Shown here: piece by piece, positions 1 to 64,000 of the stretch | How the letters are laid out: each line of letters starts with the position of its first letter | Numbering within the stretch: the first letter of the stretch is position 1 | NCBI GenBank assembly: GCA_012513515.1 | Contig: JAAZCA010000031.1 | Coordinates: 19,905 to 83,904, forward strand | Length of the DNA: 64,000 nt | From: Myxococcales bacterium | Lineage (GTDB): Bacteria > UBA10199 > 2-02-FULL-44-16 > JAAZCA01 | Direction of reading: 5' to 3' | Made by a program: the position numbers and the translations under genes | The notes under the pieces: model-generated | The model's input: only the letters and a program-made list of their open reading frames with translations | What the model was told of the DNA's origin: nothing | The model's database searches: none

Positions 1-2156
1 ACTATGATATGTTCGGAAAGAAGCGAGCCATGAGTATATTTTCCCGCACCATCATGTGATGTGGAAAGCAGTGAAACTCCGGAAGCAGCGCTTGTGACGA
101 TATCACCAGCCCTCTTCGATCTAAAAAGACCGAGAAGCTGCACTATCGCATCCGGATAGGCGCTCTCCCAGCTGCGTTCAAGTCCCGAAGAGGCATCGAG
201 TACCTGACCCTGCCCTACATATCCGAATGGATCCTCTCTGGTCAGATAGGTTATCCTGCCATCGGCATCCTCGATGATCCTGGCTTTTCCGCGCGAGCTC
301 TGGACGATTATTCCGCCTTCGTTGCTGCGGCCAGCCACGATATCGATTTCAGCTTTCTCGATTAGAGACCCTACGATTCCCTTTCTCTCGATATCCTCGA
401 AAAAGTTTCTTTCATCCCAAGAACCGCCCTTCTTGAAGTACAGATTCGCCATCGAAGTCCCTGAGGGTAGAGAGATCACGTCGCTCTCTTGCCAGTCCTT
501 CAAATTCCCAGATGAACCGGCGACCTTTCCCCTCTTGGAAAGAAAATTCTTGAGATCAAATCTCTTTTTTCTTTCGACCAGAGAACAGTCCGGGACGAAA
601 AAAAGCGCGGTCCTGTCATAAAGTCCGCGGTCTTTGAGTATGCCTATTGCCCCGCCTATGTACTCATCCAGTCTGCGGTAAGAATATTTCACCGCCTCTT
701 CGCTAGCCTCCTCCGGATTCAAAAATGCCGCTGGCGGAAATGAATAAAATACAAAATCGGTCTCCTTCCTGGCGGCCGAGGAAAACCAGCCCAGAGCCGC
801 ATTAGCCGCAGCATCCAGGTCCGCCGCGCTTCTTGCTTTCTGGAACCTGCTGAGCGTGCTGAAAAAAGACATGTCGCGCACCAGCCCGCATCCGCGATTG
901 AGCGGGCCGAAGATATTGGCGGCCTGCCGCGAATATTCGAAGATCGTACGAACGGAGTTTGAAAGATCGTGATCCATCGCGTAGGTTCCCCAGCCATCGT
1001 AGTCGCGAAACCTATTCATAGAAAAAACTTTTGAGCTGGAAATAGACCTGTCGAACCATCTGATTCCGGGTATATCGCATGTTCCAGGAAAACACCCGGT
1101 TATGTAAGGGGCAATCGCCGTTCCCGCCGTAGATGGAAAGGATCCGCACAGCTCGTATTTTCCGCCGCGCGAAGAGATGTGTCCTGAAAGATTCGGCAGC
1201 TCTCCGGAAGTTAACATCGAATCAAAAATTTTTCTGTCAACTCCACCTATGTTGAAGATGACCACATGGGCGAATCGCGCTTTGCTCCTGTCGTATCCGT
1301 ATCTCGCCTTCTCCCACAGCTCCTCGCGGCCGCTGTGCGTGGTGAGTTTGGAGAGGATCTGCACCATCGTTTCCTTGCCGCGCTTGTCCTGCGTGTCCAG
1401 CGCGTTCATCACGAATATCGTCCTGTAGGCGGAGGTCCAGATCGTCATCGCCGCTATGAATATCGTGGAGCCTATCACAAGAACCGGCGCAGGGTTGTGC
1501 CACCAATGCTCCAGAATTACATCGGCGACCGGCTGCATGATCGCAGCCACACCCATGTAAACTATCCTCTCCGGACGCTGCATGACCCCAACCGCGCAGT
1601 CGATTCCAAGCGCCTCGCCCCTCGCTCTGGTGTAGCTCACCATCGTAGAGGCGATCATCGCTATTATGGCGATCGGCATTATCCATCCATCCCTGAAATA
1701 ATATGCGATCCCGAGGAAACAGGCCGCTTCCCCAACTCTGTCGGTGACAGAATCAAAGAATGCGCCGGAGCGTGTGCATTTGCCGGTTATTCTCGCGACA
1801 CGGCCGTCGAAGAAATCGAAGCTCGCCCCGAATACCATCGCCCATCCGGCATAGCCAAAGGAACCTATGGCGAAGAGAAGTCCTGAAATCGCAGCGATAA
1901 AAAGCCCCATGATGGTTATCATGTTCGGGCTTATGCGCAGTTTGATCAGGAAGCGCACTATCGGATCAGTGGTCCAGAACCACCATTCTCTGGTCGTCGA
2001 ATCGAGAAAGCTGGAGCCCTGATTTTTGGCGCCGGCGAACTCCCTCTTTTTCTTCTTTGAAAACCAGATGTGGTACATGAAAAATGAGCTGACAAGGACC
2101 GCGTTTATAACAAAGAGCGGCCCGAGCGTTATCCAAATTTTGCTTATAGCAGGCAT
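1..2156 (-). CDS. CDP-alcohol phosphatidyltransferase (PgsA/PIP-synthase-like) fused to a C-terminal alkaline-phosphatase/nucleotide-pyrophosphatase-superfamily domain; runs off the window start
   Basis: Missing from the ORF track (no stop in window). Manual translation from ATG 2156: MPAISKIWITLGPLF...DFFDGRVARITGKCTRSGAFFDSVTDR (DGxxAR-x8-G-x3-D-x3-D motif), then HVVIFNIGG...FPSTAG...ITGCFPGTCDIPGIRWFDR...GDIVTSAASG...THGSLL. Confidence 0.85.
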   Translation of the reverse strand, partial: MPAISKIWITLGPLFVINAVLVSSFFMYHIWFSKKKKREFAGAKNQGSSFLDSTTREWWFWTTDPIVRFLIKLRISPNMITIMGLFIAAISGLLFAIGSFGYAGWAMVFGASFDFFDGRVARITGKCTRSGAFFDSVTDRVGEAACFLGIAYYFRDGWIMPIAIIAMIASTMVSYTRARGEALGIDCAVGVMQRPERIVYMGVAAIMQPVADVILEHWWHNPAPVLVIGSTIFIAAMTIWTSAYRTIFVMNALDTQDKRGKETMVQILSKLTTHSGREELWEKARYGYDRSKARFAHVVIFNIGGVDRKIFDSMLTSGELPNLSGHISSRGGKYELCGSFPSTAGTAIAPYITGCFPGTCDIPGIRWFDRSISSSKVFSMNRFRDYDGWGTYAMDHDLSNSVRTIFEYSRQAANIFGPLNRGCGLVRDMSFFSTLSRFQKARSAADLDAAANAALGWFSSAARKETDFVFYSFPPAAFLNPEEASEEAVKYSYRRLDEYIGGAIGILKDRGLYDRTALFFVPDCSLVERKKRFDLKNFLSKRGKVAGSSGNLKDWQESDVISLPSGTSMANLYFKKGGSWDERNFFEDIERKGIVGSLIEKAEIDIVAGRSNEGGIIVQSSRGKARIIEDADGRITYLTREDPFGYVGQGQVLDASSGLERSWESAYPDAIVQLLGLFRSKRAGDIVTSAASGVSLLSTSHDGAGKYTHGSLLSEHII

Positions 2157-2240
2157 GGCGGTAGTAAAAATCAGATTGAAGGGTTTTGGTCAATAGGATT
2201 GACTGCAGGCAAGTTTAAAGGTCAACGGTGGATGGTGAAA

Positions 2241-2462
2241 GGTTGAGGTTAAGCAAAAATGGTTTTTCTTAACCTCGGCCTCAACCTTAACCTGTTTTTT
2301 AGGTCAATGGTCTATGGTCCATTGTCAATCCTCACGGTTGTTACTGGATCCTCGATTACACCACTCGAGGATGACAAACACGGTGTCATTCCCGCATGCC
2401 TTAGGCGGGAATCCCGTTCCGACATTTTCGGTTTTCGATCATCAAACCTCGATCCTCGACCA
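2241..2462. repeat. Intergenic mosaic repeat cassette 1 (hairpins GGATCCTCGA..TCGAGGATGAC and GTCATTCCCGC..GCGGGAATCC)
   Basis: The same modules recur at 4555, 12776, 22006, 31618, 36361, 40661, 51376 and 53581. Confidence 0.85.
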
Positions 2463-2468
2463 TCGAAT

Positions 2469-2501
2469 AAAAAAAGGCCCCCGTTTTCACGGGGGCCTTT
2501 T
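2469..2501 (-). terminator. Rho-independent terminator (bidirectional type) after the porin gene
   Basis: AAAAAAAGGCCCCCG-TTTTCA-CGGGGGCCTTTT stem-loop with A/T tracts. Confidence 0.85.
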
Positions 2502-2534
2502 GTTTTACACCTTACATCTCTATAGCTTCAAACT

Positions 2535-3689
2535 TTAGAAGTTATAGACGAAGCCCATGACTGCGCCGAACACGTACTGCGTCTCACCTGCACCTGATGT
2601 CGGCTTCACGATGTCAAAGCGGCCTTCGAGCTTGAACTTCGCACCGTCGGCAACCGCGTATCCGCCGCCAAGAGCGATTTCATGCACCTGTTGCTTTATG
2701 CCAGTACCGATGTAGTCGATAGGGCCGTTGGTACCCTGACGCTGCATCGCCATCGAATAACGGAGCGTTCCATCCCACACATCGGAGAACACATAGTGCA
2801 GGTTGAGGAGACCGGCGAAGGTATTTAGGTTCTCGTCCACGCCAGGAACGAGGGCGTTATCACGACGATAGATTCCCTCGAGACCGAGAGCGAAAGACTC
2901 TGTAAGCCACCAGTTGATATCTGCATCCACGCCAAAGCTGTAGTGCCTGTTGCTGCTGCCATCGGAAGGCCCGAAGAACGGGGAGATCCCGAATGTGCTC
3001 TCTGTTCCCTCTTCGCCCCAGTTGAAACCGATTCTGGCGCCGAGAGCCGGCATGTTAGCGGTCCTACCAAAGTTATCGTCGTTGATGATCCTATTGGCAG
3101 CCCAGAAGTGCAGGTCAACCAAATCGGAGAAAGCATAGTAGATCTTTGCACCGGTGAGACCGACCGGACGGATCTGCGAGCGGATGAGGATGGTCTGGGA
3201 GATCAGATCGTTGTCAGCTACATCTACGGACTCGAAGCCGATCGGGGCGTTGAAACGACCGACCAAAAATTCTACGCCGTTACCAGCCGGGATGTTCGCG
3301 GTGGCATAGGCCTGTTCGAGTACGAAAGCCTGGGTGCCAGCAGCAAAGGAATTCACCCTGCCGAAGTCGAGGTCAGCGCGAAGACGTACGTTCTCGCCGA
3401 AGGACTTCATGATGTCGAGTTCCACGCCATCGAGGAAGAAACCGAAATAGTGCTTCTTGCTCGAGTCAGCCCCCATGTACTTGCCCATCGGGCCAGGACC
3501 GGTCAGCACTCCATCTACACCGGTAGCGATTTCCGTGTTGGCCTTGTCATTGTGGTACTGATAACCCATGCCGGTTACGATGCTGCCGGACATTTCAAAA
3601 CCGCCGCCTACGTACTTTTCCTGCGCGTTGACGTTGGCCGCAAAAAAGGCCAGGCCGAGCGCTAAAGCTATAACTAGAATCTTTTTCAT
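2535..3689 (-). CDS. Outer-membrane beta-barrel porin (BBP2/OmpL-like family)
   Basis: Sec signal (MKKILVIALALGLAFFAANVNA), GRFNAPIGFES motif, amphipathic strands, C-terminal YNF. Confidence 0.75.
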   Translation of the reverse strand: MKKILVIALALGLAFFAANVNAQEKYVGGGFEMSGSIVTGMGYQYHNDKANTEIATGVDGVLTGPGPMGKYMGADSSKKHYFGFFLDGVELDIMKSFGENVRLRADLDFGRVNSFAAGTQAFVLEQAYATANIPAGNGVEFLVGRFNAPIGFESVDVADNDLISQTILIRSQIRPVGLTGAKIYYAFSDLVDLHFWAANRIINDDNFGRTANMPALGARIGFNWGEEGTESTFGISPFFGPSDGSSNRHYSFGVDADINWWLTESFALGLEGIYRRDNALVPGVDENLNTFAGLLNLHYVFSDVWDGTLRYSMAMQRQGTNGPIDYIGTGIKQQVHEIALGGGYAVADGAKFKLEGRFDIVKPTSGAGETQYVFGAVMGFVYNF

Positions 3690-4091
3690 TGTTTAACTCT
3701 CCATTTTTCCTTTCGCCCCAAGTGACGTGACAATTCACGTTACCCGGGACTATTTACTGCAAGCTAGGATGTCGGACTATATTAATTTTATACGCGGACT
3801 GGCCGATTCGGAGAGTTTCACCACCTTTCCCGACCCGATTTCCGCTAATCGACTATTGAGTTTTCAACTGCAGTTCCGCTCATCTAGCGATTCGAAACAA
3901 CTCCGTCAAGCTACAAAAAAACCTGCTACGCGAGAGCTGGGAATATACGCGGGAGTGTAAAGAAAGTTCTAGGCCTCTGCAAGGATAACCTTGTTCTAAA
4001 AAGGAATTTTATCCTTAAAATTAAAATATAGCTAAAAAGGATCATTTTTCCCTTGACTGATGGGAGGCGGAGCAGCTAAGTATTTGAAATC

Positions 4092-4511
4092 ATGACAATA
4101 AATCCGAGTTCCTATAGGGTGCTGGTCGTCGACGACGAGCCGGAGATCCATGCCGTGCTTGGAAAACTCCTCTCCCGCGAGGGGTATAACGTCGAAAACG
4201 CGTATAATGCGGAGGAGGCCTTCCAGTCGATAAAGGAAAACAGACCGGATCTGATCATCCTGGACATAATGATGCCCAAGATCTCCGGGATAGAGGTCTG
4301 CAACCGCCTGAAGGCGGATGAGTCAACAAGCGATATCCTTATATTAATCGTCTCCGCGCGCGATGCGCAGCGCGACCGCATCGAGGGGCTCTCCCACGGG
4401 GCCGACGATTACGTTTCGAAGCCCTTTCACCTTCGTTCTCTGGTGCGCAAAATCGAGCACATGCTGGAGAAGCGCGATGAAGAAAAGTTTCAGAAGGAAA
4501 TTGGAAGATAG
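4092..4511 (+). CDS. Single-domain response regulator (receiver)
   Basis: VLVVDDE, ILDIMMP (phospho-Asp), GADDYVSKPF. Confidence 0.92.
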   Translation: MTINPSSYRVLVVDDEPEIHAVLGKLLSREGYNVENAYNAEEAFQSIKENRPDLIILDIMMPKISGIEVCNRLKADESTSDILILIVSARDAQRDRIEGLSHGADDYVSKPFHLRSLVRKIEHMLEKRDEEKFQKEIGR

Positions 4512-4554
4512 ACAAAAAATCGGGCGTAAGGAAAACCCGACCATGTACTGACAT

Positions 4555-4753
4555 AACTTCGACCATGGACAATTGACCATCGACCAAAACATCAAGAAGC
4601 TAGAATCTGGAAGCGAGTTACCAGTCACGGTCGTTGCTGGATCCCCGATTAAAGCACTCGGGGATGACACCATGAATGTCATTCCCGCATGATTTAAGCG
4701 GGAATCCAATTCCGACATTTCACCAGTCACGAGTTACAAGTCACGAGTCACGG
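4555..4753. repeat. Intergenic mosaic repeat cassette 2
   Basis: CTTCGACCATGGACAATTGACCATCGACC module, AAGCTAGAATCT module, two hairpins (4639-4668, 4678-4707) and GTCACGA heptamers, between convergent genes. Confidence 0.88.
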
Positions 4754-4757
4754 AATC

Positions 4758-5219
4758 TTATTTCACTTCAAAAACCCCCGACACTGCAACGCAGGAATTT
4801 TTAGGAAGACTGGTGACGCCGTAGGCGTTGCGAACGTGCTTTCCATATGGGCCGAATATCTGCACGAATAGCTCGCTTGCACCGTCTGCAATCTTCTCGT
4901 GATGTATACAGTCAACCCCAGTAGCGATATGAACTTCGAGCTTCACTACGCGTTTTATCTTGTTGATAGTTCCGCCGAGGGCGCTTTGCACTATCCCAAG
5001 CATCGCTATAGCTGCCGTCTTCGCGGCGAGCTTGGCGGTATCGGGCTTTATTTCGATGCCGACCTTTCCGGAATACTGCAACTTTCCATCTACGTATGGA
5101 AGCACGCCGCTGACGTGGAGAAGTTTCCCCGAGGTAACGAAGTTGACCGTATTGCCTATCTCTGCCGACGGCTCCGGAAGGTCTATGAAAAGCTCATCCA
5201 ACTTGTCGTCAAAATTCAT
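4758..5219 (-). CDS. RidA/YjgF/UK114 family protein
   Basis: SGKLLHVSGVLP...ADGASELFVQIFGPYGKHVRNAYGVTSLPKNSCV pattern. Confidence 0.85.
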   Translation of the reverse strand: MNFDDKLDELFIDLPEPSAEIGNTVNFVTSGKLLHVSGVLPYVDGKLQYSGKVGIEIKPDTAKLAAKTAAIAMLGIVQSALGGTINKIKRVVKLEVHIATGVDCIHHEKIADGASELFVQIFGPYGKHVRNAYGVTSLPKNSCVAVSGVFEVK

Positions 5220-5268
5220 TGAACCCCCTCTTCCGGGGACACAAACGGTTTATGTCCCCCGATGGAAG

Positions 5269-6036
5269 CTATTTTTTTGATTTGTAAAAGAATATGAAGA
5301 TGAGCAGCGGCGTCCCTTTGAGCTGCCTATAAGCCTGGATTTCCTCGCTGGCGAATTGACCGCGCATCGTCTCATCGACAAAAACCTCGCGCACATCGAC
5401 AACGCGAAGATTCGCAGCTTTGCAAATCCTATAATAATCCTCGAACCTTCGCACCATGGAGTCCGCAGGACGAAGCTTGCCTGAGCCGCGCTTTGTATAG
5501 AGGCCGAACGGGTGATAGTCCACAAGCACGCCCTGCCCTCCGCGAGAAAGCACCCTCCCCATTTCGGAAAGCGCCCTGCTTAAATCCCCCTGAATCGGGG
5601 TGGCCATCCTCGCCAGCAGATATGAGAAACTCTCCGCCGGAAACGGAAGCGCCTGTGCAGTGCTGCGGACGATATATCCGCGCGAGATATCCCCCTGCCG
5701 CCCCACCGAGCCACCGCCTATCTCTACCGCCACCGCCAGCTCGGCCTGACGCGCGAGAAGCTTCGAGCCGTATGCCGCAGGCCCCTCTCCGAGCTCCAGC
5801 GTAGTTTTACCGGAAAGATCGGGGATATAGCGCTCCATGATCTTATTTACAGAGAGGTCTATGAGCTCCTTCAGCTTCGGATAGTCCATCAGGCTTTCGA
5901 CGGAGAGTATCGGCTGCACCCCGCTTCGGATGCTCGTCTGGACCTTCACCTCTTTGGCCTTGCCGATAACCTTTTCGATGAAGGTGCCGAGCGTGAACAT
6001 CGACTTCTTCAGAATTTTTTCGAGCTGATCGGACAT
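5269..6036 (-). CDS. Class I SAM-dependent methyltransferase
   Basis: TLELGEGPA motif I; ALPFPAESFS; EMGRVLSRGG. Confidence 0.8.
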   Translation of the reverse strand: MSDQLEKILKKSMFTLGTFIEKVIGKAKEVKVQTSIRSGVQPILSVESLMDYPKLKELIDLSVNKIMERYIPDLSGKTTLELGEGPAAYGSKLLARQAELAVAVEIGGGSVGRQGDISRGYIVRSTAQALPFPAESFSYLLARMATPIQGDLSRALSEMGRVLSRGGQGVLVDYHPFGLYTKRGSGKLRPADSMVRRFEDYYRICKAANLRVVDVREVFVDETMRGQFASEEIQAYRQLKGTPLLIFIFFYKSKK

Positions 6037-6117
6037 AACATATATCTATATTAAAGCGGCCTCGCGGACAATTGTTTTATGAAAGACAAGCGATCAACGG
6101 TGAAGGGCGAAAAATAC

Positions 6118-6163
6118 GGCGTAAGGGAGACTTCGACCATGGACTATCGACAATTGACCAAAG
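6118..6163. repeat. Short repeat module (CTTCGACCATGGAC..CAATTGACC)
   Basis: Matches the module at 4557-4586 and the inverted copies at 12961-12990 and 53641-53668. Confidence 0.65.
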
Positions 6164-6206
6164 ATACGTTTATACTACGCCATCATTATAGTGGAGGAGA
6201 AAAGAA

Positions 6207-7718
6207 ATGAAATTCGTCACAACCCCGGAAGAAAAAGTTCTCGCAGACAAGTGCGATATTCTGGCCATCGGATGCGTACAATCCAAATTAAAAGGTAAAA
6301 CTATACCTTCCTTCGGGCAACTTTTAAAAATATCTGACGAAAAACTTTCCGGCGAATTGATGAAACAGACCAGGGTCGAAAAATTTACGGCAAAAAAATC
6401 CACATCGATGACGCTCTTCTCGGCAGGGCTCGTAGCGCCGAGGTACATAATGCTGTATGGGCTGGGCGAACGTCAGGAAATATCCCTCGACGACATAAGA
6501 AATTTCGCTTCCGCCGCAACCCGCAGCACCGAGAAAATCCACGGCAAGAAATGCGCAGTAGTCCTGCCCAAACTTCCATCATCCATCGAGCTTCCTGATG
6601 CGGCACGTGCAATAGCCGAAGGGACGATGCTAGGCTCGTATGCTTATGAAAACTACAAGAGCGACGAAGATGACAAGCACGAACGGGTCACGGAGGTTTC
6701 AATCACCATCGATCGCCCGTCGGAAAAATTCAAAAAGGCACTCGATTTCGGCGCAGCTCTGGCGGAGGCAACCGTTCGCGCGCGCGATATGATAAACACA
6801 CCCGCCAACTATATGACCCCGTCGCACCTGATCGTCGAAGCGAAGCGCATAGCCAAAACAGCAGGGCTCTCTTGCACGGTCTATGACAAAAAACGCATGG
6901 CTGATGAAAAGATGGAATGCATACTCTCGGTGGCAAAAGGCTCTGAGGAACCTCCCGCCCTGATAATCCTCGAATATTGCCCTAAGAAAAAACCGAAGAA
7001 GCACGTTGTTCTGGTCGGGAAGGGAGTGACATTCGACGCAGGCGGAATTTCGTTAAAGCCTCCACAGGGGATGCCGACGATGAAGGATGACATGGCTGGG
7101 GCGGCCGCCGTCATCGCCGCGATGTCAACGATTGGAAATTTCAAGCCGGGCATAAAGGTGACAGCTATCATCCCGGCTGTTGAAAATCTTCCCGACGGAA
7201 AGGCGCTGAAGCCAGGCGACATAATCCGCGCAAAAAACGGCAAGACGATAGAGATCATAACGACTGATGCCGAAGGGAGGCTTATCTTGGCCGATGCCCT
7301 GGTTCTGGCCTCCGAAATGAAGCCCAGCGCGATAGTCGATCTAGCGACGCTGACCGGTGGCGCGCTTTACTGCTGCGGCGAGCTCTATTCGCTTATCATG
7401 GGAAATGACGAAAGGCTGATCGCCAAAATGATGGCTGCGGCGAAGAGTTCCGGCGAGCCAATGTGGCAACTCCCGATGGTAGAGGAGTACAAAAAGGGTT
7501 ACACATCCGGAATCGCAGACCTGAAAAATTCCGGCAAGAGCAAGGCACAGACAATAATGGGGGCTATTTTTCTTCGCGAATTCGTGGACGAAAAAATTCC
7601 GTGGGCGCATATCGACATCGCCGCGTCCAGCTGGACCGAAGAAAAACTCCCGCTTTCTGATCTCGGCGGCACTGGCGCGATGACAAGATCGCTCATCGAA
7701 TTTGTGATGAAGTTCTAA
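6207..7718 (+). CDS. pepA: Leucyl aminopeptidase (M17)
   Basis: VGKGVTFDAGG, MKDDMAG, TTDAEGRLILAD motifs. Confidence 0.95.
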   Translation: MKFVTTPEEKVLADKCDILAIGCVQSKLKGKTIPSFGQLLKISDEKLSGELMKQTRVEKFTAKKSTSMTLFSAGLVAPRYIMLYGLGERQEISLDDIRNFASAATRSTEKIHGKKCAVVLPKLPSSIELPDAARAIAEGTMLGSYAYENYKSDEDDKHERVTEVSITIDRPSEKFKKALDFGAALAEATVRARDMINTPANYMTPSHLIVEAKRIAKTAGLSCTVYDKKRMADEKMECILSVAKGSEEPPALIILEYCPKKKPKKHVVLVGKGVTFDAGGISLKPPQGMPTMKDDMAGAAAVIAAMSTIGNFKPGIKVTAIIPAVENLPDGKALKPGDIIRAKNGKTIEIITTDAEGRLILADALVLASEMKPSAIVDLATLTGGALYCCGELYSLIMGNDERLIAKMMAAAKSSGEPMWQLPMVEEYKKGYTSGIADLKNSGKSKAQTIMGAIFLREFVDEKIPWAHIDIAASSWTEEKLPLSDLGGTGAMTRSLIEFVMKF

Positions 7719-7727
7719 GCAGTATTG

Positions 7728-8096
7728 TTACGCTCTTTTGAATCTGCTTATTCCCAGGAATTCAAATGACGGCGCGCGTTCGACCGTGCGGGCAGGTTTT
7801 TCCAATACTTCAAGATCGCGGCGAGGATCGGATCCCCTCACCATTTCATCCACCGGGGCATTCGGGGCAGCCCCCACCTTCTCCATCGCATCAGCTGCAA
7901 AGGAAAAAAAGAGGTCTCCCTCCCCCTGCTCTCCAACCTTGGACGGATCGCTGGAAACGAGCCACTCTATTTTGGCTACGACTCCCGTCTTCATCTTTGG
8001 GAACTCTCCCTTTGCTTGCTCTCTGTTATTGTTATCGACAGGAGGGCGGCTGAAGTTGCTAGGAAAATCAAAGTGTTCTATCTTCCGGGGAGACAA
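7728..8096 (-). CDS. Hypothetical protein (orphan, uncertain)
   Basis: Fills the gap between pepA and the TIGR02757 gene; TTG start; no recognisable motif. Confidence 0.4.
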   Translation of the reverse strand: MSPRKIEHFDFPSNFSRPPVDNNNREQAKGEFPKMKTGVVAKIEWLVSSDPSKVGEQGEGDLFFSFAADAMEKVGAAPNAPVDEMVRGSDPRRDLEVLEKPARTVERAPSFEFLGISRFKRA

Positions 8097-8123
8097 ATGG
8101 CTTATCTCCCCAATTGGAGGGGC

Positions 8124-8954
8124 TTAAAACGCCTTCTTTTTGGAATAGGTACCGTTTGTCTCCCCCGAAGAGAACTTGGCTATGAATGATGAAGGGTCCA
8201 TGTCGCTTCTTATGCCGAGGCGGGTTAGGGAAAAATCATATTTTACCGGATCTTCCGGGGAAAATTCACGAAGAGAGGCGGTGATCTCAGCGGCGGTCTT
8301 GAAATCGGCGCTTTTTCTCGATGTAAAGCCGATTGAGGAGCATATCCTGTACATATGCGTATCGAGGGGAATGATCAGCTTCGAGGGGGGAATTCCTCTC
8401 CAAAAACCGGGATCGACCTCATCACACCTCACCATCCACCTCGCAAAGAGGTTCAATCGTTTGCAGGCGCTCCCCGAAATCGGCGAAGGAAGAAGATATC
8501 CAAGCGGTTTTTCAGCCAATTTATTCATGTTATCGACAAATTTTGCCATAGCCGCGGAGATATCCGCCGCAGAAGCCGAAAAACCATCGCAAAAGCATCC
8601 CTCCAGAGATCCAAACCTCTCCACCGCTCCCTTTACTGCAAATAGCATAGATGCAATTTCATCCCCAGTCGTAAAACGATGTTTAAAGTCCTTAAAAAGC
8701 ATTCTCATCGACTTAAAATTGTTATTTTCAATAAAATTTGACGGATTTTTAACCAAATTTAGGACTTTTTCGACACTTTTTAATATCTGCGCTACCCTGC
8801 CATATGCAAGCGAGGACGCAATGAGAGCGACGATCTCTCTATCGACCCCTTCACTGTAGTTGTACAAAAACTGAAGCGGATCAGGGGAGACGTATTCCCG
8901 CCGATTTAGACGGCAGTAGAGCTCATCGAGATCCTTTTTCGATATCATGGACAT
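8124..8954 (-). CDS. TIGR02757/DUF2400 family protein (HhH-GPD-like)
   Basis: PDPLQF, LAYGRVAQI, SACKRLNLFARWMVR, PLDTH, EDPVKYDFSL motifs. Confidence 0.9.
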   Translation of the reverse strand: MSMISKKDLDELYCRLNRREYVSPDPLQFLYNYSEGVDREIVALIASSLAYGRVAQILKSVEKVLNLVKNPSNFIENNNFKSMRMLFKDFKHRFTTGDEIASMLFAVKGAVERFGSLEGCFCDGFSASAADISAAMAKFVDNMNKLAEKPLGYLLPSPISGSACKRLNLFARWMVRCDEVDPGFWRGIPPSKLIIPLDTHMYRICSSIGFTSRKSADFKTAAEITASLREFSPEDPVKYDFSLTRLGIRSDMDPSSFIAKFSSGETNGTYSKKKAF

Positions 8955-9046
8955 TGATATGCCTCATACTAGGAATTACTCCTGATAAACAAGTATTTTT
9001 TAGAGGAGAGGTGCCCTTTCTGTCCTATGAGGGAAAAGGGAAAAGG

Positions 9047-9073
9047 GCAACTAATTTGAAAAATTGACGATAA
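9047..9073 (+). promoter_or_regulatory. Putative alternative-sigma promoter GCAAC-N14-GACGATAA
   Basis: GCAA ctaatttgaaaaatt GACGATAA, 22 nt upstream of ATG 9096; same spacing at four other sites. Confidence 0.6.
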
Positions 9074-9095
9074 CCATACCGGAGGAGTTCGCTAA

Positions 9096-9800
9096 ATGCC
9101 GCCAAAAATCAATATCAAAAGGAGTCTGCTCGGCGGATTGGTCCCCAATGAGTTTCAAACCGACGTGGCCCATATGGTCGATTTCGCTCATAACGGCCTC
9201 CCTTTACAGCTCATCCGAAGTGGAGAGCCGGTCGAGCCGATACATCAAGATCATAAGATAGCGAAACACAACAACTGCAACGGCAAGGAGGAGTGTCTCG
9301 CCGATCACTATTTCGGAAGTTTTTTCGATGTGAAAATCGGAATATCCGAACCGCCCCCCAGAATCGCAGCCGCAATCTTTGAAGATAGGACAACGGCCCT
9401 GAAAACCACCGAAAGATACCCAAAAAGCTACATCGAATCGTTGATGATCTGCCCGAGGCCTGCGGCGTTTAACACCGGCGCACACAGGATCGTGGTAGTC
9501 TTCTGGACCTCAGCTGAAAGATTTGCCGCGGCCTTCGAGGAGGGGGGGAGCCCTCTTCGCCCCAAAGATGAAAACTTCTTCGTTGACGGCCTGACTCCCA
9601 AGGCGGAGGAGATGCTCCTAAACCCTATATTCATAGAAAATCAACTTCTCCCCTCCATCGTCGAGGCGATGACGGGCCAGCAACTTTTCAAGGATGCACA
9701 TAATTTCTTAATAAAAGTAAACAATCCCTCCAAGAATTCAGGCCACACCGGTCACTGGTTTGAAGGGTGCCGCCCTTCTAACTTGATGTATAAATATTAA
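9096..9800 (+). CDS. Hypothetical protein (orphan)
   Basis: 234-aa ORF with strong RBS (GGAGGAG); no recognised family. Confidence 0.7.
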   Translation: MPPKINIKRSLLGGLVPNEFQTDVAHMVDFAHNGLPLQLIRSGEPVEPIHQDHKIAKHNNCNGKEECLADHYFGSFFDVKIGISEPPPRIAAAIFEDRTTALKTTERYPKSYIESLMICPRPAAFNTGAHRIVVVFWTSAERFAAAFEEGGSPLRPKDENFFVDGLTPKAEEMLLNPIFIENQLLPSIVEAMTGQQLFKDAHNFLIKVNNPSKNSGHTGHWFEGCRPSNLMYKY

Positions 9801-9843
9801 AAGACCGTGCTACAGTTTGATAGCTCGATAAAAAGTAACCGCC

Positions 9844-9910
9844 ATGACTGGTGACTGGTAAGCGGTCGGAACCCCGCGGTAGCGGCGGCTTAAATCATGC
9901 GGGAATGACG
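9844..9910. repeat. Intergenic mosaic repeat cassette (GTGACTG heptamers + GCGGTCGGAACCCCGCGGTAGCGGCGGCTTAAATCATGCGGGAATGAC)
   Basis: Near-identical to 31650-31700 and, inverted, to 22184-22240 and 40770-40820. Confidence 0.88.
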
Positions 9911-9931
9911 GCGTAACAAAAACCTGCGCCA

Positions 9932-12589
9932 TTAACGAGGTTTTTTAGGATTCGCGCCCATGATCCTATTCGCCCAAGATTGTGTGCGTTCTATAAAGCG
10001 CCTTTCTACTCCATCAGCAGATACGATTTGAAGAGAACCCACACCTTTGATCTTCATCTTGGATCTTATGATCTTCTCAACGTTATCCCTGCTCATGCCC
10101 CCAGTAAGTGGGATCCTCACCTTGAACTTCCCTGTCGGGGTATCTTCTAAATCACACCAGTCTATCTTCACGCGATCATTTAACAGAGCTTCGAGCACGC
10201 TTTGCATAACTCCCTTATCTGCAAATTCTGTTCTCTCGACCACAACATCCATAAATGTGACTTTGCCCACGTAGGGAGGGGGGGTGCCCCTGTAGGAATC
10301 CTCGAGCGTGGAGAAAAATTCGTCCACCGCCTCCAACTTGCTAGGCTCGTCGATAGGCATCTCGAATTCAAGCAAGGCCTGCTGTGATTCTCCAACCCTT
10401 TCGAATTTTACGGATGAAAAAGAAAGCCCGTAGTCAAACGCCGACAAAAGTATGTTTTTGAGAAGCGATGAGTCGTGACGAAGGAGAAGTCTGGCCGAAA
10501 CTTTTTCGTTACGATCGTAACGCGTAAAAAGTATCGAATTCGCCATTATCCTGCTCTTGACTTCGTTGACAAAATCCTGCCGCCAAGCTCCAGAAGTTTT
10601 AGAAATTTCAGAAGCTTTACGAAAAGCCCCAAGCGTTATAAAGAACTCTTCCTCAGTTTTGAATCCCAATCTGCGATAGAGACGCTCAAACGAAAAAAGG
10701 AAGGTCGGGCTGGCAGTCCCAAACTTCCTTCCCCCCTGTGAATTTATGAGCTCCTCCTTCACCTCGGATGATATCCTAGCCAGCTCAGCCTTGCCATGTC
10801 CGGAAAGGTACTCCTTATTTATCTTTCTGGGATCAAGCGAGAAATTCTTCTCTGCGACGGTTGCAGCATATAACATCATCGCCCTGGCGTAGGGGGTTTT
10901 CACAATATGGATCCTTGTGGGAAATATAGAATGGCCCCTCGTTTGGAAATCGAACCTCTGACCGGATTCGATACGGGACTCAAGTTTTTTGGACGAACCT
11001 TCCAAAAAACCCACATCGGCATAGAGAGCGGAAAATGCGTCCCTCGCAAAGGCGGCGTCAAGCAGGGATGGTTTTCTATCTTGGCTGCCGGTAACGATCT
11101 TCAAAATCTTTCCGTTGGAGTCATCGATGACGAAAAAAGTTCCGGACGAATGAATCCCATCTTTTTTCGCTTTAAACAGGGTTCTGGGAGGGTCTATGTC
11201 CGACGAGGTCGTTAGCTGCACCGTTTCCCCTGTTTTATAAGCGCCATGAGCTGCGGAACCGAACTCGGCATTCATGTGCATGGCCGACGTTCTTACCTGT
11301 ACCTCCAGGAGATATCCGCTGGAATCCTTATAATAGGCGTGTAGGGACTTATACCCGTTTGCCTTTTGTTTAACATAGATGTAGTCGTCGTAATGCTCAG
11401 GTAGATACTCCCAGCCGCGGGCGGTGAAATAAGCTTTGACCTCCTCCATCGCCTCGTAGCACATTTCGTCGCGATCGTCATTTATTATGATCCTAATTCC
11501 GTTGGTATCGCGGTTATTCCCCTTCTTATCACGTCTGACACGGGCACTGACAGTTGTCTTCATGCGATGCTCGATATAGTGACCGATGCCTTTAGCATCC
11601 AAAGCATCCCTGAGCTCCCTTGAAATTTCTTCCAGCCTGGCATTGGACGATCTCCTATCCATGCCGACCTGCTTGCGGAGATGTTCTTCCATTTCCTCGT
11701 AAGAGAATGGCTCCAGATGCCGGAATGCGACGTCCTCGAGGGTTCCTCCATCCTGGCTAAAACCGAAATATTTCAGTATCTGCGATGTGACGAAACGAGA
11801 TCGCTGCATCTTCTCCTCGCTCTCGCGGTCGAGGCCGGAAGAAGGGCGCTGAGATAAAAGCCCTGCGTCGACTGTGTCCTGAGCCGCGAGAAGCATCAAC
11901 TCCTCGTGGCTGTTCGAAATCGCGAATAGAAGGCTCATGAGACGGCCGTACTGATTCTTGTCAGACCAGTCGCAGGTAAAGGATTTTGTCCTCTCGAGCT
12001 GGCTCAGTAATTTTTTAACCTCCGATTTACCATTCCCGGAGATAGAATAATCCTTCTTTCCGGAGATCAGCGCGGCGGCGATCGCGGGAGTGGAGGAGTC
12101 CCAGCTGGCGAGTAAAAACGCACATCGCAAATTTCTTATTTGGCTATCGGTGGAAAGAGTGGAAAGGTTATCAAGCGCACTTCTGACAAGTTTGAGGTCC
12201 TTATGCCCCAGCTTTTCGAGCCGTTCGAGGAGCTTCTTTTTCGGCTCAGAGGTATCATCGGGATCATGGTCAGGAAAACCATAAAGCCCCGCAAAAATCT
12301 CTGAGGACTTCAATGCAGCGCTGGCAGCGGCATCGCCGGAGGAAAAGATCGCAGCCCCGGATCCCGCATCGCCTGCAAAGGCCATCGCGTGAGATGGAGC
12401 AAAGATTGATCCGGCGGAAATGCCATGCGGCGCACCATGAGCGAACCTTTTGCAAAAATTTTTAACCTGGCAAATGGTGAAAACTGGAGCGCTTGAGCTC
12501 CCAGCCTGCCCGGCGAAAGCCACAGGAGCGAAAGAGGCAGGCGTTGCGGCAAAAGGAAAATTAAAAGGCTTAAGCACAGGAAAACGCAT
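9932..12589 (-). CDS. Long RelA/SpoT homologue with intact (p)ppGpp synthetase motifs, degenerate HD hydrolase and N-terminal low-complexity extension
   Basis: HRMKTTVS, RDTNGIRII, DDYI..KANGYKSLH, EVQVRT, AEFGSAAHGAYK. Start placed at ATG 12589 (RBS AGGGG) because the track start at 12808 lies inside a repeat cassette. Confidence 0.85.
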   Translation of the reverse strand: MRFPVLKPFNFPFAATPASFAPVAFAGQAGSSSAPVFTICQVKNFCKRFAHGAPHGISAGSIFAPSHAMAFAGDAGSGAAIFSSGDAAASAALKSSEIFAGLYGFPDHDPDDTSEPKKKLLERLEKLGHKDLKLVRSALDNLSTLSTDSQIRNLRCAFLLASWDSSTPAIAAALISGKKDYSISGNGKSEVKKLLSQLERTKSFTCDWSDKNQYGRLMSLLFAISNSHEELMLLAAQDTVDAGLLSQRPSSGLDRESEEKMQRSRFVTSQILKYFGFSQDGGTLEDVAFRHLEPFSYEEMEEHLRKQVGMDRRSSNARLEEISRELRDALDAKGIGHYIEHRMKTTVSARVRRDKKGNNRDTNGIRIIINDDRDEMCYEAMEEVKAYFTARGWEYLPEHYDDYIYVKQKANGYKSLHAYYKDSSGYLLEVQVRTSAMHMNAEFGSAAHGAYKTGETVQLTTSSDIDPPRTLFKAKKDGIHSSGTFFVIDDSNGKILKIVTGSQDRKPSLLDAAFARDAFSALYADVGFLEGSSKKLESRIESGQRFDFQTRGHSIFPTRIHIVKTPYARAMMLYAATVAEKNFSLDPRKINKEYLSGHGKAELARISSEVKEELINSQGGRKFGTASPTFLFSFERLYRRLGFKTEEEFFITLGAFRKASEISKTSGAWRQDFVNEVKSRIMANSILFTRYDRNEKVSARLLLRHDSSLLKNILLSAFDYGLSFSSVKFERVGESQQALLEFEMPIDEPSKLEAVDEFFSTLEDSYRGTPPPYVGKVTFMDVVVERTEFADKGVMQSVLEALLNDRVKIDWCDLEDTPTGKFKVRIPLTGGMSRDNVEKIIRSKMKIKGVGSLQIVSADGVERRFIERTQSWANRIMGANPKKPR

Positions 12590-12599
12590 AGTCCCCTGC

Positions 12600-12626
12600 T
12601 TCTCGGCTTCCTGCAAAAAAAGTTGC
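12600..12626 (-). promoter_or_regulatory. Putative alternative-sigma promoter GCAAC-N14-GCCGAGAA
   Basis: Minus strand GCAA ctttttttgcaggaa GCCGAGAA, ending 10 nt before ATG 12589. Confidence 0.5.
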
Positions 12627-12775
12627 GTACTTCTTTCGGGGAGGCAAACGATTCGCGCCACTATAAAAAAGATACATATCAGCGACTTAACCGGTTCGGC
12701 CAGTCCATGCAAGCGAAAATACTTAAGTAACCTCCGAAAAATCAGCAAATTCAGAGCGCCTCTAAAAACCATGCG

Positions 12776-13010
12776 CTTGTCATCCCCGAGTGACGGAAAG
12801 GTCGTCATCCCCGAATGACGAGAAGGTTGTCATCCCCGAGTGGTATAATCGGGGATCCCGCAACAGCCGTGAAGTGGGAAAAACAGAAGCTAGAAGCTAG
12901 AAAAACCTCGCCTGTAGAAATCTCGCTTCTCGCTTCCAGATTCCAGCTTCTTGATGTTTTGGTCGATGGTCAATCGTCCATGGTCGAAGTTATTGTTGCC
13001 TCTAGCTTTT
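12776..13010. repeat. Intergenic mosaic repeat cassette with three tandem GTCATCCCCGA units (25-nt period)
   Basis: GTCATCCCCGA x3, hairpin ending TCGGGGATCC, AGAAGCT heptamers; 12885-12961 is an inverted copy of about 22008-22077. Confidence 0.9.
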
Positions 13011-13178
13011 CAGAGGTTCCTTAAAGGATCAAAAGAAACAAAATCACAAACGAACAGCTTATTGCCTTGCCATGACGCGCTGCGTGGAATAGTCTGTGGG
13101 CATTCAAATTCGCTCTTTCATAAAGTTGCCCGCAAAATGTCCATTCTCCTTTGAACCGAATAAAACGAGGGAGGGGTT

Positions 13179-13661
13179 ATGTATTGTGGGGGAAAAGAAT
13201 CGCCAAACGGAGTGCGCCTTACAAACACGCAGGTAAATGCGTTCACCAGATTTTTGAAGATTGGTTGGAATGTCGGTCACGAAGATCAGGGGACCCCTAT
13301 AGATCTCTCGCTTTTCGATTCTTTCCACTCGCTGGATCAATACCGTTACTCCCTTTTCCCAAATCGCATGAAGCCATTTCAGTTCGGATATGATCTGGGC
13401 TATAAAAATTTTCTGGAAACAAATAGACGCGGATTCTTTGACAAGTTCTCCCCGGACTTCAATCTGGATGCCCTGCAACTTAGACAAAAAATTCCATGGC
13501 CGATAGAAATAATTCTACCCAGCGCCAAGATACTCATTGGATTCGATTTCATGAATAAATATCCCAGCGAAAAAAGCCTGACGGCCATGGGGTGGGAGGA
13601 AGGGCAGCTCGACGACAACCTGAGCTCCGGCGTAGCGAAACAGTTTCAAATATCGTTCTGA
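13179..13661 (+). CDS. Hypothetical protein (orphan)
   Basis: 160-aa ORF preceded by a G-rich RBS; ends 5 nt from the convergent TonB receptor stop. Confidence 0.6.
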   Translation: MYCGGKESPNGVRLTNTQVNAFTRFLKIGWNVGHEDQGTPIDLSLFDSFHSLDQYRYSLFPNRMKPFQFGYDLGYKNFLETNRRGFFDKFSPDFNLDALQLRQKIPWPIEIILPSAKILIGFDFMNKYPSEKSLTAMGWEEGQLDDNLSSGVAKQFQISF

Positions 13662-13666
13662 AAATG

Positions 13667-15640
13667 TCAGATGTTGTGGAGCTTCATCCCAAGCCAGACG
13701 CTTCTGCCCGGCTCTGGAAATCCGAACTCGCTCATGTTATTCGCATCGATCACATTTCGCACCGACAGCGAGAGCTCAAGCCACTTGAAGGGGTCGCTCG
13801 TGATCTTCACGTCCCAGCGCTCGCTGGATCGGAGACTGGCCCACACCCCGCTTTCTGGATTAACATAAGGGCGCGGACCGGTGACGATCAGGCTGCTCGA
13901 TACGCTGAATAGATCGAGTGGCTCCCATGCCACGGAAAATCTGCCTTTGTGTTCCGGCCTGTACTCAAGCTGACTTGCAGGATGTGAACTCGAAAGTTTT
14001 CTGGCAAAGAGGTACTGATACCCCATATCTATGTTCAGGTCGCATCCGTCGAATTTGAATTCGATCGCCACCTCCGTCCCGGCTAATCGCGCTCTACTGC
14101 TATTTCGCAACTGGTAGAGATCCGGCGAGACAAGCTCCCTCAATATCATATCGTAAATCTCGCTATCGAACACGCTGATCCTGAAGGTGAGCCATTCTAG
14201 CGGAGTCACAGTCGCATCGAGCGAGAAGTTCCAGCCCTTCTCCGCTCCCAAATTCGGGTTTGGAAGATGCGATCCGAACGCATCAGCGAACCTCTCCTTC
14301 AGCGTTGGAAATCTGGCGCGCCTTGCAACGGAGAGACCGATCATAAAAGCATCGGAGGGTGAAAATTCGACTGCAAAGAGAGGGCTCACGGTCATCTGAT
14401 TTTTAGTCTCTATCAGCGACGGAAAACTCTGTGGAATCTCCGAATCTATCTGAAGGCCGGTCTTTATGCTCCAGATCTCATCGAGCGCCCAGTTGATCTG
14501 TGGAGATATGGTGACGAGCCAGCGTTCATAGCTGATCGAGCCTGCGGCGCCCTCGCTGCTCTCGGTATGCTTCTCTAGCCTGCCTCCAGACCACAGAAGC
14601 AGTTCTATCTTCTTCATCCACGGCGGGCTTATTACGAAAGCTCCCTGCAGTACGCCGCCAGCGGCGATGTCGCTATGGCGGGATGTAAATGAGCTGGGGA
14701 AACCTTGCGAACTGTATGAAGAATCGTCGTAGGATTTCAGAGTATTGTCGAACTTGGAAAGAAAGAGCGTCTCCTTGATCTGCATACGGTCGGAAAAATA
14801 TCTCCCCTCGTGCGAAGCAGAAATCGTGCCCGCACTCCAGGGATCAAAACGCCAGAAACGCGGCCTAGATACCTGCGTATTCGGAGGAACGTAATAGTCC
14901 CCTCTAACGAGGTCGGCTGAAACAAGGAGGGTGTGATTTTGCACGAGCTCTATGTCGAGTTTGCCCCCACCATATCCCATTTGAACTTCACTGCCGATTC
15001 GGTCTCCCCCTCCCTGAGTTGGAGTCGGAGTATAATCCCCGGAGAGCGGAAAGTGGTCCCGGTAATCGAAGCCGCCGTAAAGTACGTACCCGATTTTGCC
15101 TATCGTGTTGCTATGAAGAATCGACGCCCCTACCTTGCTCACCGGCGACCCATCGCCCCTAAACTCAAAATGCGGATTTTTGCTCGGCGATCTCGTGATG
15201 ATATTGACTGCACCGCCGAGTCCGCCCGGGCCATAGCTTATCGAGCTGGCCCCCTTGACGACCTCAATTTCCTCCACCATGAAGGAGGGAAACTTTCCGA
15301 GGTCGAGATCGCCGTTATACGGAATGGCGGATGGAACCCCCTCTATCAGGACGGAGACCTCCTTCTGGTCGAACCCCCTCATGTAAAAAAGATGCTCGCC
15401 CCTAGTCCCGCTAACGACTTCCATCGATGGCAAATCGCCGAGTACGTCGGCAATGGTCTCTGAGCTCCCTTCGTCGATATCGCCTCTGTCAACGCGATCG
15501 ACCATGGTTCCCGCCGATTTTCCCGCTATCCCGGCAGTCACTGAGATGACGCCAAGATCCACCGGCTCCCCGGCGTACAATGCGGAATGGAAAAAGATCA
15601 TGGCAAGGGCCGCCATGGCTGTTCTTCCGGGAATATTCAT
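13667..15640 (-). CDS. TonB-dependent outer-membrane receptor
   Basis: Plug motifs (VISVTAG, MRGFDQKEVSVLIEG, IEVVKGASSISYGPGGLGGAVNIIT), NPNLGAEKG, C-terminal PEPGRSVWLGM. Start set at ATG 15640, where the signal peptide begins. Confidence 0.92.
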   Translation of the reverse strand: MNIPGRTAMAALAMIFFHSALYAGEPVDLGVISVTAGIAGKSAGTMVDRVDRGDIDEGSSETIADVLGDLPSMEVVSGTRGEHLFYMRGFDQKEVSVLIEGVPSAIPYNGDLDLGKFPSFMVEEIEVVKGASSISYGPGGLGGAVNIITRSPSKNPHFEFRGDGSPVSKVGASILHSNTIGKIGYVLYGGFDYRDHFPLSGDYTPTPTQGGGDRIGSEVQMGYGGGKLDIELVQNHTLLVSADLVRGDYYVPPNTQVSRPRFWRFDPWSAGTISASHEGRYFSDRMQIKETLFLSKFDNTLKSYDDSSYSSQGFPSSFTSRHSDIAAGGVLQGAFVISPPWMKKIELLLWSGGRLEKHTESSEGAAGSISYERWLVTISPQINWALDEIWSIKTGLQIDSEIPQSFPSLIETKNQMTVSPLFAVEFSPSDAFMIGLSVARRARFPTLKERFADAFGSHLPNPNLGAEKGWNFSLDATVTPLEWLTFRISVFDSEIYDMILRELVSPDLYQLRNSSRARLAGTEVAIEFKFDGCDLNIDMGYQYLFARKLSSSHPASQLEYRPEHKGRFSVAWEPLDLFSVSSSLIVTGPRPYVNPESGVWASLRSSERWDVKITSDPFKWLELSLSVRNVIDANNMSEFGFPEPGRSVWLGMKLHNI

Positions 15641-15812
15641 AAAGGTGCAATACCCAATACTTCCAAAGTCCGCCGCGGTCAACCTGCCTAAAACGAACTT
15701 TTCAACTGTCCGCCCTTTTTTACATAGCAGGAGCATCTAATCGCTCTATTGCATTTATAGCGCAAGTTTGACAGGATTCCTCGCGAAACCGGAAGAACCA
15801 AGGAGGACTTAA

Positions 15813-16220
15813 ATGGACGACCATAGGAAAATCTATCTCTCTGAAAAGGACATGGAGAGGCTTAGAAACATAGTCGGAGAGCGGCAGCAGAGCAAGGAGC
15901 TTCAGCTCCTCGCCGACGAGCTGGACCACGCCATAGTACTTCCTCAGGAAGAAATACCGCCGAACGTGGTTACTATGAACTCCAAGGTCCTCTTCGAAGA
16001 CGTCGACACCAAGAAGACCTCCGAAATAACCGTCGTCTATCCGCAGCACGCTGACGCAGCAAATCGAAAAATATCCATACTGGCACCGATAGGAGCTGCG
16101 CTCATAGGCCTCTCCGTTGGCGATACCATAGAGTGGCCCCTTCCGGGCGGAAAGAAAAAGACTCTACGAATACTGGAGGTGCTATATCAGCCGGAGGCGG
16201 CAGGAAGACGGGACCTATAA
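15813..16220 (+). CDS. rnk: Regulator of nucleoside diphosphate kinase (GreA/GreB family)
   Basis: VVTMNSKV, ISILAPIGAALIGLSVGDTIEWPLPGG. Confidence 0.9.
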   Translation: MDDHRKIYLSEKDMERLRNIVGERQQSKELQLLADELDHAIVLPQEEIPPNVVTMNSKVLFEDVDTKKTSEITVVYPQHADAANRKISILAPIGAALIGLSVGDTIEWPLPGGKKKTLRILEVLYQPEAAGRRDL

Positions 16221-16235
16221 AGGAAGCTCAGAAAA

Positions 16236-17741
16236 ATGTCCATGGAACAATTGTTAGCACTGGCAGCGGTTTTAATCTTCGTAAGCGTGGTATCAAGTAA
16301 GATTTCCGACAAGTTTGCCATTCCGGTTCTGCTGATATTTCTCGCCGTGGGGATGCTCGCCGGTTCCGAGGGAATAGGCGGCATATTTTTCAACGACACC
16401 AGAATAGCCAAATCCATAGGCGTAATCGCGCTGATCTTCATAATATTTTCCGGAGGTTTCGACACGGACTGGAAGGAGACCAAGCCGGTGCTCTGGCATG
16501 GGGTTCTGCTTTCGACAGTCGGCGTCTTCATAACCGCTGTGATCACCGGATTTTTCGCCATGTATGCCCTTGGCTTTTCGCTTCTCGAAGGGATGTTGCT
16601 GGGCTCGATAGTCTCATCGACGGATGCCGCTGCGGTTTTCAGCATCCTGCGCTCAAGAAACATCAGCCTGAAGCCGCCGCTCAAAGCCCTTCTTGAATTT
16701 GAATCCGGAAGCAACGACCCCATGGCCGTTTTTCTCACTCTCGGAATAATAGGAATAATTACCTCGTCGGCCGAGATCAGCGCATCGACTCTGATACTAA
16801 AATTCCTTCTGGATATGGGCGCGGGCGCTCTCATCGGTTACCTGATGGCAAGATTCAGTATCTTTTTCATAAACTTTCTGAAGCTGGAATACGAAGGGTT
16901 GTATCCGGTAATAATGATATCGCTTGTATTGCTTACCTACTCCGCCGCCGTCATCATGAAGGGGAATGGCTTTCTTGCGGTCTACATAGCCGGCCTAATG
17001 CTCGGTAAATCCGACATCCCAAACAAGAAGATGATAATGCGATTTCACGACGGAATCGCATGGCTGATGCAGATTGTCATGTTCGTAACTCTCGGCCTTT
17101 TGGTTTTCCCCTCGAAACTGATACCTCTGGCAGGAGTCGGAATGGCTCTGACTATGGTTCTCATGTTCGTGGCAAGGCCTGTCAGCGTATTTCTTTTACT
17201 TATTCCATTCAAACTCAGCATGCGTATGAAGACAATGGTAGCATGGACCGGTCTCAGGGGATCTGTTCCCATTATACTCGCAACATTTCCTCTGATGGCC
17301 AATATCAGCCGTTCGTCGATGATGTTCAATATCGTCTTTTTTGTAGTGATCGCATCCGTGCTTATACAGGGGATGTCGATACCATTCGTGTCTAAAATTC
17401 TAAAGGTGAACGCCCCCTTTCCAAGGCGCACCGACCACCCGATAGAATTTGAAAGAAAGGGCAAGATCGATGCGGATCTTACTGACATCATCGTCCCTTA
17501 TGAATCCGAGGCGATAGGGAAAAAAATAGGCGAGCTTCCAATTCCAAAAGAACTCCTGATAGTTCTCATCTCCAGAAACGGAAAATACGTCATCCCTTCA
17601 GGAGATACCACTTTTGAGGCAGGTGACGTCCTCCTCGTTCTGGCAAGCGATCATGATTTTGCCGCGCTCAGTCGCGAGATAAGCAGGATAAAAAAGGTTG
17701 AAAAAACCCGAGATATCCAGCAGCCGTTTACATGCGTTTGA
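16236..17741 (+). CDS. K+/H+ antiporter (CvrA/NhaP2 type, CPA1) with C-terminal TrkA-C domain
   Basis: SSTDAAAVF, LEFESGSNDPMAV, WTGLRGSVPIILA, VIPSGDTTFEAGD. Confidence 0.92.
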   Translation: MSMEQLLALAAVLIFVSVVSSKISDKFAIPVLLIFLAVGMLAGSEGIGGIFFNDTRIAKSIGVIALIFIIFSGGFDTDWKETKPVLWHGVLLSTVGVFITAVITGFFAMYALGFSLLEGMLLGSIVSSTDAAAVFSILRSRNISLKPPLKALLEFESGSNDPMAVFLTLGIIGIITSSAEISASTLILKFLLDMGAGALIGYLMARFSIFFINFLKLEYEGLYPVIMISLVLLTYSAAVIMKGNGFLAVYIAGLMLGKSDIPNKKMIMRFHDGIAWLMQIVMFVTLGLLVFPSKLIPLAGVGMALTMVLMFVARPVSVFLLLIPFKLSMRMKTMVAWTGLRGSVPIILATFPLMANISRSSMMFNIVFFVVIASVLIQGMSIPFVSKILKVNAPFPRRTDHPIEFERKGKIDADLTDIIVPYESEAIGKKIGELPIPKELLIVLISRNGKYVIPSGDTTFEAGDVLLVLASDHDFAALSREISRIKKVEKTRDIQQPFTCV

Positions 17742-17779
17742 AATCTGCCTAGTATGCTGTAACCTCACAGGGAGGAAAT

Positions 17780-18400
17780 ATGAAGCTGAAAAAAGCAGTT
17801 TCACTTTTCGCAGTTATTCTAATCACGGCCATCTTCTTTTCGGGCTGCGCAAAAGATGATAGCCACTGGGGTCAGAAACTAGATGTCGATAAAAAATGGT
17901 GGAAGGTCGAAGGGCAATCTTGGGATCGCAAAAACAATCTTTTCATGGCCGTGGGATATTCCAATCCGAACTGGAGCGATAAATACGATCAGAGGAAGAG
18001 CGCAGATTTGGATGCCCGCTCTCAGGCAGCATCCTTTATGAACAGCCTCGTAAAAAATTACATGCAGGAAACGAGAAGCCACAACTATTCCTTATCTGAG
18101 AGCTTCGTCGAAATCTCAGCCAACGAAACGGTTTTGGGTTCCGTCATAGTCGCCAGAAAGTATTGGAAAAAGAGGTATCATTCTCTCGTTAAGGTCGATC
18201 TCGGCTATTTCTTTTCCAATATCTACAAGAAATACGCAGCCGATATGGAGTCGAAGATAAAAAAATCTTCCCAATCAGTTTCGGCGGAAGAGATAAGCGC
18301 GAGGGTCTCCGCTTCTGTAGAGAAACTGAAAACTTTGGAGGTTCCTGCTATTGAAAAAAGCATCGTAGCGACTCCCAAAGCGGAGGGCATAGATGAATAA
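17780..18400 (+). CDS. LPP20-family lipoprotein
   Basis: Lipobox FSGC; AVGYS...RKSADLDARSQAA pattern; first gene of a 4-gene operon. Confidence 0.7.
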   Translation: MKLKKAVSLFAVILITAIFFSGCAKDDSHWGQKLDVDKKWWKVEGQSWDRKNNLFMAVGYSNPNWSDKYDQRKSADLDARSQAASFMNSLVKNYMQETRSHNYSLSESFVEISANETVLGSVIVARKYWKKRYHSLVKVDLGYFFSNIYKKYAADMESKIKKSSQSVSAEEISARVSASVEKLKTLEVPAIEKSIVATPKAEGIDE

Positions 18401-19451
18401 ATTATTGCGCTTCGCAATTTTAGTCTGCGCATTCACGTTTTTATCCTCTCAGGCATCTGCTAAAAAACCTGACTGGATAGATGGAACGTCAAAAAAATAT
18501 CCCGAGCCACACTATTTCATAGGCATGGGTGAAGCGATGCTCGGAAAGGGTTCGGAAAAACAGGTTCACTCCCTCGCTGCAGACAGGGCACGCGCTGAAA
18601 TAGCCAAGTCGATAAGGAGTAGCGTATCGGTGGATGAAAGATCGGGAAGAAAGGTTGAGTCTTCGGCAAAAGGAAAAAGTCGCGACCTTTCTCAGGACTC
18701 GTATCAGAGTTCATCGGTCAGGATATCGGCAGGCCAGATACTGGAAGATGTTCAGATCAAAGAGTACTACAAGGATAAAAAAGAGGGGCGTCTCTATGCT
18801 CTGGCCGCGCTCGACCGCCCGAAGGCCGCCAAGAGGCTCTCGGCAAGGCTCGATCAGGTGCTGAAAGAAATCTCCACCGAAATGGAGATGGGGCGCGAGG
18901 CGCAAGATGCCGGAAACTATCTTCCAGCGATGAAACGCTATAGCAACGCACTTTCGCTCTCCTCTGGAGCTTCCGATATCGCGGAACTAATTTCAATATT
19001 GAAGCCTGCCGGCCCGTCACCACTATCGGAGGGATTGGCCACAGCGGAGATAAAGGAGCTGATTTCGAGGCTCGGCTCGATGATCGCTTTTGAAATAAAA
19101 ATAAACGACGAAAATTCTGCGATCAGACCCTACATAGTGCGCGGACTGAAAAATTACGGATTTTCTGTCGGCGCCGACACAGCCGGAGCCAAGAAATCTT
19201 ATACGCTCGATTGCAGGATTGATATCATCGAAAAAGGAACGATCGATATGGGGCCGGGGCTTCTGATGAATGTGTATCAGGCAGATCTTGATGTTGAGAT
19301 AACCGACACTTCCGACAGCAATGTCATAGGATCGATGACATGGTCCGCAAACGCAAACGAGAAAAGTTCGGTTGCTGCTGAAAAATCCGCAGTACGCGCG
19401 CTTGGAAGGCTCGTGGAAAAACAGATCGGCGAAAAGTTGGTGGGGATTTAA
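18393..19451 (+). CDS. LPP20-domain exported protein
   Basis: Signal peptide; KPDWIDG..YPEPHYFIGMG...ADRARAEIAKSI; overlaps the upstream stop. Confidence 0.7.
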   Translation: MNKLLRFAILVCAFTFLSSQASAKKPDWIDGTSKKYPEPHYFIGMGEAMLGKGSEKQVHSLAADRARAEIAKSIRSSVSVDERSGRKVESSAKGKSRDLSQDSYQSSSVRISAGQILEDVQIKEYYKDKKEGRLYALAALDRPKAAKRLSARLDQVLKEISTEMEMGREAQDAGNYLPAMKRYSNALSLSSGASDIAELISILKPAGPSPLSEGLATAEIKELISRLGSMIAFEIKINDENSAIRPYIVRGLKNYGFSVGADTAGAKKSYTLDCRIDIIEKGTIDMGPGLLMNVYQADLDVEITDTSDSNVIGSMTWSANANEKSSVAAEKSAVRALGRLVEKQIGEKLVGI

Positions 19452-19478
19452 GTTAAACAAAAACTGAAAGGAAAATTT

Positions 19479-20081
19479 ATGAAGCGATATCTATCCACGA
19501 TAATTGTAATAACCTCGCTCTTCATGGTCGCATCGTGTGGAAGCAAGAGCGTCTATACGAAAGGCAAATACATCAACCCTGAAGAGGTAAAACTCCTGAG
19601 CGACAAATTCGTGGAAGCCGACCTTCAGATGATTGCAGACACCCTTACGAATTCTCTTCTCTCAAGCGATCTTGTGGCCGAACAATCTAAAAAGCCTTCG
19701 ATAATAATCAGCCTTTTTACCAATGGAACCGACGAGCATATCGATATCCTGTCGCTGACAAACAACATAAGAACGGACCTGATGAAATCGAAACAGTTTC
19801 GATTCCTAAATGAGCGACTCAGAAAAAAGATGGCGGAGGAATACGAATATCAGGCCTCCGGCTACGTCGATCCCGAAACTGCCAAGATGAAGGGAAAACA
19901 GATCGGCGCGGACTGGTTGATATCAGGGCACATCTCCTCCATCAGACAACCGGTTGGAAAAGATGAGATCGTCTATTACAAGACTACGCTGGAAGTCACC
20001 GATCTCGAGACCTCTGAAATACTCTGGGCAGATGAAGTAGAGCTTAAAAAAGCATTCAAGCGCAAAAAGGTTAGGTTCTAG
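19479..20081 (+). CDS. Penicillin-binding protein activator LpoB-like lipoprotein
   Basis: Lipobox VASC; NGTDEHIDI, TAKMKGKQIGADWLISGHI, DLETSEILWAD. Confidence 0.85.
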   Translation: MKRYLSTIIVITSLFMVASCGSKSVYTKGKYINPEEVKLLSDKFVEADLQMIADTLTNSLLSSDLVAEQSKKPSIIISLFTNGTDEHIDILSLTNNIRTDLMKSKQFRFLNERLRKKMAEEYEYQASGYVDPETAKMKGKQIGADWLISGHISSIRQPVGKDEIVYYKTTLEVTDLETSEILWADEVELKKAFKRKKVRF

Positions 20082-20084
20082 CAG

Positions 20085-21947
20085 ATGAGCAAGCCTCCCC
20101 TGCGAGCTTTGTCGATTTTATTGGCGATAGCAACAATTCCGCTGGCGTCGTGTTCATCCACTTATATGAAGAGTGCGGATGGAGCCCATCGCGCCATGTA
20201 TCGTGGCGATTATAAGCGTGCGATCAATCTGATAAATGCCGTAAAACCCGCACAGAAAGATGCGCTCCTTCACCTGATGGACAAGGGGATGATCCTGCAC
20301 GCTGCCGGACACTACGAAGAGAGCAATAAGGTTCTTTTCGAAGCGGAGGATCTTGCAAAAGGGATACGTTCCAAGAGCCTTTCGCGCGAGGTTGGGGCTA
20401 CGCTTGGCAGCGAAGAGGCGACCGAATACTCCGGCGACAATCATGAAGTCGTGATGATTGCCGTCACGAGGATGCTCAACTTCCTAATGCTTGACGATTG
20501 GAATTCAGCTCTCGTGGAAGTGAGAAGGGTTGGAAATATCGCTGCGGATTATTACGGTTCTTCAAAAAATTTCGACAACGCCTTTGCGATATATCTCTCG
20601 GCTGTTATATGGGAAACGCTGGGACACTTAAATGACGCCTACATAGATTATAAAAGACTGGCGTCGCTCAATAAAAATATCCCCTATTATTCAAGCGATC
20701 TGAAAAGTTCCGCGAAGAGGCTCGGTCTTTCAGCCAATCTACCGCAAAAGCTTTCCACTCCATTGGAAACGCCTGAAAATTACAGATCGCACGGAGCTGG
20801 CGAGCTCATAGTGATACTGCAGAGCGGGCGTTCACCGAAATTCGTATCTGAATACGTATCCGATGGGCTGATCACTATGGCAGTTCCAATAGCGTTTGTA
20901 TGGCCTGACTCGCCTGCGATGGCAGATGTCATCGTAGATGGAAAAAGCATCGGCGGAACTTATCCATTCTACAATGTGTCCGACGATGTGATGCGCGCAA
21001 TGAAAAGCCGTCAGAAGCGCACGCTGGTCAGAAAAATTATCAAAAGCTCTGTGCAGACCGGCCTTTATGGGGCGAGCTATAACCTGATGAAATCTGATGA
21101 TTCGGCAGAACAGGGGCTCGGCCTCGCGCTTGGAATCGCCGGGCTTTTGATGTCGGCATCCGAAAAGGCGGATGAAAGGAGCTGGCGCACCCTTCCAGCC
21201 CACTATGAAATAGGAAGGTTCTATCTGAAGCCGGGAAAGAGTGAAGTCTCGGTAGTCTCCAGATCCGGGGCTAAAATAGTTTCAAAAGATGTTGAGATCT
21301 CCAAGGAGAAACCCGTCCTTATCCTTGCCCACGTCCCTTGGGACGGAATCGATACGCCAAAGAGGTATGCTGCTAAGCAGAGTGAACAAAAAAATATCTC
21401 CGAAAAGGAGAGGACCATCTCAAAGGAGATCAGGAAAAGACCCTCTGATGGAAATCTAAAAATAGATTTGGCGGAGGCAAAAATAGAGAACGGGGATTAC
21501 GACATCGAAAAGCTGCTTTTGGATGGAATTTCGCAGGGAGGAGATAATATCCGCGGATATTCACTTCTTACCGTATCACTAGCTGTAAAAGGGGATTATA
21601 TTCCGGCATCCAAAACCGCGCAAAAAGCAGGGCTAACATCCTATGCAGACGCACTCGCCTACGCCGGCGGTGAAAAGAGCTCCGCCCCAAAATCATCGTA
21701 CTCTCCTTCGGAGGGGAGGGTCAAAGGCTTTTCAAGTTTTACGCACGGGCTCGTTGCTGAAAAAGACGGAAATCATAAGGAGGCCTGCCGACTCTTTTTA
21801 AAATCATACGAGGATGGTTTAAAAGGCAAGCCGGTTATCAAAAAGACGCTTGCCGCCCTCGGCGCCTCCGGGGATGATTTCAAGAAATCTGCTGAAGGCA
21901 GGGCCATAGCCGACAAGTTCATCGATGAATATCTCGAGATGTACTAG
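20085..21947 (+). CDS. COG3014-family TPR lipoprotein with long C-terminal extension
   Basis: Lipobox LASC; DKGMILHAAGHYEESN, YSGDNHE, NSALVEVRR, EKADERSWRTLP; usual neighbour of LpoB. Confidence 0.8.
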   Translation: MSKPPLRALSILLAIATIPLASCSSTYMKSADGAHRAMYRGDYKRAINLINAVKPAQKDALLHLMDKGMILHAAGHYEESNKVLFEAEDLAKGIRSKSLSREVGATLGSEEATEYSGDNHEVVMIAVTRMLNFLMLDDWNSALVEVRRVGNIAADYYGSSKNFDNAFAIYLSAVIWETLGHLNDAYIDYKRLASLNKNIPYYSSDLKSSAKRLGLSANLPQKLSTPLETPENYRSHGAGELIVILQSGRSPKFVSEYVSDGLITMAVPIAFVWPDSPAMADVIVDGKSIGGTYPFYNVSDDVMRAMKSRQKRTLVRKIIKSSVQTGLYGASYNLMKSDDSAEQGLGLALGIAGLLMSASEKADERSWRTLPAHYEIGRFYLKPGKSEVSVVSRSGAKIVSKDVEISKEKPVLILAHVPWDGIDTPKRYAAKQSEQKNISEKERTISKEIRKRPSDGNLKIDLAEAKIENGDYDIEKLLLDGISQGGDNIRGYSLLTVSLAVKGDYIPASKTAQKAGLTSYADALAYAGGEKSSAPKSSYSPSEGRVKGFSSFTHGLVAEKDGNHKEACRLFLKSYEDGLKGKPVIKKTLAALGASGDDFKKSAEGRAIADKFIDEYLEMY

Positions 21948-22005
21948 CCGCAATATGATCTGACAGTCCGTATTTCCAGCCACAATCCAACCTTGCAACT
22001 GCAGA

Positions 22006-22266
22006 TTAAACATCAAGAAGCTAGAATCTAGAAGTGAGAGGCGATTTCTACAGGCGAGGTTTTTCTAGCTTCTAGCCCCTCGCTTCTGGCCTCTGTTTTT
22101 CTCAGTCACGGTTGTTACGGGATCCCCGATTAAACCGCTCGGGGATGACAACCTTTTCGCCATTCGGGGATGACGACCATACTGTCATTCCCGCATGATT
22201 TAAGCCGCCGCTACCGCGGGGTTCCGACCGCTCACCAGTTACGAGTCACCAGTCACAAGTCACGGC
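22006..22266. repeat. Intergenic mosaic repeat cassette (longest copy)
   Basis: Contains all modules (CTAGAAG heptamers, GGATCCCCGA..TCGGGGATGAC, GTCATTCCCGCATGATTTAAGCCGCCGCTACCGCGGGG, GTCAC heptamers); between convergent genes. Confidence 0.9.
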
Positions 22267-22268
22267 TG

Positions 22269-23720
22269 CTACTGGGCCGCCGCATCGGGCTCTTTTTCTG
22301 AAGTATCGGAAAATTTCTTCCTCATGCTATGAATGTAATCGGTACCTCTGCGGTAGAGCTTTTCGTATTTCTCATTCCATACCGGTTCTGTGAGTTTTGC
22401 ATATTCCCTTGAGAATTGGTCGATATTTTCCTTCAGCTCCTTTGCGATCTTGTCTGCGGTTGCGTAAGAGAGCTTCGCGCCAGATTCTGCTATCGCTTCG
22501 CGCCAGCATTCCGGCACATCTATGATCATGCAGGGACGAAGGAGATTGTCGCTATACGGCTGCCTTCTTCTTATCGCCCTGAAGAGTTTCGAATCTCGAA
22601 GTATCTCGAGAAGTGAGCTGTCGTATACGTTCATATCGGAAGCTTGAGCAAATACACATGGCTCAGCATCCCCCTTATTATTGACGTGAAGGTAGCGCCT
22701 GCCGCCGGCGAGACAACCCCCTACCAGAGGGCCATCGCACCAGAAATCAGCCAGAATGATCGACTTCTCTCGCCTAAGCTGCAAAATACGTTCGAACCTG
22801 AGCATCCTTTGCTCAGGGGTTGGGACGAGTTCAAAGGCTGGCTCACGCCCTATAGGCATATACTGAAAGTAATAACCGACGTCGCATCCAAGATTCGAAT
22901 AGTAATCGACTAGCTCATCTGAAAGCAGCATATCGTTGTTCTCACGAGTCGCTGTTCCTGAGAAACCAAATGGCACGCCAGCGGCCTTCAATTTTGCCAT
23001 AGCCTTTTCGACCCTTTTGAAATGCCCCTTGCCGCGACGCCTGTCTGTCTGCTCCTCGAACCCCTCTATGCTTATGCAAGGAAGGACGTTGCCGAGCCTC
23101 GCAATTTTTTCGACGTGATCCTTCTCTGCGAGCGTTACTCCGCTGGTGTAGGTCTGAAAGTAAGCATCGCTGTGCTTCTCGAATATTTCGAAAATCCTGT
23201 CGTATATGTAGGGCTCGCCGCCGCTTATAACGAAGAAGTAGATTCCCATCTCCTTGGCCTGTGTGATCAACCTGTCGAAGGCCTCAAAGCTCAGGTCGGA
23301 ATCTTTTGAATGTTCGGCAGCATAGCAGCCATAGCAGCGCAAAGGACAGCGCTGAGTCGGGCTGACCACAAGAAGAACGGGGATATCGAAGCCGAGGGCA
23401 TCACGAATGGCATTTCTCTTTTTCTGCCCGGCTACGCCTTCGTTTATGATCATGTTCTCGATTATGGCGCGTTTGCAATTTGAATTAGCCCTTTTGAAGA
23501 CCTTGCGCAGCGTGCAAAAAATTTTCTCGATGAACTCCTGACCGGCCGGGTAGTTGTTCTCGCCGCAGAGTTTTTTCATCGTGTTTATGACCGTCTTTTC
23601 GGGAATATATGGAAGGACTTTAAAAAGCCCCTTCACAATCGGCTTCGTGAAAGCCAGCCTAACCCTCGTTGAAGTCGGGATCGTATAATGCATCGTGCGC
23701 TCCTTTTCAATTGCGTTCAA
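22269..23720 (-). CDS. Radical SAM protein with SPASM/Twitch domain
   Basis: CPLRCYGC, ISGGEPY, GCLAGGRRYLHVNNKGDAEPCVF, RPCMIID. Confidence 0.9.
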   Translation of the reverse strand: MNAIEKERTMHYTIPTSTRVRLAFTKPIVKGLFKVLPYIPEKTVINTMKKLCGENNYPAGQEFIEKIFCTLRKVFKRANSNCKRAIIENMIINEGVAGQKKRNAIRDALGFDIPVLLVVSPTQRCPLRCYGCYAAEHSKDSDLSFEAFDRLITQAKEMGIYFFVISGGEPYIYDRIFEIFEKHSDAYFQTYTSGVTLAEKDHVEKIARLGNVLPCISIEGFEEQTDRRRGKGHFKRVEKAMAKLKAAGVPFGFSGTATRENNDMLLSDELVDYYSNLGCDVGYYFQYMPIGREPAFELVPTPEQRMLRFERILQLRREKSIILADFWCDGPLVGGCLAGGRRYLHVNNKGDAEPCVFAQASDMNVYDSSLLEILRDSKLFRAIRRRQPYSDNLLRPCMIIDVPECWREAIAESGAKLSYATADKIAKELKENIDQFSREYAKLTEPVWNEKYEKLYRRGTDYIHSMRKKFSDTSEKEPDAAAQ

Positions 23721-23890
23721 TCGGTTCTAAACGTTACAAACATCTGTTATATAAAGGGAAAATACCCGCGCCTTACTGCAACTTTTATCCCCATTTTTCA
23801 AGCTTTATATTTATAAAATGTGTAACTTCCCCCTCTTCCGGAGAGAGGGGTGGTGTGCGTTCCCCCAAAAAAACATTATAAATTAACTGG

Positions 23891-24133
23891 TTATTTGTGT
23901 AGACAAGAAGAATTGGGGAGAGGAGCGGTATCTCTCCCCCGAGAGAAGAGGATCGAGGCAGTGTAAAAAATCCCTCCGCGCGAGACCTTGCCGCCGGGCA
24001 TCGGAGTCATTATGTATTTTATGTCCATGACCTCGAAACCCGCGCAGTCTGGATGTTCGAGCGCGGCGTTGATCCGTTCCTCCAAATCGTACGGACTGGT
24101 CGCTTCGACAACCTTGACCTTATACTGAGACAT
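23891..24133 (-). CDS. Small protein, Cse60/DUF2758-like
   Basis: KVKVVE...DLEERINAAL...VMDIKY pattern. Confidence 0.55.
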   Translation of the reverse strand: MSQYKVKVVEATSPYDLEERINAALEHPDCAGFEVMDIKYIMTPMPGGKVSRGGIFYTASILFSRGRDTAPLPNSSCLHK

Positions 24134-24154
24134 CCAACCTCCGACTGGCAGAAA

Positions 24155-25435
24155 CTACCTGCCGATCCGTTCTATTCCATCCATGTAGGGAAGGAGGGGC
24201 TTGGGGATGAGCACGCTGCCATCCTCCTGCTGATAGTTTTCCAATATGGATATGATAGCGCGGCTTACCGCGATGGCGGTCCCATTTAACATATGCACAA
24301 AGAAAGTTTTTTTATCGGCCTCCCTTTTAAAGCGCACTTTCAGGCGACGAGCCTGATAGTCGGTGCAGTTCGATGTGGATGTCACTTCCCCCCATTCGCC
24401 GGATTCGCCACGCCCCGGCATCCACGCCTCGAGGTCGTATTTCCTGTAGGCGGGCCCTCCTAGGTCTCCGGTGCATATATCCAGAACGCGGTACGGGATA
24501 CCGAGTCCCTGAAAAATTTTTTCCTCGAGGCCTACGAACTCTTCGTGCATCTCCTCAGAGCTCTCCGGAGTGGTGAAGGCGAACATCTCTATCTTTGTAA
24601 ACTGGTGAACGCGGTAAAGCCCCTTCGATTCGCGCCCCGCTGCACCCGCTTCCGTTCTGAAGCAGTGCGAAACGCCGACGTATTTTTTCGGAAGTTCGGA
24701 CTCGGAAAGAACCGTATCCGAAAGCATCCCGCCAAGAGTTATCTCGGCGGTGGCAATCAGGCAAAGGTCGCTGTTCTCCACGGAATAAATCTGAGTCTCC
24801 TCGCCCCTGGGATTGAAACCTATTCCGTCAAGTATCGAAGCCCTCGCAAGATCCGGCGTCATGATTGGAACAAATCCTTTGCGCCGCAGGATCGAAAGTG
24901 CGTAAGCGATAAGCGCGTTCTCCAGAAGCACCGCCTCGTTTTTCAGATAGTAGAACTTCTGACCGGCGACCTTCGCACCAGATTCAAAATCTATCAGATC
25001 GAGCTTCTCGCCGAGCTGAACATGGTCGAGCGGCTTGAATGAAAATTTTGCCGGTTCACCCCACCGCCGTATTTCGCGGTTGCCCTCCTCCCCGGCCGCA
25101 ACAGGGGCAGATGGATGCGTCATATTTGGAATTTCCCGCACGAGAAGATCCAGCTCCTTCTCGACTTCGGCCAGCTCTGCGTCTGCATCTACAGCGCGCT
25201 GCTTTAATTCCTTGCCCTTTTCGATGAGTGCCGTTTTTTCCTGATCGGAGAGTTTGGCTTTCATCGACTTGGCGTTTTCATTCTGTTCGCGCCTGATCTC
25301 CTCCGCACCCTGAATCAGAGTTCTGCGTTTTTCATCTAGGGAAGTAAATCGGGCGAGATCGACACGAACATTTCTGTCGGCGCAGTTCTTGCGCACGGCA
25401 TCGAGATTTTCTCTTATAAATTTCAGATCGAGCAT
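24155..25435 (-). CDS. serS: Serine--tRNA ligase
   Basis: MLDLKFIREN, LIATAE, CFRTEAG, GLYRVHQFTKIE, HMLNGTAIA. Confidence 0.98.
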   Translation of the reverse strand: MLDLKFIRENLDAVRKNCADRNVRVDLARFTSLDEKRRTLIQGAEEIRREQNENAKSMKAKLSDQEKTALIEKGKELKQRAVDADAELAEVEKELDLLVREIPNMTHPSAPVAAGEEGNREIRRWGEPAKFSFKPLDHVQLGEKLDLIDFESGAKVAGQKFYYLKNEAVLLENALIAYALSILRRKGFVPIMTPDLARASILDGIGFNPRGEETQIYSVENSDLCLIATAEITLGGMLSDTVLSESELPKKYVGVSHCFRTEAGAAGRESKGLYRVHQFTKIEMFAFTTPESSEEMHEEFVGLEEKIFQGLGIPYRVLDICTGDLGGPAYRKYDLEAWMPGRGESGEWGEVTSTSNCTDYQARRLKVRFKREADKKTFFVHMLNGTAIAVSRAIISILENYQQEDGSVLIPKPLLPYMDGIERIGR

Positions 25436-25458
25436 ATTTCACCAGCCAGTCCTGTGGT

Positions 25459-26481
25459 CTATCTGTTGAGCTCGCCCTCTATGACTTCTATGAACGACTG
25501 GGCGGGCTGCGCTCCGGAGAGCATGATTCCGTTAATAAAGAAAGCGGGCGTTCCAGTGACTCCGGCATCAACTCCCTTTCGGATACCTTCATCGACGAGG
25601 CTGGCGTACTTTCCACCATCGAGGCACTGGTCGAACTTCTTGCTGTCCAGTTTCAAATCCTTGGCGTATTTCTTCAAAGCAGGAATCTCGAGGCTGTTCT
25701 GATTGTCGAAGACCTTCTGGTTGTAATCGTAGTACTTGCCCTGATCGCCAGCGCATCTAGCCGCTTCGTGTGCCTTCTTGGCCTGGCGGTGAAAAGAAAG
25801 CGGAAAGTCCACAAAGACGTATTTCACTTTCCCCTTGTAATCCTCCATCAGCTTCCAGATGGTCGGACGAACCCTCTTGCAAAAGGGGCACTGGTAATCA
25901 GAAAATTCCACGATGCTGATCTCGGCCCCCTTGTTACCAAACACCGGAAGGTCCGCTGTATCGATATTCATTCTGGGGGGGGATAGGTGGATTTTGACTT
26001 CCGAGGCCTGACGCAAACGCGAGATCATATCCCTGCGTGCCACCGACCTCTTGGTCTGTTCCAGGTGGGCCCTGACCCTATCCTTCACTTCTTCAAAAGT
26101 CTGCTTTCCATCTTCCTTCCTGGCTTCGTAGAAGGCCTTCATCTCGGCCTCCGTAGGCGGAGTCAATTTCGCCTCAATCTCGGATGCCAAAAAATCCCCA
26201 ACCTTCATCCCCTTGGCCTTTGCCGCTTGGGCTATGAGTTTCTCTTCAAGCATGTCATTGAGCACTCTTTTCTTGATCTGATATACCTGAGTCGCGACCT
26301 TCTGAAGCTGGCTTTTTGCAGCCTCGTCAAGCTCCGCCATTGTGATGACTTCGCCGCCCACAACCGCGGCATCGCCGGACTCGGGGGCAGCGCCGGTTGG
26401 CGATGGCGATGGCGACGAACATGAAACCATAGTTACAGCCAAGAACAATGAAACAAAACCTGCCACATTACGCTTCATCAA
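25459..26481 (-). CDS. DsbA-family thioredoxin lipoprotein with N-terminal SurA-like helical region
   Basis: Lipobox MVSC; EFSDYQCPFC; GVTGTPAFFING. Confidence 0.9.
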   Translation of the reverse strand: MMKRNVAGFVSLFLAVTMVSCSSPSPSPTGAAPESGDAAVVGGEVITMAELDEAAKSQLQKVATQVYQIKKRVLNDMLEEKLIAQAAKAKGMKVGDFLASEIEAKLTPPTEAEMKAFYEARKEDGKQTFEEVKDRVRAHLEQTKRSVARRDMISRLRQASEVKIHLSPPRMNIDTADLPVFGNKGAEISIVEFSDYQCPFCKRVRPTIWKLMEDYKGKVKYVFVDFPLSFHRQAKKAHEAARCAGDQGKYYDYNQKVFDNQNSLEIPALKKYAKDLKLDSKKFDQCLDGGKYASLVDEGIRKGVDAGVTGTPAFFINGIMLSGAQPAQSFIEVIEGELNR

Positions 26482-26776
26482 CTCCCCCTTTTCCCTGTAT
26501 CTAAAATTTTGCCGAAGGCTCGCAACAGGCGCATCTTCGGATATCGCTTCCCCCTTTTAAGGCGTGAAATCTATATCACAGCGATTCCCCGTGCAATGGA
26601 AAATCTGGCCTGTTTTATTGCTTTTCGGACGAACCTTTGCGGCATATAAGTAAGCTCCGACAGGGATTTTAAAGGCAGCCGACATCGCAAGGCTCTGAAC
26701 TCGGCAATTGTTGCCCTGAAGGAAAATTTCTCCAAAACAGCGGCGATAAAACTTTAAAGGGTCACACAAAAAGCTC

Positions 26777-26803
26777 GCAACATTTTTTGGACTCCGACGA
26801 TAA
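26777..26803 (+). promoter_or_regulatory. Putative alternative-sigma promoter GCAAC-N14-GACGATAA
   Basis: GCAA cattttttggactcc GACGATAA, 41 nt upstream of the S8 protease start. Confidence 0.6.
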
Positions 26804-26844
26804 GTAGTATGTGAGGGTGTTGTAAGGGGGTTAGGGGGTAATAA

Positions 26845-28986
26845 GTGAAAGTTCTGAAGCTCTTTCTCTGCGTATTGTGCTCCATCCAAGTCGCGCTGGC
26901 ATCGGCATCTGCTCTGGCCAATCCAAAAATAGATTCCTTTATAAAGACCTCCAAACTCCGCAAGAGCGCGGTTTCATACAAGGCGCTTTCCATGAAAGCC
27001 TCTGTAAAATCTGAAGATTCCGAAATGGTGGAAGTCTTTATAAAGAGCTCCGATCCGGAGTCGACAAAGTCAAAAATTAAAAGGGCCCAGGGGTGGGTAC
27101 ACACCTCAACCGATTCGGTGATCACGGCTTCTATCGCCAGCGACTCGCTGGAGTCGATCGCCGAATCGGAGGAGGTACAGTTCATTGAAGGCGGCAAGCC
27201 AATCGGAAAGAGCAATGACAAGGCAGCAATTGAAATCAACGCTGGAGAGGTCAGCAAAAGTCTGAATCTTCCCGAAGGCTATACCGGAGAGGGAGTGATC
27301 ATCGGAATCATCGACACCGGGATCGACTATTCCCACGCCGATTTTAAAGACGCCGAAGGGCGCAGCCGCATCATATCGATCTGGAATCAGATGCACTCCG
27401 GCGGAAAATCTCCCAGCGAAATCGAAAACAGCTTTGGAACGGAATGTGATTCCGATTCGATAGCTGACGGAAGCTGTCCCCTCGCGGATTCCGATGGACA
27501 TGGAACCCATGTCGCCGCCACCGCGGCAGGAAGCGACGAGACCTACAGGGGAATTGCTCCCGACGCCAACATAATAGTTGTCAGCTACGACTCCAGCGTT
27601 TCGATGGACACGGGATATGCCAAGCCGATCTTTTCAACAAAAATCTGCCAGGCCGCTTATTACATCTTCAAAAAAGCCGACTCGTTAGGCATGCCGGCCG
27701 TAATCAACTTGAGCCTTGGGACCCACATCGGGTCGCACGACGGGTCATCACTTTTCGAATCATGCCTCAGCGAATTGCTGAAAGACTCCGCGGGTCGCGC
27801 AATAGTTGCGGCCGCCGGAAATGAATACACCGAAGGCAAAAACGGATTCACAGGAATACACGTCGGAGGCGAGATAAGCGAAACGACTGCCTCGAACTTC
27901 GTCATAAGAAGAATAACATCCGACAGGATATATTACATAGACCTATGGGGATCGAAGGGAAGCGATCTCTCAGTTGGCCTCGCATTTCACAATGGACGCG
28001 CAGGAGGAACGCCTGAAAAATTTTCGGGCCTCGTTGAAATGGGGGCGAGTTCAAGCGGATCGTTTCTCGACGGAAAGATAAATTATGTTATCAATTTCAC
28101 CGAAGAATCGTCAGCCTTAAATGGCAAGCCGCATGCCGGCATAAGGATAATGGTCGATCCATCGCTAAACGATATTTCCCGGCACAGCTTCGATCTCGTA
28201 GTCTCAGGAAACGGGTCTTACGATGCATGGCTCTTTCCGGACAAGCCGTCAGAGACGATACAATTTACAGATTTTCAGGGCGGCGCCAACACATGGAATT
28301 ACGTGCCGGGGGACAGCATGAAGAGCATAGCGATGCCCGCCACATCCCCTGAAGTTATCGCCGTAGCCGGATACACAACGCGCAACAGCTGGAACAGAGG
28401 CTCCGGATGCTGCGAAGTAGCCTTCAATCTCGGAGCCATACTCGATTTCTCGAGTTCAGGCCCCAGCGCGGATCCTTCAGCTACAGGCCAGAAGCCAGAA
28501 ATAGCAGCGCCGGGCGGAATGATAGCCTCCGCGCTATCCTCGACGGCGACTCACAATAGCCTGATGATCATGCCCGATGGCAAACATGCTCTCCAGGCCG
28601 GCACCAGCATGGCGGCCCCATTTGTGACGGGGACAATCGCTCTGATGTTCTCAGCCGATTCCAACTACACCCACGATGACGTAAAAAAATACATAGTCGA
28701 AAGCGCCTACGTCGATGAAGACGTTGGCGAAGCTCCCAACAACAGATGGGGTTTTGGAAAACTCGACGTGCTGGCCGCACTCGAAACAGCGATCAACGGA
28801 GGTTCATCCGGCCGCTTCGACGGGAATCAAAGCCTCAGCGAACCTGAAGGCGCAGGCGCTTCCGGAGGAAGCCTTGGTTGCACGCTCTCCTCGGAGGTGA
28901 GCGGATCCGACAAAAAGATAGTCTTGGCAGGAATGTTCTTCATCGCAGCGGCCCTGATAGCGGCGAGAAGGCGTTCGATGAGATAG
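26845..28986 (+). CDS. S8 (subtilisin-like) serine protease with C-terminal Cys-TM-basic sorting tail (MYXO-CTERM-like)
   Basis: GIIDTG, DGHGTHVA, AAAGNE, GTSMAAP; tail GGSLGC...IVLAGMFFIAAALIAARRR. Confidence 0.92.
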   Translation: MKVLKLFLCVLCSIQVALASASALANPKIDSFIKTSKLRKSAVSYKALSMKASVKSEDSEMVEVFIKSSDPESTKSKIKRAQGWVHTSTDSVITASIASDSLESIAESEEVQFIEGGKPIGKSNDKAAIEINAGEVSKSLNLPEGYTGEGVIIGIIDTGIDYSHADFKDAEGRSRIISIWNQMHSGGKSPSEIENSFGTECDSDSIADGSCPLADSDGHGTHVAATAAGSDETYRGIAPDANIIVVSYDSSVSMDTGYAKPIFSTKICQAAYYIFKKADSLGMPAVINLSLGTHIGSHDGSSLFESCLSELLKDSAGRAIVAAAGNEYTEGKNGFTGIHVGGEISETTASNFVIRRITSDRIYYIDLWGSKGSDLSVGLAFHNGRAGGTPEKFSGLVEMGASSSGSFLDGKINYVINFTEESSALNGKPHAGIRIMVDPSLNDISRHSFDLVVSGNGSYDAWLFPDKPSETIQFTDFQGGANTWNYVPGDSMKSIAMPATSPEVIAVAGYTTRNSWNRGSGCCEVAFNLGAILDFSSSGPSADPSATGQKPEIAAPGGMIASALSSTATHNSLMIMPDGKHALQAGTSMAAPFVTGTIALMFSADSNYTHDDVKKYIVESAYVDEDVGEAPNNRWGFGKLDVLAALETAINGGSSGRFDGNQSLSEPEGAGASGGSLGCTLSSEVSGSDKKIVLAGMFFIAAALIAARRRSMR

Positions 28987-29037
28987 AAGGGGAAGAAGAT
29001 CCGCTATTTGCGATGGACGATTGAAAATTTTATATAG

Positions 29038-29097
29038 ACCCGGCTTGACCGCTCGGCACCCCTCCCCCATGCCTTTGAGCCCAAGCCGGGTTTTTTG
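29038..29097 (+). terminator. Probable terminator after the S8 protease
   Basis: ACCCGGCTTG...CAAGCCGGGT stem followed by a T tract; the loop is unusually large. Confidence 0.55.
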
Positions 29098-29428
29098 TTG
29101 CCTGAATGCAAAATTACGCCGAGTTCCAGATCGAGCATCTCCGGTAGAGCCCTTCGAGCTTTTTAGGCGCTTGCTGAACGATGGGATTGAAAGGGGGATC
29201 GAAAGAGGGATCGCTTGAGTTAAAATGGGAATCCTAAAGAGTAACCGCGGAAAAAACAGGAACAGGATCTTCTCCCGTGTCAGATCGCCTGATTACCGCT
29301 TTCTCAGGTGAGAATCCTGACCGCTGCTTTTTCATGGGGGATCGTCAATACATCGCGACAGAGAATGTCGAGTTGACAGGTGAGAGCATTTCCACTAATC
29401 AGCCGGAGCTTTCGGAATCTGCATCGAT

Positions 29429-29504
29429 CGGGGTGTAGCTCAGCTTGGCTTAGAGCGCACGGTTCGGGTCCGTGAGGCCGGAGGTTCGAATCCTCTCACC
29501 CCGA
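29429..29504 (+). tRNA. tRNA-Pro (anticodon CGG)
   Basis: CGGGGTG/CACCCCG acceptor, CACGG-TTCGGGT-CCGTG anticodon arm, GGTTCGAATCC T arm; TTGACA at 29373. Confidence 0.95.
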
Positions 29505-29519
29505 CAAGAACAAACATAG

Positions 29520-29550
29520 AAGGGCTGGCGTTTTGCGCCGGCCCTTTTTC
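29520..29550 (+). terminator. Rho-independent terminator after tRNA-Pro
   Basis: AGGGCTGGCG-TTTTG-CGCCGGCCCT-TTTT. Confidence 0.75.
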
Positions 29551-29632
29551 ATGTCCGTTCAACAAATCCGCAAAATCAAACGAGCCCTCCCTGTGAGCCT
29601 CATGACCAAAGGAATTTTTAATCCCTTCCAGG

Positions 29633-29890
29633 CTATGATCTCTGCCCGCGCAAAAGGGAAAGCTTTTTATGTCGTTTGAATTTTTTAATTTCGGCCTCGC
29701 GCACCATAGCAGCAGATTTGTTCTGCGCCGACTCTACGTGAAGGAGGCGGGCGAAGCCCCTCGCCCTTACATACTTCGCTCCGCGCCCCGCGGCGTGCAT
29801 CGCGATCCTGCGCTCTATGTCGTTGGTAGCTCCGGTGTAGAGAGTGCCATCGCGACACTCAAGAATATATACCGACCAGGTTTTTTTCAT
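29633..29890 (-). CDS. GIY-YIG nuclease family protein (UPF0213/YhbQ type)
   Basis: VYILECRDGTLYTGATNDIERRIAMH..GRGAKY. Confidence 0.92.
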   Translation of the reverse strand: MKKTWSVYILECRDGTLYTGATNDIERRIAMHAAGRGAKYVRARGFARLLHVESAQNKSAAMVREAEIKKFKRHKKLSLLRGQRS

Positions 29891-30843
29891 CTCATCAGAA
29901 GATCGATAATGTTCGTGCTGATTCGAATATGCGTCCCTTCGCTCTCTATCGATACCCTCTCGAGAAGCGATGCGAGCCTGTGATCACCCGGATTCTCGAG
30001 GATTAAAAGCGCCCTAAGCCCCTCGAGCGCATCCTTGAGATTCTTCGCTGCAGTTGCGTCCGCTGCCGAAAGCGTGGCGGTAAGGCGTTTGCCATTCTGG
30101 CTTAGAAAATAAAGGAGCGTCCTGCCGCCGTCATCTGCGCCGAAAAATTTTGAAATTTCAGGAGAAAGCCTGAGATAACCGTAGATCACACCAACCGGAA
30201 ACGAGCCCTCGTCCGAGACATCACGAGGAAGCTTCTTAGAAACTCTTTCGAAGGCCGAAATCGAAGCGACCGCCATGTGAATGTCATCTAGAAACCTGAA
30301 GCAATATGATTCATCCACACCATCCTCGCAGAATGTGGAGATCCCGCTTTTTTCGTCCAAAATTTCCGTAAAGGACTCCTCCTCGCCGAGAGCAGCCCTG
30401 ACATCGGAAACAATCTTCTCCTTTTTGAAATCCCCCTGAATTATGAAGATCGTATTCGAAGGCGAATCTCCGGAAGCGGGAAGGATCGCTGCGGAGAAAA
30501 GCCCTACCGAATCCCCCTTGGCCAGAAGCCCTTTGAGAAGATCCGCAGCGGCTCCTCCCTCATTCTGCAGTTTTGAAATTATCGCAGCGCCGATCAGCGG
30601 ATCTTCGAACAACCTCCAGGCATCCACCGATGCGTAAAAATCACATTCCGCAGGAATCCACCTGGCGACCATTTGAAATTTTTCCGAGGATGGGGATGTG
30701 ATATCGTAGAGGCGGCTCTTTTCAGATATCGTCGAATCACCCGAAAATTTCAGCGCGTACACGATCGCGGCTGCGAGGAAGAGGATCAAAAGGACTCTAA
30801 ACGCCATCCTTCCTTTTCTCACCATACATCCCTCCTCTGCCAT
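29887..30843 (-). CDS. Hypothetical membrane-anchored exported protein
   Basis: N-terminal hydrophobic helix; overlaps both neighbours, so probably co-transcribed. Confidence 0.7.
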   Translation of the reverse strand: MAEEGCMVRKGRMAFRVLLILFLAAAIVYALKFSGDSTISEKSRLYDITSPSSEKFQMVARWIPAECDFYASVDAWRLFEDPLIGAAIISKLQNEGGAAADLLKGLLAKGDSVGLFSAAILPASGDSPSNTIFIIQGDFKKEKIVSDVRAALGEEESFTEILDEKSGISTFCEDGVDESYCFRFLDDIHMAVASISAFERVSKKLPRDVSDEGSFPVGVIYGYLRLSPEISKFFGADDGGRTLLYFLSQNGKRLTATLSAADATAAKNLKDALEGLRALLILENPGDHRLASLLERVSIESEGTHIRISTNIIDLLMR

Positions 30844-31574
30844 GAATCGATAAATGCGGCTATCGATTGTCTCGCCTGCATCGCACAGTATTGAAGCCGT
30901 GGCATTTTCAAAATTTGCTTTGGATTTTTTACGAGCTTGCCAGCCATCGCCACCGGATCAAGATCACCTGAGTCGGTGACGGCGTCTCCAAACAGAGGAA
31001 GGGTCAAATCCAAGGGATCCAAAACGGCGCGCACTATCACAAAAGGCAGAGAATGATCCGCGCAGGCTGCTGCGAGATCGTAGCTCTCCATGTCTATGCC
31101 TACCGCCTCGAATTTGGTTCCGGTATATGCCTTATCGTGAGATTCGGAAACGGGCAGCGCAACGGTAACCACCGATCCGGCCTTTCCCCTGATGCCATCC
31201 TCATTACATATTTTTATGGCGCTTTCGACGTACCTGGGCTCGAGATCGATCTTCTCCGAACCGCTCTCATCCACAACCCGGTCGGCTATTACGAGATCTC
31301 CGGCGGCAAACCTGGGATCTGCCCCCCCGCAATATCCAACATGAAGGCAGAAATCAGGGCGGTGGTTTTCTATGAGGTACGATATCGCCCTGCGCATCGC
31401 CTCGCGCCCTATTCCACTTCTGGCGAGTATCACCGGTTTGCCATTATATTTGCCGATTATGATCTGTGCAGGCCTGACATGAATCCGTAAATCCATCTCG
31501 ATCTTCGATCTGATAGGTCTTATCTCATCATCCATTGCCGCAACGATAGCGAGCCTCTTATTTTCCATCTTCAA
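30819..31574 (-). CDS. Nucleoside phosphorylase family protein, HpnG-like
   Basis: IVAAMDDEI, SGIG, VGYCGG, GIDMES, VIVRAVLD; directly downstream of hpnH. Confidence 0.8.
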   Translation of the reverse strand: MKMENKRLAIVAAMDDEIRPIRSKIEMDLRIHVRPAQIIIGKYNGKPVILARSGIGREAMRRAISYLIENHRPDFCLHVGYCGGADPRFAAGDLVIADRVVDESGSEKIDLEPRYVESAIKICNEDGIRGKAGSVVTVALPVSESHDKAYTGTKFEAVGIDMESYDLAAACADHSLPFVIVRAVLDPLDLTLPLFGDAVTDSGDLDPVAMAGKLVKNPKQILKMPRLQYCAMQARQSIAAFIDSWQRRDVW

Positions 31575-31617
31575 TATCTAATTCCGTCGAAAGAGGAAGT
31601 CAACGCGGCAAAAAACT

Positions 31618-31752
31618 GCCGTGACTGGTGACTGATGACTCGTAACTGGTGAGCGGTCGGAACCCCGCGGTAGCGGCGGCTTAAATCATGCGGGAATGAC
31701 ATTCATAGTGTCATCCCCGAGTGCTTTAATCGGGAATCCCGTAACAGCCGGC
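31618..31752. repeat. Intergenic mosaic repeat cassette between hpnH and hpnG-like
   Basis: GTGACTG heptamers, GCGGTCGGAACCCCGCGG module, GTCATCCCCGAGTGCTTTAATCGGGAATCC hairpin. Confidence 0.88.
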
Positions 31753-31777
31753 GCTAAAAAGGATTAAGGTAAATGGT

Positions 31778-32779
31778 TTAAAATAGCGTCCATTTGGCCA
31801 TGCGAAGGATATCCCCTACGGATTTCATGGAGCTCAGCGCAACGGTGGCCTCGAATCCGCAGTGAGCCATGCAATTGGCACACCGCCTGTCTCTGCCGGG
31901 GCCGTAGCGCTCCCAGTCAATATCGTTTATGAAGTCAGAATATCTCTCGTAATGCCTGTCCGTAACGAGGTAACAGGGCGCCTTCCATCCGCATACGTTG
32001 TAGGTGACATTTCCCCACGGCGTACACGAATAATCCCGCTTGCCCTGGAGAAAATCGTAGAAGAGTGGAGTATTCCATACGCGCGGGCCTCGCACTACAT
32101 CATCCAGAGCTTTGAACTTCTCAACTATAGCGGTCCTGTCGAGAAACTGCGACTGATCTTCCACATCCGAATAGTCGAAAGCCGGAGATATGAGCAGGCC
32201 GTCAACTCCGAGTGAGCCGAGGTACTTGGCCAGCTGCCTGATTTCTTCGACATCGCTCTGTTTATAGACGGTGGTGTTTGTGCATACAGAAAAACCGGCC
32301 TTCTTCGCCGCTACCACCCCCGCCACAGCCTTGTCAAAGGCCCCCTGCTTCTCAACTATCGCGTCGTGGATCTTTGCCGTTCCGTCGATGTGAACGTTTA
32401 TGTTGAACATTCCGTTCGGACGCAGCGAAGAGATCCTCTTCTCCAGCACCTGCCCGTTGGTGCATAGATAGGCAACCTTTCCTCTGGCGACTATCCCGTC
32501 GATGAGCGCAGAGATATCCGGGTATAGTAGGGGCTCTCCGCCGCATACTGAAACCACCGGGGCATCGCACGCATCTATCGCAGCGAAGCACTTCTCCAGC
32601 GGAAGCATCTCGGACATATGTTCCCTATACTCGCGAATCCTCCCGCAACCGCTGCATGCAAGATTGCAGGCGTGGAGAGGCTCGAGCATGAGCACGAGAG
32701 GAAATTTCTTAACCCCAGCTCTTTTCTGTTTTGAGATATGCTTGGCAACCGCCATCGTCTGTCTTAAAGGGAATCTCAT
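31778..32779 (-). CDS. hpnH: Adenosyl-hopene transferase (radical SAM)
   Basis: KFPLVLMLEPLHACNLACSGCGRI, CTPWGNVT, RCANCMAHCGFE. Confidence 0.9.
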   Translation of the reverse strand: MRFPLRQTMAVAKHISKQKRAGVKKFPLVLMLEPLHACNLACSGCGRIREYREHMSEMLPLEKCFAAIDACDAPVVSVCGGEPLLYPDISALIDGIVARGKVAYLCTNGQVLEKRISSLRPNGMFNINVHIDGTAKIHDAIVEKQGAFDKAVAGVVAAKKAGFSVCTNTTVYKQSDVEEIRQLAKYLGSLGVDGLLISPAFDYSDVEDQSQFLDRTAIVEKFKALDDVVRGPRVWNTPLFYDFLQGKRDYSCTPWGNVTYNVCGWKAPCYLVTDRHYERYSDFINDIDWERYGPGRDRRCANCMAHCGFEATVALSSMKSVGDILRMAKWTLF

Positions 32780-32865
32780 AGGGACGATGCCCTAACATCG
32801 CACAGGGTTGGAGTCAACCATCTCAACCATTGACGAGAGTCCGGCGTCGTGACTATCTCAGCCCT

Positions 32866-33207
32866 ATGGAGTTGGAAACGAAGAGATTCAGAATCATCAA
32901 TGAGGGCTTTATCTGCAACAACTGCGGCGCCAGAGTCCCTCCGACATCCGGCACGACCCCAAGAAATCACTGTCCTTTCTGCCTGTGGTCGAAGCACCTC
33001 GACATAAATCCCGGAGACAGGGCAAGCGAATGCCGCGGAATGATGCGCCCGATCGGAATCAACACGGACTCAAAAAAGGAATATGTCATAGTTCACGAAT
33101 GTGTGAAATGCGGCATAAAAATGAGATCGAAAAGCATACGAAACGACGGAAATGAATCCGATGATTTCGCTGTAATTCTGGAACTCTCGACTCATCCAGT
33201 CAAATAG
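32866..33207 (+). CDS. RNHCP domain protein
   Basis: FICNNCG, PRNHCPFCLWSKHLD..PGDRASECRGMM. Confidence 0.88.
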   Translation: MELETKRFRIINEGFICNNCGARVPPTSGTTPRNHCPFCLWSKHLDINPGDRASECRGMMRPIGINTDSKKEYVIVHECVKCGIKMRSKSIRNDGNESDDFAVILELSTHPVK

Positions 33208-33297
33208 TCCGCTGCTCGAGATTAGATGGTCGAACCTCGAATGCTCCGTAATCAATTGCTATTGCAAGAATTCCCCGCCGGGTGATAAACATTCGGC

Positions 33298-33663
33298 ATG
33301 AAAAACGCCGTAGCCCCTTTTCTTCTAAGAACATTGATAGCATCGGCAGCCATATCTGCGATATCGGCCGGAGCGGCTTACATCTTTTTCGATTCATCGG
33401 CTGCTCTTTCAATCGCGGCCGGATGGCTCGTCTCGCTTACGTTTGCAGCAGTGCTGTCGATGACCATAAGCAGATCGTTTTGCGGAAAATGCGTTCAAAG
33501 CGGAATAGCCATAGCCGGAATCGTGATCATGGCAGGCATAGGAGCCTCGCTGTGGCTCATGATATCGAAGGGATATGCGGACCCCGTTTTTTTTATGGCG
33601 GGATTTTCCGCAACCATAATCTCGCTCGCAATTGAAATGATGCGCCTGAAGAGAAAAAAATAA
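33298..33663 (+). CDS. Small 4-TM membrane protein (AtpI-like, uncertain)
   Basis: Four hydrophobic segments; DPVFFMAGFS resembles ATP synthase protein I. Confidence 0.5.
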   Translation: MKNAVAPFLLRTLIASAAISAISAGAAYIFFDSSAALSIAAGWLVSLTFAAVLSMTISRSFCGKCVQSGIAIAGIVIMAGIGASLWLMISKGYADPVFFMAGFSATIISLAIEMMRLKRKK

Positions 33664-33671
33664 AATTCCTT

Positions 33672-33765
33672 TGTCATCCCCCGAATGTTTTTATCCTCCG
33701 CCTTTGGCGGGGCAGGCGGGAATCCACCAACTGCCGTTCTGGACAAATGGGAATCCATCGCCTAA
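33672..33765. repeat. Degenerate repeat cassette
   Basis: GTCATCCCCCGAATG...GGCGGGAATCC remnants. Confidence 0.55.
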
Positions 33766-33810
33766 AATGCCCCGTCTTTAAACAGGTCCAAATCCAACAG
33801 GGGGAATGAT

Positions 33811-36360
33811 ATGCCTGCCAGAAAAATTCCGGCATCGGAACTGAGATGGAGTCCGCCAAAGTCGATGCTCAATAAGTTCAAAAATCCGCTAAAAATACAG
33901 CCCACCGAAGCTATTGTAGGACAGCGAAAGGCCACCGACGCGCTGGACGTGGGGCTCAAGCTCTACAAGAGGGGTTACAACATCTATGTGGCCGGCATAG
34001 CTGGCACCGGCAGGATGACGACCATCCGGAGGGCGCTCCAAAAAGTCTGCAAGGAGGCATCATGCCGTCCGGAGGGAAGGATCGTTCCCCCCGACAGATG
34101 TTACGTTTACAATTTTATCGATGCGTCGCAGCCGATACTGCTTACCTTCCCGAGGGGTCAGGGGCGCGTCTTCAAAGACGACATAAACGAGTTTATAAGG
34201 TTCCTCAGGACGGAGATACCGAAGGTCCTCGAGTCGCAAAACGTCTCTAAAGAACGCGAGATGATCGTGGAGAGGTACCAGCGCCAGGAGAAGAAAATTT
34301 TCGAGGAATTCGCTGAAAGCCTGAAGAGGGAAGGCTTCGCCCTCATACAGGTTCAGGAGGGCGGATATATAGCGCCGAGCGTTTTTCCGATCATAGGCAA
34401 CGAAGCGGTCTCGGTCGATTATCTGGACGTACTCGTCAAAGAGGAAAAGCTGGACGCCGCGGAACGCGACAAGAAGGTGAAGCGACACCGCGAACTGATG
34501 GCCGACCTGAAAAGGGTCCTCGCTAGCGCAAAGGGAGTGGGCAAGGAGATGCACCAGTCCCTTGAAAGGCTCGTGGAAAGAGCCGCCTCGACAGTTCTCG
34601 ACAGCGCCATGGACGACCTTCTCGTCAGATACAAAGATGAAAAGGTGAAAAAATATCTCCTGCGCGTAAAAAATCACATCCTCAAGAATATAGAGAACTT
34701 CTCGGGTAAGAAGGAAAATGAAAAACATCAGGAGGGAATACTGGTAATAGGCGGCGGATCGCGCCAGCCGGAGGACCCCTTCTGGTACTATGAAGTCAAC
34801 CTCCTCTACGACACCTCTTCCGTCCCTTCCGAACATGGTGACGCCCCGATAGTTGAAGAGCATAACCCCAGCTACATAAATCTTTTCGGAGCCATCGAAT
34901 ACAACGTGGGATCGGGAGGATTCTGGAGCACCGACTTTCGGCATATCAAAGCAGGTTCGCTTCTCAGGGCGGACGGCGGATACATAATAGTCAACGCGAT
35001 GGATCTTCTTCGCAGGCCTCTCGTATGGGATCAGCTCAAGAGGGTGCTCAAGACCGAGCAGCTCTCCATCCAGCAGCCAGAAAGCTATTTTCAGATAGCC
35101 CCCCTCACGCTGAAGCCCGAACCGATAGACCTCAGCGTGAAGGTGATCATGATCGGTCCGTCGTGGCTATACAATGTCCTCTACCACTATGAAGAGGATT
35201 TCCCAAAAACGTTCAAGGTGCTTTCCGACTTCGGAACTACTATGCCGCTCGATGACAACGCGGCGATCAACTACGCGGCCGTTCTTCGCGCCGTTTGCGA
35301 ACGCGGCAAAATCAGGCATTTCGACCAGGAAGGGCTGGTCGCCATGCTGGAACACGGAATCGAGGAGGCAGGACAGCGCGACCGCATATCGACGCGCTTC
35401 GCGTATATCACCGACGTCCTTCGCGAAGCGGATTTCTTCGCATCGCAAGATGGAAAATCTAAGATAGGCAGAAAGCACGTCGAACAGGCGATAGACAGCA
35501 AGAGGGATCGTCACAGCCTGACCGAAGAGAGAGTACAGCGCATGATAGACGAGGGAGTGCTATTGATAGACTGCAAGGGAAAACGCGTAGGTCAGGTCAA
35601 CGGTCTTTCGGTCTATCAGATGGGGCATGTCTCATTCGGAAAGCCGTCGCGCGTAACCGCAACCACTTCGGTTGGAACGGGCGGTATAGTAAACGTAGAG
35701 CGCGAAGCGAAGTTATCCGGGCCAATACACGACAAGGGAGTCCTTATCATCAATGGATATCTCCGCCAGAAATATGCGCAGCGCGAACCGCTAAACCTTT
35801 CCGCATCGATCTGTTTCGAACAGTCCTACGGCGGCGTGGACGGCGACTCGGCATCTTCAACTGAAATATACGCGATCCTCTCATCGCTTTCCGGACTTCC
35901 CATAAGGCAGGATATCGCCGTAACGGGATCCGTGAATCAGCTCGGCGACATTCAGCCGATCGGCGGAGCCAATGAAAAAATAGAGGGGTTCTTCGACGTC
36001 TGCAAGGCCAAGGGGCTTACCGGCAAACAGGGCGTGATGATTCCGGCGCAGAACGAAAGGCATCTGATGCTGAGGCGCGATATCGTCACAGCGGTCAAGA
36101 AGGGAAAGTTTCACATCTATTCGATAAGGGATATAGACGAAGGGCTTGAACTTCTCCTCGGAAAATCGGCCGGCAAGATGCGCTCAGACGGCAGCTATCC
36201 TCCCGAGACGGTTCACGGCATGGTGGCCAAGCGCATCGCTAAGATGAACGAAGTTCTCGCCACGATGGGAGGCGGCAAGGCCCCGGGCAAAAACAGCGAG
36301 AAGAAAGACACTGAAAAGAAAAATAAAGCGAAGAAAAAAACCAAAAAGCGCGGCAGGTAA
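33811..36360 (+). CDS. Lon-family (S16) ATP-dependent protease, LonB/LonC-like architecture
   Basis: GIAGTGR, IKAGSLLRADGG, GQVNGL, VDGDSAS (Ser) and IGGANEKIEGFF (Lys) dyad. Confidence 0.92.
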   Translation: MPARKIPASELRWSPPKSMLNKFKNPLKIQPTEAIVGQRKATDALDVGLKLYKRGYNIYVAGIAGTGRMTTIRRALQKVCKEASCRPEGRIVPPDRCYVYNFIDASQPILLTFPRGQGRVFKDDINEFIRFLRTEIPKVLESQNVSKEREMIVERYQRQEKKIFEEFAESLKREGFALIQVQEGGYIAPSVFPIIGNEAVSVDYLDVLVKEEKLDAAERDKKVKRHRELMADLKRVLASAKGVGKEMHQSLERLVERAASTVLDSAMDDLLVRYKDEKVKKYLLRVKNHILKNIENFSGKKENEKHQEGILVIGGGSRQPEDPFWYYEVNLLYDTSSVPSEHGDAPIVEEHNPSYINLFGAIEYNVGSGGFWSTDFRHIKAGSLLRADGGYIIVNAMDLLRRPLVWDQLKRVLKTEQLSIQQPESYFQIAPLTLKPEPIDLSVKVIMIGPSWLYNVLYHYEEDFPKTFKVLSDFGTTMPLDDNAAINYAAVLRAVCERGKIRHFDQEGLVAMLEHGIEEAGQRDRISTRFAYITDVLREADFFASQDGKSKIGRKHVEQAIDSKRDRHSLTEERVQRMIDEGVLLIDCKGKRVGQVNGLSVYQMGHVSFGKPSRVTATTSVGTGGIVNVEREAKLSGPIHDKGVLIINGYLRQKYAQREPLNLSASICFEQSYGGVDGDSASSTEIYAILSSLSGLPIRQDIAVTGSVNQLGDIQPIGGANEKIEGFFDVCKAKGLTGKQGVMIPAQNERHLMLRRDIVTAVKKGKFHIYSIRDIDEGLELLLGKSAGKMRSDGSYPPETVHGMVAKRIAKMNEVLATMGGGKAPGKNSEKKDTEKKNKAKKKTKKRGR

Positions 36361-36485
36361 ATTGTTAGAACGGGATTCCCGCCTAAAGCATGCGGGAATG
36401 ACTGCGCACTGAAAGGTTGTCATCCTCGAGTAGTGAGAAGGTTGTCATCCCCGAATGATTTTATCGGGGATCCAGCAACAACCGC
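36361..36485. repeat. Intergenic mosaic repeat cassette
   Basis: GGATTCCCGCCTAAAGCATGCGGGAATGAC plus tandem GTCATCC(T/C)CGA units and a hairpin ending TCGGGGATCC. Confidence 0.88.
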
Positions 36486-36508
36486 AACATGCGAAAGGTA
36501 AAAATATC

Positions 36509-37582
36509 ATGCAAAAATTCAACAAGACCCTTCTTGAAGAGATCCTGTCGCTCCCCACAATGAGTTTCCATGAAACCGCAGTGGCGACATTCGTAAGAAT
36601 CTATTCTGCAGCGATAGGCCTTAAAGTCGATGAAGATCGCTTCGGCAATATACTTGTCAAATACAAGGGCGGTTCGGGAAGGCCGGTTACATTCACAGCG
36701 CACATGGACCATCCCGGATTCGAAATCGTATCCTCATCAGGAAAGAAGGGGACCGCCGCCCTGTGGGGGCGCGTCGACGTAAAGTTCTTTTCAGGATCAA
36801 GCGTAGCGATCCATACGGAGAGAGCTAAGATCAAGGGGAAGATTGGAAAGCTCATCAAATCCAAAAAATATTTTGGCAAGCCATGCTTCGAAATCTCATC
36901 GGATGAAGAATTTTCGGAAGGCGATTTCGGGCATTACGATCTCCCCGGTTTCAAACAGAAGAAAGATATCCTCCATGCCAGAGCGGCGGACAACCTCGCC
37001 AGCGTAGCAGCGATATTGGAACTCATGACGAGGCTGGTCGCCAAAAAATCCAAGTCGAATGTCTGCGGCCTCTTTACGCGTGCGGAGGAAGCCGGCTTCA
37101 TCGGCGCCTTCGGTGCCATCGAGGCCGGAACAGTTTCCGCTAAGGATCCCATAATAGTCATGGAATGCAGCTCCGCGCCCGGAGGCAAGGTCGATATCGG
37201 CGGAGGGCCTGTAATCAGGTCCGGCGATGCCCAGAGTTCCTACGACCCCGCGGTTGAGGCGTGGCTGATCGACTGTGCAGCCTCGGCAAAATCCAGATCG
37301 AAGGGATTCAAAAGCCAACGGGCGCTTCTAAAAGGCGGCCGCTGCGAAGCATGCGTATATGTTGCGGAAGGCTTCCCTGTCGGCGGGCTGGCGCTGGCAC
37401 TTGGCAACTATCACAACCACGGCCCGAAGGGATACGCTGCGGAATACATCTCGGCATGCGACTATGAAAACATGATTTTACTCATGGAAGAGGTCGCCGC
37501 ATCCCCGATGCCCAAGAATATCTTCAAGAAAAAACTCGCCCCGCTATGGAAAAATTACAGGGATCTGAAAAAGAAATTATAA
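36509..37582 (+). CDS. M42/M28-type co-catalytic metallopeptidase
   Basis: TAHMDH, ARAADN, FTRAEEAG, MECSS, GNYHN. Start moved to ATG 36509 because the track start 36455 is inside a repeat. Confidence 0.85.
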   Translation: MQKFNKTLLEEILSLPTMSFHETAVATFVRIYSAAIGLKVDEDRFGNILVKYKGGSGRPVTFTAHMDHPGFEIVSSSGKKGTAALWGRVDVKFFSGSSVAIHTERAKIKGKIGKLIKSKKYFGKPCFEISSDEEFSEGDFGHYDLPGFKQKKDILHARAADNLASVAAILELMTRLVAKKSKSNVCGLFTRAEEAGFIGAFGAIEAGTVSAKDPIIVMECSSAPGGKVDIGGGPVIRSGDAQSSYDPAVEAWLIDCAASAKSRSKGFKSQRALLKGGRCEACVYVAEGFPVGGLALALGNYHNHGPKGYAAEYISACDYENMILLMEEVAASPMPKNIFKKKLAPLWKNYRDLKKKL

Positions 37583-37631
37583 ACATTTTAAAATTATTTA
37601 ATACTGCATCTTGATTCTTAATCTTCATCTT
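37518..37631 (+). repeat. 114-bp direct repeat, copy 1 (last 65 bp of the peptidase gene plus downstream DNA)
   Basis: Identical to 38920-39033 by manual alignment. Confidence 0.92.
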
Positions 37632-37840
37632 TATCTTTATCTTAATCCTGATTCTGATCTTAATAACGATATTTTCGAATATAAGTTAGTTTTACAAATG
37701 CTGATCAAAGATCAGCGATCAGGATTCGCCCCCTCCCGCAACAACCGTGACTGGTGACTCGTATTAAAATTTGCTCGACCATCCGGCAGTATTGGTAAGC
37801 ACATTTACAATCGTCTAACTATCGTCTATAATTAGACTAT

Positions 37841-38875
37841 ATGTTACAGCCCAAGTATAGCGTTTCTGATAAATTACTTAATAATATCAAGACTATAGCA
37901 GTGATATGCTCAGAGCTTAATAATCAGGCATTTGCCAAAACAATACTATCTAGTTTTGAGGCAAAGGCTAATTCCCTCTCTGCATATTCATCCACGAGCA
38001 TTGAAGGAAATCCAATCCCCCTTACGGATGTCAAAAGACTTATTAAATCAAAACCGGAAAAGATCAGAGATACCGAGCGGGAGGTGCTGAACTATAACAG
38101 CGCCTTTGAATACCTTAAAAATGAAATTGCTGGCGGTCAAATATCCATAAGTGAAAAACTGATCTGCACTATCCAAAAGAAAATTACCGAAGGGCTGATC
38201 GAAAAGCACAGATGTGGAAAATTCAGAACTGAACCTGTTTTCGTAAACGACCCCAGAACGGGAAAGCCGGCATATCTCCCTCCCGACCATCAAGATGTTG
38301 GCAAGCTGATGAAAGAATTATTAGATTTTGTAAAGCAAAAGCGTGGCAAGATCGATGCGCTCATTCTGGCCGGAATTTTTCACAAGGAATTTGTGATCAT
38401 TCATCCGTTTGTAGATGGTAATGGTAGAACTGCAAGACTAATCACAAAAGCACTTCTTGCAGATATGGGGTTGAACACATTCAATCTCTTCAGCTTCGAA
38501 AATTATTACAACAGAAATGTCACCAAATATTTTGTAAAGGTTGGAGCGCTTGGTAACTTTTACGATATTGGAAACGACCTTGATCTTACAGAATGGCTGG
38601 AATATTTTACCGATGGAATAATAGATGAGTTGTTGCGCGTTAAAAAGGAGCTCTCTGCCGAAACTATTTCACCTAAAACCAAACTATTTCCCCATCACAA
38701 CAAGATTCTCGATTTTATAGATCGCAACGGATTCATAACGGATAGGGACTATTCAAAGCTGACCAAGCGTGCAAAGGCAACCAGAGCTTTGGATTTTAAA
38801 AAGTTGATGGAACTTGGACTTATTAAACGCTTTGGCAAAGGACGAGCGATTCATTACAAGAAAAAGACAAGATGA
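37841..38875 (+). CDS. Fic family AMP transferase (class II-like) with C-terminal winged helix
   Basis: HPFVDGNGRTAR catalytic motif; SSTSIEGN inhibitory-type motif; C-terminal TRALDFKKLMELGLIKRFGKGR; visibly AT-rich. Confidence 0.93.
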   Translation: MLQPKYSVSDKLLNNIKTIAVICSELNNQAFAKTILSSFEAKANSLSAYSSTSIEGNPIPLTDVKRLIKSKPEKIRDTEREVLNYNSAFEYLKNEIAGGQISISEKLICTIQKKITEGLIEKHRCGKFRTEPVFVNDPRTGKPAYLPPDHQDVGKLMKELLDFVKQKRGKIDALILAGIFHKEFVIIHPFVDGNGRTARLITKALLADMGLNTFNLFSFENYYNRNVTKYFVKVGALGNFYDIGNDLDLTEWLEYFTDGIIDELLRVKKELSAETISPKTKLFPHHNKILDFIDRNGFITDRDYSKLTKRAKATRALDFKKLMELGLIKRFGKGRAIHYKKKTR

Positions 38876-38919
38876 AGCCGGGCGTTTTTTTGCCTGTGTC
38901 GAGATTGCGTGGCCCCCAC

Positions 38920-39033
38920 ATATCTTCAAGAAAAAACTCGCCCCGCTATGGAAAAATTACAGGGATCTGAAAAAGAAATTATAAACATTTTAAAATTATT
39001 TAATACTGCATCTTGATTCTTAATCTTCATCTT
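38920..39033 (+). repeat. 114-bp direct repeat, copy 2
   Basis: Identical to 37518-37631; followed by degenerate NATCTT hexamers. Confidence 0.92.
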
Positions 39034-39227
39034 CGTCTTTATCTTAATCTTGATTCTTAATCTTAATCTTGATTTTGTTGTACTTAAATATGATGGTGAG
39101 ATTCCTTCGTTTTTAAGCTTTGATTATAATGAGGAATGAGTTTGGTAAAAAAATGTTATAAATAGATAAAGTGTTTGCCCCGCGCCCGTGCGGCTGATAT
39201 AGCGCTGCGAGACAGTCAGGAGGATTT

Positions 39228-40601
39228 ATGGTCAGAAAAGTCGTCCCATATAAGATCAAGATCGTAGAGCCGATAGCGCTGCTATCCCGCGAGGATCGCG
39301 AGGCAAAGATTTCCGAGGCAGGGCTCAACATTTTTCGCCTCAGATCTAAGCACGTCTACATAGACCTTCTCACCGATTCGGGAACCGGCGCGCTCAGTCA
39401 GGAGCAGCTTTCACAGATGATGATAGGGGATGAATCGTATGCTGGATCCGAGTCCTTCTTCAGGCTGGAGAAGGCGATCCGCGACATCATGCATCTTCCT
39501 TACGTGATCCCGGTCCATCAGGGGCGTGCGGCAGAACAGGTTCTTGATTTCACTCTTGTAAGGGAAGGGCAGGTCGTCCCCGGCAACACGCATTTCGACA
39601 CGACCAAGGCGCATATCGAATTCCGCGGAGGGCGAACTATAGATTGCACTATCGCGGAGGGGCGCGATTCGACGGTGATGTATCCGTTCAAGGGGAATAT
39701 AGATATGAATCTCCTCGAGCATGCGTACAAAAAGTATGGCCGTGAAAAGATATCGTATGTTCTCATAACGGTCACGTGCAATTCCGGCGGGGGGCAGCCG
39801 GTCTCGATGGAAAATATCAGGCAGGTTTCGAGCTTCTGCGCCGAGAAAGGGCTGCGCCTCTTCTTTGACGCCGCGCGTTTCGCGGAAAACGCCTATTTCA
39901 TACAGCAGCGCGAACCGGGCTACGCCGACAAATCTATAAAGGGAATCGTGCGCGAGATGTTTTCATATGTCGAAGGATGTACGATGTCGGCGAAGAAGGA
40001 CGGCCTCGTTCCGATCGGCGGTTTCCTCGCCCTGCGCGATGAGAAACTCTATGAAGAGATGAAGCCCACGGACATCCTCTTCGAGGGTTTCTACACCTAC
40101 GGCGGAATGAGCGGCATGAACATGGATGCGATGGCGCAGGGGCTTTGCGAGGTCGTAGAGGAAAGTTATCTAGCGCACCGCATAGGTCAGACATCATATC
40201 TCGGCGAAGAGCTTACTAAGAGGGACGTTCCGATAGTGAGGCCTGTCGGAGGTCACGCTGTATTTATCGATGGGAGAAGATTTTTCCCGAACGTTCCAGA
40301 AAGCGAATTTCCCGCGCAGCTTCTCGTTGTGGAGCTATATCGCGAAGGCGGAGTGAGGGCGGTAGAGGTCGGCTCATGCCTCGCTGGTCGCGATCCCGAT
40401 AGCGGAGATAACATCCGTCCAGCCCTTGATCTATGCAGACTTACGATCCCGAGGCGCGTTTACACCGAGGAGCATTTCGATTACGTAGCCGACGTCGTTG
40501 ACGAGGTTTTCAAGAAACAGCGAAGCAGAAAGCGCGGCCTCGGATTCGATGTGGAGACCAAGGGAATTCGCCACTTCACGTCGACGTTTAAGGAGTTGTA
40601 A
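39228..40601 (+). CDS. tnaA: Tryptophanase
   Basis: IDLLTDSGT, GDESYAGS, HQGRAAE, SAKKD (PLP Lys); RAVEVGS and RHFT match tryptophanase rather than TPL. Confidence 0.82.
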   Translation: MVRKVVPYKIKIVEPIALLSREDREAKISEAGLNIFRLRSKHVYIDLLTDSGTGALSQEQLSQMMIGDESYAGSESFFRLEKAIRDIMHLPYVIPVHQGRAAEQVLDFTLVREGQVVPGNTHFDTTKAHIEFRGGRTIDCTIAEGRDSTVMYPFKGNIDMNLLEHAYKKYGREKISYVLITVTCNSGGGQPVSMENIRQVSSFCAEKGLRLFFDAARFAENAYFIQQREPGYADKSIKGIVREMFSYVEGCTMSAKKDGLVPIGGFLALRDEKLYEEMKPTDILFEGFYTYGGMSGMNMDAMAQGLCEVVEESYLAHRIGQTSYLGEELTKRDVPIVRPVGGHAVFIDGRRFFPNVPESEFPAQLLVVELYREGGVRAVEVGSCLAGRDPDSGDNIRPALDLCRLTIPRRVYTEEHFDYVADVVDEVFKKQRSRKRGLGFDVETKGIRHFTSTFKEL

Positions 40602-40660
40602 ATCAACGTATCTTATAATTACTCAGTGATGATTGCGAATATAATCTTTTTAAAATCCTA

Positions 40661-40823
40661 AATTGTCGTCGCCGCGACGGGAAAATCCCGTTCCAACCGT
40701 TCACCACTCACCAGTCACGGTCGTTGCTGGATCCCCGATTACACCATTCGGGGATGACACTATGAATGTCATTCCCGCGGCATTAAGCCGCCGCTACCGC
40801 GGGGTTCCAACCGCTCACCAGTC
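40661..40823. repeat. Intergenic mosaic repeat cassette
   Basis: GGATCCCCGATTACACCATTCGGGGATGAC, GTCATTCCCGC, GCCGCCGCTACCGCGGGGTTCC, CACCAGT heptamers. Confidence 0.88.
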
Positions 40824-40939
40824 ACCAGTCGCGAGTTACGGCAGTCCCCACTTGCGCCTTACATGGTATAGTTATAATGATAGCGCAGCATGCTATTATC
40901 CGTTGGCGCATGAGATGCACCTCAACCGGGGAGGATTCA

Positions 40940-41332
40940 ATGTCAATGACCGACAAAGAGCTCATAAAAATCGCGACGGAGGCGAGAAAAAAGGCGTATG
41001 CGCCGTACTCAAAATTCAAGGTGGGAGCGGCACTTCTTTGTAGCGATGGCCGGGTTTTTACCGGCTGCAACGTCGAAAATGCCACGTATGGCGCCACCTG
41101 CTGCGCCGAGCGCACCGCCATATTCAAGGCCGTCTCGGAAGGGGCGCGCGAATTCCTTAAAATAGCGGTGGTGACAGGGAGTTCGCATATCGATTCGCCG
41201 TGCGGGATATGCCGGCAGGTCCTTTTTGAATTCACCCCCGACCTCAGGGTCATAATGGCAAATACTAAAGGAAAATCAGCAGGTTACACCATTAAAAAGC
41301 TCCTCCCCGCCGCATTTTCACTGAAAAAATAG
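40940..41332 (+). CDS. cdd: Cytidine deaminase (homotetrameric type)
   Basis: AYAPYSKFKVGAA, GCNVENA, CAERTAI, PCGICRQ. Confidence 0.96.
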   Translation: MSMTDKELIKIATEARKKAYAPYSKFKVGAALLCSDGRVFTGCNVENATYGATCCAERTAIFKAVSEGAREFLKIAVVTGSSHIDSPCGICRQVLFEFTPDLRVIMANTKGKSAGYTIKKLLPAAFSLKK

Positions 41333-41428
41333 CCCCCTCCTCGGGGGAGACAAGCCGTTTGTGCCCCCGGAGCATACCGGGGTGAAATACGCCGCCAAAA
41401 ATTTTCTCAAAAATTGGCATTTTTTTTA

Positions 41429-41531
41429 GCAACTAAACCACAGAGGGATCGATAACACTGCGGTATAGCGCTTTTGGATAAAGCGCTGAAGGGAAAGAAA
41501 GTTCGCAACAAATAATTTTTTCGGACGATAA
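41429..41531 (+). promoter_or_regulatory. Two tandem putative alternative-sigma promoters
   Basis: GCAA ctaaaccacagaggg ATCGATAA (41429-41455) and GCAA caaataattttttcg GACGATAA (41505-41531). Confidence 0.62.
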
Positions 41532-41599
41532 AACTAGTGGATGGGCATGGGGGCTTTATCCGTGCAAATCCTCTTCAACGGACGGCAAAAGGAGGCACA

Positions 41600-42958
41600 A
41601 TGTTAGCAGGTTCACAAAGATGCGAATTCAGGTCACAACTATGGCTCGATAGCGATTCATTTAAAACGATGATGGAGGTCCTAAAGGCTGACTGCGAAAT
41701 AGATTCGAAGAGGTGCGTCGAGACGGAAGGATTCAAACTAGACAACACGAGCGAGCCCTCCGAAGGTGGATGCAGGCGCCAGGTAAAAAGGGGCGCAGAG
41801 TTTGAAGATGTCTTCCGGAAAGTAGTCGATGGCAGACTAATTTTAGGTCGTATACTCCCGGCCACCCTGCTGTGGAACGCTATGCAAGCCATGGACGTCT
41901 GTAAATGGGGAAGCCGCGCCGGATATCTCTTCGCCGCCGGGACGGAGCTCATAAGAGGGCTTAGGGAAAGCTTCGATCTAGGCAAGGCCGACATCAAATA
42001 TGACGAATCATTCAAACTAATAAAAGACCTGGGAGACAACCCAGTGAAAGCTCTCGTTGAAGCCAAGGCCGAGTTAAAAGCTGACATCGAAAGCACGCAA
42101 ATAACCACCAGTGCGAAAGCTGGAAAGCAAACGCAACTTGACACGCTCAAAAGCCACGAAGAGGACTTGGCGGTTACGTATGCGCGCGCCTCAATCGCTT
42201 TCATCAGGGATAACGCCGCCAAATCCGACCATCTTGAAATGCTTATAAATCTGGGGATGGATGAAGAGACAGCGATGGTCCTCTACTCGCTCGCTCCGGC
42301 CTATAGAGAAGATGGAGAAACGAAGCTAGACGAACTGTGCGTAAGTGTCGCAGTCGAAAAACTCGTTGAAAATAAGTCGATCAGCAGAAGCTGGGGAGAT
42401 GTAATAATCGCATTCAAGAAGATCGTCGACATCAGCGCCGCAATTCAAAAGGCATCCGAAAGTGAAGATGTAAAAAAAATCGATAGTGCATTTGTCGCCG
42501 CAACTGCCGCCAGACAGCCTACGAAAGAGATGATTCAAGGATGGCTCACTAAAAGAATGCAGGCGATAAGGACCGCGATTGGTGAAGATGGGGCATCGAA
42601 GCTCGTTACCTCTTATGAGGAAGCCGTAAATCTCCTGACGGATCTCGTACAGATCACGACGGCCCAGAGCGCCCTTGTGAATTCCTTAACCCCCTTGCTG
42701 ACAGAACTTAATCGGTACGTGGCGCTTTTACAATCCGCCACGCAGCCCGACACCAAATCCGACCCTAAAAAGTCCGAACGAGTAAAAAAGGTACCCCCTA
42801 GAGTCATCAGAACAAAAAGCTCTGGCGGTAAAGCTAGCAGAACCTCTTCTAAGACAAATTATGAAGCAATCTGCCGTTCTACCATTGTGCAACGCGCCCA
42901 AGACGCTGGTCTGCGCGCTGCTTACGCCAAAGCCGTAAAAGAGGGGAAATGTAAGTAA
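41600..42958 (+). CDS. Hypothetical helical protein, 8 Cys, no obvious signal peptide
   Basis: RBS GGAGG before ATG 41600; long open frame; no recognised family. Confidence 0.8.
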   Translation: MLAGSQRCEFRSQLWLDSDSFKTMMEVLKADCEIDSKRCVETEGFKLDNTSEPSEGGCRRQVKRGAEFEDVFRKVVDGRLILGRILPATLLWNAMQAMDVCKWGSRAGYLFAAGTELIRGLRESFDLGKADIKYDESFKLIKDLGDNPVKALVEAKAELKADIESTQITTSAKAGKQTQLDTLKSHEEDLAVTYARASIAFIRDNAAKSDHLEMLINLGMDEETAMVLYSLAPAYREDGETKLDELCVSVAVEKLVENKSISRSWGDVIIAFKKIVDISAAIQKASESEDVKKIDSAFVAATAARQPTKEMIQGWLTKRMQAIRTAIGEDGASKLVTSYEEAVNLLTDLVQITTAQSALVNSLTPLLTELNRYVALLQSATQPDTKSDPKKSERVKKVPPRVIRTKSSGGKASRTSSKTNYEAICRSTIVQRAQDAGLRAAYAKAVKEGKCK

Positions 42959-42995
42959 GTAGTTGTAGGATAAATTCCTTTAATAGGAGGCTAAA

Positions 42996-45674
42996 ATGTT
43001 TTCTGCCGGTGACGATAGATATAAACTTGGGCTTACCCCGATACAAACAGCGATTGTCGATGCCATTGCACCGGCGTTTTGTCCGGTACAAAAGTTTGAC
43101 AACAACCCTGTGAAAAAAGACGATTGCGACCTTCTGCTTGCGAAGGTGCTGGCGGATTCAACCGCGGCTCTCCAGGACGACGAGGCAAAAAACAGGTTCA
43201 CCGCCGAGATATTCCTCCCTGCAGCGCAGACAGTAGGGCACCAGTGCCAAGAACAAAAAGCAAAGAGAATGGTAGGAGATGAGAGACAATGCTCACTCGA
43301 CTCCTACAGGGATGAAAAAAAACCTAGGGTTCAAATTTTAACATCGAGAGATAGCGGTCTTTTAGAGATGCCCTTCATCCCATACCTAAGAGAGGCAGCT
43401 GCAGGAAGAGTGTCAGGAATCTTAAACGCACCGTCAGCCGGCTCCACACGTACAGTAGCTATGTTAACCGCCCCTCTGCCCAATGCAGAGTTTTCAAATT
43501 TTCTAAAAGAGCTCAGGGATAACGGAATGGTAAGGCTCGCCCGCGAGGCAATGCGCCTATTTAACGACGCGGCAGAGCGCGAGGGTTTCAACCGGTCAAA
43601 GATCGACCCCCTAGTTGATTCTATAATAGAGCTCGTAAAAGCGTTCTCAGATCATGTTCCGAGTTCATCAGATAAAGATCATGCAATCGATGCCGCACAT
43701 GAGGCGCTTTCGAAGACTATCATCTATAAATTCGAAGAGGACGGAAGAGGTGATTTTCGTACCCTCCCCGAAAGTGTGTGGGGAGCCGGGAGTAAACTGA
43801 CGGAAAAGGATGCTTTGAGAAAACTCTTCACAAATGCAATTCCGCGTTATCTCGCAAATAAAACAGCCCCGGCATACGCTGATAAAGATGTCACCAAAGC
43901 TCTGGGCGAACTCGGCGACGCGATGCTGAGTGCGATCCAAAAGAGCGCTGAAAAAGATCCCGCAAAGCTAGTCGTAAAAGAGGTGAAGACCGACGGAAGT
44001 GGGAAACCGACCGAGGTGATCTTTATGGATGGAGCCGAAGCCGCCAAAGCTCTGGCTGCTTCAGGTCTGGAAGATACGGACGGCAGGGCGCTTCCAAAAA
44101 GGCTCATCCAAGGGCTAGGCGCAGGATGGAATGAGATAGCGCTTGAGCCCCTGAAGGAACTTTGGAGGGCCGCCTACCTCAAGAACGCAAAACTTGCCAA
44201 GATCGGCACCCCCGAGCGCGAACGCGCAATAGACTCGATGATAGAGCAGCTAGAAGGTGCGAGCCCGGTTGGAATCAAAAGCGCGGTTGTGGAAGATGTT
44301 AAGAGAGACGGCACAGTCGTTCTGGGAAATCTCCCAGAAAAGAAATTCGCGGATAGATACCTCAATTATCTTTCAACGCTCGAAGGCGATATGTACATGG
44401 CCTTCTACGACAAGATAACCGAACTCCACAGGGAGGCCGTGAATAGCGCCGATTTCAAAGCCAAAAAATTTACGGAAGATGACGTAGCATCGGCGATAGA
44501 ACGCTCTCTGAGGGATGCGATATCCGGCGGTAAACCTAAAGGATTGAGCACCTTTGGACTGCTGCATTATGCGGGGCTTGATAAGAACAAGAAGCCGAGT
44601 TTTGCAGCAAAGACGGATGATAAAGGTAGGTTTGGAGGAGAAGCTTCAGTCGTAACATATTTCGACAGCGGTCGTGCCATACTGCAGGGAAGGTTGAGCG
44701 CAGATGTCAGGGCATGGGATATAAATCCGAATTGGTCGCTTTCTGTTCACGGTGGGGTGGCATACGGAGAGAGGCCTGGCTATTTTACCAGAGAGCTCAA
44801 TCGCCCAACAAGCAATCCACAAGGGGTGAAGGATAACTCTCTCGTAACCGGCATAAACTTGTCGGTTGATGGAAAGGTTATGGTAGGCAAGGAAGGCGAG
44901 AAGCGGCCTCTCGGCATGTCGATTGTTGCCGGTATTGTTGAAGACGGCAATGATTTTCGAAACAGGATAGTTTTCCCAAGTTATACCCTGTCCATTCCGT
45001 TTGGTAAAAAGGATGAGACGGGTAGTGGCTCTGTAAGTCTTGGGGCCTCCATTGGCAAATATTTAGATATAAACACTAACTCCAATACGCAAGATCAATG
45101 GAATCTTAATGAGTCGTTTTTTCTTGGCGGATCAGCAGGTGTAAAATGGCTGATGAATAAAGCGTGGAAAGCTAATTTGGGTCTATCGCTACAGTATGAT
45201 CATACTCTTAACGGAAGCGCCGCAAAGCTTTTACAGGGATTATTTGAACTTTCTGCTCAGCTCCCTGGAACCGGCCTCGCAGGCGCCTTTAAGATGATAT
45301 ATTCAGGAAGCTACTCTGAAAATAATTGGCATTATCTGAGCTTTAGAATTCCGATTGAGTTCATGTTCCCACTGCCAGAGGGATGGGAAATAGGTCCCCA
45401 AGTTATCTACAGGACCGATTTGTTTAGTACAGGATTCGATAAAACAAACGACTCCAATTATACATTAGATTCAGCTGCAAACGGCGGCACGATACCGAGT
45501 TCAATAGTCACCGATCCTTCCAATGGAAAGTTTATTCATATTTTAAATCCGCAATTGTGCATTAAACATGATGGAACCGTTGTCGGCGCTAGAGTTTGCA
45601 TGGGATATGCCTGTGCCATGCAGAATCCTTACATTAACCATTTTGGAACGTTTAATGGTGCACTAACTTGGTAA
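42996..45674 (+). CDS. Large hypothetical protein: helical N-terminal region and beta-barrel-like C-terminal region
   Basis: 892 aa; RBS GGAGG; C-terminal third has alternating Gly/aromatic strands and ends FNGALTW. Confidence 0.8.
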   Translation: MFSAGDDRYKLGLTPIQTAIVDAIAPAFCPVQKFDNNPVKKDDCDLLLAKVLADSTAALQDDEAKNRFTAEIFLPAAQTVGHQCQEQKAKRMVGDERQCSLDSYRDEKKPRVQILTSRDSGLLEMPFIPYLREAAAGRVSGILNAPSAGSTRTVAMLTAPLPNAEFSNFLKELRDNGMVRLAREAMRLFNDAAEREGFNRSKIDPLVDSIIELVKAFSDHVPSSSDKDHAIDAAHEALSKTIIYKFEEDGRGDFRTLPESVWGAGSKLTEKDALRKLFTNAIPRYLANKTAPAYADKDVTKALGELGDAMLSAIQKSAEKDPAKLVVKEVKTDGSGKPTEVIFMDGAEAAKALAASGLEDTDGRALPKRLIQGLGAGWNEIALEPLKELWRAAYLKNAKLAKIGTPERERAIDSMIEQLEGASPVGIKSAVVEDVKRDGTVVLGNLPEKKFADRYLNYLSTLEGDMYMAFYDKITELHREAVNSADFKAKKFTEDDVASAIERSLRDAISGGKPKGLSTFGLLHYAGLDKNKKPSFAAKTDDKGRFGGEASVVTYFDSGRAILQGRLSADVRAWDINPNWSLSVHGGVAYGERPGYFTRELNRPTSNPQGVKDNSLVTGINLSVDGKVMVGKEGEKRPLGMSIVAGIVEDGNDFRNRIVFPSYTLSIPFGKKDETGSGSVSLGASIGKYLDINTNSNTQDQWNLNESFFLGGSAGVKWLMNKAWKANLGLSLQYDHTLNGSAAKLLQGLFELSAQLPGTGLAGAFKMIYSGSYSENNWHYLSFRIPIEFMFPLPEGWEIGPQVIYRTDLFSTGFDKTNDSNYTLDSAANGGTIPSSIVTDPSNGKFIHILNPQLCIKHDGTVVGARVCMGYACAMQNPYINHFGTFNGALTW

Positions 45675-45731
45675 CGGGGTTGATGGTATTAGTCCATACT
45701 AAAGAGCTTTGGATAGAGAGAGGATAGGGAT

Positions 45732-48344
45732 ATGAAAATAAAATTCTCCTGGATTTCGAAACTTCTTCTACTCGCGGTCGTATTTCTGACCGCCTGCGAC
45801 GACGGAGAGCTGAGGGTGCGTAGGCATAGCTTCAGCATAACACCGGCGTCACCGGTGATCGTGAAATTCAACGCCGATCCGAACCAGATTCTGCTCGGAG
45901 AGAGCACCACGATAACATGGGAGGTTTCAGGGGCGGACTCGATCGAGATAACTTCCGTCGGCAAGGACGGATCCTCTCCCATTCACGTTGAAACCAAGGA
46001 AAATGCCGGAACGGTGGTTGCGAAGAACCTCACGGCCGACACCGATTTCATAATAACCGCTGCCGTCGCCGCAGGCGCAGGAGCGGAAGGTGACGTAGCC
46101 CCGAAGGGGTTCTCGATAGGCGCGTATCCCCCGAAGGGAGAGGATGTTGCGATAGGCGGGAAGATTGGAGATCCTTCGGGTTCATCCACCGCCCTCCCCT
46201 CCACAAAGACCATCACTGTGAAGGTCGTTGCGGTCGAGGAAGTAAACGCGATGATCACAGCCGATAAGGAAACGCTGGCAGATGGCGAATCCACGATAAT
46301 CCGCTGGAGCGTGACCCCTGAGGATGCGACGGTAGAAGTGCTCGATGATCAGGGCGTTGCGGCAGAGCCAACCTATGCCGGAGATGACTGTTTGATCAGC
46401 GACCCGACTGAGCTTCTCGAACGCGGAACTCCGACGGATCAGGTTCCAGCAAAGGGATGCGCTGTGGTATCGCCATTGCAAAGCTCGGTATATACGGTGA
46501 CAGGCACCTCCAAGAGCGGAACTATCGGCAGCGCTGATGTGGCAGTTTCCGTAGCAAATGTTGAAATATTTGCAGAGATAAAGGTAAACGGTGTTAAGAA
46601 TGCCAAGGTCTTCAGTTTTTCAGATCCGCTCGATATAACATGGAAGGCCGAACCTGCAGGGTCAATCGTTACAATAAAAGCGAATCCAACAGCAGTATCG
46701 TGCACTCCGGAGTTACCTGCTGGACAGGCGGTCAATTATTCAAGTGCGAGCTGTGTAGTTTCTGGAGCTACAGAGTTTATAATCGAGGTAGAGACACCAT
46801 CTGCTGGTAAAGCAAGTGACACGGCTAACGTTGCACTAGGAGAAACAAATGTTGGTTTGGATATACGCTCGGATGAATGGGCATTCCCGGGAGAAGAGGT
46901 TTCTCTGGAAATTAAAGCCGCCAGTGGCACCGATGCGTCTCAGATAAAGGAAGTCCAAATTTCAGACCTATCTGCGGCAGGGTTCATCAAAAGAATTCAA
47001 CTTCCGACTGCAGGCCTTGTTAAAGTAATTACCCCTCCAGAAGGAATCAGAGTAAAGATGGTTGATACTTCGGATCACGTAACTGATTATGGAGTGATGG
47101 TAAGAAGCGTTACGACATTTATTGAAAATGTAACTGAAAATGCAGATGCCATAACTACGCTTTCGTTTGATCCAAATAACAAGGCTACGAGGTTTGCCGG
47201 CGTGCAAATGTCAGGCTGGAATACCGGCAAACTCAGAATTTACAAGAATGGTGCAGATATCGATATTGATCTTGGGGCAGCTTTAAAAGCCGCAAATTCG
47301 ATAGGTAGTGGATGGGTAGAAAGTTTCTTGGATGAGGTAATTCATTACTTCCCTGTCAACGCAATATCCGTTCGACCTGGCAACTCAAATGAAATATACG
47401 TTGCTACCACAGGCGGAGTGATGATTTCAGATGATGCTGGTAAAAATTTTAGCATGCTCACTCCTGCTAGAGTTATAAGCTCAAACGGTAAGGACTATGA
47501 TGGATCGCATCCAACCTGTAGAGGGCTTGAACTAAAAGGCAGTAAGGCGACTTTCAAAAAGCAGATAGTCAACCTTAAACAGGTTTGCGATGTAGAAATT
47601 TCGAAGAGTGGGAGGATTCTCGTAGCAACTGACATGGGAATCCTGACAATAAGAGATGTTCAGGCATTTCGCAATAAAGAGGCTGGCGCTGGCGTGATAG
47701 GAAGGCCATCTGAAGGCCAAACCGCTGAAAGCTCCGGTTATTTAACTTTTGGCCATGTAGTGGATGATGTGATTTGCGTAGATATCGACTCATGTTCAAA
47801 GGCTTTTGCTGCAGCTGACAATGGAATATTTGTCAGCAATGATGGCGGTGAAACTTGGACATCATTTGGAGAAGTTTCATCGAGAGCTTACGAACTTAAA
47901 ATTCTAGGAGATACTATATACGCAGCGACAGAATCAGGCATATATCAATCGCCTATAGCATCTGCGGGATGGGTAAAAATGGGAGTGGATTCCAAAGTGC
48001 TCTCGCTCGCCATTGATCCCACAGTGGGTAAATTTGGAAGAATGTTAATAGCCGCAACCGAAGATGGAATGGTTGTTACGAGGGATTCAGGGGCTACTTG
48101 GTCTGCGATGAACGTTGATGGCATATCTGCTGGTGATAGTGTAGCCCTATGGGCAAATACATCCCAATTTGGCGGCAAGATGATCAATGTCATGTTTGGC
48201 AGTGGAAAGAATATAGTTTTTGGTCAGGCTTTGGTAGGAACGGTGGCGCAGGAATTAGAGAATTCGGAATATGAAGAAGCGCTGCTCTCAGCCGGCGCAG
48301 ATGAAAAAGTAGTCGAGGCATTGAAGACTAGGTCTTCGAAATAA
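45732..48344 (+). CDS. Surface lipoprotein with Ig-like repeats and Asp-box (BNR) beta-propeller
   Basis: Lipobox LTAC; repeats ADPNQILLGESTTITW / ADKETLADGESTIIRW; Asp-boxes SDDAGKNF, SNDGGETW, TRDSGATW. Confidence 0.8.
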   Translation: MKIKFSWISKLLLLAVVFLTACDDGELRVRRHSFSITPASPVIVKFNADPNQILLGESTTITWEVSGADSIEITSVGKDGSSPIHVETKENAGTVVAKNLTADTDFIITAAVAAGAGAEGDVAPKGFSIGAYPPKGEDVAIGGKIGDPSGSSTALPSTKTITVKVVAVEEVNAMITADKETLADGESTIIRWSVTPEDATVEVLDDQGVAAEPTYAGDDCLISDPTELLERGTPTDQVPAKGCAVVSPLQSSVYTVTGTSKSGTIGSADVAVSVANVEIFAEIKVNGVKNAKVFSFSDPLDITWKAEPAGSIVTIKANPTAVSCTPELPAGQAVNYSSASCVVSGATEFIIEVETPSAGKASDTANVALGETNVGLDIRSDEWAFPGEEVSLEIKAASGTDASQIKEVQISDLSAAGFIKRIQLPTAGLVKVITPPEGIRVKMVDTSDHVTDYGVMVRSVTTFIENVTENADAITTLSFDPNNKATRFAGVQMSGWNTGKLRIYKNGADIDIDLGAALKAANSIGSGWVESFLDEVIHYFPVNAISVRPGNSNEIYVATTGGVMISDDAGKNFSMLTPARVISSNGKDYDGSHPTCRGLELKGSKATFKKQIVNLKQVCDVEISKSGRILVATDMGILTIRDVQAFRNKEAGAGVIGRPSEGQTAESSGYLTFGHVVDDVICVDIDSCSKAFAAADNGIFVSNDGGETWTSFGEVSSRAYELKILGDTIYAATESGIYQSPIASAGWVKMGVDSKVLSLAIDPTVGKFGRMLIAATEDGMVVTRDSGATWSAMNVDGISAGDSVALWANTSQFGGKMINVMFGSGKNIVFGQALVGTVAQELENSEYEEALLSAGADEKVVEALKTRSSK

Positions 48345-48367
48345 AAAGAGGTAAGGTAAATAATTTC

Positions 48368-48403
48368 AAACGCCGGAGGAAAACCCTCCGGCGTTTTTGT
48401 TTT
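48368..48403 (+). terminator. Rho-independent terminator closing the 3-gene orphan locus
   Basis: AAACGCCGGAGG-AAAAC-CCTCCGGCGTTT-TTGTTTTT. Confidence 0.85.
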
Positions 48404-48478
48404 TCCGGGGGACTCAAACCGCTTATCTCCCCTGAAAAAGTATGGCATTTTACGCCTCCGCGATTATAATCGCCCACC

Positions 48479-48892
48479 ATGAAGAACCGCAAATTGAAGA
48501 TTTTTATCCCCCTTATAATTTCAAGCGCGCTAGCAATCCTCGCCATCCCCCCCTCGATCTGCCATGGAATGGCAAAAAAACACTCCGAATCCGCTAAATT
48601 CGAAGAAAGCCCCGGCTGGAACAAGATAGATCTTCGCATGAAAACTGCGTGGAAAGAGGCTGAATCTGAAGGAAAACGCTCAAAAATGCTCGAATGTATA
48701 ATAAAAACCGAGGAAAAACCCGATAAAGATGGTCGCGAACTCCTAAAACGGGCTGGATTTAAGACCAGAACTTTTATAGGAAGGATAGTAACCGGATCGG
48801 TGGCAGCGGGAGACCTGCCGATGGTCGCTAACCTCGAAATGGTGGAAATCATGGAACTTGCGGCCCCCATGTCGCTTAAAAAGAAAAAATGA
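48479..48892 (+). CDS. Exported small protein resembling a stand-alone subtilase prodomain
   Basis: Signal peptide; C-terminal half aligns by eye with the prodomains of both S8 proteases in the window. Confidence 0.7.
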   Translation: MKNRKLKIFIPLIISSALAILAIPPSICHGMAKKHSESAKFEESPGWNKIDLRMKTAWKEAESEGKRSKMLECIIKTEEKPDKDGRELLKRAGFKTRTFIGRIVTGSVAAGDLPMVANLEMVEIMELAAPMSLKKKK

Positions 48893-48993
48893 TGCGATCA
48901 TCGCGTGTTAAAACAGGCAAGCCCCTTCTCTTATACAAAACTCAACCACGGAAGTGGGCGTCGCATCTCATTTGATGCGCAATCGGGGGAATC

Positions 48994-51375
48994 ATGAAGA
49001 AAAATCTAATCTATCTGACGATGGCGATCCTCATGGCCCTTCCATCGGCCGCGTACGCCGGAAAGCTCGATCTTCAGCTTAAAATGCTGGCCCAAAGTCC
49101 CGAAATCGGAAAGACTATGCTCGGCAAGTCCCTCTTCGTTCGCGGCGGACGAGAGTTTGTCGATGTCATAATAAAATCCTCCGATACCGCGATCACCAAA
49201 GAGGCGATCGAGGAAAATGGCGGAACGGTGAGAAGCCTCATCGGCAAGATAATGACAGCATTCGTTCCGATTTCTTACCTGAGCGCGCTGGAAAATCTGG
49301 ATGAGGTGGAAGCCGTCGAGGCATCGGTACCGATGAAAAATCTGATGGACTCCGCTCGCTCAAATACCGGCGTAGCAACGCTTCAGGCCGGATATAAGAA
49401 TGTGCAGTACACCGGGGAAAACGTCGTCGTAGGAGTCATCGACACGGGGATCGACTATTCCCATTCCGATTTCAATAACGCGGACGGAAAATCCCGCGTT
49501 CAGTACCTTCGATTTCAAAGCGCTGACGAAGATGGGTTCTCGATAACGGAATGCGCCAACGATACAATAAGGGATGGTTCGTGCGAGATATCCTACTATA
49601 ACAATAAAGATGATGGCCACGGGACTCACGTAGCCGGAATTGCAGCCGGGAGCGATAACACTTACACGGGCGTTGCCAGCGCGGCAGACATAATGCTCGT
49701 TCGAAATGATTACCGCGATGATATAGCGGAGGATGGAGAACATGCTTCAGGTCCAACATTCACGGCCGGGGTACTGGATGGGATAGCCGAAATTTTCAAA
49801 AAAGCGGACATCCTCGATAAGCCGGCCGTAATAAACATCTCTCAGGGAACCCATATCGGCGCACACGACGATACATCCCTTCTTGAATTTGGAATAAACG
49901 AAGCCGTCGCCGGAAAATATGCTGACAATGGTAAAAACTACGGCAGGGCGGTGGTTGTGGCGGCTGGCAATGAGTACGTAAACACAGATATACTGAGAGA
50001 GCTGGGAACTCTTGGTGATACATATGCAGATCATGCAGGCGGAATTCACGCCTCGTTTGATGTCCCAAATGGTGAGAGCCATGCCTGGAGGCTTTGGGTA
50101 ATACTGGGCCAAGCGGTGGGGAGAATTCCGCTTATAATCGACGCGTGGTTTGGCGTGGGAAGCCAGGACCACTGCTCGGTCGCATCGAACATATATCGTT
50201 ACAATGATGTAGCATCTTCTGGGGCATCCACCTCGAAGGCGGTGGCATCTGTAGGAGACATTCGCCTCTCTGAAAATAAGAACGAAAGCGACGAATCATC
50301 GGACAAGATAGTAGCAACCGTTCTCGCTACCGATGGAGCCGATGCCAGAAACGGAAAGCCGAGGGCGATGGTGGCGTTTGCGCCTGGAAGCAAAGCCGCC
50401 ACTATCGAAGAAGGGGAGATAATAATAATGAAAGATTACATAGGCATCACGAGCGGAAAGGGGTACGTCCTCGATATCATAATCCGCGCTAGCGGCGGAG
50501 AGTGCGGGGGGGATATGTGGTTGGAAGGGGGAGGAACCTACGCCAATTTTATGAAAGGAATCGACAACGGCGACTTTGACATGACAAGCGGCAACAACGG
50601 CGCTGCCTATGTATTCCACAGTCAAACGGGCAGTGGAAATAATTTGATGACGGTGGGGCTGCCTGCTACAGCCTCAGGCGTCATCGCGGTTGGCGCATAC
50701 CTGCAGGAAAAACCACATGGACAAAATAAGAGCGAATGGAAAGACTATTACGGCAAAACGTGGGACGCGACCGATATAGACAGCGATACGGATGGCTATG
50801 CGAATATAAATGGCGGCACTGTAATGGAGAGATGCCCATTTTCAAGCGCAGGCCCTACGGCAACCGGAGCTATCAAACCCGAAATCATGGCGCCGGGGGA
50901 CCCTGTAATCTCAACGCTGGCAAAAGGATACGAGAAATCTTACACGGATAGAGAAGGCACTAACTCCTTCAGGCCTCTCAAAATTGACCACAATCATTTC
51001 AAAAGCCAGGGGACATCGCAGGCCAGCCCTCACATAGCCGGGCTCGTGGCATTGCTATTCCAGAAAAACGACACCCTGACGGCTGACCAGACGAAGGACG
51101 CAATAATAGCCGGAGGCTCCCTCACGACCCCTACCTATGAGGTCGGATACGGAAATGTAAGCGCGACAAAGGTCATCGATTCCGTTTCTTCGCCCGATAC
51201 GCGCGGATACAGCGGAACTGGAGATCTCAGCACAAGCGATCTGAATCCCAGTTCTTCCAAGGGATGCGGAGGAAGCATAGCGCCTTTTGATTCTGCCGGT
51301 TCCCTGTCGCAGATCATCATTCTCGCACTCGCCGCGGCAGGAATGGCGGTGCGAAGGATGAAAAAACATTGTTAA
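48994..51375 (+). CDS. S8 serine protease with MYXO-CTERM-like tail (paralog of 26845)
   Basis: GVIDTG, DDGHGTHVAG, VAAGNE, QGTSQASPHIAG; tail KGCGG...IIILALAAAGMAVRRMKK. Confidence 0.92.
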   Translation: MKKNLIYLTMAILMALPSAAYAGKLDLQLKMLAQSPEIGKTMLGKSLFVRGGREFVDVIIKSSDTAITKEAIEENGGTVRSLIGKIMTAFVPISYLSALENLDEVEAVEASVPMKNLMDSARSNTGVATLQAGYKNVQYTGENVVVGVIDTGIDYSHSDFNNADGKSRVQYLRFQSADEDGFSITECANDTIRDGSCEISYYNNKDDGHGTHVAGIAAGSDNTYTGVASAADIMLVRNDYRDDIAEDGEHASGPTFTAGVLDGIAEIFKKADILDKPAVINISQGTHIGAHDDTSLLEFGINEAVAGKYADNGKNYGRAVVVAAGNEYVNTDILRELGTLGDTYADHAGGIHASFDVPNGESHAWRLWVILGQAVGRIPLIIDAWFGVGSQDHCSVASNIYRYNDVASSGASTSKAVASVGDIRLSENKNESDESSDKIVATVLATDGADARNGKPRAMVAFAPGSKAATIEEGEIIIMKDYIGITSGKGYVLDIIIRASGGECGGDMWLEGGGTYANFMKGIDNGDFDMTSGNNGAAYVFHSQTGSGNNLMTVGLPATASGVIAVGAYLQEKPHGQNKSEWKDYYGKTWDATDIDSDTDGYANINGGTVMERCPFSSAGPTATGAIKPEIMAPGDPVISTLAKGYEKSYTDREGTNSFRPLKIDHNHFKSQGTSQASPHIAGLVALLFQKNDTLTADQTKDAIIAGGSLTTPTYEVGYGNVSATKVIDSVSSPDTRGYSGTGDLSTSDLNPSSSKGCGGSIAPFDSAGSLSQIIILALAAAGMAVRRMKKHC

Positions 51376-51470
51376 TTGTTGGAACTGGATTCCCGCCTAA
51401 GACCGCGGGAATGACAACAAACGAGATTGTCATCCCCGCATGGTTTTGGCGGGGATCCGGTAGCTACAGT
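51376..51470. repeat. Intergenic repeat cassette (two hairpins)
   Basis: GGATTCCCGC..GCGGGAATGAC and GTCATCCCCGC..GCGGGGATCC. Confidence 0.85.
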
Positions 51471-51487
51471 AACTTGGAATCGAATAA

Positions 51488-53566
51488 ATGAAAAAAATCA
51501 TCTCAGCGGCGCTGATCGCCGCAATCGCCATCGCAGCTTCATTTGGAATCTCAAAATTAAAATTTTTATCCAGCGCTGAAGATACGACCTTCGATATCAG
51601 ACAGCTCGCCTTTTCCCCGAAAACATCTGCCAGCGCCGATATCGTCATGATCTGGATCGACGAAAAAACGATTTCGTCGCTGCCATATCGATCCCCGGTG
51701 CCGCGCGATTTCCTCGCCAAGTTAAATGACAGACTGCTTTCAGCAGGCGTGAAAATCGTGGGCTATGACATCTTTTTCAAGGGCACATCATTTCCCGAGG
51801 CCGACTCTGAACTCGCCGAATCATTGAAAAAATCAAACTCGCTCGCAGTGGTTCCGATGAGGCCGAGATCCCTCTGCCATGAAAAATTCGCAGAGGACCC
51901 GGCAATATCCGGATGCGTGGATCTTCCGGATGAAATTTTCATGAACTCACTTACGGGAATCGGACTTGCCGACCTGCCATTTTCCGCATTTGATTCCACA
52001 GTCAGGGAGGCAAAGCTTTCATTCATAACCGACCGCGGAAACACCCAATCCTTCGCTGCCATACTCTACGAGGCAGTTAGCGGCGACAGGGCGCAGGACC
52101 TGATCGGAGATCCTGCAAACTGGAAAGGGGTTGGGCTTTTATCCATCCCCCCTTTTTCTGATTCCTCCGGAAAAACAGCGATTCGTTTCGCCGGACCTCC
52201 GAGCACAATCGGATCCGAAAAAAATCCATTCAGGATATTTTCGGCGAAGATGGTCGCAGATGGCATGATTCCCGATTCATGGCTGAAGGATAAGATAGTT
52301 CTTATCGGCGCGGCATACGACGACGCCACCGATGCCTACCTCACGCCGTATTACGGAATATCTACCGGATTTGCCAGAATGAACGGCGTGGAAATACATG
52401 CAAACATTCTATCGTCGCTCATGACGAAACAGTTTTATTACTCGATAACTCGCTGGCAGGTATGGATGATATCGGCTGCGCTCGTAATTTTGGTCTCTCT
52501 TTCATCGACCATCTTCCCTCCGCTGCGATCGGCGGCTGTCGCTTTGGCTTCGGCGTTTGGATGGATATTCGTATCTGTAATCATTTTCAAAAAATATGCG
52601 ATAGTCGCTCCGATCGTAACCCCTATCGTTGCGATAGCGATATGCTATCTCTTCGGAGTTGTCTGGAAGGCACTCACCGAGGGGAGGGAGCGAAAATTCA
52701 TAAAAGGAGTTTTCTCAAGATACGTCCCGCCTGCCATAGTCGATAGGATAGTTGAAAATCCCGAGTTGATAAAGCTAGGCGGTGATGAACGGGTCATCAC
52801 CAGCATGTTCACCGACATAGCATCTTTCACGAGCATCTCGGAAAAACTCGACCCTTCGACCCTCGTTTCTTTTCTAAATGAATATCTCGGCAGGATGAAC
52901 GATGTGCTGTTCGAATTCGGCGCCACGCTCGACAAATACGAGGGGGATGCTATCATCGCATTTTTCAACGCTCCGCTCGACGTGGCAAATCATGAGATAG
53001 CCGCTGCAAGCGCCGCGATACGCATGAAAGCGGCTGAAAAAGATATCTCGGAAAAATGGAGCGGGCGCTGCGGCAGAGAAATCCGCACGAGGATCGGAAT
53101 AAACACCGGCCCTGCCGTAATCGGCAACATGGGTTCGGAAGGTCGTTTGGATTACACAGCGATCGGCGACACGATAAATCTAGCAAGCCGACTCGAGGGA
53201 ACGAATAAATTCTACGGAACGCACATAATTGCGAGCCAGTCCACCGCAGCCGCTCTGTCCGATTCGATAGTAAGAAGGCCTGTCGATCGCGTTCGTGTGA
53301 AAGGAAAAAACGAACCGATACTCATTTATGAGATCATAGGTTTTGCGAACGAGCTCGACCCGGCGCGGATCGATTTCGTAATTGCGCAATATCTTGAAGC
53401 GTTCAAAAAATTCGAACAGCGGGATTTTTCTGAAGCGAAATCGATCCTGCAAGATATTCTGACAAGACATCCCGATGATTTCCCATCAGTGGAACTTCTC
53501 AAGCGCTGCGAGCGCGGAATTTTGGATCCAAGTTGGGATCTTGTAACGGAGATCTCTGGAAAATAG
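51488..53566 (+). CDS. CHASE2-domain class III adenylate cyclase
   Basis: IVMIWIDEKT, PVPRDFLA, GVEIHANI (CHASE2), three TMs, FTDIASFT, KYEGD, RIGINTG, YTAIGDTINLASRLEG. Confidence 0.93.
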   Translation: MKKIISAALIAAIAIAASFGISKLKFLSSAEDTTFDIRQLAFSPKTSASADIVMIWIDEKTISSLPYRSPVPRDFLAKLNDRLLSAGVKIVGYDIFFKGTSFPEADSELAESLKKSNSLAVVPMRPRSLCHEKFAEDPAISGCVDLPDEIFMNSLTGIGLADLPFSAFDSTVREAKLSFITDRGNTQSFAAILYEAVSGDRAQDLIGDPANWKGVGLLSIPPFSDSSGKTAIRFAGPPSTIGSEKNPFRIFSAKMVADGMIPDSWLKDKIVLIGAAYDDATDAYLTPYYGISTGFARMNGVEIHANILSSLMTKQFYYSITRWQVWMISAALVILVSLSSTIFPPLRSAAVALASAFGWIFVSVIIFKKYAIVAPIVTPIVAIAICYLFGVVWKALTEGRERKFIKGVFSRYVPPAIVDRIVENPELIKLGGDERVITSMFTDIASFTSISEKLDPSTLVSFLNEYLGRMNDVLFEFGATLDKYEGDAIIAFFNAPLDVANHEIAAASAAIRMKAAEKDISEKWSGRCGREIRTRIGINTGPAVIGNMGSEGRLDYTAIGDTINLASRLEGTNKFYGTHIIASQSTAAALSDSIVRRPVDRVRVKGKNEPILIYEIIGFANELDPARIDFVIAQYLEAFKKFEQRDFSEAKSILQDILTRHPDDFPSVELLKRCERGILDPSWDLVTEISGK

Positions 53567-53580
53567 AGATGTATGAATGA

Positions 53581-53802
53581 GACTCCCGTGACTGGCGACA
53601 ATTGACAATGGACCATTGACCAGCTGCGATCGGTTGTTTTGGTCGATGGTCAATTGTCCATGGTCGAGGTTATTGTCGGAACGGGATTCACGTTTGCCCC
53701 GCGGTAGCGGCGGCTTAAATCATGCGGGAATGACATTCATGGTGTCATCCCCGAATGACGAGAAGGTTGTCATCCCCAAGTGCTTTAATCGGGGATCCAG
53801 TA
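53581..53802. repeat. Intergenic mosaic repeat cassette
   Basis: GGTCGATGGTCAATTGTCCATGGTCGA, CCCCGCGGTAGCGGCGGCTTAAATCATGCGGGAATGAC, tandem GTCATCCCC units. Confidence 0.9.
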
Positions 53803-53821
53803 AATCTAAAAAGGAGCTTGT

Positions 53822-54748
53822 ATGAAAAAAATATTATATATCTTCACAGCGACAGCGCTCTTGGCAATTTCCACATCCGCCTTCGCCTCTGCCATCCTAG
53901 TGGACAGCGTTGGCGGCGTATCGGTAAAATTTCCGGATGAAAAAATTATGGCCGGCGAGATAGGGATGGAGATGCCGCAGGGAAGCTTTGTATCGACCGA
54001 CAACTCGGGCAGAGCCTCGATACTCCTGGAAACGGGAACGGTGGCGGAGATAGGCCCCGACTCGAACTATTCGGTGGGAAGGGAAAGCAAAGAGGTCAAG
54101 AGCTCGGAATTCGGCGGAGGGATCATGCTCGCGATGCGCGAGATATCGGCCTCCGACGAAGGGCCTACCGTTCATGGAATGGTCAGGGGAGTTCGGACCT
54201 TCAAAAGAGCCCGGCCGCGCCCAAGGGCAAACATAATAGGAGCCATATATCCTAAAGCGACCAACGTGCTCCTGACGGATAAAATATCGTTCGAGTGGGA
54301 CTCAGAGCCGAAGGTGGACTGGCCCTCTCCCGCAATAGCCATAGATGACGCATCGGCAAAAAATATCGCTATCATACCGATAAAGCAAAATCAGAGCTCC
54401 GCTATCGTCTCCAATTCCTCAGCCAGGTTTGAACGCGGAAAAAAATACAGCTGGTATCTCGCAACGAGATCGCCTGAGCTTTCTGGAAAGACCGCACGTT
54501 TCGAATTTGGCGTCCTCCCCTACCGCGCGGAAAAGGAGCTAAATTCCGAGATCGAAAAAATAAAGGGCTTAAAAATGTCCCCGGATGGGGAAGCCTTCAT
54601 GAGAGCACAGGTCTATTATAGATACGCCCTCTATCGCATGGCGGTGGATACGCTCCAGCCGATCTACAAAAAAACCGGACAGGAAAATATCGGAAAGTTA
54701 ATAGATCTCTCTCAGAAAAAGATGGGGATAAGAAGGAGTAAGGATTAA
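53822..54748 (+). CDS. Exported protein with FecR-like N-terminus and Ig/TPR-like C-terminal region
   Basis: Signal peptide; VSTDNSGRASILLETGTVAEIGPDS is FecR-like; adjacent to the CHASE2 cyclase. Confidence 0.65.
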   Translation: MKKILYIFTATALLAISTSAFASAILVDSVGGVSVKFPDEKIMAGEIGMEMPQGSFVSTDNSGRASILLETGTVAEIGPDSNYSVGRESKEVKSSEFGGGIMLAMREISASDEGPTVHGMVRGVRTFKRARPRPRANIIGAIYPKATNVLLTDKISFEWDSEPKVDWPSPAIAIDDASAKNIAIIPIKQNQSSAIVSNSSARFERGKKYSWYLATRSPELSGKTARFEFGVLPYRAEKELNSEIEKIKGLKMSPDGEAFMRAQVYYRYALYRMAVDTLQPIYKKTGQENIGKLIDLSQKKMGIRRSKD

Positions 54749-54780
54749 GTTCGGCAGTTGAAATTCGGTTCCTGCGTTTC

Positions 54781-55755
54781 TTATTCCTTCGGAGCAGCGT
54801 AGATCATCGCAGCAGCGGGAGCCCCCCGAAGCCATTTGTCGGATGTGTTGTTGTATGTAACCGACAGAACCATGGAGGAACCCTCCGAAACCGAAATCCC
54901 CCGAGGCTCGATGAAGGGATTGCCCTCGAGGTCCAGCAACTTATTTTCGGAATCGAGCTTTGCATCTGCACGCCAGAAAGGCTCAGCGTCGTCGGCAACG
55001 CCAACCTCTATTGAGGAGCCGAAATTCGACAGGGCCCCGTGCGCTGCGACCACGGAGAGAGCTTCATTCGTTTCGAAAGAGGCCGACATCTCTGCGAAAT
55101 CATTCGGCGCGATCGAAACGGCGGAATGACCACACGGATCGAGCTCCAGGAGCATCGGCCTCACGTCCTTCAGGTTCGACTGCTCATTCATCGGTTTAAC
55201 CAGAAGCGTGAGTTCGAAGAACACATCCTGATACTCCGTGCTCGATTCATTTTTTAGCGATACACGGGCCTCCATGGGATCGGTCGATAGAATCGGGTAG
55301 CCATATCCCTGCGGAAGATTAATATCGGTGAGCATCGAGGTAGCCATGGCAAAAGGGAGGCCGCTGCCGGCGTCGGAACAAAGAGGATTTTCCTCATGGA
55401 GATTCGATAAAATGACCATGTGCAGAAGGTCATTAGGAAGCGCGCGCCCCTTTACATCTACCACCTTGGGTGAAAAACCGACCATCCAAACCGGCTCATC
55501 GCTTTGAAAGGTCATGACCAGTGGACGCTCTAGCATCTCGCCTGATTCGAGCCAGCGCGGAAGGTTCACCGGACCTATGTGATAGACAATTTTTTTGAGG
55601 CCGGCCTCAAGCGCAAGCCTGTCGGCTATCGCAGGGGAGGTATCGGCTATCGGGCCGGACTCACGCCCTGCCAGATCGGTCTCGGAAGCGGGGGAATTCG
55701 AACAGCCAACCAGGGCGACAAAAACTAAAATAGTGAATAATTTCATTCGGTTCAT
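54781..55755 (-). CDS. Hypothetical lipoprotein (possible degenerate copper-monooxygenase-like fold)
   Basis: Lipobox LVGC after MNRMKLF; LLHMVIL and VAAHGAL segments. Confidence 0.65.
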   Translation of the reverse strand: MNRMKLFTILVFVALVGCSNSPASETDLAGRESGPIADTSPAIADRLALEAGLKKIVYHIGPVNLPRWLESGEMLERPLVMTFQSDEPVWMVGFSPKVVDVKGRALPNDLLHMVILSNLHEENPLCSDAGSGLPFAMATSMLTDINLPQGYGYPILSTDPMEARVSLKNESSTEYQDVFFELTLLVKPMNEQSNLKDVRPMLLELDPCGHSAVSIAPNDFAEMSASFETNEALSVVAAHGALSNFGSSIEVGVADDAEPFWRADAKLDSENKLLDLEGNPFIEPRGISVSEGSSMVLSVTYNNTSDKWLRGAPAAAMIYAAPKE

Positions 55756-56016
55756 GGCGGCGGATAATAGCTGGTTTTCATCCCCCAACAATACGCAGGG
55801 CGTCAATAAAATCGGATATCCATTTAACGCACCCCGCCGTCCTTCCGGGGAGAGATACCCTCTATCTCCCCTAAATAAAAGCTTAGATATCAATATGTTA
55901 TTAACTTTAAGGGCTAAAACTGGGGAGGGGTACCGTTTATCTCTCCCACGAAAAAAAATGGGAAATGGGCTTGACTATGCCTGATTTGATATCATATGGT
56001 GCGCAACCTGAGGCTA

Positions 56017-56043
56017 TTAGCACTCCGTCGATGTGAGTGCTAA
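56017..56043 (+). promoter_or_regulatory. CIRCE element (HrcA operator)
   Basis: Exact TTAGCACTC-N9-GAGTGCTAA upstream of groES. Confidence 0.97.
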
Positions 56044-56088
56044 TGAATTAAACAAAACGATTTCAACTATTTAAAAGGAGGAAGGAAC

Positions 56089-56385
56089 ATGTCGAAGTTG
56101 CAGATTAAGCCGTTGCAAGACAGGGTCATCGTGAAACGCCTCTCGGGCGAAGAGAAGACCAAGGGTGGAATCATCATCCCTGACACCGCGAAGGAAAAAC
56201 CGCAAGAGGGTGAAGTGATGGCGGTCGGCAATGGCAAGATTCTCGAAAATGGAACCAAACAGCCGCTCGATGTGAAGGTCGGGGACAAAATCCTCTTCTC
56301 GAAATACTCCGGCACCGAAGTGAAGATTGAAGGTGAAGAGTTCATGATCATGCGCGAAGACGATATCCTCGGCATCATCGGCTGA
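56089..56385 (+). CDS. groES: Co-chaperonin GroES
   Basis: [29 protein letters not shown]. Confidence 0.98.
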
Positions 56386-56428
56386 AAAAAGAAAACCCTA
56401 ACGAAACAACGAATCAAGGAGGCTTTAA

Positions 56429-58066
<1,638 letters not shown>

Positions 58067-58087
58067 TCCAGTAAGCATAATGAAGAC

Positions 58088-58117
58088 AAAAGGCCCCTCT
58101 TTCGAGGGGCCTTTTTT
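58088..58117 (+). terminator. Rho-independent terminator of groESL
   Basis: AAAAGGCCCCTC-TTTC-GAGGGGCCTTTTTT. Confidence 0.92.
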
Positions 58118-58186
58118 ATCTCGCAAGGGGCCTAAACTCTCAATTTTGGCTCGTAATTTGACAATCTTCCTGTATAATCGCGCACC

Positions 58187-59884
58187 ATGAAAAAGATAAT
58201 CATCGTAGTTTTTTGCGCCCTCCTCATCTCTTCCGTGCTTGCTTCGACCTCCCCAGCGATGGATTTTTCGGTCCACGGATATTTCAGAAACCGCGGAGTG
58301 GTAAACTATGACCTCGACCTTCATAGAAAAAAAACGAACATGCCAGACTCAAATGATCGCTTCGGACTCATCCAGTACAACCAGATGAGGCTTCGCCTCG
58401 AACCTGTATTCAAGCTCAACAATTACTTGTCTATGCAGGGGCAGCTCGACATCCTCGACAACGTCCTATTCGGAAGCAAAGACACGGAGCAGCTGCATAT
58501 CATCGCCCCGATAGTCGGCGATCAGACTCTCCCTCCGGGAGCCGGATCATTCTACATGTCCGGCCCCTCGACCGTTGGAACAAATGGCGCAATCAATGTT
58601 CGTCGCATATGGGCCGATATTTTAACTCCGATAGGAAAGTTTCGAATAGGACGCCAGCCCTCAAACTGGGGGCTCGGAATATTCCAAAATGACGGAAACG
58701 ACCTTCAGGGAGATTTCGGAGACACCGCAGACAGGCTGATGTACATCATGCAGTACGATATCGCAGGCACCGGCGCCATGACTGGAGGGCTTTTTTGGGA
58801 CATCGCCTACGATGCCCAGTTCGATCCGAGGCAGGATCTCTTCAACACAACCCTCGCACCAAACAGCGATGACTGTCAGCAGTACGGTGCGATACTTCTG
58901 TTCGAACGCCCGGAGTTTGCGCTCGGGATGACGGGAGGCCTTCGCCGCAGAAATGGCCGCACCGGAAATACGACGATGTGGGTCACCGATGCCAACGGCG
59001 ATGAAATCAGGGCTGGCATCGACGGCAAAACGCTCATGTACTTCGCTGATCTCTATGCCAGATACACCTATGAAAACTACGAGTTCAAATTCGAAGGGGT
59101 ATATCTGGGCGGAAAGGTAACCACCGGTCTCGCTCTGGATTCGATACCATTCGCCGGCCTGTCAGGTGGAGTGGATGGCATCATCCAGCTTCCGCCGGAA
59201 CAGCGAATGCGCACATTCATGGCGGCGTTCGAGGCAACCGGAAAGTACAAGACGGGGGATGAGTGGAAGTTCCAGACTGGATACGCTGAAGGGGATGACA
59301 CTCCATTTTCCAATAATATAACGATGTTCGGATTCAGGCCCGACTATCAAATAGCGCTGATAATGTTCAACCTGCCGCTCGGATCTTCTCCGGCCCTGTA
59401 TGGAGCAAAAAATTACGGCCCAGCAGGGTCGCAGTATCTGGCTGGGAAAAAGCCTATCACCAGCAATTACATAAACAACGCTCTGTATTTCTCGCTCGGC
59501 TACAAACACAAATTTGATCTCGCAGGAACCGAGTGGGCTCAGTGGGCCAAGGTCGGCACAAAAATCACAACGGCATGGGCTCCCAAGAAAAACACGAATA
59601 TAAACCTGGCCGATCTCATTCCGCAGCAGGGAAGGTGGCCCTCGATAAGCGAGCGCAGCACTTCTATGTGGCAGCGCTGGTACGGCCTCGAAGTTGATCT
59701 ATTGGCCGAGGCTATGCTATTCGAAAATCTCTATACGGCGCTTGAGGGTGGCATACTCCTCCCCGGAAGGGCGTACGATATAGATGTAAATCTCGTCGAT
59801 CCGGGTTCAATCATCGATCCGATCCCGAGGGATAAGGCCGAGCTGGCCTGGATGATCAGGCTCACCGCTTCGATCCTCTTCTAA
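58187..59884 (+). CDS. Outer-membrane beta-barrel protein (alginate-export/TIGR04551-like)
   Basis: Signal peptide, MRLRLEP, RIGRQPSNWGLGIFQNDG, C-terminal RLTASILF. Confidence 0.75.
   Translation: MKKIIIVVFCALLISSVLASTSPAMDFSVHGYFRNRGVVNYDLDLHRKKTNMPDSNDRFGLIQYNQMRLRLEPVFKLNNYLSMQGQLDILDNVLFGSKDTEQLHIIAPIVGDQTLPPGAGSFYMSGPSTVGTNGAINVRRIWADILTPIGKFRIGRQPSNWGLGIFQNDGNDLQGDFGDTADRLMYIMQYDIAGTGAMTGGLFWDIAYDAQFDPRQDLFNTTLAPNSDDCQQYGAILLFERPEFALGMTGGLRRRNGRTGNTTMWVTDANGDEIRAGIDGKTLMYFADLYARYTYENYEFKFEGVYLGGKVTTGLALDSIPFAGLSGGVDGIIQLPPEQRMRTFMAAFEATGKYKTGDEWKFQTGYAEGDDTPFSNNITMFGFRPDYQIALIMFNLPLGSSPALYGAKNYGPAGSQYLAGKKPITSNYINNALYFSLGYKHKFDLAGTEWAQWAKVGTKITTAWAPKKNTNINLADLIPQQGRWPSISERSTSMWQRWYGLEVDLLAEAMLFENLYTALEGGILLPGRAYDIDVNLVDPGSIIDPIPRDKAELAWMIRLTASILF

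Positions 59885-64000: not shown

Follow-up and report, generated by a model that had tools for sequence, protein, structure and literature searches.

A putative PIP-synthase-type enzyme fused to a catalytically degenerate alkaline-phosphatase-superfamily domain in an uncultured bacterial phylum

At one edge of a 64,000-nucleotide stretch of DNA from a bacterium of the UBA10199 lineage (hereafter 'the window') lies a gene whose product is, judged from its sequence, a seven-transmembrane (7-TM) inner-membrane CDP-alcohol phosphatidyltransferase of the phosphatidylinositol phosphate (PIP) synthase type, with a C-terminal domain of the alkaline phosphatase (AP) superfamily from which most of the active site has gone. 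The best explanation overall, to which we assign a probability of about 0.7, is a PIP-synthase (PIPS)-type enzyme whose dead AP domain is kept under selection for a non-catalytic job. Bacterial inositol-lipid synthesis is poorly mapped, and nothing was found in the literature on this architecture, nor on UBA10199 and inositol.

The gene occupies window positions 3-2156 of the minus strand as a 718-aa open reading frame (ORF) that runs off the window at position 1 without a stop codon; a track limited to complete ORFs would therefore miss it, as a preliminary description of this DNA had remarked. That description recognised the fusion and overlooked that the gene runs 54 codons past the window edge. 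Retrieval of the full gene (L001:1338-3656, minus strand, 162 nt beyond window position 1) yielded a 772-aa protein with both domains present, each matched above cut-off by its Pfam model, so that the proposed union of a synthase with an AP-superfamily domain stands. An extra N-terminal TM helix is followed by a 6-TM CDP-alcohol phosphatidyltransferase and then by a cytoplasmic AP domain of NPP type:

1..2156, minus strand: fusion gene, codons 1-718 of 772 (ORF list, retrieved full gene, codon check)
Before the window start (G000:C30:19742-19904 = L001:1338-1500), minus strand: last 54 codons and stop of the fusion gene
2061..2141, minus strand: predicted extra N-terminal TM helix (residues 6-32), then a KKKKRE cytoplasmic loop (AF2 secondary structure, orthologue N-termini, positive-inside reasoning)
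1386..2000, minus strand: PIP-synthase-like CDP-alcohol phosphatidyltransferase domain, juxtamembrane helix and 6 TM, residues 53-257 (Pfam, NCBIfam, PDB profile match, Foldseek)
1275..1385, minus strand: cytoplasmic linker of two short helices (residues 258-294) with an invariant ARYGYDR-type motif (family alignment, AF2 secondary structure)
3..1274, minus strand: NPP-type AP-superfamily domain, catalytically degenerate, residues 295-718 of 295-772 (Pfam, Foldseek, profile alignment)
2472..2501, minus strand: strong terminator-like hairpin, 13-bp stem and T run, after the upstream porin gene

An AF2 model of the protein reached a pLDDT of 93.8 and a pTM of 0.82. Because the active site of PIPS faces the cytoplasm (PMC4634129), the AF2 secondary structure would place the C-terminal AP domain on the cytoplasmic side. 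Orthologue N-termini show the extra TM helix to be common to the fusion and to the phylum's stand-alone PIPS-like proteins. With the hairpin standing between the porin gene and the fusion gene, the latter probably starts its own transcript. An assembly artefact or mis-frame was also considered and is ruled out, as identical architecture and substitutions recur across many independent MAGs.

In the synthase domain, Pfam CDP-OH_P_transf (PF01066) matches residues 76-205 (58.2 bits, cut-off 22), and the CDP-alcohol phosphotransferase motif, previously reported as intact, is so in all eight residues, with codons checked. D114, D117, G118, A121, G131, D135 and D139 are invariant in both family alignments, and R122 is invariant in one and at least 90% conserved in the second. 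Two further arginines point to the substrate: in the M. tuberculosis enzyme (MtPIPS), R155 and R195 bind the phosphate of inositol phosphate, and every PIPS keeps them whereas eukaryotic PI synthases lack them (PMC4634129). Their equivalents, by profile alignment to 6h53, are invariant in the family.

1740..1817, minus strand: intact catalytic motif D114-x2-D117-G118-x2-A121-R122-x8-G131-x3-D135-x3-D139 (codon check, family alignments)
1566..1568, minus strand: R197, equivalent of MtPIPS R155, ligand of the inositol-phosphate phosphate, in an RPER motif (profile alignment to 6h53; PMC4634129)
1422..1424, minus strand: R245, equivalent of MtPIPS R195, second inositol-phosphate ligand (profile alignment to 6h53; PMC4634129)

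The closest solved structures are mycobacterial and Renibacterium PIPS, with 6h53 the best profile match (E 7.8e-38) and a Foldseek TMt of 0.79 (rmsd 3.3) against 6h59. From these sequence features, the synthase probably condenses CDP-diacylglycerol with inositol-1-phosphate from the genome's MIPS, and the fusion protein most likely makes PIP. It would be unlikely, in our judgement, that the N-terminal domain is instead no PIP synthase and transfers a phosphatidyl or other CDP-activated group to a different phospho-alcohol, the ancestral substrate of the C-terminal domain then being unrelated to inositol lipids. The acceptor could differ, since the domain falls short of all three NCBIfam PIPS equivalog cut-offs (PIPSynBT1523, 138.9 against 350; archin_ph_syn, 131.1 against 180; PIPSynth, 118.8 against 170); furthermore, the fusion gene and MIPS (G000:C16) lie apart, and a separate MIPS-linked cluster in the genome has a CDP-alcohol transferase of its own. 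Against this, those three models are still the best NCBIfam matches, searches by sequence, by profile and by fold all have PIPS as their top matches, both PIPS-specific arginines are invariant, and nearly all genomes of the phylum encode this protein and also MIPS (MIPS in 82 of 93). The housekeeping PgsA and PssA are encoded by separate genes in the same genome.

The C-terminal domain is recognisable by fold. Pfam Phosphodiest (PF01663) matches residues 298-560 (39.9 bits, cut-off 23), upholding the assignment made earlier, and Foldseek aligns the domain with Xanthomonas NPP (Xac NPP, 7n1s) at a TMt of 0.70 and a probability of 1.00. A single-sequence search of the domain against the PDB gave no significant match, and its register came from a family profile aligned to Xac NPP (2gsn), in which the DG, Thr-nucleophile, D-x3-H and SDHG motifs all line up; these columns agree with those altered in the mutants 7mw8 (T90A) and 7n1s (H214A). 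Taking as reference the Thr nucleophile and six metal ligands of Xac NPP (D54, T90, D210, H214, D257, H258 and H363), the window copy reads G304, A344, A477, P481, D523, C524 and H709, and thus keeps two of the seven.

1245..1247, minus strand: G304, replacing the metal-ligand Asp (Xac NPP D54; profile alignment, codon check)
1125..1127, minus strand: A344, replacing the Thr nucleophile (Xac NPP T90; profile alignment, codon check)
714..728, minus strand: A477...P481, replacing D-x3-H (Xac NPP D210/H214; profile alignment, codon check)
585..590, minus strand: D523, kept (D257), and C524, in place of His (H258; profile alignment, codon check)
30..32, minus strand: H709, the final His ligand, kept (family alignment to Xac NPP H363; codon check)

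Codons confirm each motif quoted in the preliminary description, namely 'IGG' (I303 G304 G305), 'PSTA' (P341 S342 T343 A344), 'SFPPAAF' (residues 472-478) and 'PDCS' (P522 D523 C524 S525), and the alignment to Xac NPP agrees with its view that these are the sites of the metal ligands and nucleophile of NPP/AP enzymes. Its claim that they are lost holds for five of the seven, nucleophile included, but not for D523 and H709. No Asp or His was found within residues 472-482. With the Thr nucleophile and four of the six metal ligands gone, two-metal, covalent-intermediate chemistry should not be available to the domain, which on the alignments is a member of the superfamily by structure and not by catalysis.

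The history of this loss can be read across a fusion family of more than 100 sequence clusters, found in uncultured 'Deltaproteobacteria'/UBA10199-type MAGs. The degenerate state is common to every fusion sampled from the window's taxonomic family (10 of 10, or 11 with the window's own, all with 0-3 of the seven positions), but 16 of 105 clusters, basal in the tree, keep all seven. Ligands are thus retained by distant orthologues alone, which refines the pseudo-enzyme claim: the domain would have been active when the fusion formed and have died later, several times. At least four changes from intact to degenerate are placed on the tree, with 5-20 changes per ligand column, and the sequences indicate a single origin of the fusion, catalytically intact at first, followed by independent decay in several lineages. 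The closest relatives of the fused AP domain are the phylum's stand-alone cytoplasmic AP-family enzymes, consistent with its having arisen through duplication. Finally, a tblastn comparison of gene neighbourhoods at fetched loci showed PIPS-only genes at the same syntenic locus, nested in dead-fusion clades (G028/G029 in f1, G015/G016 in f2). In such nested lineages the AP domain has been deleted, so that at least there it is dispensable.

A domain without an active site, dispensable in places, might be no more than a decaying relic, its function lost with the active site, its deletion under way, and its presence elsewhere owed merely to the destabilising effect that removal would have on the synthase. 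The nested deletions speak for such a relic, as do the many independent substitutions at ligand columns and a comparison of columns among stand-alone, live and dead copies that found no residue conserved specifically in the dead ones, hence no sign of a newly gained function. We nonetheless think it improbable, given how the rest of the domain behaves. All 61 clusters with 0-3 of the seven ligands are listed at full length (>700 aa), and dead fusions share on average 51% pairwise identity in the AP domain, live ones 54%. In the dead domain dN is close to that of the synthase domain and far below dS, with dN/dS at 0.01-0.14 in the two closest pairs, a rough figure as dS is saturated (>1). Furthermore, conservation reaches 90% or more at 37 non-catalytic columns in each of three groups of copies (stand-alone and active, fused and active, fused and dead), and 19 columns are conserved in fusions only. 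Relaxation in the dead set touches nine columns, five of the active site (D304, T344, D477, S522 and H524) and four others (F470, Y493, P549 and G693). This pattern argues that the dead AP domain is under purifying selection, with relaxation that includes the five active-site columns. Active homologues, two remaining ligands out of seven and a dN far below a saturated dS together place the domain within an operational definition of a pseudoenzyme, and the earlier proposal of a pseudo-enzyme on a lipid-synthesis enzyme is strengthened by a loss that is family-wide. That the domain is still an enzyme with a rebuilt site, for instance one in which D523, C524 and H709 would bind a single metal and either T343 or T346 would be the nucleophile, is highly improbable: D523 and H709 are kept, Cys can ligate Zn and T343 is widely conserved in an FPST motif, yet close relatives vary at positions 524 (C/H/Y/F/G/A) and 709 (H/S/C/Q/N), which change 18-20 times on the tree, and T343 is just as conserved in active copies, which use the residue after it as nucleophile.

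If, as we favour, the domain is a dead module retained for a non-catalytic job, it would do that job on the cytoplasmic face, beside the active site of the synthase. The likeliest task would be to hold the phospho-inositol head group or product, as a pseudophosphatase-like holder or regulator, or to scaffold the synthase; we infer this head-group-binding or scaffolding role, much as the preliminary description proposed a ligand-binding or regulatory module, from the pattern of conservation. The 37 conserved columns are in keeping with such a module; the nested deletions are not.

Dephosphorylation of PIP would be left to another enzyme, either a PgpA homologue or an intact stand-alone AP paralogue. 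Both are encoded elsewhere in the genome, the fusion itself having no PgpA domain (PF04608) in a Pfam scan. The paralogue (L013:3836-5269, minus strand; 477 aa, 32% identical, all motifs present) sits in a conserved TolC-like/MlaC operon; an orthologue occurs in 12 of 13 other fusion genomes, and a stand-alone-type match is listed for most of the phylum's 93 genomes. Across 67 loci, no PIPS or MIPS gene was found within ~8 kb of stand-alone AP genes, so the functional link between AP and inositol lipid is drawn from the fusion alone; the ESM Atlas returned generic 'phosphodiesterase family' clusters only. The PgpA homologue (G000:C22) has counterparts in 21 of 22 sampled genomes regardless of the state of the fused domain, and is missing only from G061, the single genome among them with a 7/7 fusion, which is 90% complete; with n=1, a link between absence of PgpA and a live fused domain is suggestive at most. 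A bolder and rather doubtful proposal is that the intact members of the AP clade, stand-alone enzymes and basal 7/7 fusions alike, are unrecognised cytoplasmic lipid-head-group phosphatases or phosphodiesterases whose substrate would be PIP or some related inositol lipid, with the dead fused copies as pseudophosphatases that hold PIP at the synthase or pass it to the active paralogue, as dead and live myotubularins do.

A PIP phosphatase has been identified only in Bacteroides, where it is of PgpA type (PMC9246714). As a Rosetta-stone fusion, this joining of PIPS-type synthase and NPP-type hydrolase nominates a new candidate family of partner enzymes across an uncultured phylum. The family also offers an unusually complete pseudoenzyme series, from duplication through fusion and repeated active-site loss, under selection elsewhere in the domain, to deletion, and its matched live and dead orthologues allow testing of why a dead alkaline-phosphatase-fold domain is kept.

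Among known systems, the synthase half most resembles bacterial PIPS (M. tuberculosis PgsA1, 6H53/6H59; Renibacterium, 5D92; M. kansasii, 6WM5), with which it has in common the six-TM fold (TMt 0.79), the intact D-x2-D-G-x2-A-R...G-x3-D-x3-D motif, the equivalents of R155 and R195 and the RPER motif. It differs from them in its extra N-terminal TM helix and 480-aa C-terminal cytoplasmic AP-superfamily domain, and at ~25-28% identity lies below the equivalog cut-offs. The AP half has the alpha/beta core fold of Xanthomonas NPP (2GSN/7N1S; TMt 0.70) and of the phosphonoacetate hydrolase PhnA (1EI6), and its active relatives carry DG, Thr, D-x3-H, DHG and His in register with NPP. Unlike NPP, the window copy keeps the D257 and H363 equivalents alone and is cytoplasmic, tethered to a membrane synthase; unlike both NPP and PhnA, the domain has a family-specific conserved insert (residues ~355-440). 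In Bacteroides, inositol lipids are made by the BT_1523 PIPS, the PgpA-type PIP phosphatase BT_1525 and the BT_1526 MIPS (Heaver et al. 2022, PMC9246714). The predicted first step, PIP from CDP-DAG and inositol phosphate, is the same here, and the genome has both MIPS and a PgpA homologue; its MIPS-linked cluster of NTP-transferase, CDP-alcohol transferase, HAD and LPG-synthase-TM genes corresponds to the 'alternative' cluster of PMC9246714. Unlike in Bacteroides, the fusion synthase is clustered with neither MIPS nor PgpA, and its AP-superfamily domain is unrelated to PgpA. IPCT/DIPPS (4MND) offers a precedent for the architecture, an inositol-phosphate CDP-alcohol transferase joined to a soluble, cytoplasmic enzyme domain that serves the same pathway, but there the partner is an active N-terminal cytidylyltransferase, whereas the present fusion has its AP-superfamily domain at the C-terminus, and in this lineage that domain is dead. 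Eukaryotic pseudophosphatases, such as the dead myotubularin-related proteins, partner active phosphoinositide phosphatases. The likeness lies in a dead phosphatase-type paralogue under selection beside an active one in a phosphoinositide context; the folds are unrelated (PTP vs AP superfamily), and a partnership of dead and live copies in the present family would be a proposal.

A single gene, open at the start of the window, fuses a CDP-alcohol phosphatidyltransferase to a C-terminal domain of the alkaline-phosphatase (AP) superfamily, and its full length was read from the parent contig, C30, of which the window covers 19905-83904 (locus L001).

Window 3..2156, minus strand: fusion open reading frame, 718 aa inside the window, open at the window start
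L001:1338-3656, minus strand: full fusion gene, 772 aa

Two Pfam models score above cut-off, CDP-OH_P_transf with 58.2 bits (residues 76-205) and Phosphodiest with 39.9 bits (residues 298-560). Each domain structurally belongs to a well-known family, public annotation calls fusion proteins either 'alkaline phosphatase family' or 'CDP-alcohol phosphatidyltransferase family', and a literature search for the fusion architecture found no paper. Checked codon by codon, the gene bears out the motifs read in the preliminary description: an intact CDP-alcohol signature (D114-x2-D117-G118-x2-A121-R122-x8-G131-x3-D135-x3-D139) and, in the second domain, IGG (I303-G304-G305), PSTA (P341-S342-T343-A344), SFPPAAF (S472-F-P-P-A-A-F478) and PDCS (P522-D523-C524-S525). 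An intact synthase motif is joined to an NPP fold with a dead active site.

The closest solved relatives of the synthase are mycobacterial and Renibacterium phosphatidylinositol-phosphate synthases (PIPS; E 3e-20 with the single sequence, 7.8e-38 with the family profile), and M. tuberculosis PgsA1 reaches a TMt of 0.79 in Foldseek. Two arginines of MtPIPS, R155 and R195, bind the inositol phosphate through its phosphate (Clarke et al., PMC4634129); their counterparts by profile alignment, R197 (in an RPER motif) and R245, are invariant across the fusion family. Because the best matches are PIPS, this arginine pair never varies, and the source genome encodes myo-inositol-1-phosphate synthase (MIPS) as well as separate PgsA, PssA and DIPPS-like transferases, we read the N-terminal domain from its sequence as a PIP synthase with a putative acceptor. 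Use of a different acceptor is unlikely: none of the top three NCBIfam matches, each a synthase of the inositol-phosphate type (BT1523-type PIPS, archaetidylinositol-phosphate synthase, PIPSynth), reaches its equivalog cut-off, which would allow for one, but the top matches are PIPS only and the arginine pair argues against it.

By Foldseek the C-terminal domain resembles NPP enzymes (TMt 0.70 for Xanthomonas NPP, Xac NPP) as well as phosphonoacetate hydrolase. A profile of its stand-alone relatives aligned with Xac NPP sets DG on D54, the second Thr of FPSTTGP on T90, D-x3-H on D210/H214 and SDHG on D257/H258, and the mutant chains 7mw8 (T90A) and 7n1s (H214A) point to the same catalytic columns. 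There the fusion protein carries G304, A344, A477, P481, D523 and C524, with H709 at the last His, leaving one metal site with one of three ligands and the other with an Asp and a Cys. As the nucleophile is lost and the metal sites are depleted, canonical AP/NPP catalysis by the fused domain is excluded on sequence grounds; the domain is demonstrably a lineage-specific pseudoenzyme, described here for the first time.

More than 100 clusters (40-61% identity) make up the conserved fusion family, all from MAGs that carry the label Deltaproteobacteria, Myxococcales, Pseudomonadota or UBA10199, and they differ in how many ligands they retain.

Retention of the seven metal/nucleophile positions (Xac NPP D54, T90, D210, H214, D257, H258, H363) among fusion clusters
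7/7 kept: 16/105
6/7 kept (H214 lost): 13/105
4-5/7 kept: 15/105
0-3/7 kept: 61/105

In an AP-domain tree rooted on stand-alone relatives the fusions form a single clade (support 100). The expectation that orthologous fusions share the losses holds for the 48-member crown clade that includes the window protein, every member of which keeps at most three ligands, but not for the fully intact clusters, whose clades are basal. With ligand columns masked, the tree requires at least four shifts from intact to degenerate, and each ligand column changes 5-20 times; the first ligand lost differs between clades, and decay was therefore repeated and independent.

A search of 93 species genomes of the phylum matched the fusion protein in 91, the fusion itself being present in about 21, from six families. 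Non-fusion genomes encode a PIPS-like protein with an extra N-terminal helix, and most also list a stand-alone AP-type match of ~475 aa. This stand-alone gene is mostly kept alongside the fusion (in 12 of 13 other fusion genomes in a separate search), and the source genome's copy (477 aa, 32% identical) is intact in all five motifs. Gene order around the fusion locus is conserved phylum-wide, running from an OmpL-like porin through the synthase and a GbsR/CudC-like regulator to convergent BamA-like and TamB-like genes.

Window 2535-3689, minus strand: OmpL-like beta-barrel porin (BBP2), upstream of the fusion gene on the same strand
Window 2472-2501, minus strand: 13-bp-stem terminator hairpin ending the porin gene
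L001:690-1304, minus strand: GbsR/CudC-like winged-helix regulator, immediately before the window start and downstream of the fusion gene, the 33-nt gap between them lacking a terminator
L002:5107-11057, plus strand: TamB-like (1075 aa) and BamA/TamA-like (908 aa) genes, before the window start, converging on the fusion locus
Window 9932-12808, minus strand: 958-aa protein, longer than is usual for a RelA/SpoT homologue in a small genome, whose sole Pfam match is the RelA_SpoT synthetase region (residues 428-528)

The porin keeps its place beside the synthase gene throughout the phylum, the TamB-like/BamA-like arrangement is kept down to 26-36% identity in other genomes, and in more distant lineages (loci L051, L057, L058, L061) a GbsR/CudC-like homologue lies ~2.3 kb from stand-alone PIPS-like genes. 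A synthase-only gene occupies the fusion locus in genomes G028/G029, which belong to the window's family, and in G015/G016; since these genes nest among dead fusions in the synthase-domain tree, the dead domain was deleted secondarily there. The full path from live fusion through dead domain to deletion is thereby documented, and is new here.

The fused domain, ancestrally intact and coexisting with an active paralogue, is as a whole not decaying and remains under constraint. Mean pairwise AP-domain identity is 51% among dead and 54% among live copies, and in the two closest dead pairs AP-domain dN (0.075 and 0.154) matches that of the synthase domain (0.085 and 0.126) and lies far below dS, which is saturated and so limits selection estimates. 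At least 90% conservation is seen at 37 columns in stand-alone, live and dead groups alike, and 19 further columns, clustered at residues 385-431, are conserved in fusions only. Nine columns conserved in stand-alone and live copies are relaxed in dead ones, five in the active site (D304, T344, D477, S522, H524) and four unassigned (F470, Y493, P549, G693). A functionless relic is thus improbable, the domain being constrained and truncated copies absent; an enzyme with a rebuilt active site is more improbable still, as the candidate residues lack conservation. Many charged non-ligand residues, including R384, D397, R682, D685, H716, R733 and D736, are conserved in live and dead copies, a pattern suggestive of retained ligand binding.

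AlphaFold2, given an alignment of 150 sequences, models the protein with high confidence (pLDDT 93.8, pTM 0.82): residues 6-32 form a helix, 53-72 a juxtamembrane helix and 77-257 six long helices, followed by two short linker helices and, from ~295 to the C-terminal end, an alpha/beta domain. Because the catalytic aspartates of PIP synthases lie where TM2 and TM3 end on the cytoplasmic side (PMC4634129), and the loop following the first helix reads KKKKRE, the protein is predicted to have its N-terminus out, seven TM helices and a cytoplasmic C-terminal domain, which would share its side of the membrane with the synthase active site. We infer that the fusion protein would make PIP at the cytoplasmic leaflet and that its tethered dead domain, no longer hydrolysing anything, would be kept for a non-catalytic role. 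It may bind the phospho-inositol head group or substrate, or else stabilise or regulate the synthase; the secondary deletions show that this role is not essential everywhere.

Dephosphorylation would then be done by PgpA or the stand-alone paralogue. A PgpA-type enzyme dephosphorylates PIP in Bacteroides (PMC9246714), and a PgpA homologue occurs in the source genome, and in 21 of the 22 genomes sampled from the phylum. Genome G061 is both the sole species representative with a 7/7 fusion and the sole sampled genome without a PgpA match, a coincidence that may be chance in a genome 90% complete. The intact AP clade is implicated here, for the first time, in bacterial inositol-lipid metabolism, as a candidate hydrolase of head groups. 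Related genes lie on other contigs of the source genome.

Contig C1, L013:3836-5269, minus strand: stand-alone AP paralogue, last gene of a conserved same-strand set
Contig C15, L014:1991-6139, plus strand: third, more distant AP-family paralogue (690 aa), immediately downstream of a radical SAM gene (673 aa, Radical_SAM_N2 and Radical_SAM)
Contig C16, L012:3775-11260: MIPS cluster, on a contig other than that of the fusion gene

The stand-alone gene follows a histidine kinase, a TolC-like OEP and MlaC at ~30 loci (L028-L060), down to 40% identity, an order that suggests a link to phospholipid trafficking or envelope-lipid handling in general rather than to a particular substrate. The MIPS cluster holds a DIPPS-like CDP-alcohol transferase (445 aa), a HAD hydrolase, an NTP transferase, an LPG-synthase-TM protein and a class II aldolase, so this small genome may reach inositol lipids or solutes by two routes. 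A similar 'alternative inositol lipid cluster', as yet unconfirmed, has been proposed for Prevotella and B. vulgatus (Heaver et al. 2022, PMC9246714).

Follow-up and report, generated by a model that had tools for sequence, protein, structure and literature searches.

The window analyzed here is the whole 64-kb stretch of DNA under study, and it carries five exact copies of the bipartite motif GCAAC-N16-CGA(T/G)AA, a candidate sixth copy and the genes that follow them:

6317 to 6343, forward strand: candidate sixth site GCAACTTTTAAAAATATCTGACGAAAA, one mismatch, PWM score 22.3
9047 to 9073, forward strand: motif GCAACTAATTTGAAAAATTGACGATAA, exact match, 22 nt 5' of the start (ATG) of the gene for a 234-aa orphan, 9096-9800
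9932 to 12589, reverse strand: RelA/SpoT-domain gene, 885 aa, RelA_SpoT domain (Pfam)
12600 to 12626, reverse strand: motif GCAACTTTTTTTGCAGGAAGCCGAGAA, exact match, 10 nt 5' of the ATG at 12589
26777 to 26803, forward strand: motif GCAACATTTTTTGGACTCCGACGATAA, exact match, 41 nt 5' of the GTG of the S8 protease gene
26845 to 28986, forward strand: S8 protease gene, Peptidase_S8 (Pfam)
41429 to 41455, forward strand: upstream copy (P1) of the orphan operon, GCAACTAAACCACAGAGGGATCGATAA, exact match
41465 to 41487, forward strand: hairpin AGCGCTTT-TGGAT-AAAGCGCT between P1 and P2, from sequence and folding
41505 to 41531, forward strand: downstream copy (P2), GCAACAAATAATTTTTTCGGACGATAA, exact match, 71 nt 5' of the ATG at 41603
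41603 to 48344, forward strand: predicted three-gene operon under P1 and P2, gene gaps of 37 and 57 nt
41603 to 42958, forward strand: operon gene 1, 451-aa orphan
42996 to 45674, forward strand: operon gene 2, 892-aa orphan
45732 to 48344, forward strand: operon gene 3, 870-aa BNR/Asp-box lipoprotein

Using an exact search of the window, we recovered all five copies (5/5) that an earlier note on this DNA had reported with identical spacing, against a mean of 0.08 and a maximum of 1 in 100 dinucleotide shuffles, none of which reached 5. The accompanying observation that each copy stands just upstream of a start codon on the coding strand also held: all five are intergenic, in a window with 13.7% intergenic DNA, and all five are oriented toward a start codon located 10-147 nt further downstream. 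When up to two mismatches were allowed, 40 matches were observed for 36.3 expected, and exactly one mismatch gave a single match, at 6317 (+). The motif thus appears sharply bounded, with few near-misses, and its recognition looks stringent. Its definition was post hoc. When all 5-mer-N10-20-5-mer dyads of the intergenic DNA were counted, GCAAC-N16-CGATA gave 4 copies, the best dyad in each of 30 shuffles likewise gave 3-4, and the top-scoring dyads were REP-like palindromes. Copy number as a sole proof was dropped, because it does not survive this look-elsewhere correction, and the significance of the motif therefore derives from its position, its orientation and, above all, its conservation elsewhere. 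The corrected count would suit a chance or low-complexity pattern, but such a pattern cannot account for the conservation in about ten genomes or for the lineage-restricted intergenic matches described below. An origin from a repeat or mobile element was ruled out, since the sequences on either side of the five copies do not resemble one another.

At the 9047 site, the whole 29-nt block is identical in a related locus (L107), where both flanks have diverged; the 234-aa orphan gave no match in Pfam and NCBIfam searches. The copy at 12626 (-) lies within the longest mechanical ORF of the RelA-like gene (958 aa), upstream of the ATG at 12589. In L107 the called start of the ortholog is the equivalent ATG, and the motif is conserved there. 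The motif corrects the start of this gene, giving 885 aa vs 958 or 817 aa in existing calls, and a transcript from this promoter would be near-leaderless. A weak beta-propeller-like match was also observed C-terminal to the synthetase domain of the protein. The S8 protease possesses a signal peptide and a C-terminal tail composed of GC, a hydrophobic stretch and RRR. The candidate at 6317 is located inside the 5' end of an M17 aminopeptidase ORF, 25 nt before an in-frame ATG (6369). Its PWM score is higher than those of two accepted sites, and none above 16.6 was found in 1.45 Mb of control loci, making it a possible sixth site. In species genomes, relatives of the M17 peptidase reached no more than 45% identity and lay outside any syntenic context.

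The tandem copies precede the orphan operon, whose first start (ATG 41603) is supported by the 452-aa length of P0012 and by the related locus L109, whose upstream frame contains a stop codon. Pfam, NCBIfam and PDB searches with the 451-aa and 892-aa orphans gave no match. In L109, P1 keeps GCAAC and CGATAA unchanged with an altered spacer, and P2 is conserved with 2 changes in the spacer. The hairpin between them retains a 7-bp stem in L109 despite a 1-nt deletion; as no T-run follows, the P1 transcript probably carries it as a stem-loop near its 5' end. Comparison of the leader (41300-41700) with known RNA families gave no match, two tRNAs being the only RNA-family content of the window, and its folding was unremarkable (z-scores of -1.2 and -0.8). 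About 215 nt around the tandem copies (41385-41602) are conserved beyond the motif itself, and additional regulators may therefore act there.

We then turn to related genomes, where all four promoter regions of the window (S8 protease, RelA-like, 234-aa orphan and tandem operon) are kept. In ten orthologous S8 protease promoters, whose proteins are 48-62% identical, the only invariant positions are GCAAC, one T and G-N-CGATA. Spacer and flanks diverge and the two blocks are conserved at fixed spacing. The left half had been noted as GCAA(C) rather than TAAA, and its invariance in these ten promoters bears this out. A motif scan of 185,579 species genomes gave 120 matches, 23 of them in related MAGs labeled Deltaproteobacteria, Myxococcales or Bdellovibrio. 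Matches were intergenic in 20/23 cases in the related MAGs vs 18/91 elsewhere, and those of the lineage were gene-proximal and numbered at most 3 in any one genome; in L143, two of them stand back to back as a divergent pair. "Bacterium ADurb.Bin270" belongs to the lineage with the motif, together with related MAGs; the motif-bearing MAGs carry mutually inconsistent taxon labels, some reading Bdellovibrio or Bdellovibrionota. Used as queries against species genomes, the 473-aa orphan and the RelA-like protein gave no relatives, a search with SerRS did, and in the literature we found no paper mentioning the motif or ADurb.Bin270. Conservation is the decisive evidence, and by this measure the motif is a genuine promoter signal that an uncultured lineage has kept.

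Across about 45 sites we observed zero length variation, each site being GCAA, 15 nt and an octamer, so that the 15-nt spacing previously likened to that of sigma28 held throughout. The -10 octamers of the window are GACGATAA (three copies), GCCGAGAA and ATCGATAA, and that of the relatives is GCCGATAA, mostly in the context tGCCGATAA. GCAAC is followed by A or T at positions 6-8 and by a T at position 9, the latter invariant in the S8 set (e.g., GCAACTTTTTTT and GCAACATTTTTT). The start codon often lies 10-20 nt downstream (10 nt for the RelA-like gene and L191, 14 nt for L197, 16 nt for L139 and L161, 17 nt for L128), and the motif was therefore read as a core promoter. On these features it is very probably the core promoter for a single dedicated sigma factor, an alternative member of the sigma70 family; GCAAC with its T/A tract would serve as the -35 element and G(C/A)CGATAA as the -10 element of a 27-nt unit.

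Two other explanations of the motif bear on this assignment. A conserved bipartite motif 5' of genes could in principle be bound by an activator or a repressor, and the conservation around the tandem copies extends beyond the motif; however, the motif is asymmetric and strictly gene-directed, its spacing is fixed at 16 nt with a free spacer sequence, the 10-20 nt to the start codon at many sites leave no space for a second promoter, and both halves match known sigma recognition elements. A transcription-factor site is on these grounds very unlikely. The motif could also be a variant of the housekeeping promoter (GCAACA-N16-GATAAT for TTGACA-N17-TATAAT), and the -10 does read GATAAT in many relatives. 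Nevertheless, the invariant bases, G and C in GCAAC and the CG directly 5' of ATAA, are not those that sigma70 contacts, and the base following CGATAA in the window copies is C, G, G, C or A instead of a conserved -7 T. Moreover, separate promoters of the TTGACA/TATAAT type are present at two neighbors, TTTACA-N17-TATAAT for a Fic gene and TTGTTT-N15-TAGTAT for a DUF2400 gene, the latter conserved in L107 as a block apart from the motif. A housekeeping variant or a chance pattern is improbable in the extreme. The alternative-sigma regulon proposed in the earlier note thus stood as regards core-promoter behavior, with two conserved blocks found lineage-wide and distinct from the TTGACA/TATAAT-like promoters of neighbors; the identity of the sigma factor, the transcription start site and the co-expression of the genes are what we infer from sequence.

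We examined 24 downstream genes, of which 13 lack any Pfam domain; the types represented are orphans, surface proteases, repeat proteins and signaling enzymes. This agrees with the gene content previously described as orphan, surface and effector-like. No flagellar or chemotaxis gene was found (0/24, a small sample), and tblastn of the lineage loci with a flagellin probe gave no match. We searched for sigma genes by Pfam on nearly all ORFs of the window, in its 10-kb flanks, by tblastn of about 400 kb of lineage DNA with FliA and RpoE query sequences, and in lineage DNA with a small HMM trained on the sigma genes of control loci; none of these searches gave a sigma gene. A 204-aa HTH protein just beyond the window was considered as the sigma factor and rejected, as it is an ArsR/MarR-type regulator. 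Downstream of the roughly 45 motif sites, which sample a small fraction of each genome, there was no sigma/anti-sigma operon.

As for the class of factor, the enterobacterial sigma28 consensus is TAAAGTTT-N11-GCCGATAA, and sigma28 promoters of groups as distant as Enterobacteria, Bacillus and Chlamydia share a conserved TAAA. Compared with the promoters of the FliA/SigD/WhiG group, the -10 of the relatives is identical at 8/8 positions to the enterobacterial box and that of the window (GACGATAA) is one base off, which makes the resemblance stronger than originally noted. The total length of 27 nt is also the same, a T-rich stretch follows the -35, and recognition seems stringent with few near-misses. 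A -10 of 8 nt, here with the invariant G of G-N-CGATA, is more characteristic of sigma28 promoters than of ECF ones. In contrast, the -35 differs, GCAAC and TAAA(G) having only the central AA in common, the targets examined include no flagellar or chemotaxis gene, and no fliA gene was located in the 400 kb of lineage DNA. In this DNA, 309 occurrences of [CA]CGATA[AT] were counted, 38 of them with GCAAC at -35 and none with a convincing intergenic TAAA site; canonical TAAA-N15-GCCGATAA was not found either. The GCAAC at -35, the non-flagellar targets and the lack of TAAA sites count against a sigma28 reading, as do the ECF-like AAC with its T-tract, the negative sigma-gene searches and the conflicting MAG labels.

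The same features bear on a group 4 (ECF) sigma factor with an unusually large regulon, analogous to the HrpL effector regulon. ECF promoters typically combine an AAC conserved at -35 with -10 elements that vary by group (e.g., CGTA, CGAC) and spacers of 14-17 bp, and a T-tract lies next to the -35 (tgaAACntttt; PMC5758882). Here, AAC is invariant and precedes a T/A-rich tract whose last base, a T, is invariant too, AAC-N16-CGA fits the scheme of AAC, 14-17 bp and a CGTA/CGAC-type -10, the L198 variants ACAAC, GAAAC and GCAAC all share the same -10, and flagellar targets are absent. The likeness extends to the promoters of B. subtilis sigmaW/X/M/V (tgaAACntttt-N-CGTA/CGAC), where a CG-initiated -10 likewise stands 16 nt after AAC and recognition is also very stringent. 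As compared by sequence, the GCAAC element fits better with ECF factors than with sigma28. A putative ECF consensus of M. tuberculosis SigD, GTAACG-N16-CGAT, carries no evidential weight here. However, the -10 is longer than in these promoters, with 8 nt, and equal to the sigma28 box, which would be a coincidence for an ECF factor. The autoregulated sigma/anti-sigma operon usual for ECF factors follows 0 of about 45 sites, a weak point given the small sample. In addition, with five sites over some 84 kb the regulon should be large, and a density of about 1 per 17 kb is high for an ECF factor. We consider the ECF reading possible but rather doubtful.

We favor, at about even confidence, a factor of the sigma28 (FliA) family with a changed -35 specificity. 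In such a factor, reading of the -10 by regions 2/3 would be unchanged, and region 4.2 would now recognize GCAAC in place of TAAA. RNA polymerase with this factor would initiate a few nt downstream of CGATAA, giving mRNAs with short or nearly absent leaders, and the products would include a surface-anchored S8 protease, an atypical protein with a (p)ppGpp-synthetase domain and many lineage-specific proteins without known domains. The sigma28-family factor would then act as a broad program regulator, like FliA in the attack phase of Bdellovibrio. In B. bacteriovorus, TTAAG-N16-CCGATA is found in 92/140 attack-phase promoters, and this FliA regulon comprises proteases, surface proteins and many uncharacterized genes (PMC3627812; PMC5430801). 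The two systems share a sigma28-type -10 as a program-wide signal, a high site density, a comparable implied regulon size, and targets among proteases, cell-surface proteins and many uncharacterized genes, and part of the motif-bearing MAGs bear a Bdellovibrio or Bdellovibrionota label. They differ in the -35 sequence, which is also offset by 1 nt, and the motif lineage is distant, uncultured, from anaerobic digesters and groundwater, and known here from sequence alone. The hrp box of HrpL in Pseudomonas syringae, GGAACC-N16-CCACNNA, offers another comparison: one alternative sigma factor and a rigid bipartite box precede unrelated, fast-evolving and mostly unannotatable genes, and the box is usable to discover member genes. 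By contrast, its -10 is unlike the present one, and no secretion system or secretion signal is tied to the genes here.

Overall, the motif is a real regulon signal. One alternative sigma factor probably reads it and thereby turns on surface proteases along with numerous proteins whose function is unknown. By its elements the motif is a natural hybrid of a sigma28-type -10 and an ECF-type -35. Its factor would be either a FliA relative with a retargeted region 4.2 or an ECF factor that came to read the sigma28 -10 by convergence, and each case bears on how promoter specificity evolves and how alternative sigma factors avoid cross-talk. An unlikely extension is that, in a deep-branching uncultured lineage close to Bdellovibrionota, a sigma28-family factor with GCAAC as its new -35 lost its flagellar tie and became a master switch for secreted, surface and orphan effector-like proteins. 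If true, a life stage of predation or host association would be indicated, and the motif would list interaction genes straight from MAGs; a role of these genes in interaction with prey or host is speculation. Should the targets turn out to be secreted effectors, the box would be a discovery tool, as the hrp box was for Pseudomonas effectors. Very little is known about regulation in uncultured lineages. In these never-cultivated organisms, a regulon is marked by one rigid promoter box that can be read from sequence alone. The box flags which orphan genes may switch on together, and it can be scanned in any MAG of the lineage.

We searched the window for exact matches to GCAAC-N16-CGA(T/G)AA and found five, against 0.08 expected from dinucleotide shuffles, which upholds the earlier note's claim of five copies with fixed spacing. 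The copies and the genes that they precede are the following.

Motif copies in the window and their downstream genes
9047 (+): gene for a 234-aa orphan protein
12626 (-): RelA-like gene 9932-12589 (-), encoding 885 aa that include a (p)ppGpp synthetase domain and a region weakly matching beta-propellers
26777 (+): gene 26845-28986, for an S8 protease that has a signal peptide and ends in GC, a hydrophobic stretch and RRR
41429 (+), P1, and 41505 (+), P2: tandem copies ahead of an operon for two orphans and a BNR lipoprotein

All five copies are intergenic, in a window where intergenic DNA makes up 13.7%, and each is oriented towards a gene whose ATG or GTG lies 10 to 147 nt downstream, as had been claimed. 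A repeat family as the source of the copies was ruled out by their unrelated flanking sequences. The motif is sharply defined, because tolerating up to two mismatches added only background (40 matches, 36.3 expected), just one of the matches, at 6317, having one mismatch. This near-miss (6317-6343 (+), CGAAAA) has a high matrix score and lies within the 5' end of an M17 aminopeptidase ORF, with an in-frame ATG at 6369, 25 nt downstream; it may be non-functional, or may act within the ORF as promoter for a form of the enzyme with a truncated N-terminus. When all 5-mer/gap/5-mer dyads in the intergenic DNA of the window were counted, GCAAC-N16-CGATA reached 4 copies, and the top dyad from shuffled intergenic DNA likewise reached 3-4. 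Copy number by itself is therefore not strong support, and the case must stand on independent evidence.

Such evidence was sought in relatives. Near-identical versions of the window contig occur in numerous metagenomes and MAGs from anaerobic digesters, GCA_002069625.1 and GCA_029546995.1 among them, one source naming the organism 'bacterium ADurb.Bin270'; the species itself was not present in the collection of species genomes. By seryl-tRNA synthetase (SerRS), the closest relatives are 70-77% identical and their MAGs are labelled Deltaproteobacteria, Myxococcales, Pseudobdellovibrionaceae or just 'bacterium', inconsistent labels which show that the lineage is poorly placed taxonomically. Matches beyond these, in Verrucomicrobiota, Planctomycetes and Spirochaetes, do not exceed 66%. 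Two paralogous beta-eliminating lyase genes of tryptophanase or tyrosine phenol-lyase type (39228-40601 (+) and 61757-63139 (-)), the second adjoining an L-PSP endoribonuclease gene with peptidase and oligopeptide-transporter genes just beyond the window, fit a peptide- and amino-acid-fermenting lifestyle. Between its genes the window also carries a family of REP-like palindromes whose cores read GGG(G/A)ATGAC and GTCAT(C/T)CCC (23 cores in 12 clusters, about 1 expected), at 2385, 4660-4687, 9901, 12779-12838, 22141-22193, 31692-31719, 33673, 36394-36453, 40750-40777, 51407-51438, 53726-53778 and 59291; similar elements occur in the relatives' loci L031 and L109.

The motif was retained at orthologous loci. 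In the window, as in seven relatives (protein identity 48-62%), the S8 protease gene lies divergently to dsbA-serS, and the syntenic site holds the exact motif in five of these seven, the remaining two having GCAAC-N16-CGATAC and GCAAC-N16-CGATAT. In an alignment of ten S8 promoters, including two extra orthologous ones from the collection scan, the invariant columns of the promoter block are only GCAAC, a T four bases on and G-N-CGATA; two isolated columns outside the block are also invariant, and the rest, spacer included, has diverged. In the related locus L107, where the RelA-like protein is 65% identical, the sites of this gene and of the 234-aa orphan are both kept, and upstream of the orphan two conserved blocks stand out from diverged sequence, namely the sigma70-like promoter of a divergent DUF2400 gene and a 29-nt motif block. 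L109 retains both tandem copies, with GCAAC and CGATAA intact and the P1 spacer altered, though the first operon protein is just 52% identical. Here a non-coding region of about 215 nt (window 41385-41602, L109 1200-1414), holding P1, a hairpin, P2 and a 70-nt leader, is about 93% identical, compared with 73-82% in the adjacent coding DNA, indicating selection on more than P1 and P2 alone. It had no Rfam match and its predicted folding was unremarkable. By comparison, 80 unrelated control loci (1.45 Mb in all) gave two exact matches, equal to the chance prediction, and with a position-weight matrix built from 12 sites no control site scored above 16.6, against 19-35 for lineage sites.

For the final scan, which covered 185,579 species genomes, the pattern was narrowed to GCAACAAAT-N10-G(A/C)CGATAA, for which information content and collection size predict about 140 chance matches in the whole collection. 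Among the 120 matches listed, 23 were assigned to the lineage, somewhat circularly, on the basis of record titles, genome accessions in common and, in part, the promoter context; four of the 23 lie in genomes also holding SerRS relatives, and two lineage genomes have three apiece. Among these listed matches, 20/23 of the lineage ones fall outside long ORFs, compared with 18/91 in other taxa (Fisher p = 3e-9), where matches are chiefly coding, as in one conserved Chitinophagaceae gene. A matrix rescan of the lineage loci gave seven more sites, none selectable by the search pattern, among them a divergent pair set back to back in L143 and a group of three in 8 kb of L198; the same rescan gave three sites in 650 kb of other loci. 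The L143 pair (3450-3554; 3476 (-) and 3528 (+), GCAAC ends 51 nt apart) heads two divergent genes, whose products of 399 and 512 aa have no Pfam domain. At L198 3263-6118, four copies lie inside 3 kb with the -35 variants GCAAC, ACAAC and GAAAC, which points to AAC as the part of the -35 that is essential.

The motif is asymmetric and gene-directed in every case, with a gap fixed at 16 nt and free in sequence. Distances to the start codon can be very short (10 nt at the RelA-like gene and L191, 14 at L197, 16 at L139 and L161, 17 at L128); with a start only 10-20 nt away, a second promoter could not fit in between, and leaders would be short or nearly absent. From this layout, the motif is very probably itself the core promoter. 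It is not a housekeeping promoter, a candidate ruled out because the sigma70 -7 position is never T in the window copies; TTGACA/TATAAT-like promoters occur at neighbouring genes. A Fic-domain protein gene (37841-38875 (+)) has a near-perfect sigma70 promoter, TTTACA-N17-TATAAT, and not the motif, so the regulon leaves out some effector-like genes. Overall, conserved orthologous promoters and lineage-wide intergenic matches support the alternative-sigma reading well.

Evidence on the class of sigma factor is divided. The sigma28 consensus, TAAAGTTT-N11-GCCGATAA, has the same overall 27-nt geometry as the motif, and the -10 in relatives, GCCGATAA with a conserved part of 8 bases, is identical to the classical sigma28 box. 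However, the motif lacks the -35 TAAA, a defining sigma28 feature, and was therefore not filed as a sigma28 promoter; it is described here as a hybrid variant. The factor would be sigma28-derived with changed -35 specificity, a reading to which we give an even chance. In B. bacteriovorus, where FliA is essential (PMC5430801), a FliA-type site, TTAAG-N16-CCGATA, precedes 92/140 attack-phase promoters, whose genes encode proteases, surface proteins and numerous uncharacterised products (PMC3627812); a density of five sites in about 84 kb implies that the regulon here is similarly large. An ECF factor is possible, if on balance doubtful: AAC at -35, a T-tract and a CG-initiated -10 are ECF hallmarks (PMC5758882), and the motif has all three, the AAC being invariant, the T-tract following it and the -10 coming sixteen bases later. 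In addition, the 24 downstream genes examined include no flagellar gene, and about 400 kb of DNA from the lineage contained no canonical TAAA-type site. Other readings share the remaining probability. The earlier proposal of a non-canonical sigma28- or ECF-like factor is supported as to the alternative-sigma class and the sigma28-like -10. No gene for a sigma factor was found in the window or the DNA flanking it, nor at any lineage locus.

The gene content agrees with the proposed orphan, surface and effector-like targets: 13 of 24 downstream genes examined in the window and relatives lack any Pfam domain, and the S8 protease and surface-repeat proteins are among the others. Putative targets in relatives include, besides proteins with no Pfam domain, TPR and pentapeptide-repeat proteins, a HAMP-GAF-GGDEF cyclase, a ComF-like protein, Cys-rich DUF4215 and thrombospondin-repeat surface proteins and an outer-membrane beta-barrel; the L198 3263-6118 copies head genes for Cys-rich DUF4215, thrombospondin-repeat secreted and outer-membrane beta-barrel-like proteins. 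A 266-aa protein downstream of a copy in L139 (3461-4275 (-)) had no Pfam match; it contains a glycine loop, GHGHFGRVF, as in protein kinases, and is possibly an effector related distantly to kinases. An atypical architecture is seen in the RelA/SpoT-domain protein: its first 245 or so residues are of no recognised type and are followed by the synthetase domain and then by a region weakly matching designed six-bladed beta-propellers, without HD hydrolase, TGS or ACT domains; a single ortholog (65% identical) was found among 5.8 billion proteins. Existing calls of its gene (958 or 817 aa) probably start wrongly, a REP-like insertion of about 300 nt upstream producing the spurious 958-aa ORF extension. 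The S8 proteases encoded at 26845-28986 and 48994-51375 both have a C-terminus in which a Gly/Cys motif is followed by a hydrophobic helix and RRR/RRMKK, resembling a sorting signal of MYXO-CTERM or GlyGly-CTERM type; no NCBIfam model matched. Only the first of the two genes has the promoter motif, and motif-driven surface proteins in L133 and L198 show the same tail.

Taken together, the motif observation is confirmed; co-expression of the downstream genes is putative, and the biological programme behind the motif is speculative, as is a prey- or host-interaction role for the putative regulon. The element would gain in interest should the factor be a retargeted FliA or the targets secreted effectors.

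What the first reader, a model, noticed from the sequence alone, without database searches (positions are those of the whole stretch)
9932..12589. Synthetase-only long RSH with an Ala/Phe/Pro-rich N-terminal extension
Seen: synthetase motifs are intact (RMK, DTNGIR, DDY, NGYKSLH, EVQVRT), the HD position reads AAALISGKK instead of AAxLHD, the TGS/ACT regions are highly diverged, and about 90 N-terminal residues are low-complexity (MRFPVLKPFNFPFAATPASFAPVAFAGQAGSSS...). The promoter motif is directly upstream. Established: hydrolase-dead synthetases are toxic unless tightly controlled, and some RSH-derived enzymes act as toxins or effectors. Inference: a second, non-housekeeping RSH, possibly exported, with the extension as a targeting sequence.
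Basis: partly seen in the sequence, partly recalled or inferred. Interest (0 to 1): 0.66.

Follow-up and report, generated by a model that had tools for sequence, protein, structure and literature searches.

The report
Hydrolase-dead long RelA/SpoT-type alarmone synthetase
This gene encodes a full-length but very diverged relative of the bacterial "stringent response" enzymes RelA, SpoT and Rel. It keeps the alarmone-making site, has lost the alarmone-degrading site and carries a conserved disordered N-terminal tail, and it looks like a cytoplasmic housekeeping enzyme of an uncultured lineage, not an exported toxin.

Summary
ORF 9932..12589 (-) encodes an 885-aa protein with the full long-RSH layout.

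- **Domains:** pseudo-HD, SYNTH, TGS, helical, a ferredoxin-like domain at the zinc-finger position, and ACT/RRM. Residues 109-858 align to a canonical Rel end to end (hhalign E 3e-111), and Foldseek matches full-length RelA/SpoT at about 1e-17.
- **Synthetase:** the motifs are intact and carry the RelA-type EXDD signature.
- **Hydrolase:** the HD metal ligands are gone.
- **Start codon:** the 108-aa N-terminal extension is really translated. The sister gene starts at the same codon, dN/dS is 0.2, and the longer 958-aa database model starts inside a repeat-element insertion.
- **Extension:** it is predicted disordered, has no signal-peptide character, and similar tails occur in most family members.
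- **Family:** about 30 representatives form a hydrolase-dead clade apart from Rel, RelA and SpoT. The members that carry names come from Margulisbacteria, Saganbacteria and unclassified MAGs. Three divergent members sit in one conserved housekeeping neighbourhood. None has a toxin-antitoxin or immunity partner.
- **Sensing residues:** the TGS histidine that reads the tRNA CCA end and the zinc-finger cysteines are both missing, so activation probably differs from RelA.

The reading as an exported effector is not supported. Whether the genome also holds a hydrolase-competent RSH could not be tested.

The parts
9932..12589 (-). Coding sequence of the 885-aa hydrolase-dead long RSH (stop codon included)
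   Evidence: ORF list. Start at 12589 is supported by the sister protein P0002 starting at the same MRFP, by the upstream DNA comparison and by dN/dS of codons 1-68 = 0.18.
12266..12589 (-). N-terminal extension, residues 1-108: Ala/Phe/Ser/Gly/Pro-rich, predicted disordered, under purifying selection
   Evidence: pLDDT below 50 for residues 1-108. Canonical Rel residue 1 aligns to window residue 109. dN/dS is 0.20 over codons 1-110 against 0.32 for the rest. A metatranscriptome contig covers 12190-12494. Comparable tails occur across the family.
11660..12265 (-). Pseudo-hydrolase (HD-fold) domain plus the helical bundle linking it to the synthetase, residues about 109-310; the catalytic H..HD ligands are absent (AAALISGKK at 171)
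   Evidence: hhalign to the canonical HD region. Alignment of the HD motif. A canonical-HD HMM scores only 4.5 bits. The segment is all-helical with pLDDT 82-96.
11210..11659 (-). Synthetase (SYNTH) domain, residues about 311-460, with R342/K344/S348, D361, E398-x-D401-D402, Y413, E429, H448 and K452
   Evidence: Pfam RelA_SpoT E 4e-18. A canonical SYNTH HMM scores 105.9 bits. Residue-by-residue match to E. coli RelA D275, Y319, E335 and H354. Invariant columns in the family.
10934..11188 (-). Diverged TGS domain, residues about 468-552; the histidine that stacks on the tRNA CCA end (RelA H432, B. subtilis Rel H420) is Asp517 here
   Evidence: Profile alignment to B. subtilis Rel and E. coli RelA TGS. 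hhalign. The family column is not conserved. The role of H432/H420 is taken from PMC7797070.
10541..10921 (-). Helical domain, residues about 557-683
   Evidence: AF2 helices 557-683. Aligned to the canonical helical region, including the 'FS.ERL..R.GF' segment.
10310..10537 (-). Ferredoxin/ACT-like domain at the position of the zinc-finger (ZFD/CC/RIS) domain, residues about 685-760, without the conserved cysteines
   Evidence: hhalign places it opposite the canonical CC..PGD..H..C segment, but the segment contains no Cys (sequence). Its secondary-structure order is beta-beta-alpha-beta-beta-alpha. The CTD model weakly matches tandem-ACT proteins.
10019..10258 (-). C-terminal ACT/RRM domain, residues about 778-857
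   Evidence: beta-alpha-beta-beta-alpha-beta topology. Aligned to the canonical ACT/RRM. Pfam ACT_4 hits this last domain in family member P0015.
9935..10018 (-). 28-residue C-terminal tail specific to this lineage (absent from the sister protein)
   Evidence: Pairwise alignment with P0002. Low pLDDT.
12590..12726 (-). Upstream leader shared with the sister contig, including a fully conserved GAAGTACGCAACTTTTTTTGC block and an AGGG Shine-Dalgarno-like element 3-4 nt before the ATG
   Evidence: DNA alignment of window and L001. Sequence. No sigma-70 consensus match.
12727..13024 (.). About 300-bp REP/MITE-like insertion absent from the sister contig; it supplies the ATG (12806-12808) used by the 958-aa database gene model
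   Evidence: Gap in L001 in the alignment. Three 25-nt tandem units. The motif is dispersed 14 times in the window against 1.4 expected. The ATG lies inside the motif TCGGGGATGAC.

Best explanation
The gene encodes a cytoplasmic, monofunctional (p)ppGpp synthetase. It belongs to a distinct, deeply diverged clade of long RelA/SpoT homologues of the '[hS]' type: a dead hydrolase fold kept as a structural or allosteric module, plus an active synthetase.

**Shown**
- The full long-RSH domain order is present.
- The synthetase catalytic residues are invariant across the clade.
- The hydrolase metal ligands are absent across the clade.
- The protein evolves under purifying selection.
- The 108-aa N-terminal tail is translated and conserved.

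**Inferred from what is established for RelA and Rel**
- The SYNTH domain transfers pyrophosphate from ATP to the 3'-OH of GDP or GTP.
- The C-terminal region keeps it auto-inhibited until a signal arrives.
- The acidic EXDD motif, as in RelA, goes with a synthetase-only lifestyle.
- Alarmone breakdown must be done by another enzyme.

**My inference on regulation**
Two elements that RelA and Rel use to dock on starved ribosomes are missing. One is the TGS histidine that reads the deacylated CCA end. The other is the set of zinc-finger cysteines, whose domain is replaced by a ferredoxin/ACT-like domain next to the terminal ACT. The activating signal is therefore probably read differently. Candidates are a ligand bound by the paired ACT-like module, or an altered mode of ribosome contact.

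The disordered N-terminal tail is most likely a regulatory or partner-docking segment, not a targeting signal.
For: **Architecture**
- AF2 model: pLDDT 77.9, pTM 0.72.
- Foldseek: full-length matches over about 800-830 alignment columns to ribosome-bound RelA and to full-length SpoT, E about 1e-17.
- hhalign, family against canonical long RSHs: window residues 109-858 equal Rel residues 1-731, E 3e-111.
- Family profile against PDB: B. subtilis Rel 1e-75, E. coli RelA 1e-65.

**Catalysis**
- R342/K344/S348, D361, Y413, E429, H448 and K452 align to RelA R252/K254/S258, D275, Y319, E335, H354 and K358. They are invariant or nearly so in 20 family members.
- EHYDDY corresponds to RelA EFDDY; the NJ tree labels show the acidic motif in most of the clade.

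**Dead HD**
- Alignment of the motif.
- Every clade member lacks H/HD.
- Canonical-HD HMM 4.5 bits against SYNTH HMM 105.9 bits.

**Selection**
- dN/dS is 0.32 over residues 111-885 and 0.20 over the tail.

**Housekeeping character**
- The gene stands alone.
- No conserved partner gene is shared across the whole family.
- Three diverged members share one locus next to acetate kinase, ApbE and OTCase.
- RNA contigs from three metatranscriptomes lie on the gene.

**Altered sensing**
- RelA H432 corresponds to D517, and the column is variable.
- There is no Cys at the ZFD position.
- The CTD-only model (pLDDT 86) matches tandem-ACT regulators: GcvR-like 1u8s, the AHAS small subunit and the threonine deaminase regulatory domain, E about 4e-3 to 1e-2.
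Against: - No enzymatic evidence exists. The product, (p)ppGpp, is inferred from conserved residues only.
- Foldseek E-values for the tandem-ACT resemblance are weak. B. subtilis Rel CTD (6htq_x) also matches the CTD-only model at 1.5e-2, so a conventional ribosome-binding CTD is not excluded.
- The position equivalent to RelA G251 is His341, and the PK.NGY loop carries a one-residue insertion (YVKQKANGY). Kinetics or substrate preference could therefore differ.
- I could not show that the genome has a separate hydrolase.
- The N-terminal motifs shared with distant members are loose.
Confidence: 0.68

Rival explanations
1. It is a functional equivalent of RelA in every respect: a ribosome-dependent stringent factor activated by deacylated tRNA in the A site. 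The sequence divergence of TGS and ZFD would then be only cosmetic.
For: The complete TGS, helical, ZFD-position and ACT order is retained and superposes on ribosome-bound RelA. It has the EXDD motif and a pseudo-HD as in RelA. The gene context is housekeeping.
Against: The histidine whose H432E/H420E substitution abolishes activation by deacylated tRNA (PMC7797070) is Asp here and is not conserved in the family. The zinc-finger cysteines are absent. The protein is not in the RelA clade and scores 72.8 bits against a RelA equivalog cut-off of 728.
Confidence: 0.22
2. It is an exported or secreted RSH-derived toxin or effector, and the N-terminal extension is the targeting signal.
For: The N-terminus begins with a basic MRFPVLK followed by a mildly hydrophobic Ala/Phe-rich stretch. 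RSH-fold secreted toxins exist; Tas1 (6ox6) appears as a distant structural match at E 1e-2.
Against: - There is no hydrophobic core: best 12-aa KD window 1.18, and four prolines in the stretch.
- The tail is predicted disordered over 108 aa.
- Family members have tails with no signal-like start.
- The 780-aa body is a complete regulated long RSH, not a bare toxin domain.
- There is no immunity, antitoxin or secretion gene next to it.
- ATP and GTP substrates are cytoplasmic (established knowledge).
- Positional conservation in housekeeping loci.
Confidence: 0.03
3. It makes a different product, (p)ppApp or a 3'-pyrophosphorylated tRNA, like the toxic small alarmone synthetases.
For: There is a weak PADLOC hit to candidate defence family PDC-S33 over the synthetase core (E 6e-7). 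CapRel (7ztb) and Tas1 appear as distant structural matches. The substrate loop has a one-residue insertion.
Against: Matches to long RSHs are many orders of magnitude stronger. The guanine-stacking Tyr (Y413) and the PK.NGYQSLH loop are conserved across the family. There is no adjacent antitoxin.
Confidence: 0.04
4. It is a decaying paralogue or a non-catalytic regulator.
For: Very high divergence from all characterised RSHs (about 30% identity in SYNTH only). Pfam recognises one domain only.
Against: dN/dS is 0.32, with no frameshifts or stops over 885 codons. The catalytic residues are invariant in about 20 distant homologues. The gene is transcribed in bioreactor communities.
Confidence: 0.03

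Closest known systems
RelA of Beta/Gammaproteobacteria (long RSH, [hS])
   Same: - Long RSH with a degenerate hydrolase fold retained in front of an active synthetase.
- Acidic EXDD motif (EHYDDY against EFDDY).
- Regulatory C-terminal region with TGS, helical and ACT/RRM domains.
- Best single-sequence PDB hit (E 6e-17).
   Different: - Not in the RelA clade.
- 72.8 bits against the RelA equivalog cut-off of 728.
- H432 equivalent is Asp.
- No zinc-finger cysteines; a ferredoxin/ACT-like domain stands in that place.
- 108-aa disordered N-terminal tail.
- Named members come from Margulisbacteria, Saganbacteria and unclassified MAGs, not from Beta/Gammaproteobacteria.
Bifunctional Rel (e.g. B. 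subtilis Rel, RelSeq, M. tuberculosis Rel)
   Same: End-to-end collinear domain order (hhalign E 3e-111; profile against 6yxa E 1e-75). In the profile alignment the matched HD region begins near residue 64 of PDB chain 8fr8_I (797 aa, deposited as 'GTP pyrophosphokinase RelA') but near residue 8 of B. subtilis Rel (6yxa_A). That chain therefore also has roughly 55 extra N-terminal residues, so N-terminal tails on long RSHs are not unprecedented.
   Different: The hydrolase ligands (H, HD) are absent. It has EXDD instead of RXKD. The TGS His and ZFD Cys are lost. The tail is longer.
Plant and algal RSH2/RSH3/CRSH with N-terminal transit peptides
   Same: Long RSH-derived proteins with a compositionally biased N-terminal extension that in plants is a targeting (chloroplast transit) sequence.
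   Different: This is a bacterial gene with no organelle to target. The family's tails carry no signal-peptide features. The one plant sequence in the tree (P0007, named Paspalum notatum) lies outside the clade.
Toxic small alarmone synthetases and secreted RSH toxins (FaRel, CapRel, Tas1)
   Same: They share the RelA_SpoT nucleotidyltransferase fold.
   Different: Those are single-domain proteins paired with antitoxin or immunity genes or fused to secretion domains (PMC7229694). Here the protein has the full long-RSH body, no partner gene, and only distant structural similarity (E 2e-3 to 1e-2).

Membership tests
Long RSH (RelA/SpoT/Rel-type multidomain enzymes) | N-terminal HD-fold domain (active or degenerate) followed by a helical linker | tested here: met
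   hhalign aligns residues 109-310 to the canonical HD region. Foldseek matches Rel N-terminal-domain crystal structures with TMt 0.5-0.74. 4 of 20 family members still hit Pfam HD_4.
Long RSH (RelA/SpoT/Rel-type multidomain enzymes) | SYNTH domain with the catalytic RxKxxxS, D..G.R, DxDDY/RxKDY, NGYQSLH and ExQxRT motifs | tested here: met
   Pfam PF04607 scores 66.2 bits against a cut-off of 27. Motif positions. Alignment to RelA.
Long RSH (RelA/SpoT/Rel-type multidomain enzymes) | TGS domain after the synthetase | tested here: met
   Below Pfam detection in the window protein, but aligned to the TGS of Rel and RelA by profile and hhalign. The predicted beta-grasp-like strands span residues 484-550. 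3 family members hit Pfam TGS weakly.
Long RSH (RelA/SpoT/Rel-type multidomain enzymes) | Zinc-finger / conserved-cysteine (ZFD/CC/RIS) domain | tested here: not met
   The segment opposite the canonical CC..PGD..H..C contains no cysteine and is predicted as a ferredoxin/ACT-like fold.
Long RSH (RelA/SpoT/Rel-type multidomain enzymes) | C-terminal ACT/RRM domain | tested here: met
   beta-alpha-beta-beta-alpha-beta over residues 778-857. Aligned to the canonical ACT. Pfam ACT_4 hits the same position in P0015.
RelA subfamily (NCBIfam NF008124, GTP diphosphokinase equivalog) | Score above the curated equivalog cut-off, and placement in the RelA clade | tested here: not met
   72.8 bits against a cut-off of 728. 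The NJ tree puts it in a separate clade from the Klebsiella and Salinicola RelA sequences.
RelA subfamily | TGS histidine (H432) that recognises the deacylated tRNA CCA end | tested here: not met
   It aligns to Asp517, and the column is variable in the family. The functional role is from PMC7797070.
Bifunctional Rel / SpoT (TIGR00691, NF008303) | Hydrolase metal-binding residues (His of 'HP', His-Asp of 'HD') and a score above the cut-off | tested here: not met
   The canonical 'HP' histidine is missing and S-G stands in place of H-D. TIGR00691 scores 101.6 against 499.2, and NF008303 scores 53.5 against 947.
toxSAS toxin-antitoxin modules / secreted RSH effectors | Single synthetase domain with an adjacent antitoxin or immunity gene, or fusion to a secretion or delivery domain | tested here: not met
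   Multidomain long RSH. The flanking genes are a divergent 160-aa ORF and a convergent 234-aa ORF with no family hits. There is no conserved partner across the family.
Sec/Tat-exported proteins | N-terminal signal peptide (basic n-region, hydrophobic h-region, cleavage site) or a twin-arginine motif | tested here: inconclusive
   Only a hydropathy heuristic was available. The maximum 12-aa KD window is 1.18, there is no RR motif and the stretch is proline-rich. No dedicated signal-peptide predictor was on hand.

The most novel reading that the evidence does not exclude
This clade is a previously uncharacterised type of stringent factor. It would be a synthetase-only long RSH that has given up reading the tRNA CCA end on the ribosome. 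Instead it would be gated by a small-molecule ligand through a paired ACT-like C-terminal module, and by a conserved disordered N-terminal tail acting through auto-inhibition, partner docking or controlled turnover. On this reading it would serve as the principal alarmone synthetase of Margulisbacteria, Saganbacteria and related uncultured lineages.
Probability: 0.25. Interest if true: 0.65.

Novelty: new variant of a known kind. Interest (0 to 1): 0.45.

Why it matters
Long RSH enzymes set (p)ppGpp levels in nearly all bacteria. Their regulation is understood mainly from RelA and Rel docking on starved ribosomes.

This clade independently became synthetase-only, as RelA did. It lost both the CCA-reading histidine and the zinc finger, and it gained an N-terminal disordered tail. 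It offers a natural experiment on how the same catalytic core can be wired to other signals, and on how candidate-phylum bacteria with no cultured members run their stringent response.

On the practical side, the database gene model (958 aa) is over-extended into a repeat element and should start at 12589.

Tried and rejected
- **Genome-contig scan for family members and the window's own genome.** Two alignments were too diverse to seed. The family's genomic distribution and the rest of this MAG therefore could not be fetched.
- **Third protein-database search, with the family profile.** It returned nothing new.
- **GroEL for taxonomy.** The nearest named hits are 'Pseudomonadota/Deltaproteobacteria bacterium' MAGs at 79-87% identity, and Margulisiibacteriota at 76%. 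NCBI lists the source as unclassified Bacteria. The phylum stays open.
- **Naming the clade against published long-RSH subfamilies.** Jimmy et al. 2020 report 13 long-RSH subfamilies, but their names and tables are not in the held text or supplements. I cannot say whether this clade already has a name.
- **Rfam on the upstream region and the whole window.** Only two tRNAs were found.
- **Sigma-70 promoter scan upstream.** Nothing was found.
- **Search for a second RSH or a small hydrolase.** I ran home-made HD and SYNTH HMMs over the 64-kb window and over about 20-kb flanks of nine family loci. None was found.
- **Alternative starts considered and rejected.** ATG 12808 (958 aa) lies in an insertion absent from the sister contig. 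M69 (817 aa, used by some gene callers) has no Shine-Dalgarno-like element, and the codons upstream of it are under purifying selection.
Full report
**1. What is there**

The minus-strand ORF ending at 9932 can be read from ATG 12808 (958 aa) or from ATG 12589 (885 aa, MRFPVLKP...). Public gene models of the identical protein use 958, 885, 817 or 801 aa.

Four lines of evidence fix the start at 12589.
- The only close homologue, P0002 (65% identity; contig L001 of GCA_964433695.1, syntenic with the window), starts at the same MRFP.
- In a DNA alignment of the two upstream regions, the window carries a roughly 300-bp insertion (12727-13024) that L001 lacks. The 12808 ATG lies inside it, within a copy of the repeat motif TCGGGGATGAC.
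- Between the two genes, codons 1-68 have dN/dS 0.18 and codons 1-110 have 0.20, against 0.32 for residues 111-885. The tail is therefore translated and constrained in this frame, which rules out the M69 start.
- A metatranscriptome contig identical to the window covers 12190-12494, upstream of M69. This evidence is low-depth, and DNA carry-over cannot be excluded.

**2. The observation**

Pfam finds only the RelA_SpoT synthetase domain. The NCBIfam RelA, SpoT and TIGR00691 models match only the linker-plus-synthetase part (window residues about 275-462) and fall far below their cut-offs.

In an alignment with canonical enzymes, AAALISGKK occupies the ..LHDVVED.. position, and the upstream 'HP' histidine is missing too. 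A canonical-HD HMM gives 4.5 bits, while a canonical SYNTH HMM gives 105.9 bits.

Residues 1-108 are Ala/Phe/Ser/Gly/Pro-rich and predicted disordered.

The one sub-claim I could not confirm is a promoter motif directly upstream. There is no sigma-70-like match. The recurrent motif there belongs to a dispersed REP/MITE-like element that also lies between convergent genes and is absent upstream of the sister gene.

**3. Architecture**

An AlphaFold2 model built on a 20-sequence family alignment (pLDDT 77.9, pTM 0.72) is ordered from residue about 110 to 857. Foldseek aligns about 800-830 columns of it to ribosome-bound E. coli RelA and to full-length SpoT, at E about 1e-17.

A global profile-profile alignment of the family against 28 canonical long RSHs maps window residues 109-858 onto Rel residues 1-731 (E 3e-111). 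The family profile hits B. subtilis Rel at 1e-75 and E. coli RelA at 1e-65.

The resulting layout is:

| Residues | Region |
|---|---|
| 1-108 | N-terminal tail |
| about 109-310 | pseudo-HD plus linker helices |
| about 311-460 | SYNTH |
| about 468-552 | TGS |
| about 557-683 | helical domain |
| about 685-760 | domain at the zinc-finger position |
| about 778-857 | ACT/RRM |
| 858-885 | lineage-specific tail |

Some family members still reach Pfam HD_4 (4 of 20), TGS (3) and ACT models. This confirms that the diverged regions are homologous to the canonical domains.

**4. Catalytic and sensing residues**

Using the E. coli RelA numbering recovered from the alignments:

| E. coli RelA | Window protein |
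|---|---|
| R252/K254/S258 | R342/K344/S348 |
| D275 | D361 |
| E306-x-D308-D309 | E398-x-D401-D402 |
| Y319 | Y413 |
| E335 | E429 |
| H354/K358 | H448/K452 |

The core ones are invariant or nearly invariant in the 20-member family alignment. The acidic EXDD-type motif is the one found in monofunctional RelA, not the basic RXKD of bifunctional Rel (tree labels).

Two sensing elements are missing.
- RelA H432 (B. subtilis Rel H420) stacks on the CCA end of deacylated tRNA. Its substitution abolishes activation (PMC7797070). It corresponds to Asp517 here, and the column is unconserved in the family.
- The segment opposite the canonical CC..PGD..H..C zinc finger has no cysteine.

A separate model of the C-terminal 330 residues (pLDDT 86.4) shows two consecutive ferredoxin-like units. 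Its best, though weak, structural matches are tandem-ACT regulators: GcvR-like 1u8s, AHAS small subunits, and the threonine-deaminase regulatory domain (E 4e-3 to 1e-2). B. subtilis Rel CTD matches at 1.5e-2.

**5. The family**

An exhaustive HMMER search of 1.84 billion representative proteins gives 17 hits below 1e-30 with near full-length alignments. Scores then fall steadily toward ordinary long RSHs at about 1e-18.

In an NJ tree over the linker, SYNTH and TGS region (137 sequences), the window protein falls in a clade of about 35 sequences. The clade is separated at the midpoint root from all Rel, RelA and SpoT sequences. Every member lacks the HD ligands. NJ on such divergent data is only indicative, and long-branch effects are possible.

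Members that carry names come from Candidatus Margulisbacteria/Margulisiibacteriota, Candidatus Saganbacteria, candidate division WOR-1, and a 'Pseudomonadota bacterium' MAG.

The window's own source is 'bacterium ADurb.Bin270', which is unclassified. Its GroEL is closest to unclassified 'Pseudomonadota/Deltaproteobacteria bacterium' MAGs. The same DNA is found in many wastewater, sludge and digester metagenomes.

**6. Context**

In the window the gene stands alone. A 160-aa ORF diverges from it upstream, and a 234-aa ORF converges on it downstream. Neither has any family match, and both are conserved in L001.

Other family loci have unrelated neighbours. Three deeply diverged members (P0013, P0114, P0101) do share one neighbourhood: RSH, then a convergent hexapeptide/NTP-transferase gene, acetate kinase, ApbE, and a divergent OTCase. 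That is the signature of a vertically inherited core gene, not of a mobile toxin.

No second RSH synthetase or hydrolase was found in the 64-kb window or in the flanks of nine family loci.

**7. The N-terminal tail**

Canonical Rel starts where window residue 109 aligns. Eighteen of the 20 aligned family members have 33-149 extra residues here.

In the Margulis/Saganbacteria-type members the tail contains a basic stretch followed by W-[VLI]-[CF]-P-x-P..LLG..PA..G, and then a hydrophobic H-I-x-[FL]-M-E-like patch. The window group has positionally analogous but diverged segments: FCKRFAHG..., SIFAPSHAMAFAGDAGS and SSEIFAGLYGFPD.

Nothing resembles a Sec or Tat signal by hydropathy. In the profile alignment, the HD region of PDB chain 8fr8_I (797 aa) begins near its residue 64, against residue 8 in B. 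subtilis Rel. N-terminal tails on long RSHs therefore have precedent.

**8. Interpretation**

The best-supported reading is a cytoplasmic, synthetase-only long RSH of a distinct clade. It would work like RelA in chemistry and in being auto-regulated by its C-terminal region, but with altered signal input. The exported-effector idea has essentially no support.

Whether the genome carries a separate hydrolase (Rel, SpoT or a small alarmone hydrolase) is the main open point. It could not be addressed with the scans available.

I cannot exclude that this clade is one of the 13 long-RSH subfamilies counted by Jimmy et al. 2020. Their names are not in the text I could read.

**9. Verdict**

- The feature is real.
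- The 'synthetase-only long RSH' reading is supported.
- The 'exported' and 'non-housekeeping' readings are not supported.

It is a new variant of a known kind. It is moderately interesting to the stringent-response field because of three things combined: loss of the CCA-reading histidine, loss of the zinc finger, and gain of a conserved disordered tail.

Noticed in passing
window 2365, 4658, 12779-12853, 22139-22174, 31710, 36419-36454, 40748, 51429, 53744-53779: A dispersed intergenic repeat family of roughly 120-150 nt. It is built from nested palindromes (GGATCCCCGA...TCGGGGATGAC, often in 25-nt tandem units, then GTCATTCCCGC...GCGGGAATCC). The core motif has 14 hits against 1.4 expected. 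Copies lie between convergent genes as well as upstream of genes, so it looks like a REP/MITE-like element and not a promoter.
   Followed up: partly
window 12806-12808 (minus strand): The 958-aa database gene model (OQA61211.1, 'GTP pyrophosphokinase') starts at an ATG supplied by one copy of that repeat, inside an insertion absent from the sister contig. The model is over-extended by 73 codons.
   Followed up: yes
window 13025-13178: The intergenic stretch upstream of the 160-aa ORF (13179..13661, +) is about 95% identical to the sister contig L001. This is much more conserved than the neighbouring coding sequences (about 65% amino-acid identity). There is no Rfam match. It is a possible unannotated small RNA, leader or regulatory region.
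   Followed up: partly
L083:10001-16569, L086:10001-16311, L088:10001-16244: Three deeply diverged family members share one gene order: RSH, then a convergent hexapeptide/NTP-transferase gene, acetate kinase, ApbE, and a divergent aspartate/ornithine carbamoyltransferase gene. Only P0114 (L086) carries a name, Candidatus Margulisiibacteriota bacterium.
   Followed up: partly
window 9096-9800 (+) and 13179-13661 (+): The two ORFs flanking the RSH gene (234 aa and 160 aa) have no Pfam, NCBIfam or PADLOC match, yet both keep their position next to the RSH gene in the sister contig L001.
   Followed up: partly
window 9935-10018 (minus strand): The window protein has a 28-residue C-terminal tail (..SADGVERRFIERTQSWANRIMGANPKKPR) after the ACT domain. 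The sister protein lacks it.
   Followed up: no
window 33811-36360, 51488-53566, 26845-28986, 48994-51375: Elsewhere in the window there are a LonC/LonB-like AAA protease, a CHASE2-sensor adenylate/guanylate cyclase and two large S8 subtilases. Two large ORFs (42996..45674 and 20085..21947) have no Pfam match.
   Followed up: no

Follow-up and report, generated by a model that had tools for sequence, protein, structure and literature searches.

The 64,000-nucleotide stretch of DNA analyzed here (the window) contains a five-gene module that may encode a polymorphic outer-membrane surface complex, with the barrel of g2 as a platform for the lipoprotein g3, a reading to which we give about an even chance. 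The genes g1, g2 and g3 constitute one operon, which is the first half of a two-operon module (g1-g3 and g4-g5), and this module is confined to an uncultured lineage of diderms that carries the label Deltaproteobacteria or Myxococcales. The features of the locus are as follows.

41333..41599, + strand: intergenic stretch upstream of the g1-g3 operon, with TGGCATTTT at 41415 and AAAGGAGG at 41587-41594
41600-42958, + strand: g1, ORF of 452 aa
42996-45674, + strand: g2, ORF of 892 aa
42996..44585, + strand: N-terminal domain of g2 (aa 1-530), predicted helical, beginning MFSAG
44586..45674, + strand: C-terminal domain of g2 (aa 531-892, ~360 aa), probable barrel, ending ...GALTW
45732-48344, + strand: g3, ORF of 870 aa, lipoprotein
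48368-48396, + strand: intrinsic terminator ending the g1-g3 operon, stem of 12-13 bp with 8 G-C pairs, T-rich tail
48442..48470, + strand: sigma-70-like promoter upstream of g4, ATGGCA-17-TATAAT, consensus match only
48479-48892, + strand: g4, 137 aa, secreted, homologous to the g5 pro-region (aa 23-117)
48994-51375, + strand: g5, 793 aa, S8 subtilase carrying a Sec signal and a C-terminal sorting tail
51488..53566, + strand: CHASE2 adenylate/guanylate cyclase, conserved neighbour outside the demonstrated module

The original prediction, made from the DNA alone, had described three large co-oriented ORFs (452, 892 and 870 aa), which the ORF calls bear out. The ORF of g1 is open upstream to a GTG at 41537, and the gene calls of relatives take the ATG at 41600; the start of g2 is fixed by two in-frame stop codons located four codons upstream of its ATG. 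Strong ribosome-binding sites, claimed for all three genes, are present before g1 (AAAGGAGG) and g2 (TAGGAGG), and the site of g3 is weaker (GAGAGG). The strong terminator was recovered as a G+C-rich hairpin with a T-run 24 nt past the g3 stop codon, and the + strand of the g1-g3 interior holds no terminator-like site. Two tandem copies of a promoter motif, in contrast, could not be reproduced: all that was seen was a direct repeat of 24 nt, weak at 71% identity and with its copies 114 nt apart, and a single exact TGGCATTTT; the frequency of this 9-mer in the window is not above that in shuffled sequence, and a search of 41333..41599 yielded no convincing promoter or tandem motif. A sigma-54-like TGGCA..AGCA element upstream of g1 was rejected on reading the sequence because of its wrong spacing. 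The sigma-70-like promoter ends 8 nt ahead of the g4 ATG, and g4, which has no Shine-Dalgarno site, may be leaderless. With regard to the AT-richer 3' half reported previously, the GC profile retains two patches, namely the end of g2 (0.41-0.43 at 45000-45800) and the propeller half of g3 (0.42-0.47 at 46600-48200; window mean ~0.50), but not the rest of that half.

The locus had been regarded as a self-contained three-gene unit, which no longer holds, as g4 and g5 accompany g1-g3 in nearly every related genome. Every related genome found in the synteny check carries the first three genes together, so the refutation proposed with the original prediction, genes that never co-occur, fails. In all ~13 lineages found, g3 immediately follows g2; g4 occurs in all lineages whose contig extends that far, and g5 in all those with a long enough contig except L017. 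The order cdd, module, CHASE2 cyclase and groESL is syntenic across the lineage, and in the most distant lineage (L007) the neighbouring genes change while the module stays. A foreign island was considered and rejected; the locus is ancestral, and syntenic between cdd and the CHASE2 cyclase or groESL. Across lineages, GroEL is 85-91% identical, the N-terminal domain of g2 is only 25-29% identical (26-29% in alignments across genera), and its barrel is unalignable.

No family had been recognized for the first two genes, and indeed neither g1 nor g2 has a Pfam, NCBIfam, PADLOC or PDB-sequence family match, or any match to a housekeeping family. The description of g2 as a signal-less, barrel-like protein fits its last third. 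DSSP assigns ~16-17 long, antiparallel, hairpin-connected strands to the C-terminal domain in both AlphaFold models; dyad hydrophobicity is found in 14 of 17 strands, and the domain is enriched in Gly/Ser/Asn/Tyr/Trp. Foldseek comparison of the model with the PDB, which had been recommended with the original prediction, returned outer-membrane barrels exclusively among the 50 best matches listed, including PgaA, OprD, OmpG, PorB, OmpM1, BamA and AlgE. Confidence is low for both g2 models (pLDDT 38 and 46), so that these fold matches, of which PgaA is the best (4y25, TM 0.47/0.56, model pLDDT 46), are indicative only. An aromatic C-terminal residue occurs in 7 of 13 distinct orthologues; the sole Pfam match to an outer-membrane protein model, OMP_b-brl in one orthologue (E 0.013), stands alongside these low-confidence models, and no outer-membrane protein sequence family scored above threshold with g2. 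The host is a diderm, as a TonB-dependent receptor is encoded in the window. The C-terminal domain is probably an outer-membrane beta-barrel. Between g2 alleles, predicted loops are 66% identical versus 60% for strands; loops are thus no more divergent than strands, and g2 lacks the concentration of variation in loops that is classic for exposed porins, a point against the surface reading.

Two groups of barrel proteins resemble g2 in layout. Exporters of the PgaA/BcsC/PelB type, in which helical repeats in the periplasm precede a 16-18-strand C-terminal porin, are like it in two-domain layout and size, in addition to the tentative structural match to PgaA (TM 0.47-0.56); however, g2 has no TPR signature (no Pfam TPR match) and no signal peptide, and no gene for a polysaccharide synthase or modifying enzyme lies within ±10 kb at any locus. 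Type Va autotransporters also place a barrel with an aromatic last residue behind a non-barrel N-terminal domain, but g2 shows no PF03797 match and no Sec signal, and has ~16-17 predicted strands versus 12. Moreover, it is the barrel that varies in g2 and the N-terminal domain that is conserved, the reverse of the situation in autotransporters.

The ~530-aa N-terminal domain is helical by DSSP (low-confidence model) and does not form a long coiled coil in the model. Three Cys residues (C44, C84 and C99) are invariant, whereas 15 of 16 sequences have C29, and the spacing of the four differs between orthologues. The first five residues are conserved as M-[I/F]-[S/G/A]-[A/G]-G. No Sec, Tat or lipoprotein signal was detected in g2, which counts against an outer-membrane location, and an export signal is absent in all 12 orthologues examined. 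N-terminal hydrophobicity (KD10) is 0.3-1.9 for g2 versus 2.3-3.5 for g3-g5, and ordinary outer-membrane proteins of the same genome, unlike g2, do carry an export signal. These missing signals, the low confidence of the structure models and the four conserved Cys residues, which could bind metal, would fit cytoplasmic g1 and g2 proteins that are mere neighbours of a secreted lipoprotein/protease set, with a soluble beta-domain whose diversity reflects an intracellular arms race, e.g. phage sensing. We consider this quite unlikely in view of the dyad hydrophobicity of the strands, the aromatic last residue of many orthologues, the exclusive listing of membrane barrels among the fold matches, the lack of any PADLOC match and the tight coupling of g2 and g3 in one operon in every genome. 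Two further observations were counted in favour of an extracytoplasmic location and against this alternative: the four conserved Cys residues of g2 are variably spaced, and g1-like paralogues with ordinary lipoprotein signals share a domain with signal-less ones.

The arrangement of a helical domain followed by a barrel could also be that of a structural element modelled on OmpM or Omp-alpha/Omp-beta, in which the outer membrane is held on the cell wall or a surface layer by the helical domain of g2 and g3 forms a surface coat. OmpM1 is found among the fold matches (rank 11), and ribosome-binding sites and a terminator as strong as these point to high expression; nevertheless, this possibility appears very unlikely, as Pfam searches revealed no SLH, OmpA-like or peptidoglycan-binding domain, the expected long coiled coil is missing from the N-terminal model, and g2 is hypervariable, whereas essential envelope tethers are usually conserved.

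Comparison of conspecific genomes, whose flanks are ~100% identical, shows that 42900-51400 is a mosaic of blocks with 64-92% identity. Between them, dS reaches 0.90 in g2 (1.89 in the barrel), 0.36 in g3, 0.41 in g4 and 0.35 in g5, compared with ≤0.004 in flanking genes, and dN/dS is 0.13-0.32 across g2-g5. The segment g2-g5 is a hot spot of within-species allelic replacement. In P0005, the N-terminal domain of g2 is 97-100% identical to that of the window and the barrel belongs to another class; its identity is 35-36% with the barrel found in a different lineage, for which N-terminal domain identity is 28-29%. L001 shares its barrel allele, at 100% identity, with a lineage that has only ~82% identity in cdd. 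Judging from such alignments, barrel domains have been exchanged between strains as cassettes. Such extreme within-species allele diversity fits a surface-exposed structure.

A conserved N-terminal domain joined to a cassette-like variable C-terminal domain, alleles that move across lineages, and the propeller half of g3 that diverges together with the g2 C-terminal domain in strain L008 would also fit a contact-dependent polymorphic effector. Here g2 would be exported via a pentapeptide-marked route and its barrel would form a pore in the membrane of a neighbour, with the co-varying g3 as delivery adhesin or protection; the missing Sec signal is in keeping with this, many effectors having none. 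Such a role is nonetheless rather improbable. No toxin, pre-toxin or immunity domain was found with Pfam, NCBIfam or PADLOC, the candidate immunity gene encodes an 870-aa lipoprotein and not a small protein, and no secretion-system genes occur within 10 kb at any locus. The dN/dS values (0.13-0.3) give no sign of ongoing positive selection, and co-variation is loose, since the L001 barrel is ~60% identical but its g3 is 91% identical. A CDI/Rhs-type polymorphic toxin was rejected on the same grounds of domain content and of the downstream gene, which is not a small immunity gene.

The third gene had been described as an Ig/propeller lipoprotein, in agreement with its lipobox, beta-sandwich-like repeats and BNR/Asp-box propeller. 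The signal LLLAVVFLTAC|DDG (lipobox LTAC) fits [LVI][ASTVI][GAS]C (...VVFLTAC); its Cys is invariant in 12 sequences and is part of a conserved CxDGxL. Two homologous, beta-sandwich-like repeats of ~100 aa each (28-125 and 150-270) precede a beta-propeller at ~480-840 with three Asp-boxes (at 566, 702 and 783, scored with the pattern S-x-D-x-G-x-T-W). Pfam BNR scores 26.9 bits on g3 (cut-off 27), and the g3 profile matches 6p2k (E 2.5e-11), with further matches to BNR glycosyl hydrolase and Ycf48. In enterobacteria, Asp at lipoprotein position +2 results in inner-membrane retention; because g3 has Asp at +2, its surface exposure is a proposal only.

In the second operon, g4 is a free-standing copy of the g5 subtilase prodomain (HHalign of the g4 profile with g5 residues 23-117: probability 97.2%, E 3.1e-11; BLASTP identity with the pro-region 28-40%), with no match to the Pfam Inhibitor_I9 model. 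It is probably a prodomain-like inhibitor or chaperone. By its triad motifs (DTG150, HGT209 and GTSxA673, kept in orthologues), g5 is an intact subtilase (PF00082, Peptidase S8, E 7e-35). Its tail in the window runs from a Gly/Ser linker through GCGGSIAP and a TM helix to RRMKK, as a tripartite sorting signal that includes a Cys, and GCGG[ST][IL][AV]P followed by a TM helix and RRRR was found in all 11 g5 orthologues. By definition, the MYXO-CTERM signal has a signature motif containing an invariant Cys, followed by a TM helix and, at the C-terminus, a cluster of Arg residues (10.1101/2023.06.07.544157). The g5 tails have this layout, but they fall below the TIGR03901 cut-off of 20 bits (17.6 at best, in L007; no match for the window tail). 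A second subtilase with the same kind of tail is encoded at 26845-28986.

A protease and a propeller lipoprotein beside a barrel may instead serve surface foraging, an unlikely alternative in which g5, controlled by g4, degrades extracellular protein, g3 binds the substrate and uptake proceeds through the g2 barrel, as a protein-directed counterpart of Sus-like/TbpAB-like barrel-lipoprotein pairs or of the dentilisin-Msp complex; polymorphism would arise because phages use such receptors. The propeller of g3 is similar to binding or hydrolase propellers of the GH74 and BNR types, g5 scores weakly against NCBIfam dentilisin PrtP (58 bits, cut-off 300), and many nearby genes act in the catabolism of peptides and amino acids (aminopeptidases of the M42 and M17 families, two beta-eliminating lyases; OPT oligopeptide transporters adjoin cdd in L005 and L023). 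These neighbours, however, are ordinary syntenic housekeeping genes that are altered in L007 while the module persists, g2 has no TonB box or plug and no match to a known uptake-channel family, and g1 is left without a role.

The product of g1 (452 aa, 8 Cys) has a Lys-rich tail followed by a C-terminal stretch between Cys425 and Cys451. It has no Sec, Tat or lipoprotein signal and no hydrophobic N-terminal signal, and its single match in PHROGs, the only one for either g1 or g2, is sub-threshold and without a domain. The gene evolves fast (L022 carries an allele of 52% identity), and other lineages have 1-4 proteins at this position that are unrelated or paralogous.

In the surface complex that we favour, the C-terminal domain of g2 would form a 16-18-stranded outer-membrane barrel with the helical four-Cys domain on the periplasmic side, and this barrel would act as membrane platform or translocon for a surface-displayed g3 encoded just downstream, following the logic of Slam/surface-lipoprotein or barrel-lipoprotein pairs. 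The g1 protein would be a periplasmic or secreted partner, and surface-anchored g5, restrained by g4, might mature or shed the complex or supply substrate. Because the complex is proposed to be exposed, phages, predators or kin discrimination could place it under frequency-dependent selection, which would preserve very old alleles while recombination shuffles them.

Among the closest known systems is Slam (type XI secretion), in which a DUF560 outer-membrane protein is encoded adjacent to a surface lipoprotein (PMC5449769, PMC8406197). In both, an outer-membrane protein (a probable one here) joins a helical N-terminal part to a barrel at its C-terminus, its gene adjoins that of the lipoprotein it would serve, and cargo and partner genes are antigenically variable. 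In contrast to Slam, DUF560 (PF04575) is absent here (no Pfam match at E≤1 in g2 or 16 orthologues), and g2 is ~2x larger, has ~16 predicted strands versus 14, and shows no Sec signal or TPR match. The C-terminus of g3 is a BNR propeller, unlike the small barrel domain of Slam cargo, and the barrel gene here is upstream, the lipoprotein gene downstream and a protease pair attached.

The dentilisin complex of Treponema denticola (PrcB-PrcA-PrtP) reportedly works with the two-domain sheath protein Msp. The combination of a surface subtilase, accessory envelope lipoproteins and an outer-membrane protein that unites a periplasmic domain with a barrel is similar; besides the low PrtP score of g5, the accessory proteins are unrelated, and g5 is sorted by its C-terminal Cys/TM/Arg tail but PrtP by an N-terminal lipobox.

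Myxococcus possesses MYXO-CTERM surface proteins and the polymorphic TraA/TraB receptor (PMC11980579, PMC3325183, 10.1101/2023.06.07.544157). The tripartite tails of g5 and the second subtilase recall the former, and envelope-locus alleles that differ strongly between close relatives recall traA, although none of the five module proteins is similar to TraA or TraB. Hypervariability between strains is also seen in the CHASE2-domain N-terminal coding region of the neighbouring cyclase.

The locus, originally predicted as a self-contained three-gene unit, is real and richer than first noted: it is a lineage-specific envelope module of five genes (g1-g5), and its two central proteins belong to no known family. 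In kind it is close to known barrel-lipoprotein-protease surface complexes. The three co-oriented ORFs (g1-g3) are present with the predicted sizes, and two further genes follow them.

Features of the module
41600-42958, + strand: g1, ORF of 452 aa
42996-45674, + strand: g2, ORF of 892 aa
45732-48344, + strand: g3, ORF of 870 aa
48368-48396, + strand: terminator hairpin after g3, 12-13-bp G+C stem followed by a T-run
48479-48892, beyond the g3 terminator: g4, 137 aa, with signal peptide
48994-51375, beyond the g3 terminator: g5, S8 subtilase

Strong ribosome-binding sites had been claimed for all three ORFs; they are found 5-8 nt upstream of the ATG in g1 (AAAGGAGG) and g2 (TAGGAGG), but the Shine-Dalgarno of g3 is weaker. 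The g2 start is fixed by two in-frame stops four codons ahead of its ATG. The intergenic gaps are short (37 nt for g1/g2 and 57 nt for g2/g3), no terminator-like site was found on the + strand inside g1-g3, and the strong terminator expected behind g3 is indeed there. The AT-richer 3' half is limited to two patches, 45000-45800 (GC 0.41-0.43) and 46600-48200 (GC 0.42-0.47), in a window of about 0.50. As for the two tandem promoter-motif copies, only a weak 24-nt repeat and one TGGCATTTT 9-mer were seen, and the 9-mer is not over-represented. A sigma-54 promoter at 41414, from our own reading of the sequence, was dropped because its spacing is off by one base.

Context retrieval and a scan of GTDB species genomes with the g3 alignment yielded about 13 lineages, all of them MAGs labelled Deltaproteobacteria, Myxococcales, Pseudomonadota or just 'bacterium'. 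In every lineage, a protein of 836-1057 aa, tied to the g2 family via phmmer chains, is encoded directly upstream of g3, and upstream of it lie one to four family-less proteins containing cysteine. The g4 gene was found in all lineages whose contig reaches far enough and g5 in all but L017, at times behind 1-3 inserted genes; the unit therefore comprises five genes or more. The order cdd, module, CHASE2 cyclase, 308-aa secreted protein and groESL is conserved; L007, the most distant lineage, retains the module between different flanks. Across lineages, GroEL is 85-91% identical, whereas the predicted helical N-domain of g2 (aa 1-530) reaches only 25-29%, the g2 C-terminal domain (aa 531-892) is unalignable and g1 homology is not recognisable. 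Conserved co-occurrence, setting and persistence in L007 thus indicate an ancestral, fast-evolving module and no three-gene island. A foreign island was likewise rejected, since synteny is kept across the lineage. In several lineages, the g3-g4 gap is an insertion hot spot (L005 12865-18397, L014 12788-16950, L017 12836-17272, L018 12940-14049 and L019 9238-10494), with inserts encoding AAA_14/DUF4143 ATPases, a HEPN/nucleotidyltransferase pair, a PDZ protease and other ORFs.

The statement that g1 and g2 have no recognised family was borne out: neither they nor the g1-like proteins of other lineages gave an above-threshold match in Pfam, NCBIfam, PADLOC or PHROGs (a single sub-threshold PHROGs match for g1 contains no domain), and phmmer and profile searches of PDB sequences with g1 and g2 returned no match. 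Only five close relatives of g2 exist among 5.8 billion proteins, and a g2 profile had only 4 matches among 1.84 billion representative proteins. When g1 was compared with the N-domain of g2, no homology was found, and g1 proteins of separate clades are at most weakly related (31% probability).

The description of g3 as an Ig/propeller lipoprotein is supported. The protein has a lipoprotein signal (…VVFLTAC|DDG) and a CxDGxL motif in which C, D and G are invariant in 12 relatives and L is nearly so. Two homologous units of about 100 aa follow (residues 28-125 and 150-270; HHalign probability 95.6%), the first resembling an Ig-like domain of a virion protein, and the C-terminal part is a BNR/Asp-box propeller with Asp-boxes at 566, 702 and 783. 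The Pfam BNR match scores 26.9 bits, and the g3 profile matches 6p2k (2.5e-11), BNR hydrolases and Ycf48. Relatives of g3 are detectable further out than those of g2, to 27% identity. The acidic residues behind the lipid-Cys recall the Bacteroidetes surface-export signal (PMC5080379), a resemblance that we treat as a lead only.

Behind the terminator, g5 retains the triad motifs D150/H209/S673, and g4 is homologous to the g5 pro-region (residues 23-117; HHalign probability 97%, E 3e-11). In 11/11 orthologues, g5 ends in a Gly/Ser linker, GCGG[ST][IL][AV]P, a TM helix and an Arg cluster. This is the tripartite Cys-containing architecture of MYXO-CTERM-type sorting signals (10.1101/2023.06.07.544157; PMC11980579), although the g5 tail falls below the TIGR03901 cut-off. 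A second S8 subtilase in the window (26845-28986, 713 aa) has a similar tail (GGSLGC, TM helix, RRRSMR), so that this genome uses the Cys/TM/Arg sorting signal more than once. In the stretch 48442-48479, no Shine-Dalgarno precedes g4 and a sigma-70-like ATGGCA-17-TATAAT ends 8 nt ahead of the ATG; the g4-g5 transcript may therefore be leaderless.

The C-terminal domain of g2 is probably an outer-membrane beta-barrel. The full-length AlphaFold model (6 sequences) is poor (pLDDT 38), with helices to about residue 525 and then about 16 long strands joined by hairpins, and the model of residues 520-892 (7 sequences) has 17 strands at pLDDT 46 and pTM 0.41. When this low-confidence model was compared with the PDB, the 50 best matches listed were outer-membrane barrels only (TM 0.4-0.56), with PgaA best, followed by OprD, OmpG, PorB, chitoporin, OmpM1, BamA and AlgE. 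Independent support comes from the sequence: hydrophobicity alternates in 14 of the 17 predicted strands, Gly, Ser, Asn, Tyr and Trp are over-represented in the domain, the C-terminal residue is aromatic in 7/13 distinct orthologues, and one orthologue matches OMP_b-brl at E 0.013. Loop-focused variation of the barrel was discarded, predicted loops being no more divergent between alleles than strands.

In the g2 N-domain, C44, C84 and C99 are invariant and C29 occurs in 15/16 sequences, with spacing that differs among orthologues; these four cysteines probably form disulfides, which would place the domain outside the cytoplasm. All g2 orthologues examined lack a hydrophobic N-terminal segment (best 10-residue hydropathy 0.3-1.9 vs 2.3-3.5 for g3, g4 and g5), and ordinary outer-membrane proteins of the same genome, e.g. 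a TonB-dependent receptor and a porin-like protein, have signals. We see a small chance that g1 and g2 are cytoplasmic and unrelated to the envelope. Should g2 truly be a barrel of the outer membrane, it would be one of the rare proteins of this type that are made without a Sec signal.

Instead of a signal, 11/12 g2 orthologues start with M-[I/F]-[S/G/A]-[A/G]-G. Its codons differ synonymously among orthologues, which argues for selection on the peptide; the idea that the MISAG codons and the Shine-Dalgarno form an RNA hairpin was rejected for the same reason and because the upstream sequences differ. Three g1-like proteins (L014 and L019) share this start, and paralogues that share a domain with them have ordinary lipoprotein signals instead. 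No other real gene in the window and about 200 kb of related loci begins in this way. The pentapeptide might be an undescribed export or sorting tag that carries the signal-less g2 and some helical partners across the inner membrane by neither Sec nor Tat, with the barrel as the swappable specificity cassette of a new polymorphic surface (recognition/receptor) complex, a proposal that we regard as unlikely as a whole. If g2 is an outer-membrane barrel, its conserved five-residue N-terminus offers a direct handle for experiments.

Our leading reading, held with about even confidence, is that the module gives rise to a polymorphic surface complex of the outer membrane. In it, g2 would be inserted in this membrane through its barrel, have its conserved helical domain on the periplasmic side and act as a platform or a translocon for the lipoprotein g3, with g1 as an accessory partner; g5, a surface-sorted protease restrained by the prodomain-like g4, would process the complex or its substrates. 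This model follows the logic of Slam/surface-lipoprotein pairs (PMC5449769, PMC8406197) or of the dentilisin-Msp complex, although no family-defining sequence feature of either was found here. The main weaknesses are that g1 and g2 have no known export route and that the structure models are of low confidence. A structural tether or coat seems very improbable. Genes for peptide and amino-acid catabolism in the window (6207-7718, 36455-37582, 39228-40601 and 61757-63139) encode M17 and M42 aminopeptidases and two beta-eliminating lyases, and OPT oligopeptide transporters adjoin cdd in L005 and L023, which hints at a proteolytic, amino-acid-fermenting lifestyle. Such a lifestyle would suit a surface system foraging for protein, which we consider rather unlikely.

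The polymorphism of the proposed surface complex is evident within the species. Over the flanks (39100-42900 and 52500-55600), two conspecific assemblies, L001 (GCA_029546995.1) and L011, match the window at about 100% identity. Between 42900 and 51400, L001 is a mosaic with blocks of 64-92% identity. L011 has identical g2 and g3, after which identity is 70-90% in g4, g5 and the part of the cyclase gene that encodes the N-terminal CHASE2 domain. Against L001, dS is 0.90 for g2 (barrel half 1.89), 0.36 for g3, 0.41 for g4 and 0.35 for g5, compared with ≤0.004 in flanking genes. With dN/dS at 0.13-0.32, these are thus old, functional alleles combined through recombination. Breakpoints within g2 are visible in protein mosaics. 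Strain L008 (P0005) has an N-domain 97-100% identical to that of the window and a barrel of another class, which is 35-36% identical to the L004 and L013 barrels and unalignable with the window barrel; in its g3, the propeller half drops to 36-54% identity. L022 has a barrel 100% identical to that of L001, although its cdd shows a DNA identity of only about 82% and its g1 allele is only 52% identical. A swappable C-domain would also suit a pore-forming effector that acts on contact, a reading that we rate as improbable.

Whatever the nature of g2, long-lived allelic diversity is unusually clear at this locus of an uncultured lineage from anaerobic digesters: synonymous sites diverge about 100 times as much as in the genomic background, barrel cassettes are swapped and one identical allele is found across lineages. 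The module is therefore the likely interface with phages, predators or kin, and it should be useful as a strain-typing marker in population studies. Between g1 of the window (41600-42958) and of L001 (8605-9963) there are 16 amino-acid changes and very few synonymous ones (dN 0.017, dS 0.008, ratio ~2) in an otherwise identical background; g1 may be under positive selection, although the counts are small. When the window is compared with L011, identity is 78-92% in the CHASE2 sensor part of the adenylate/guanylate cyclase (51500-52500) and about 100% in the cyclase domain, so the hypervariable zone reaches into the N-terminal CHASE2 region of the next gene.

Other features of the window were also seen. 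A Fic-domain gene (37841-38875, PF02661) lies inside an insert of about 1.25 kb (37665-38919) that is poor in GC (0.40), which is missing from L001 and L011, elsewhere 99.7-99.8% identical, and thus represents a strain-specific insertion. At least 10 copies of an intergenic repeat (45-130 nt, 81-94% identity, internal inverted repeat) are scattered over the 64 kb, and the repeat looks like a REP/MITE-type element.

Copies of the dispersed repeat
40700-40870, ~2332, 4620, 9846, 12828, 22103-22256, 31615-31745, 36443, 51395-51474 and 53697-53757, both orientations

A weak partial copy (71% identical) occurs at the g5/cyclase boundary, where strain identity falls.
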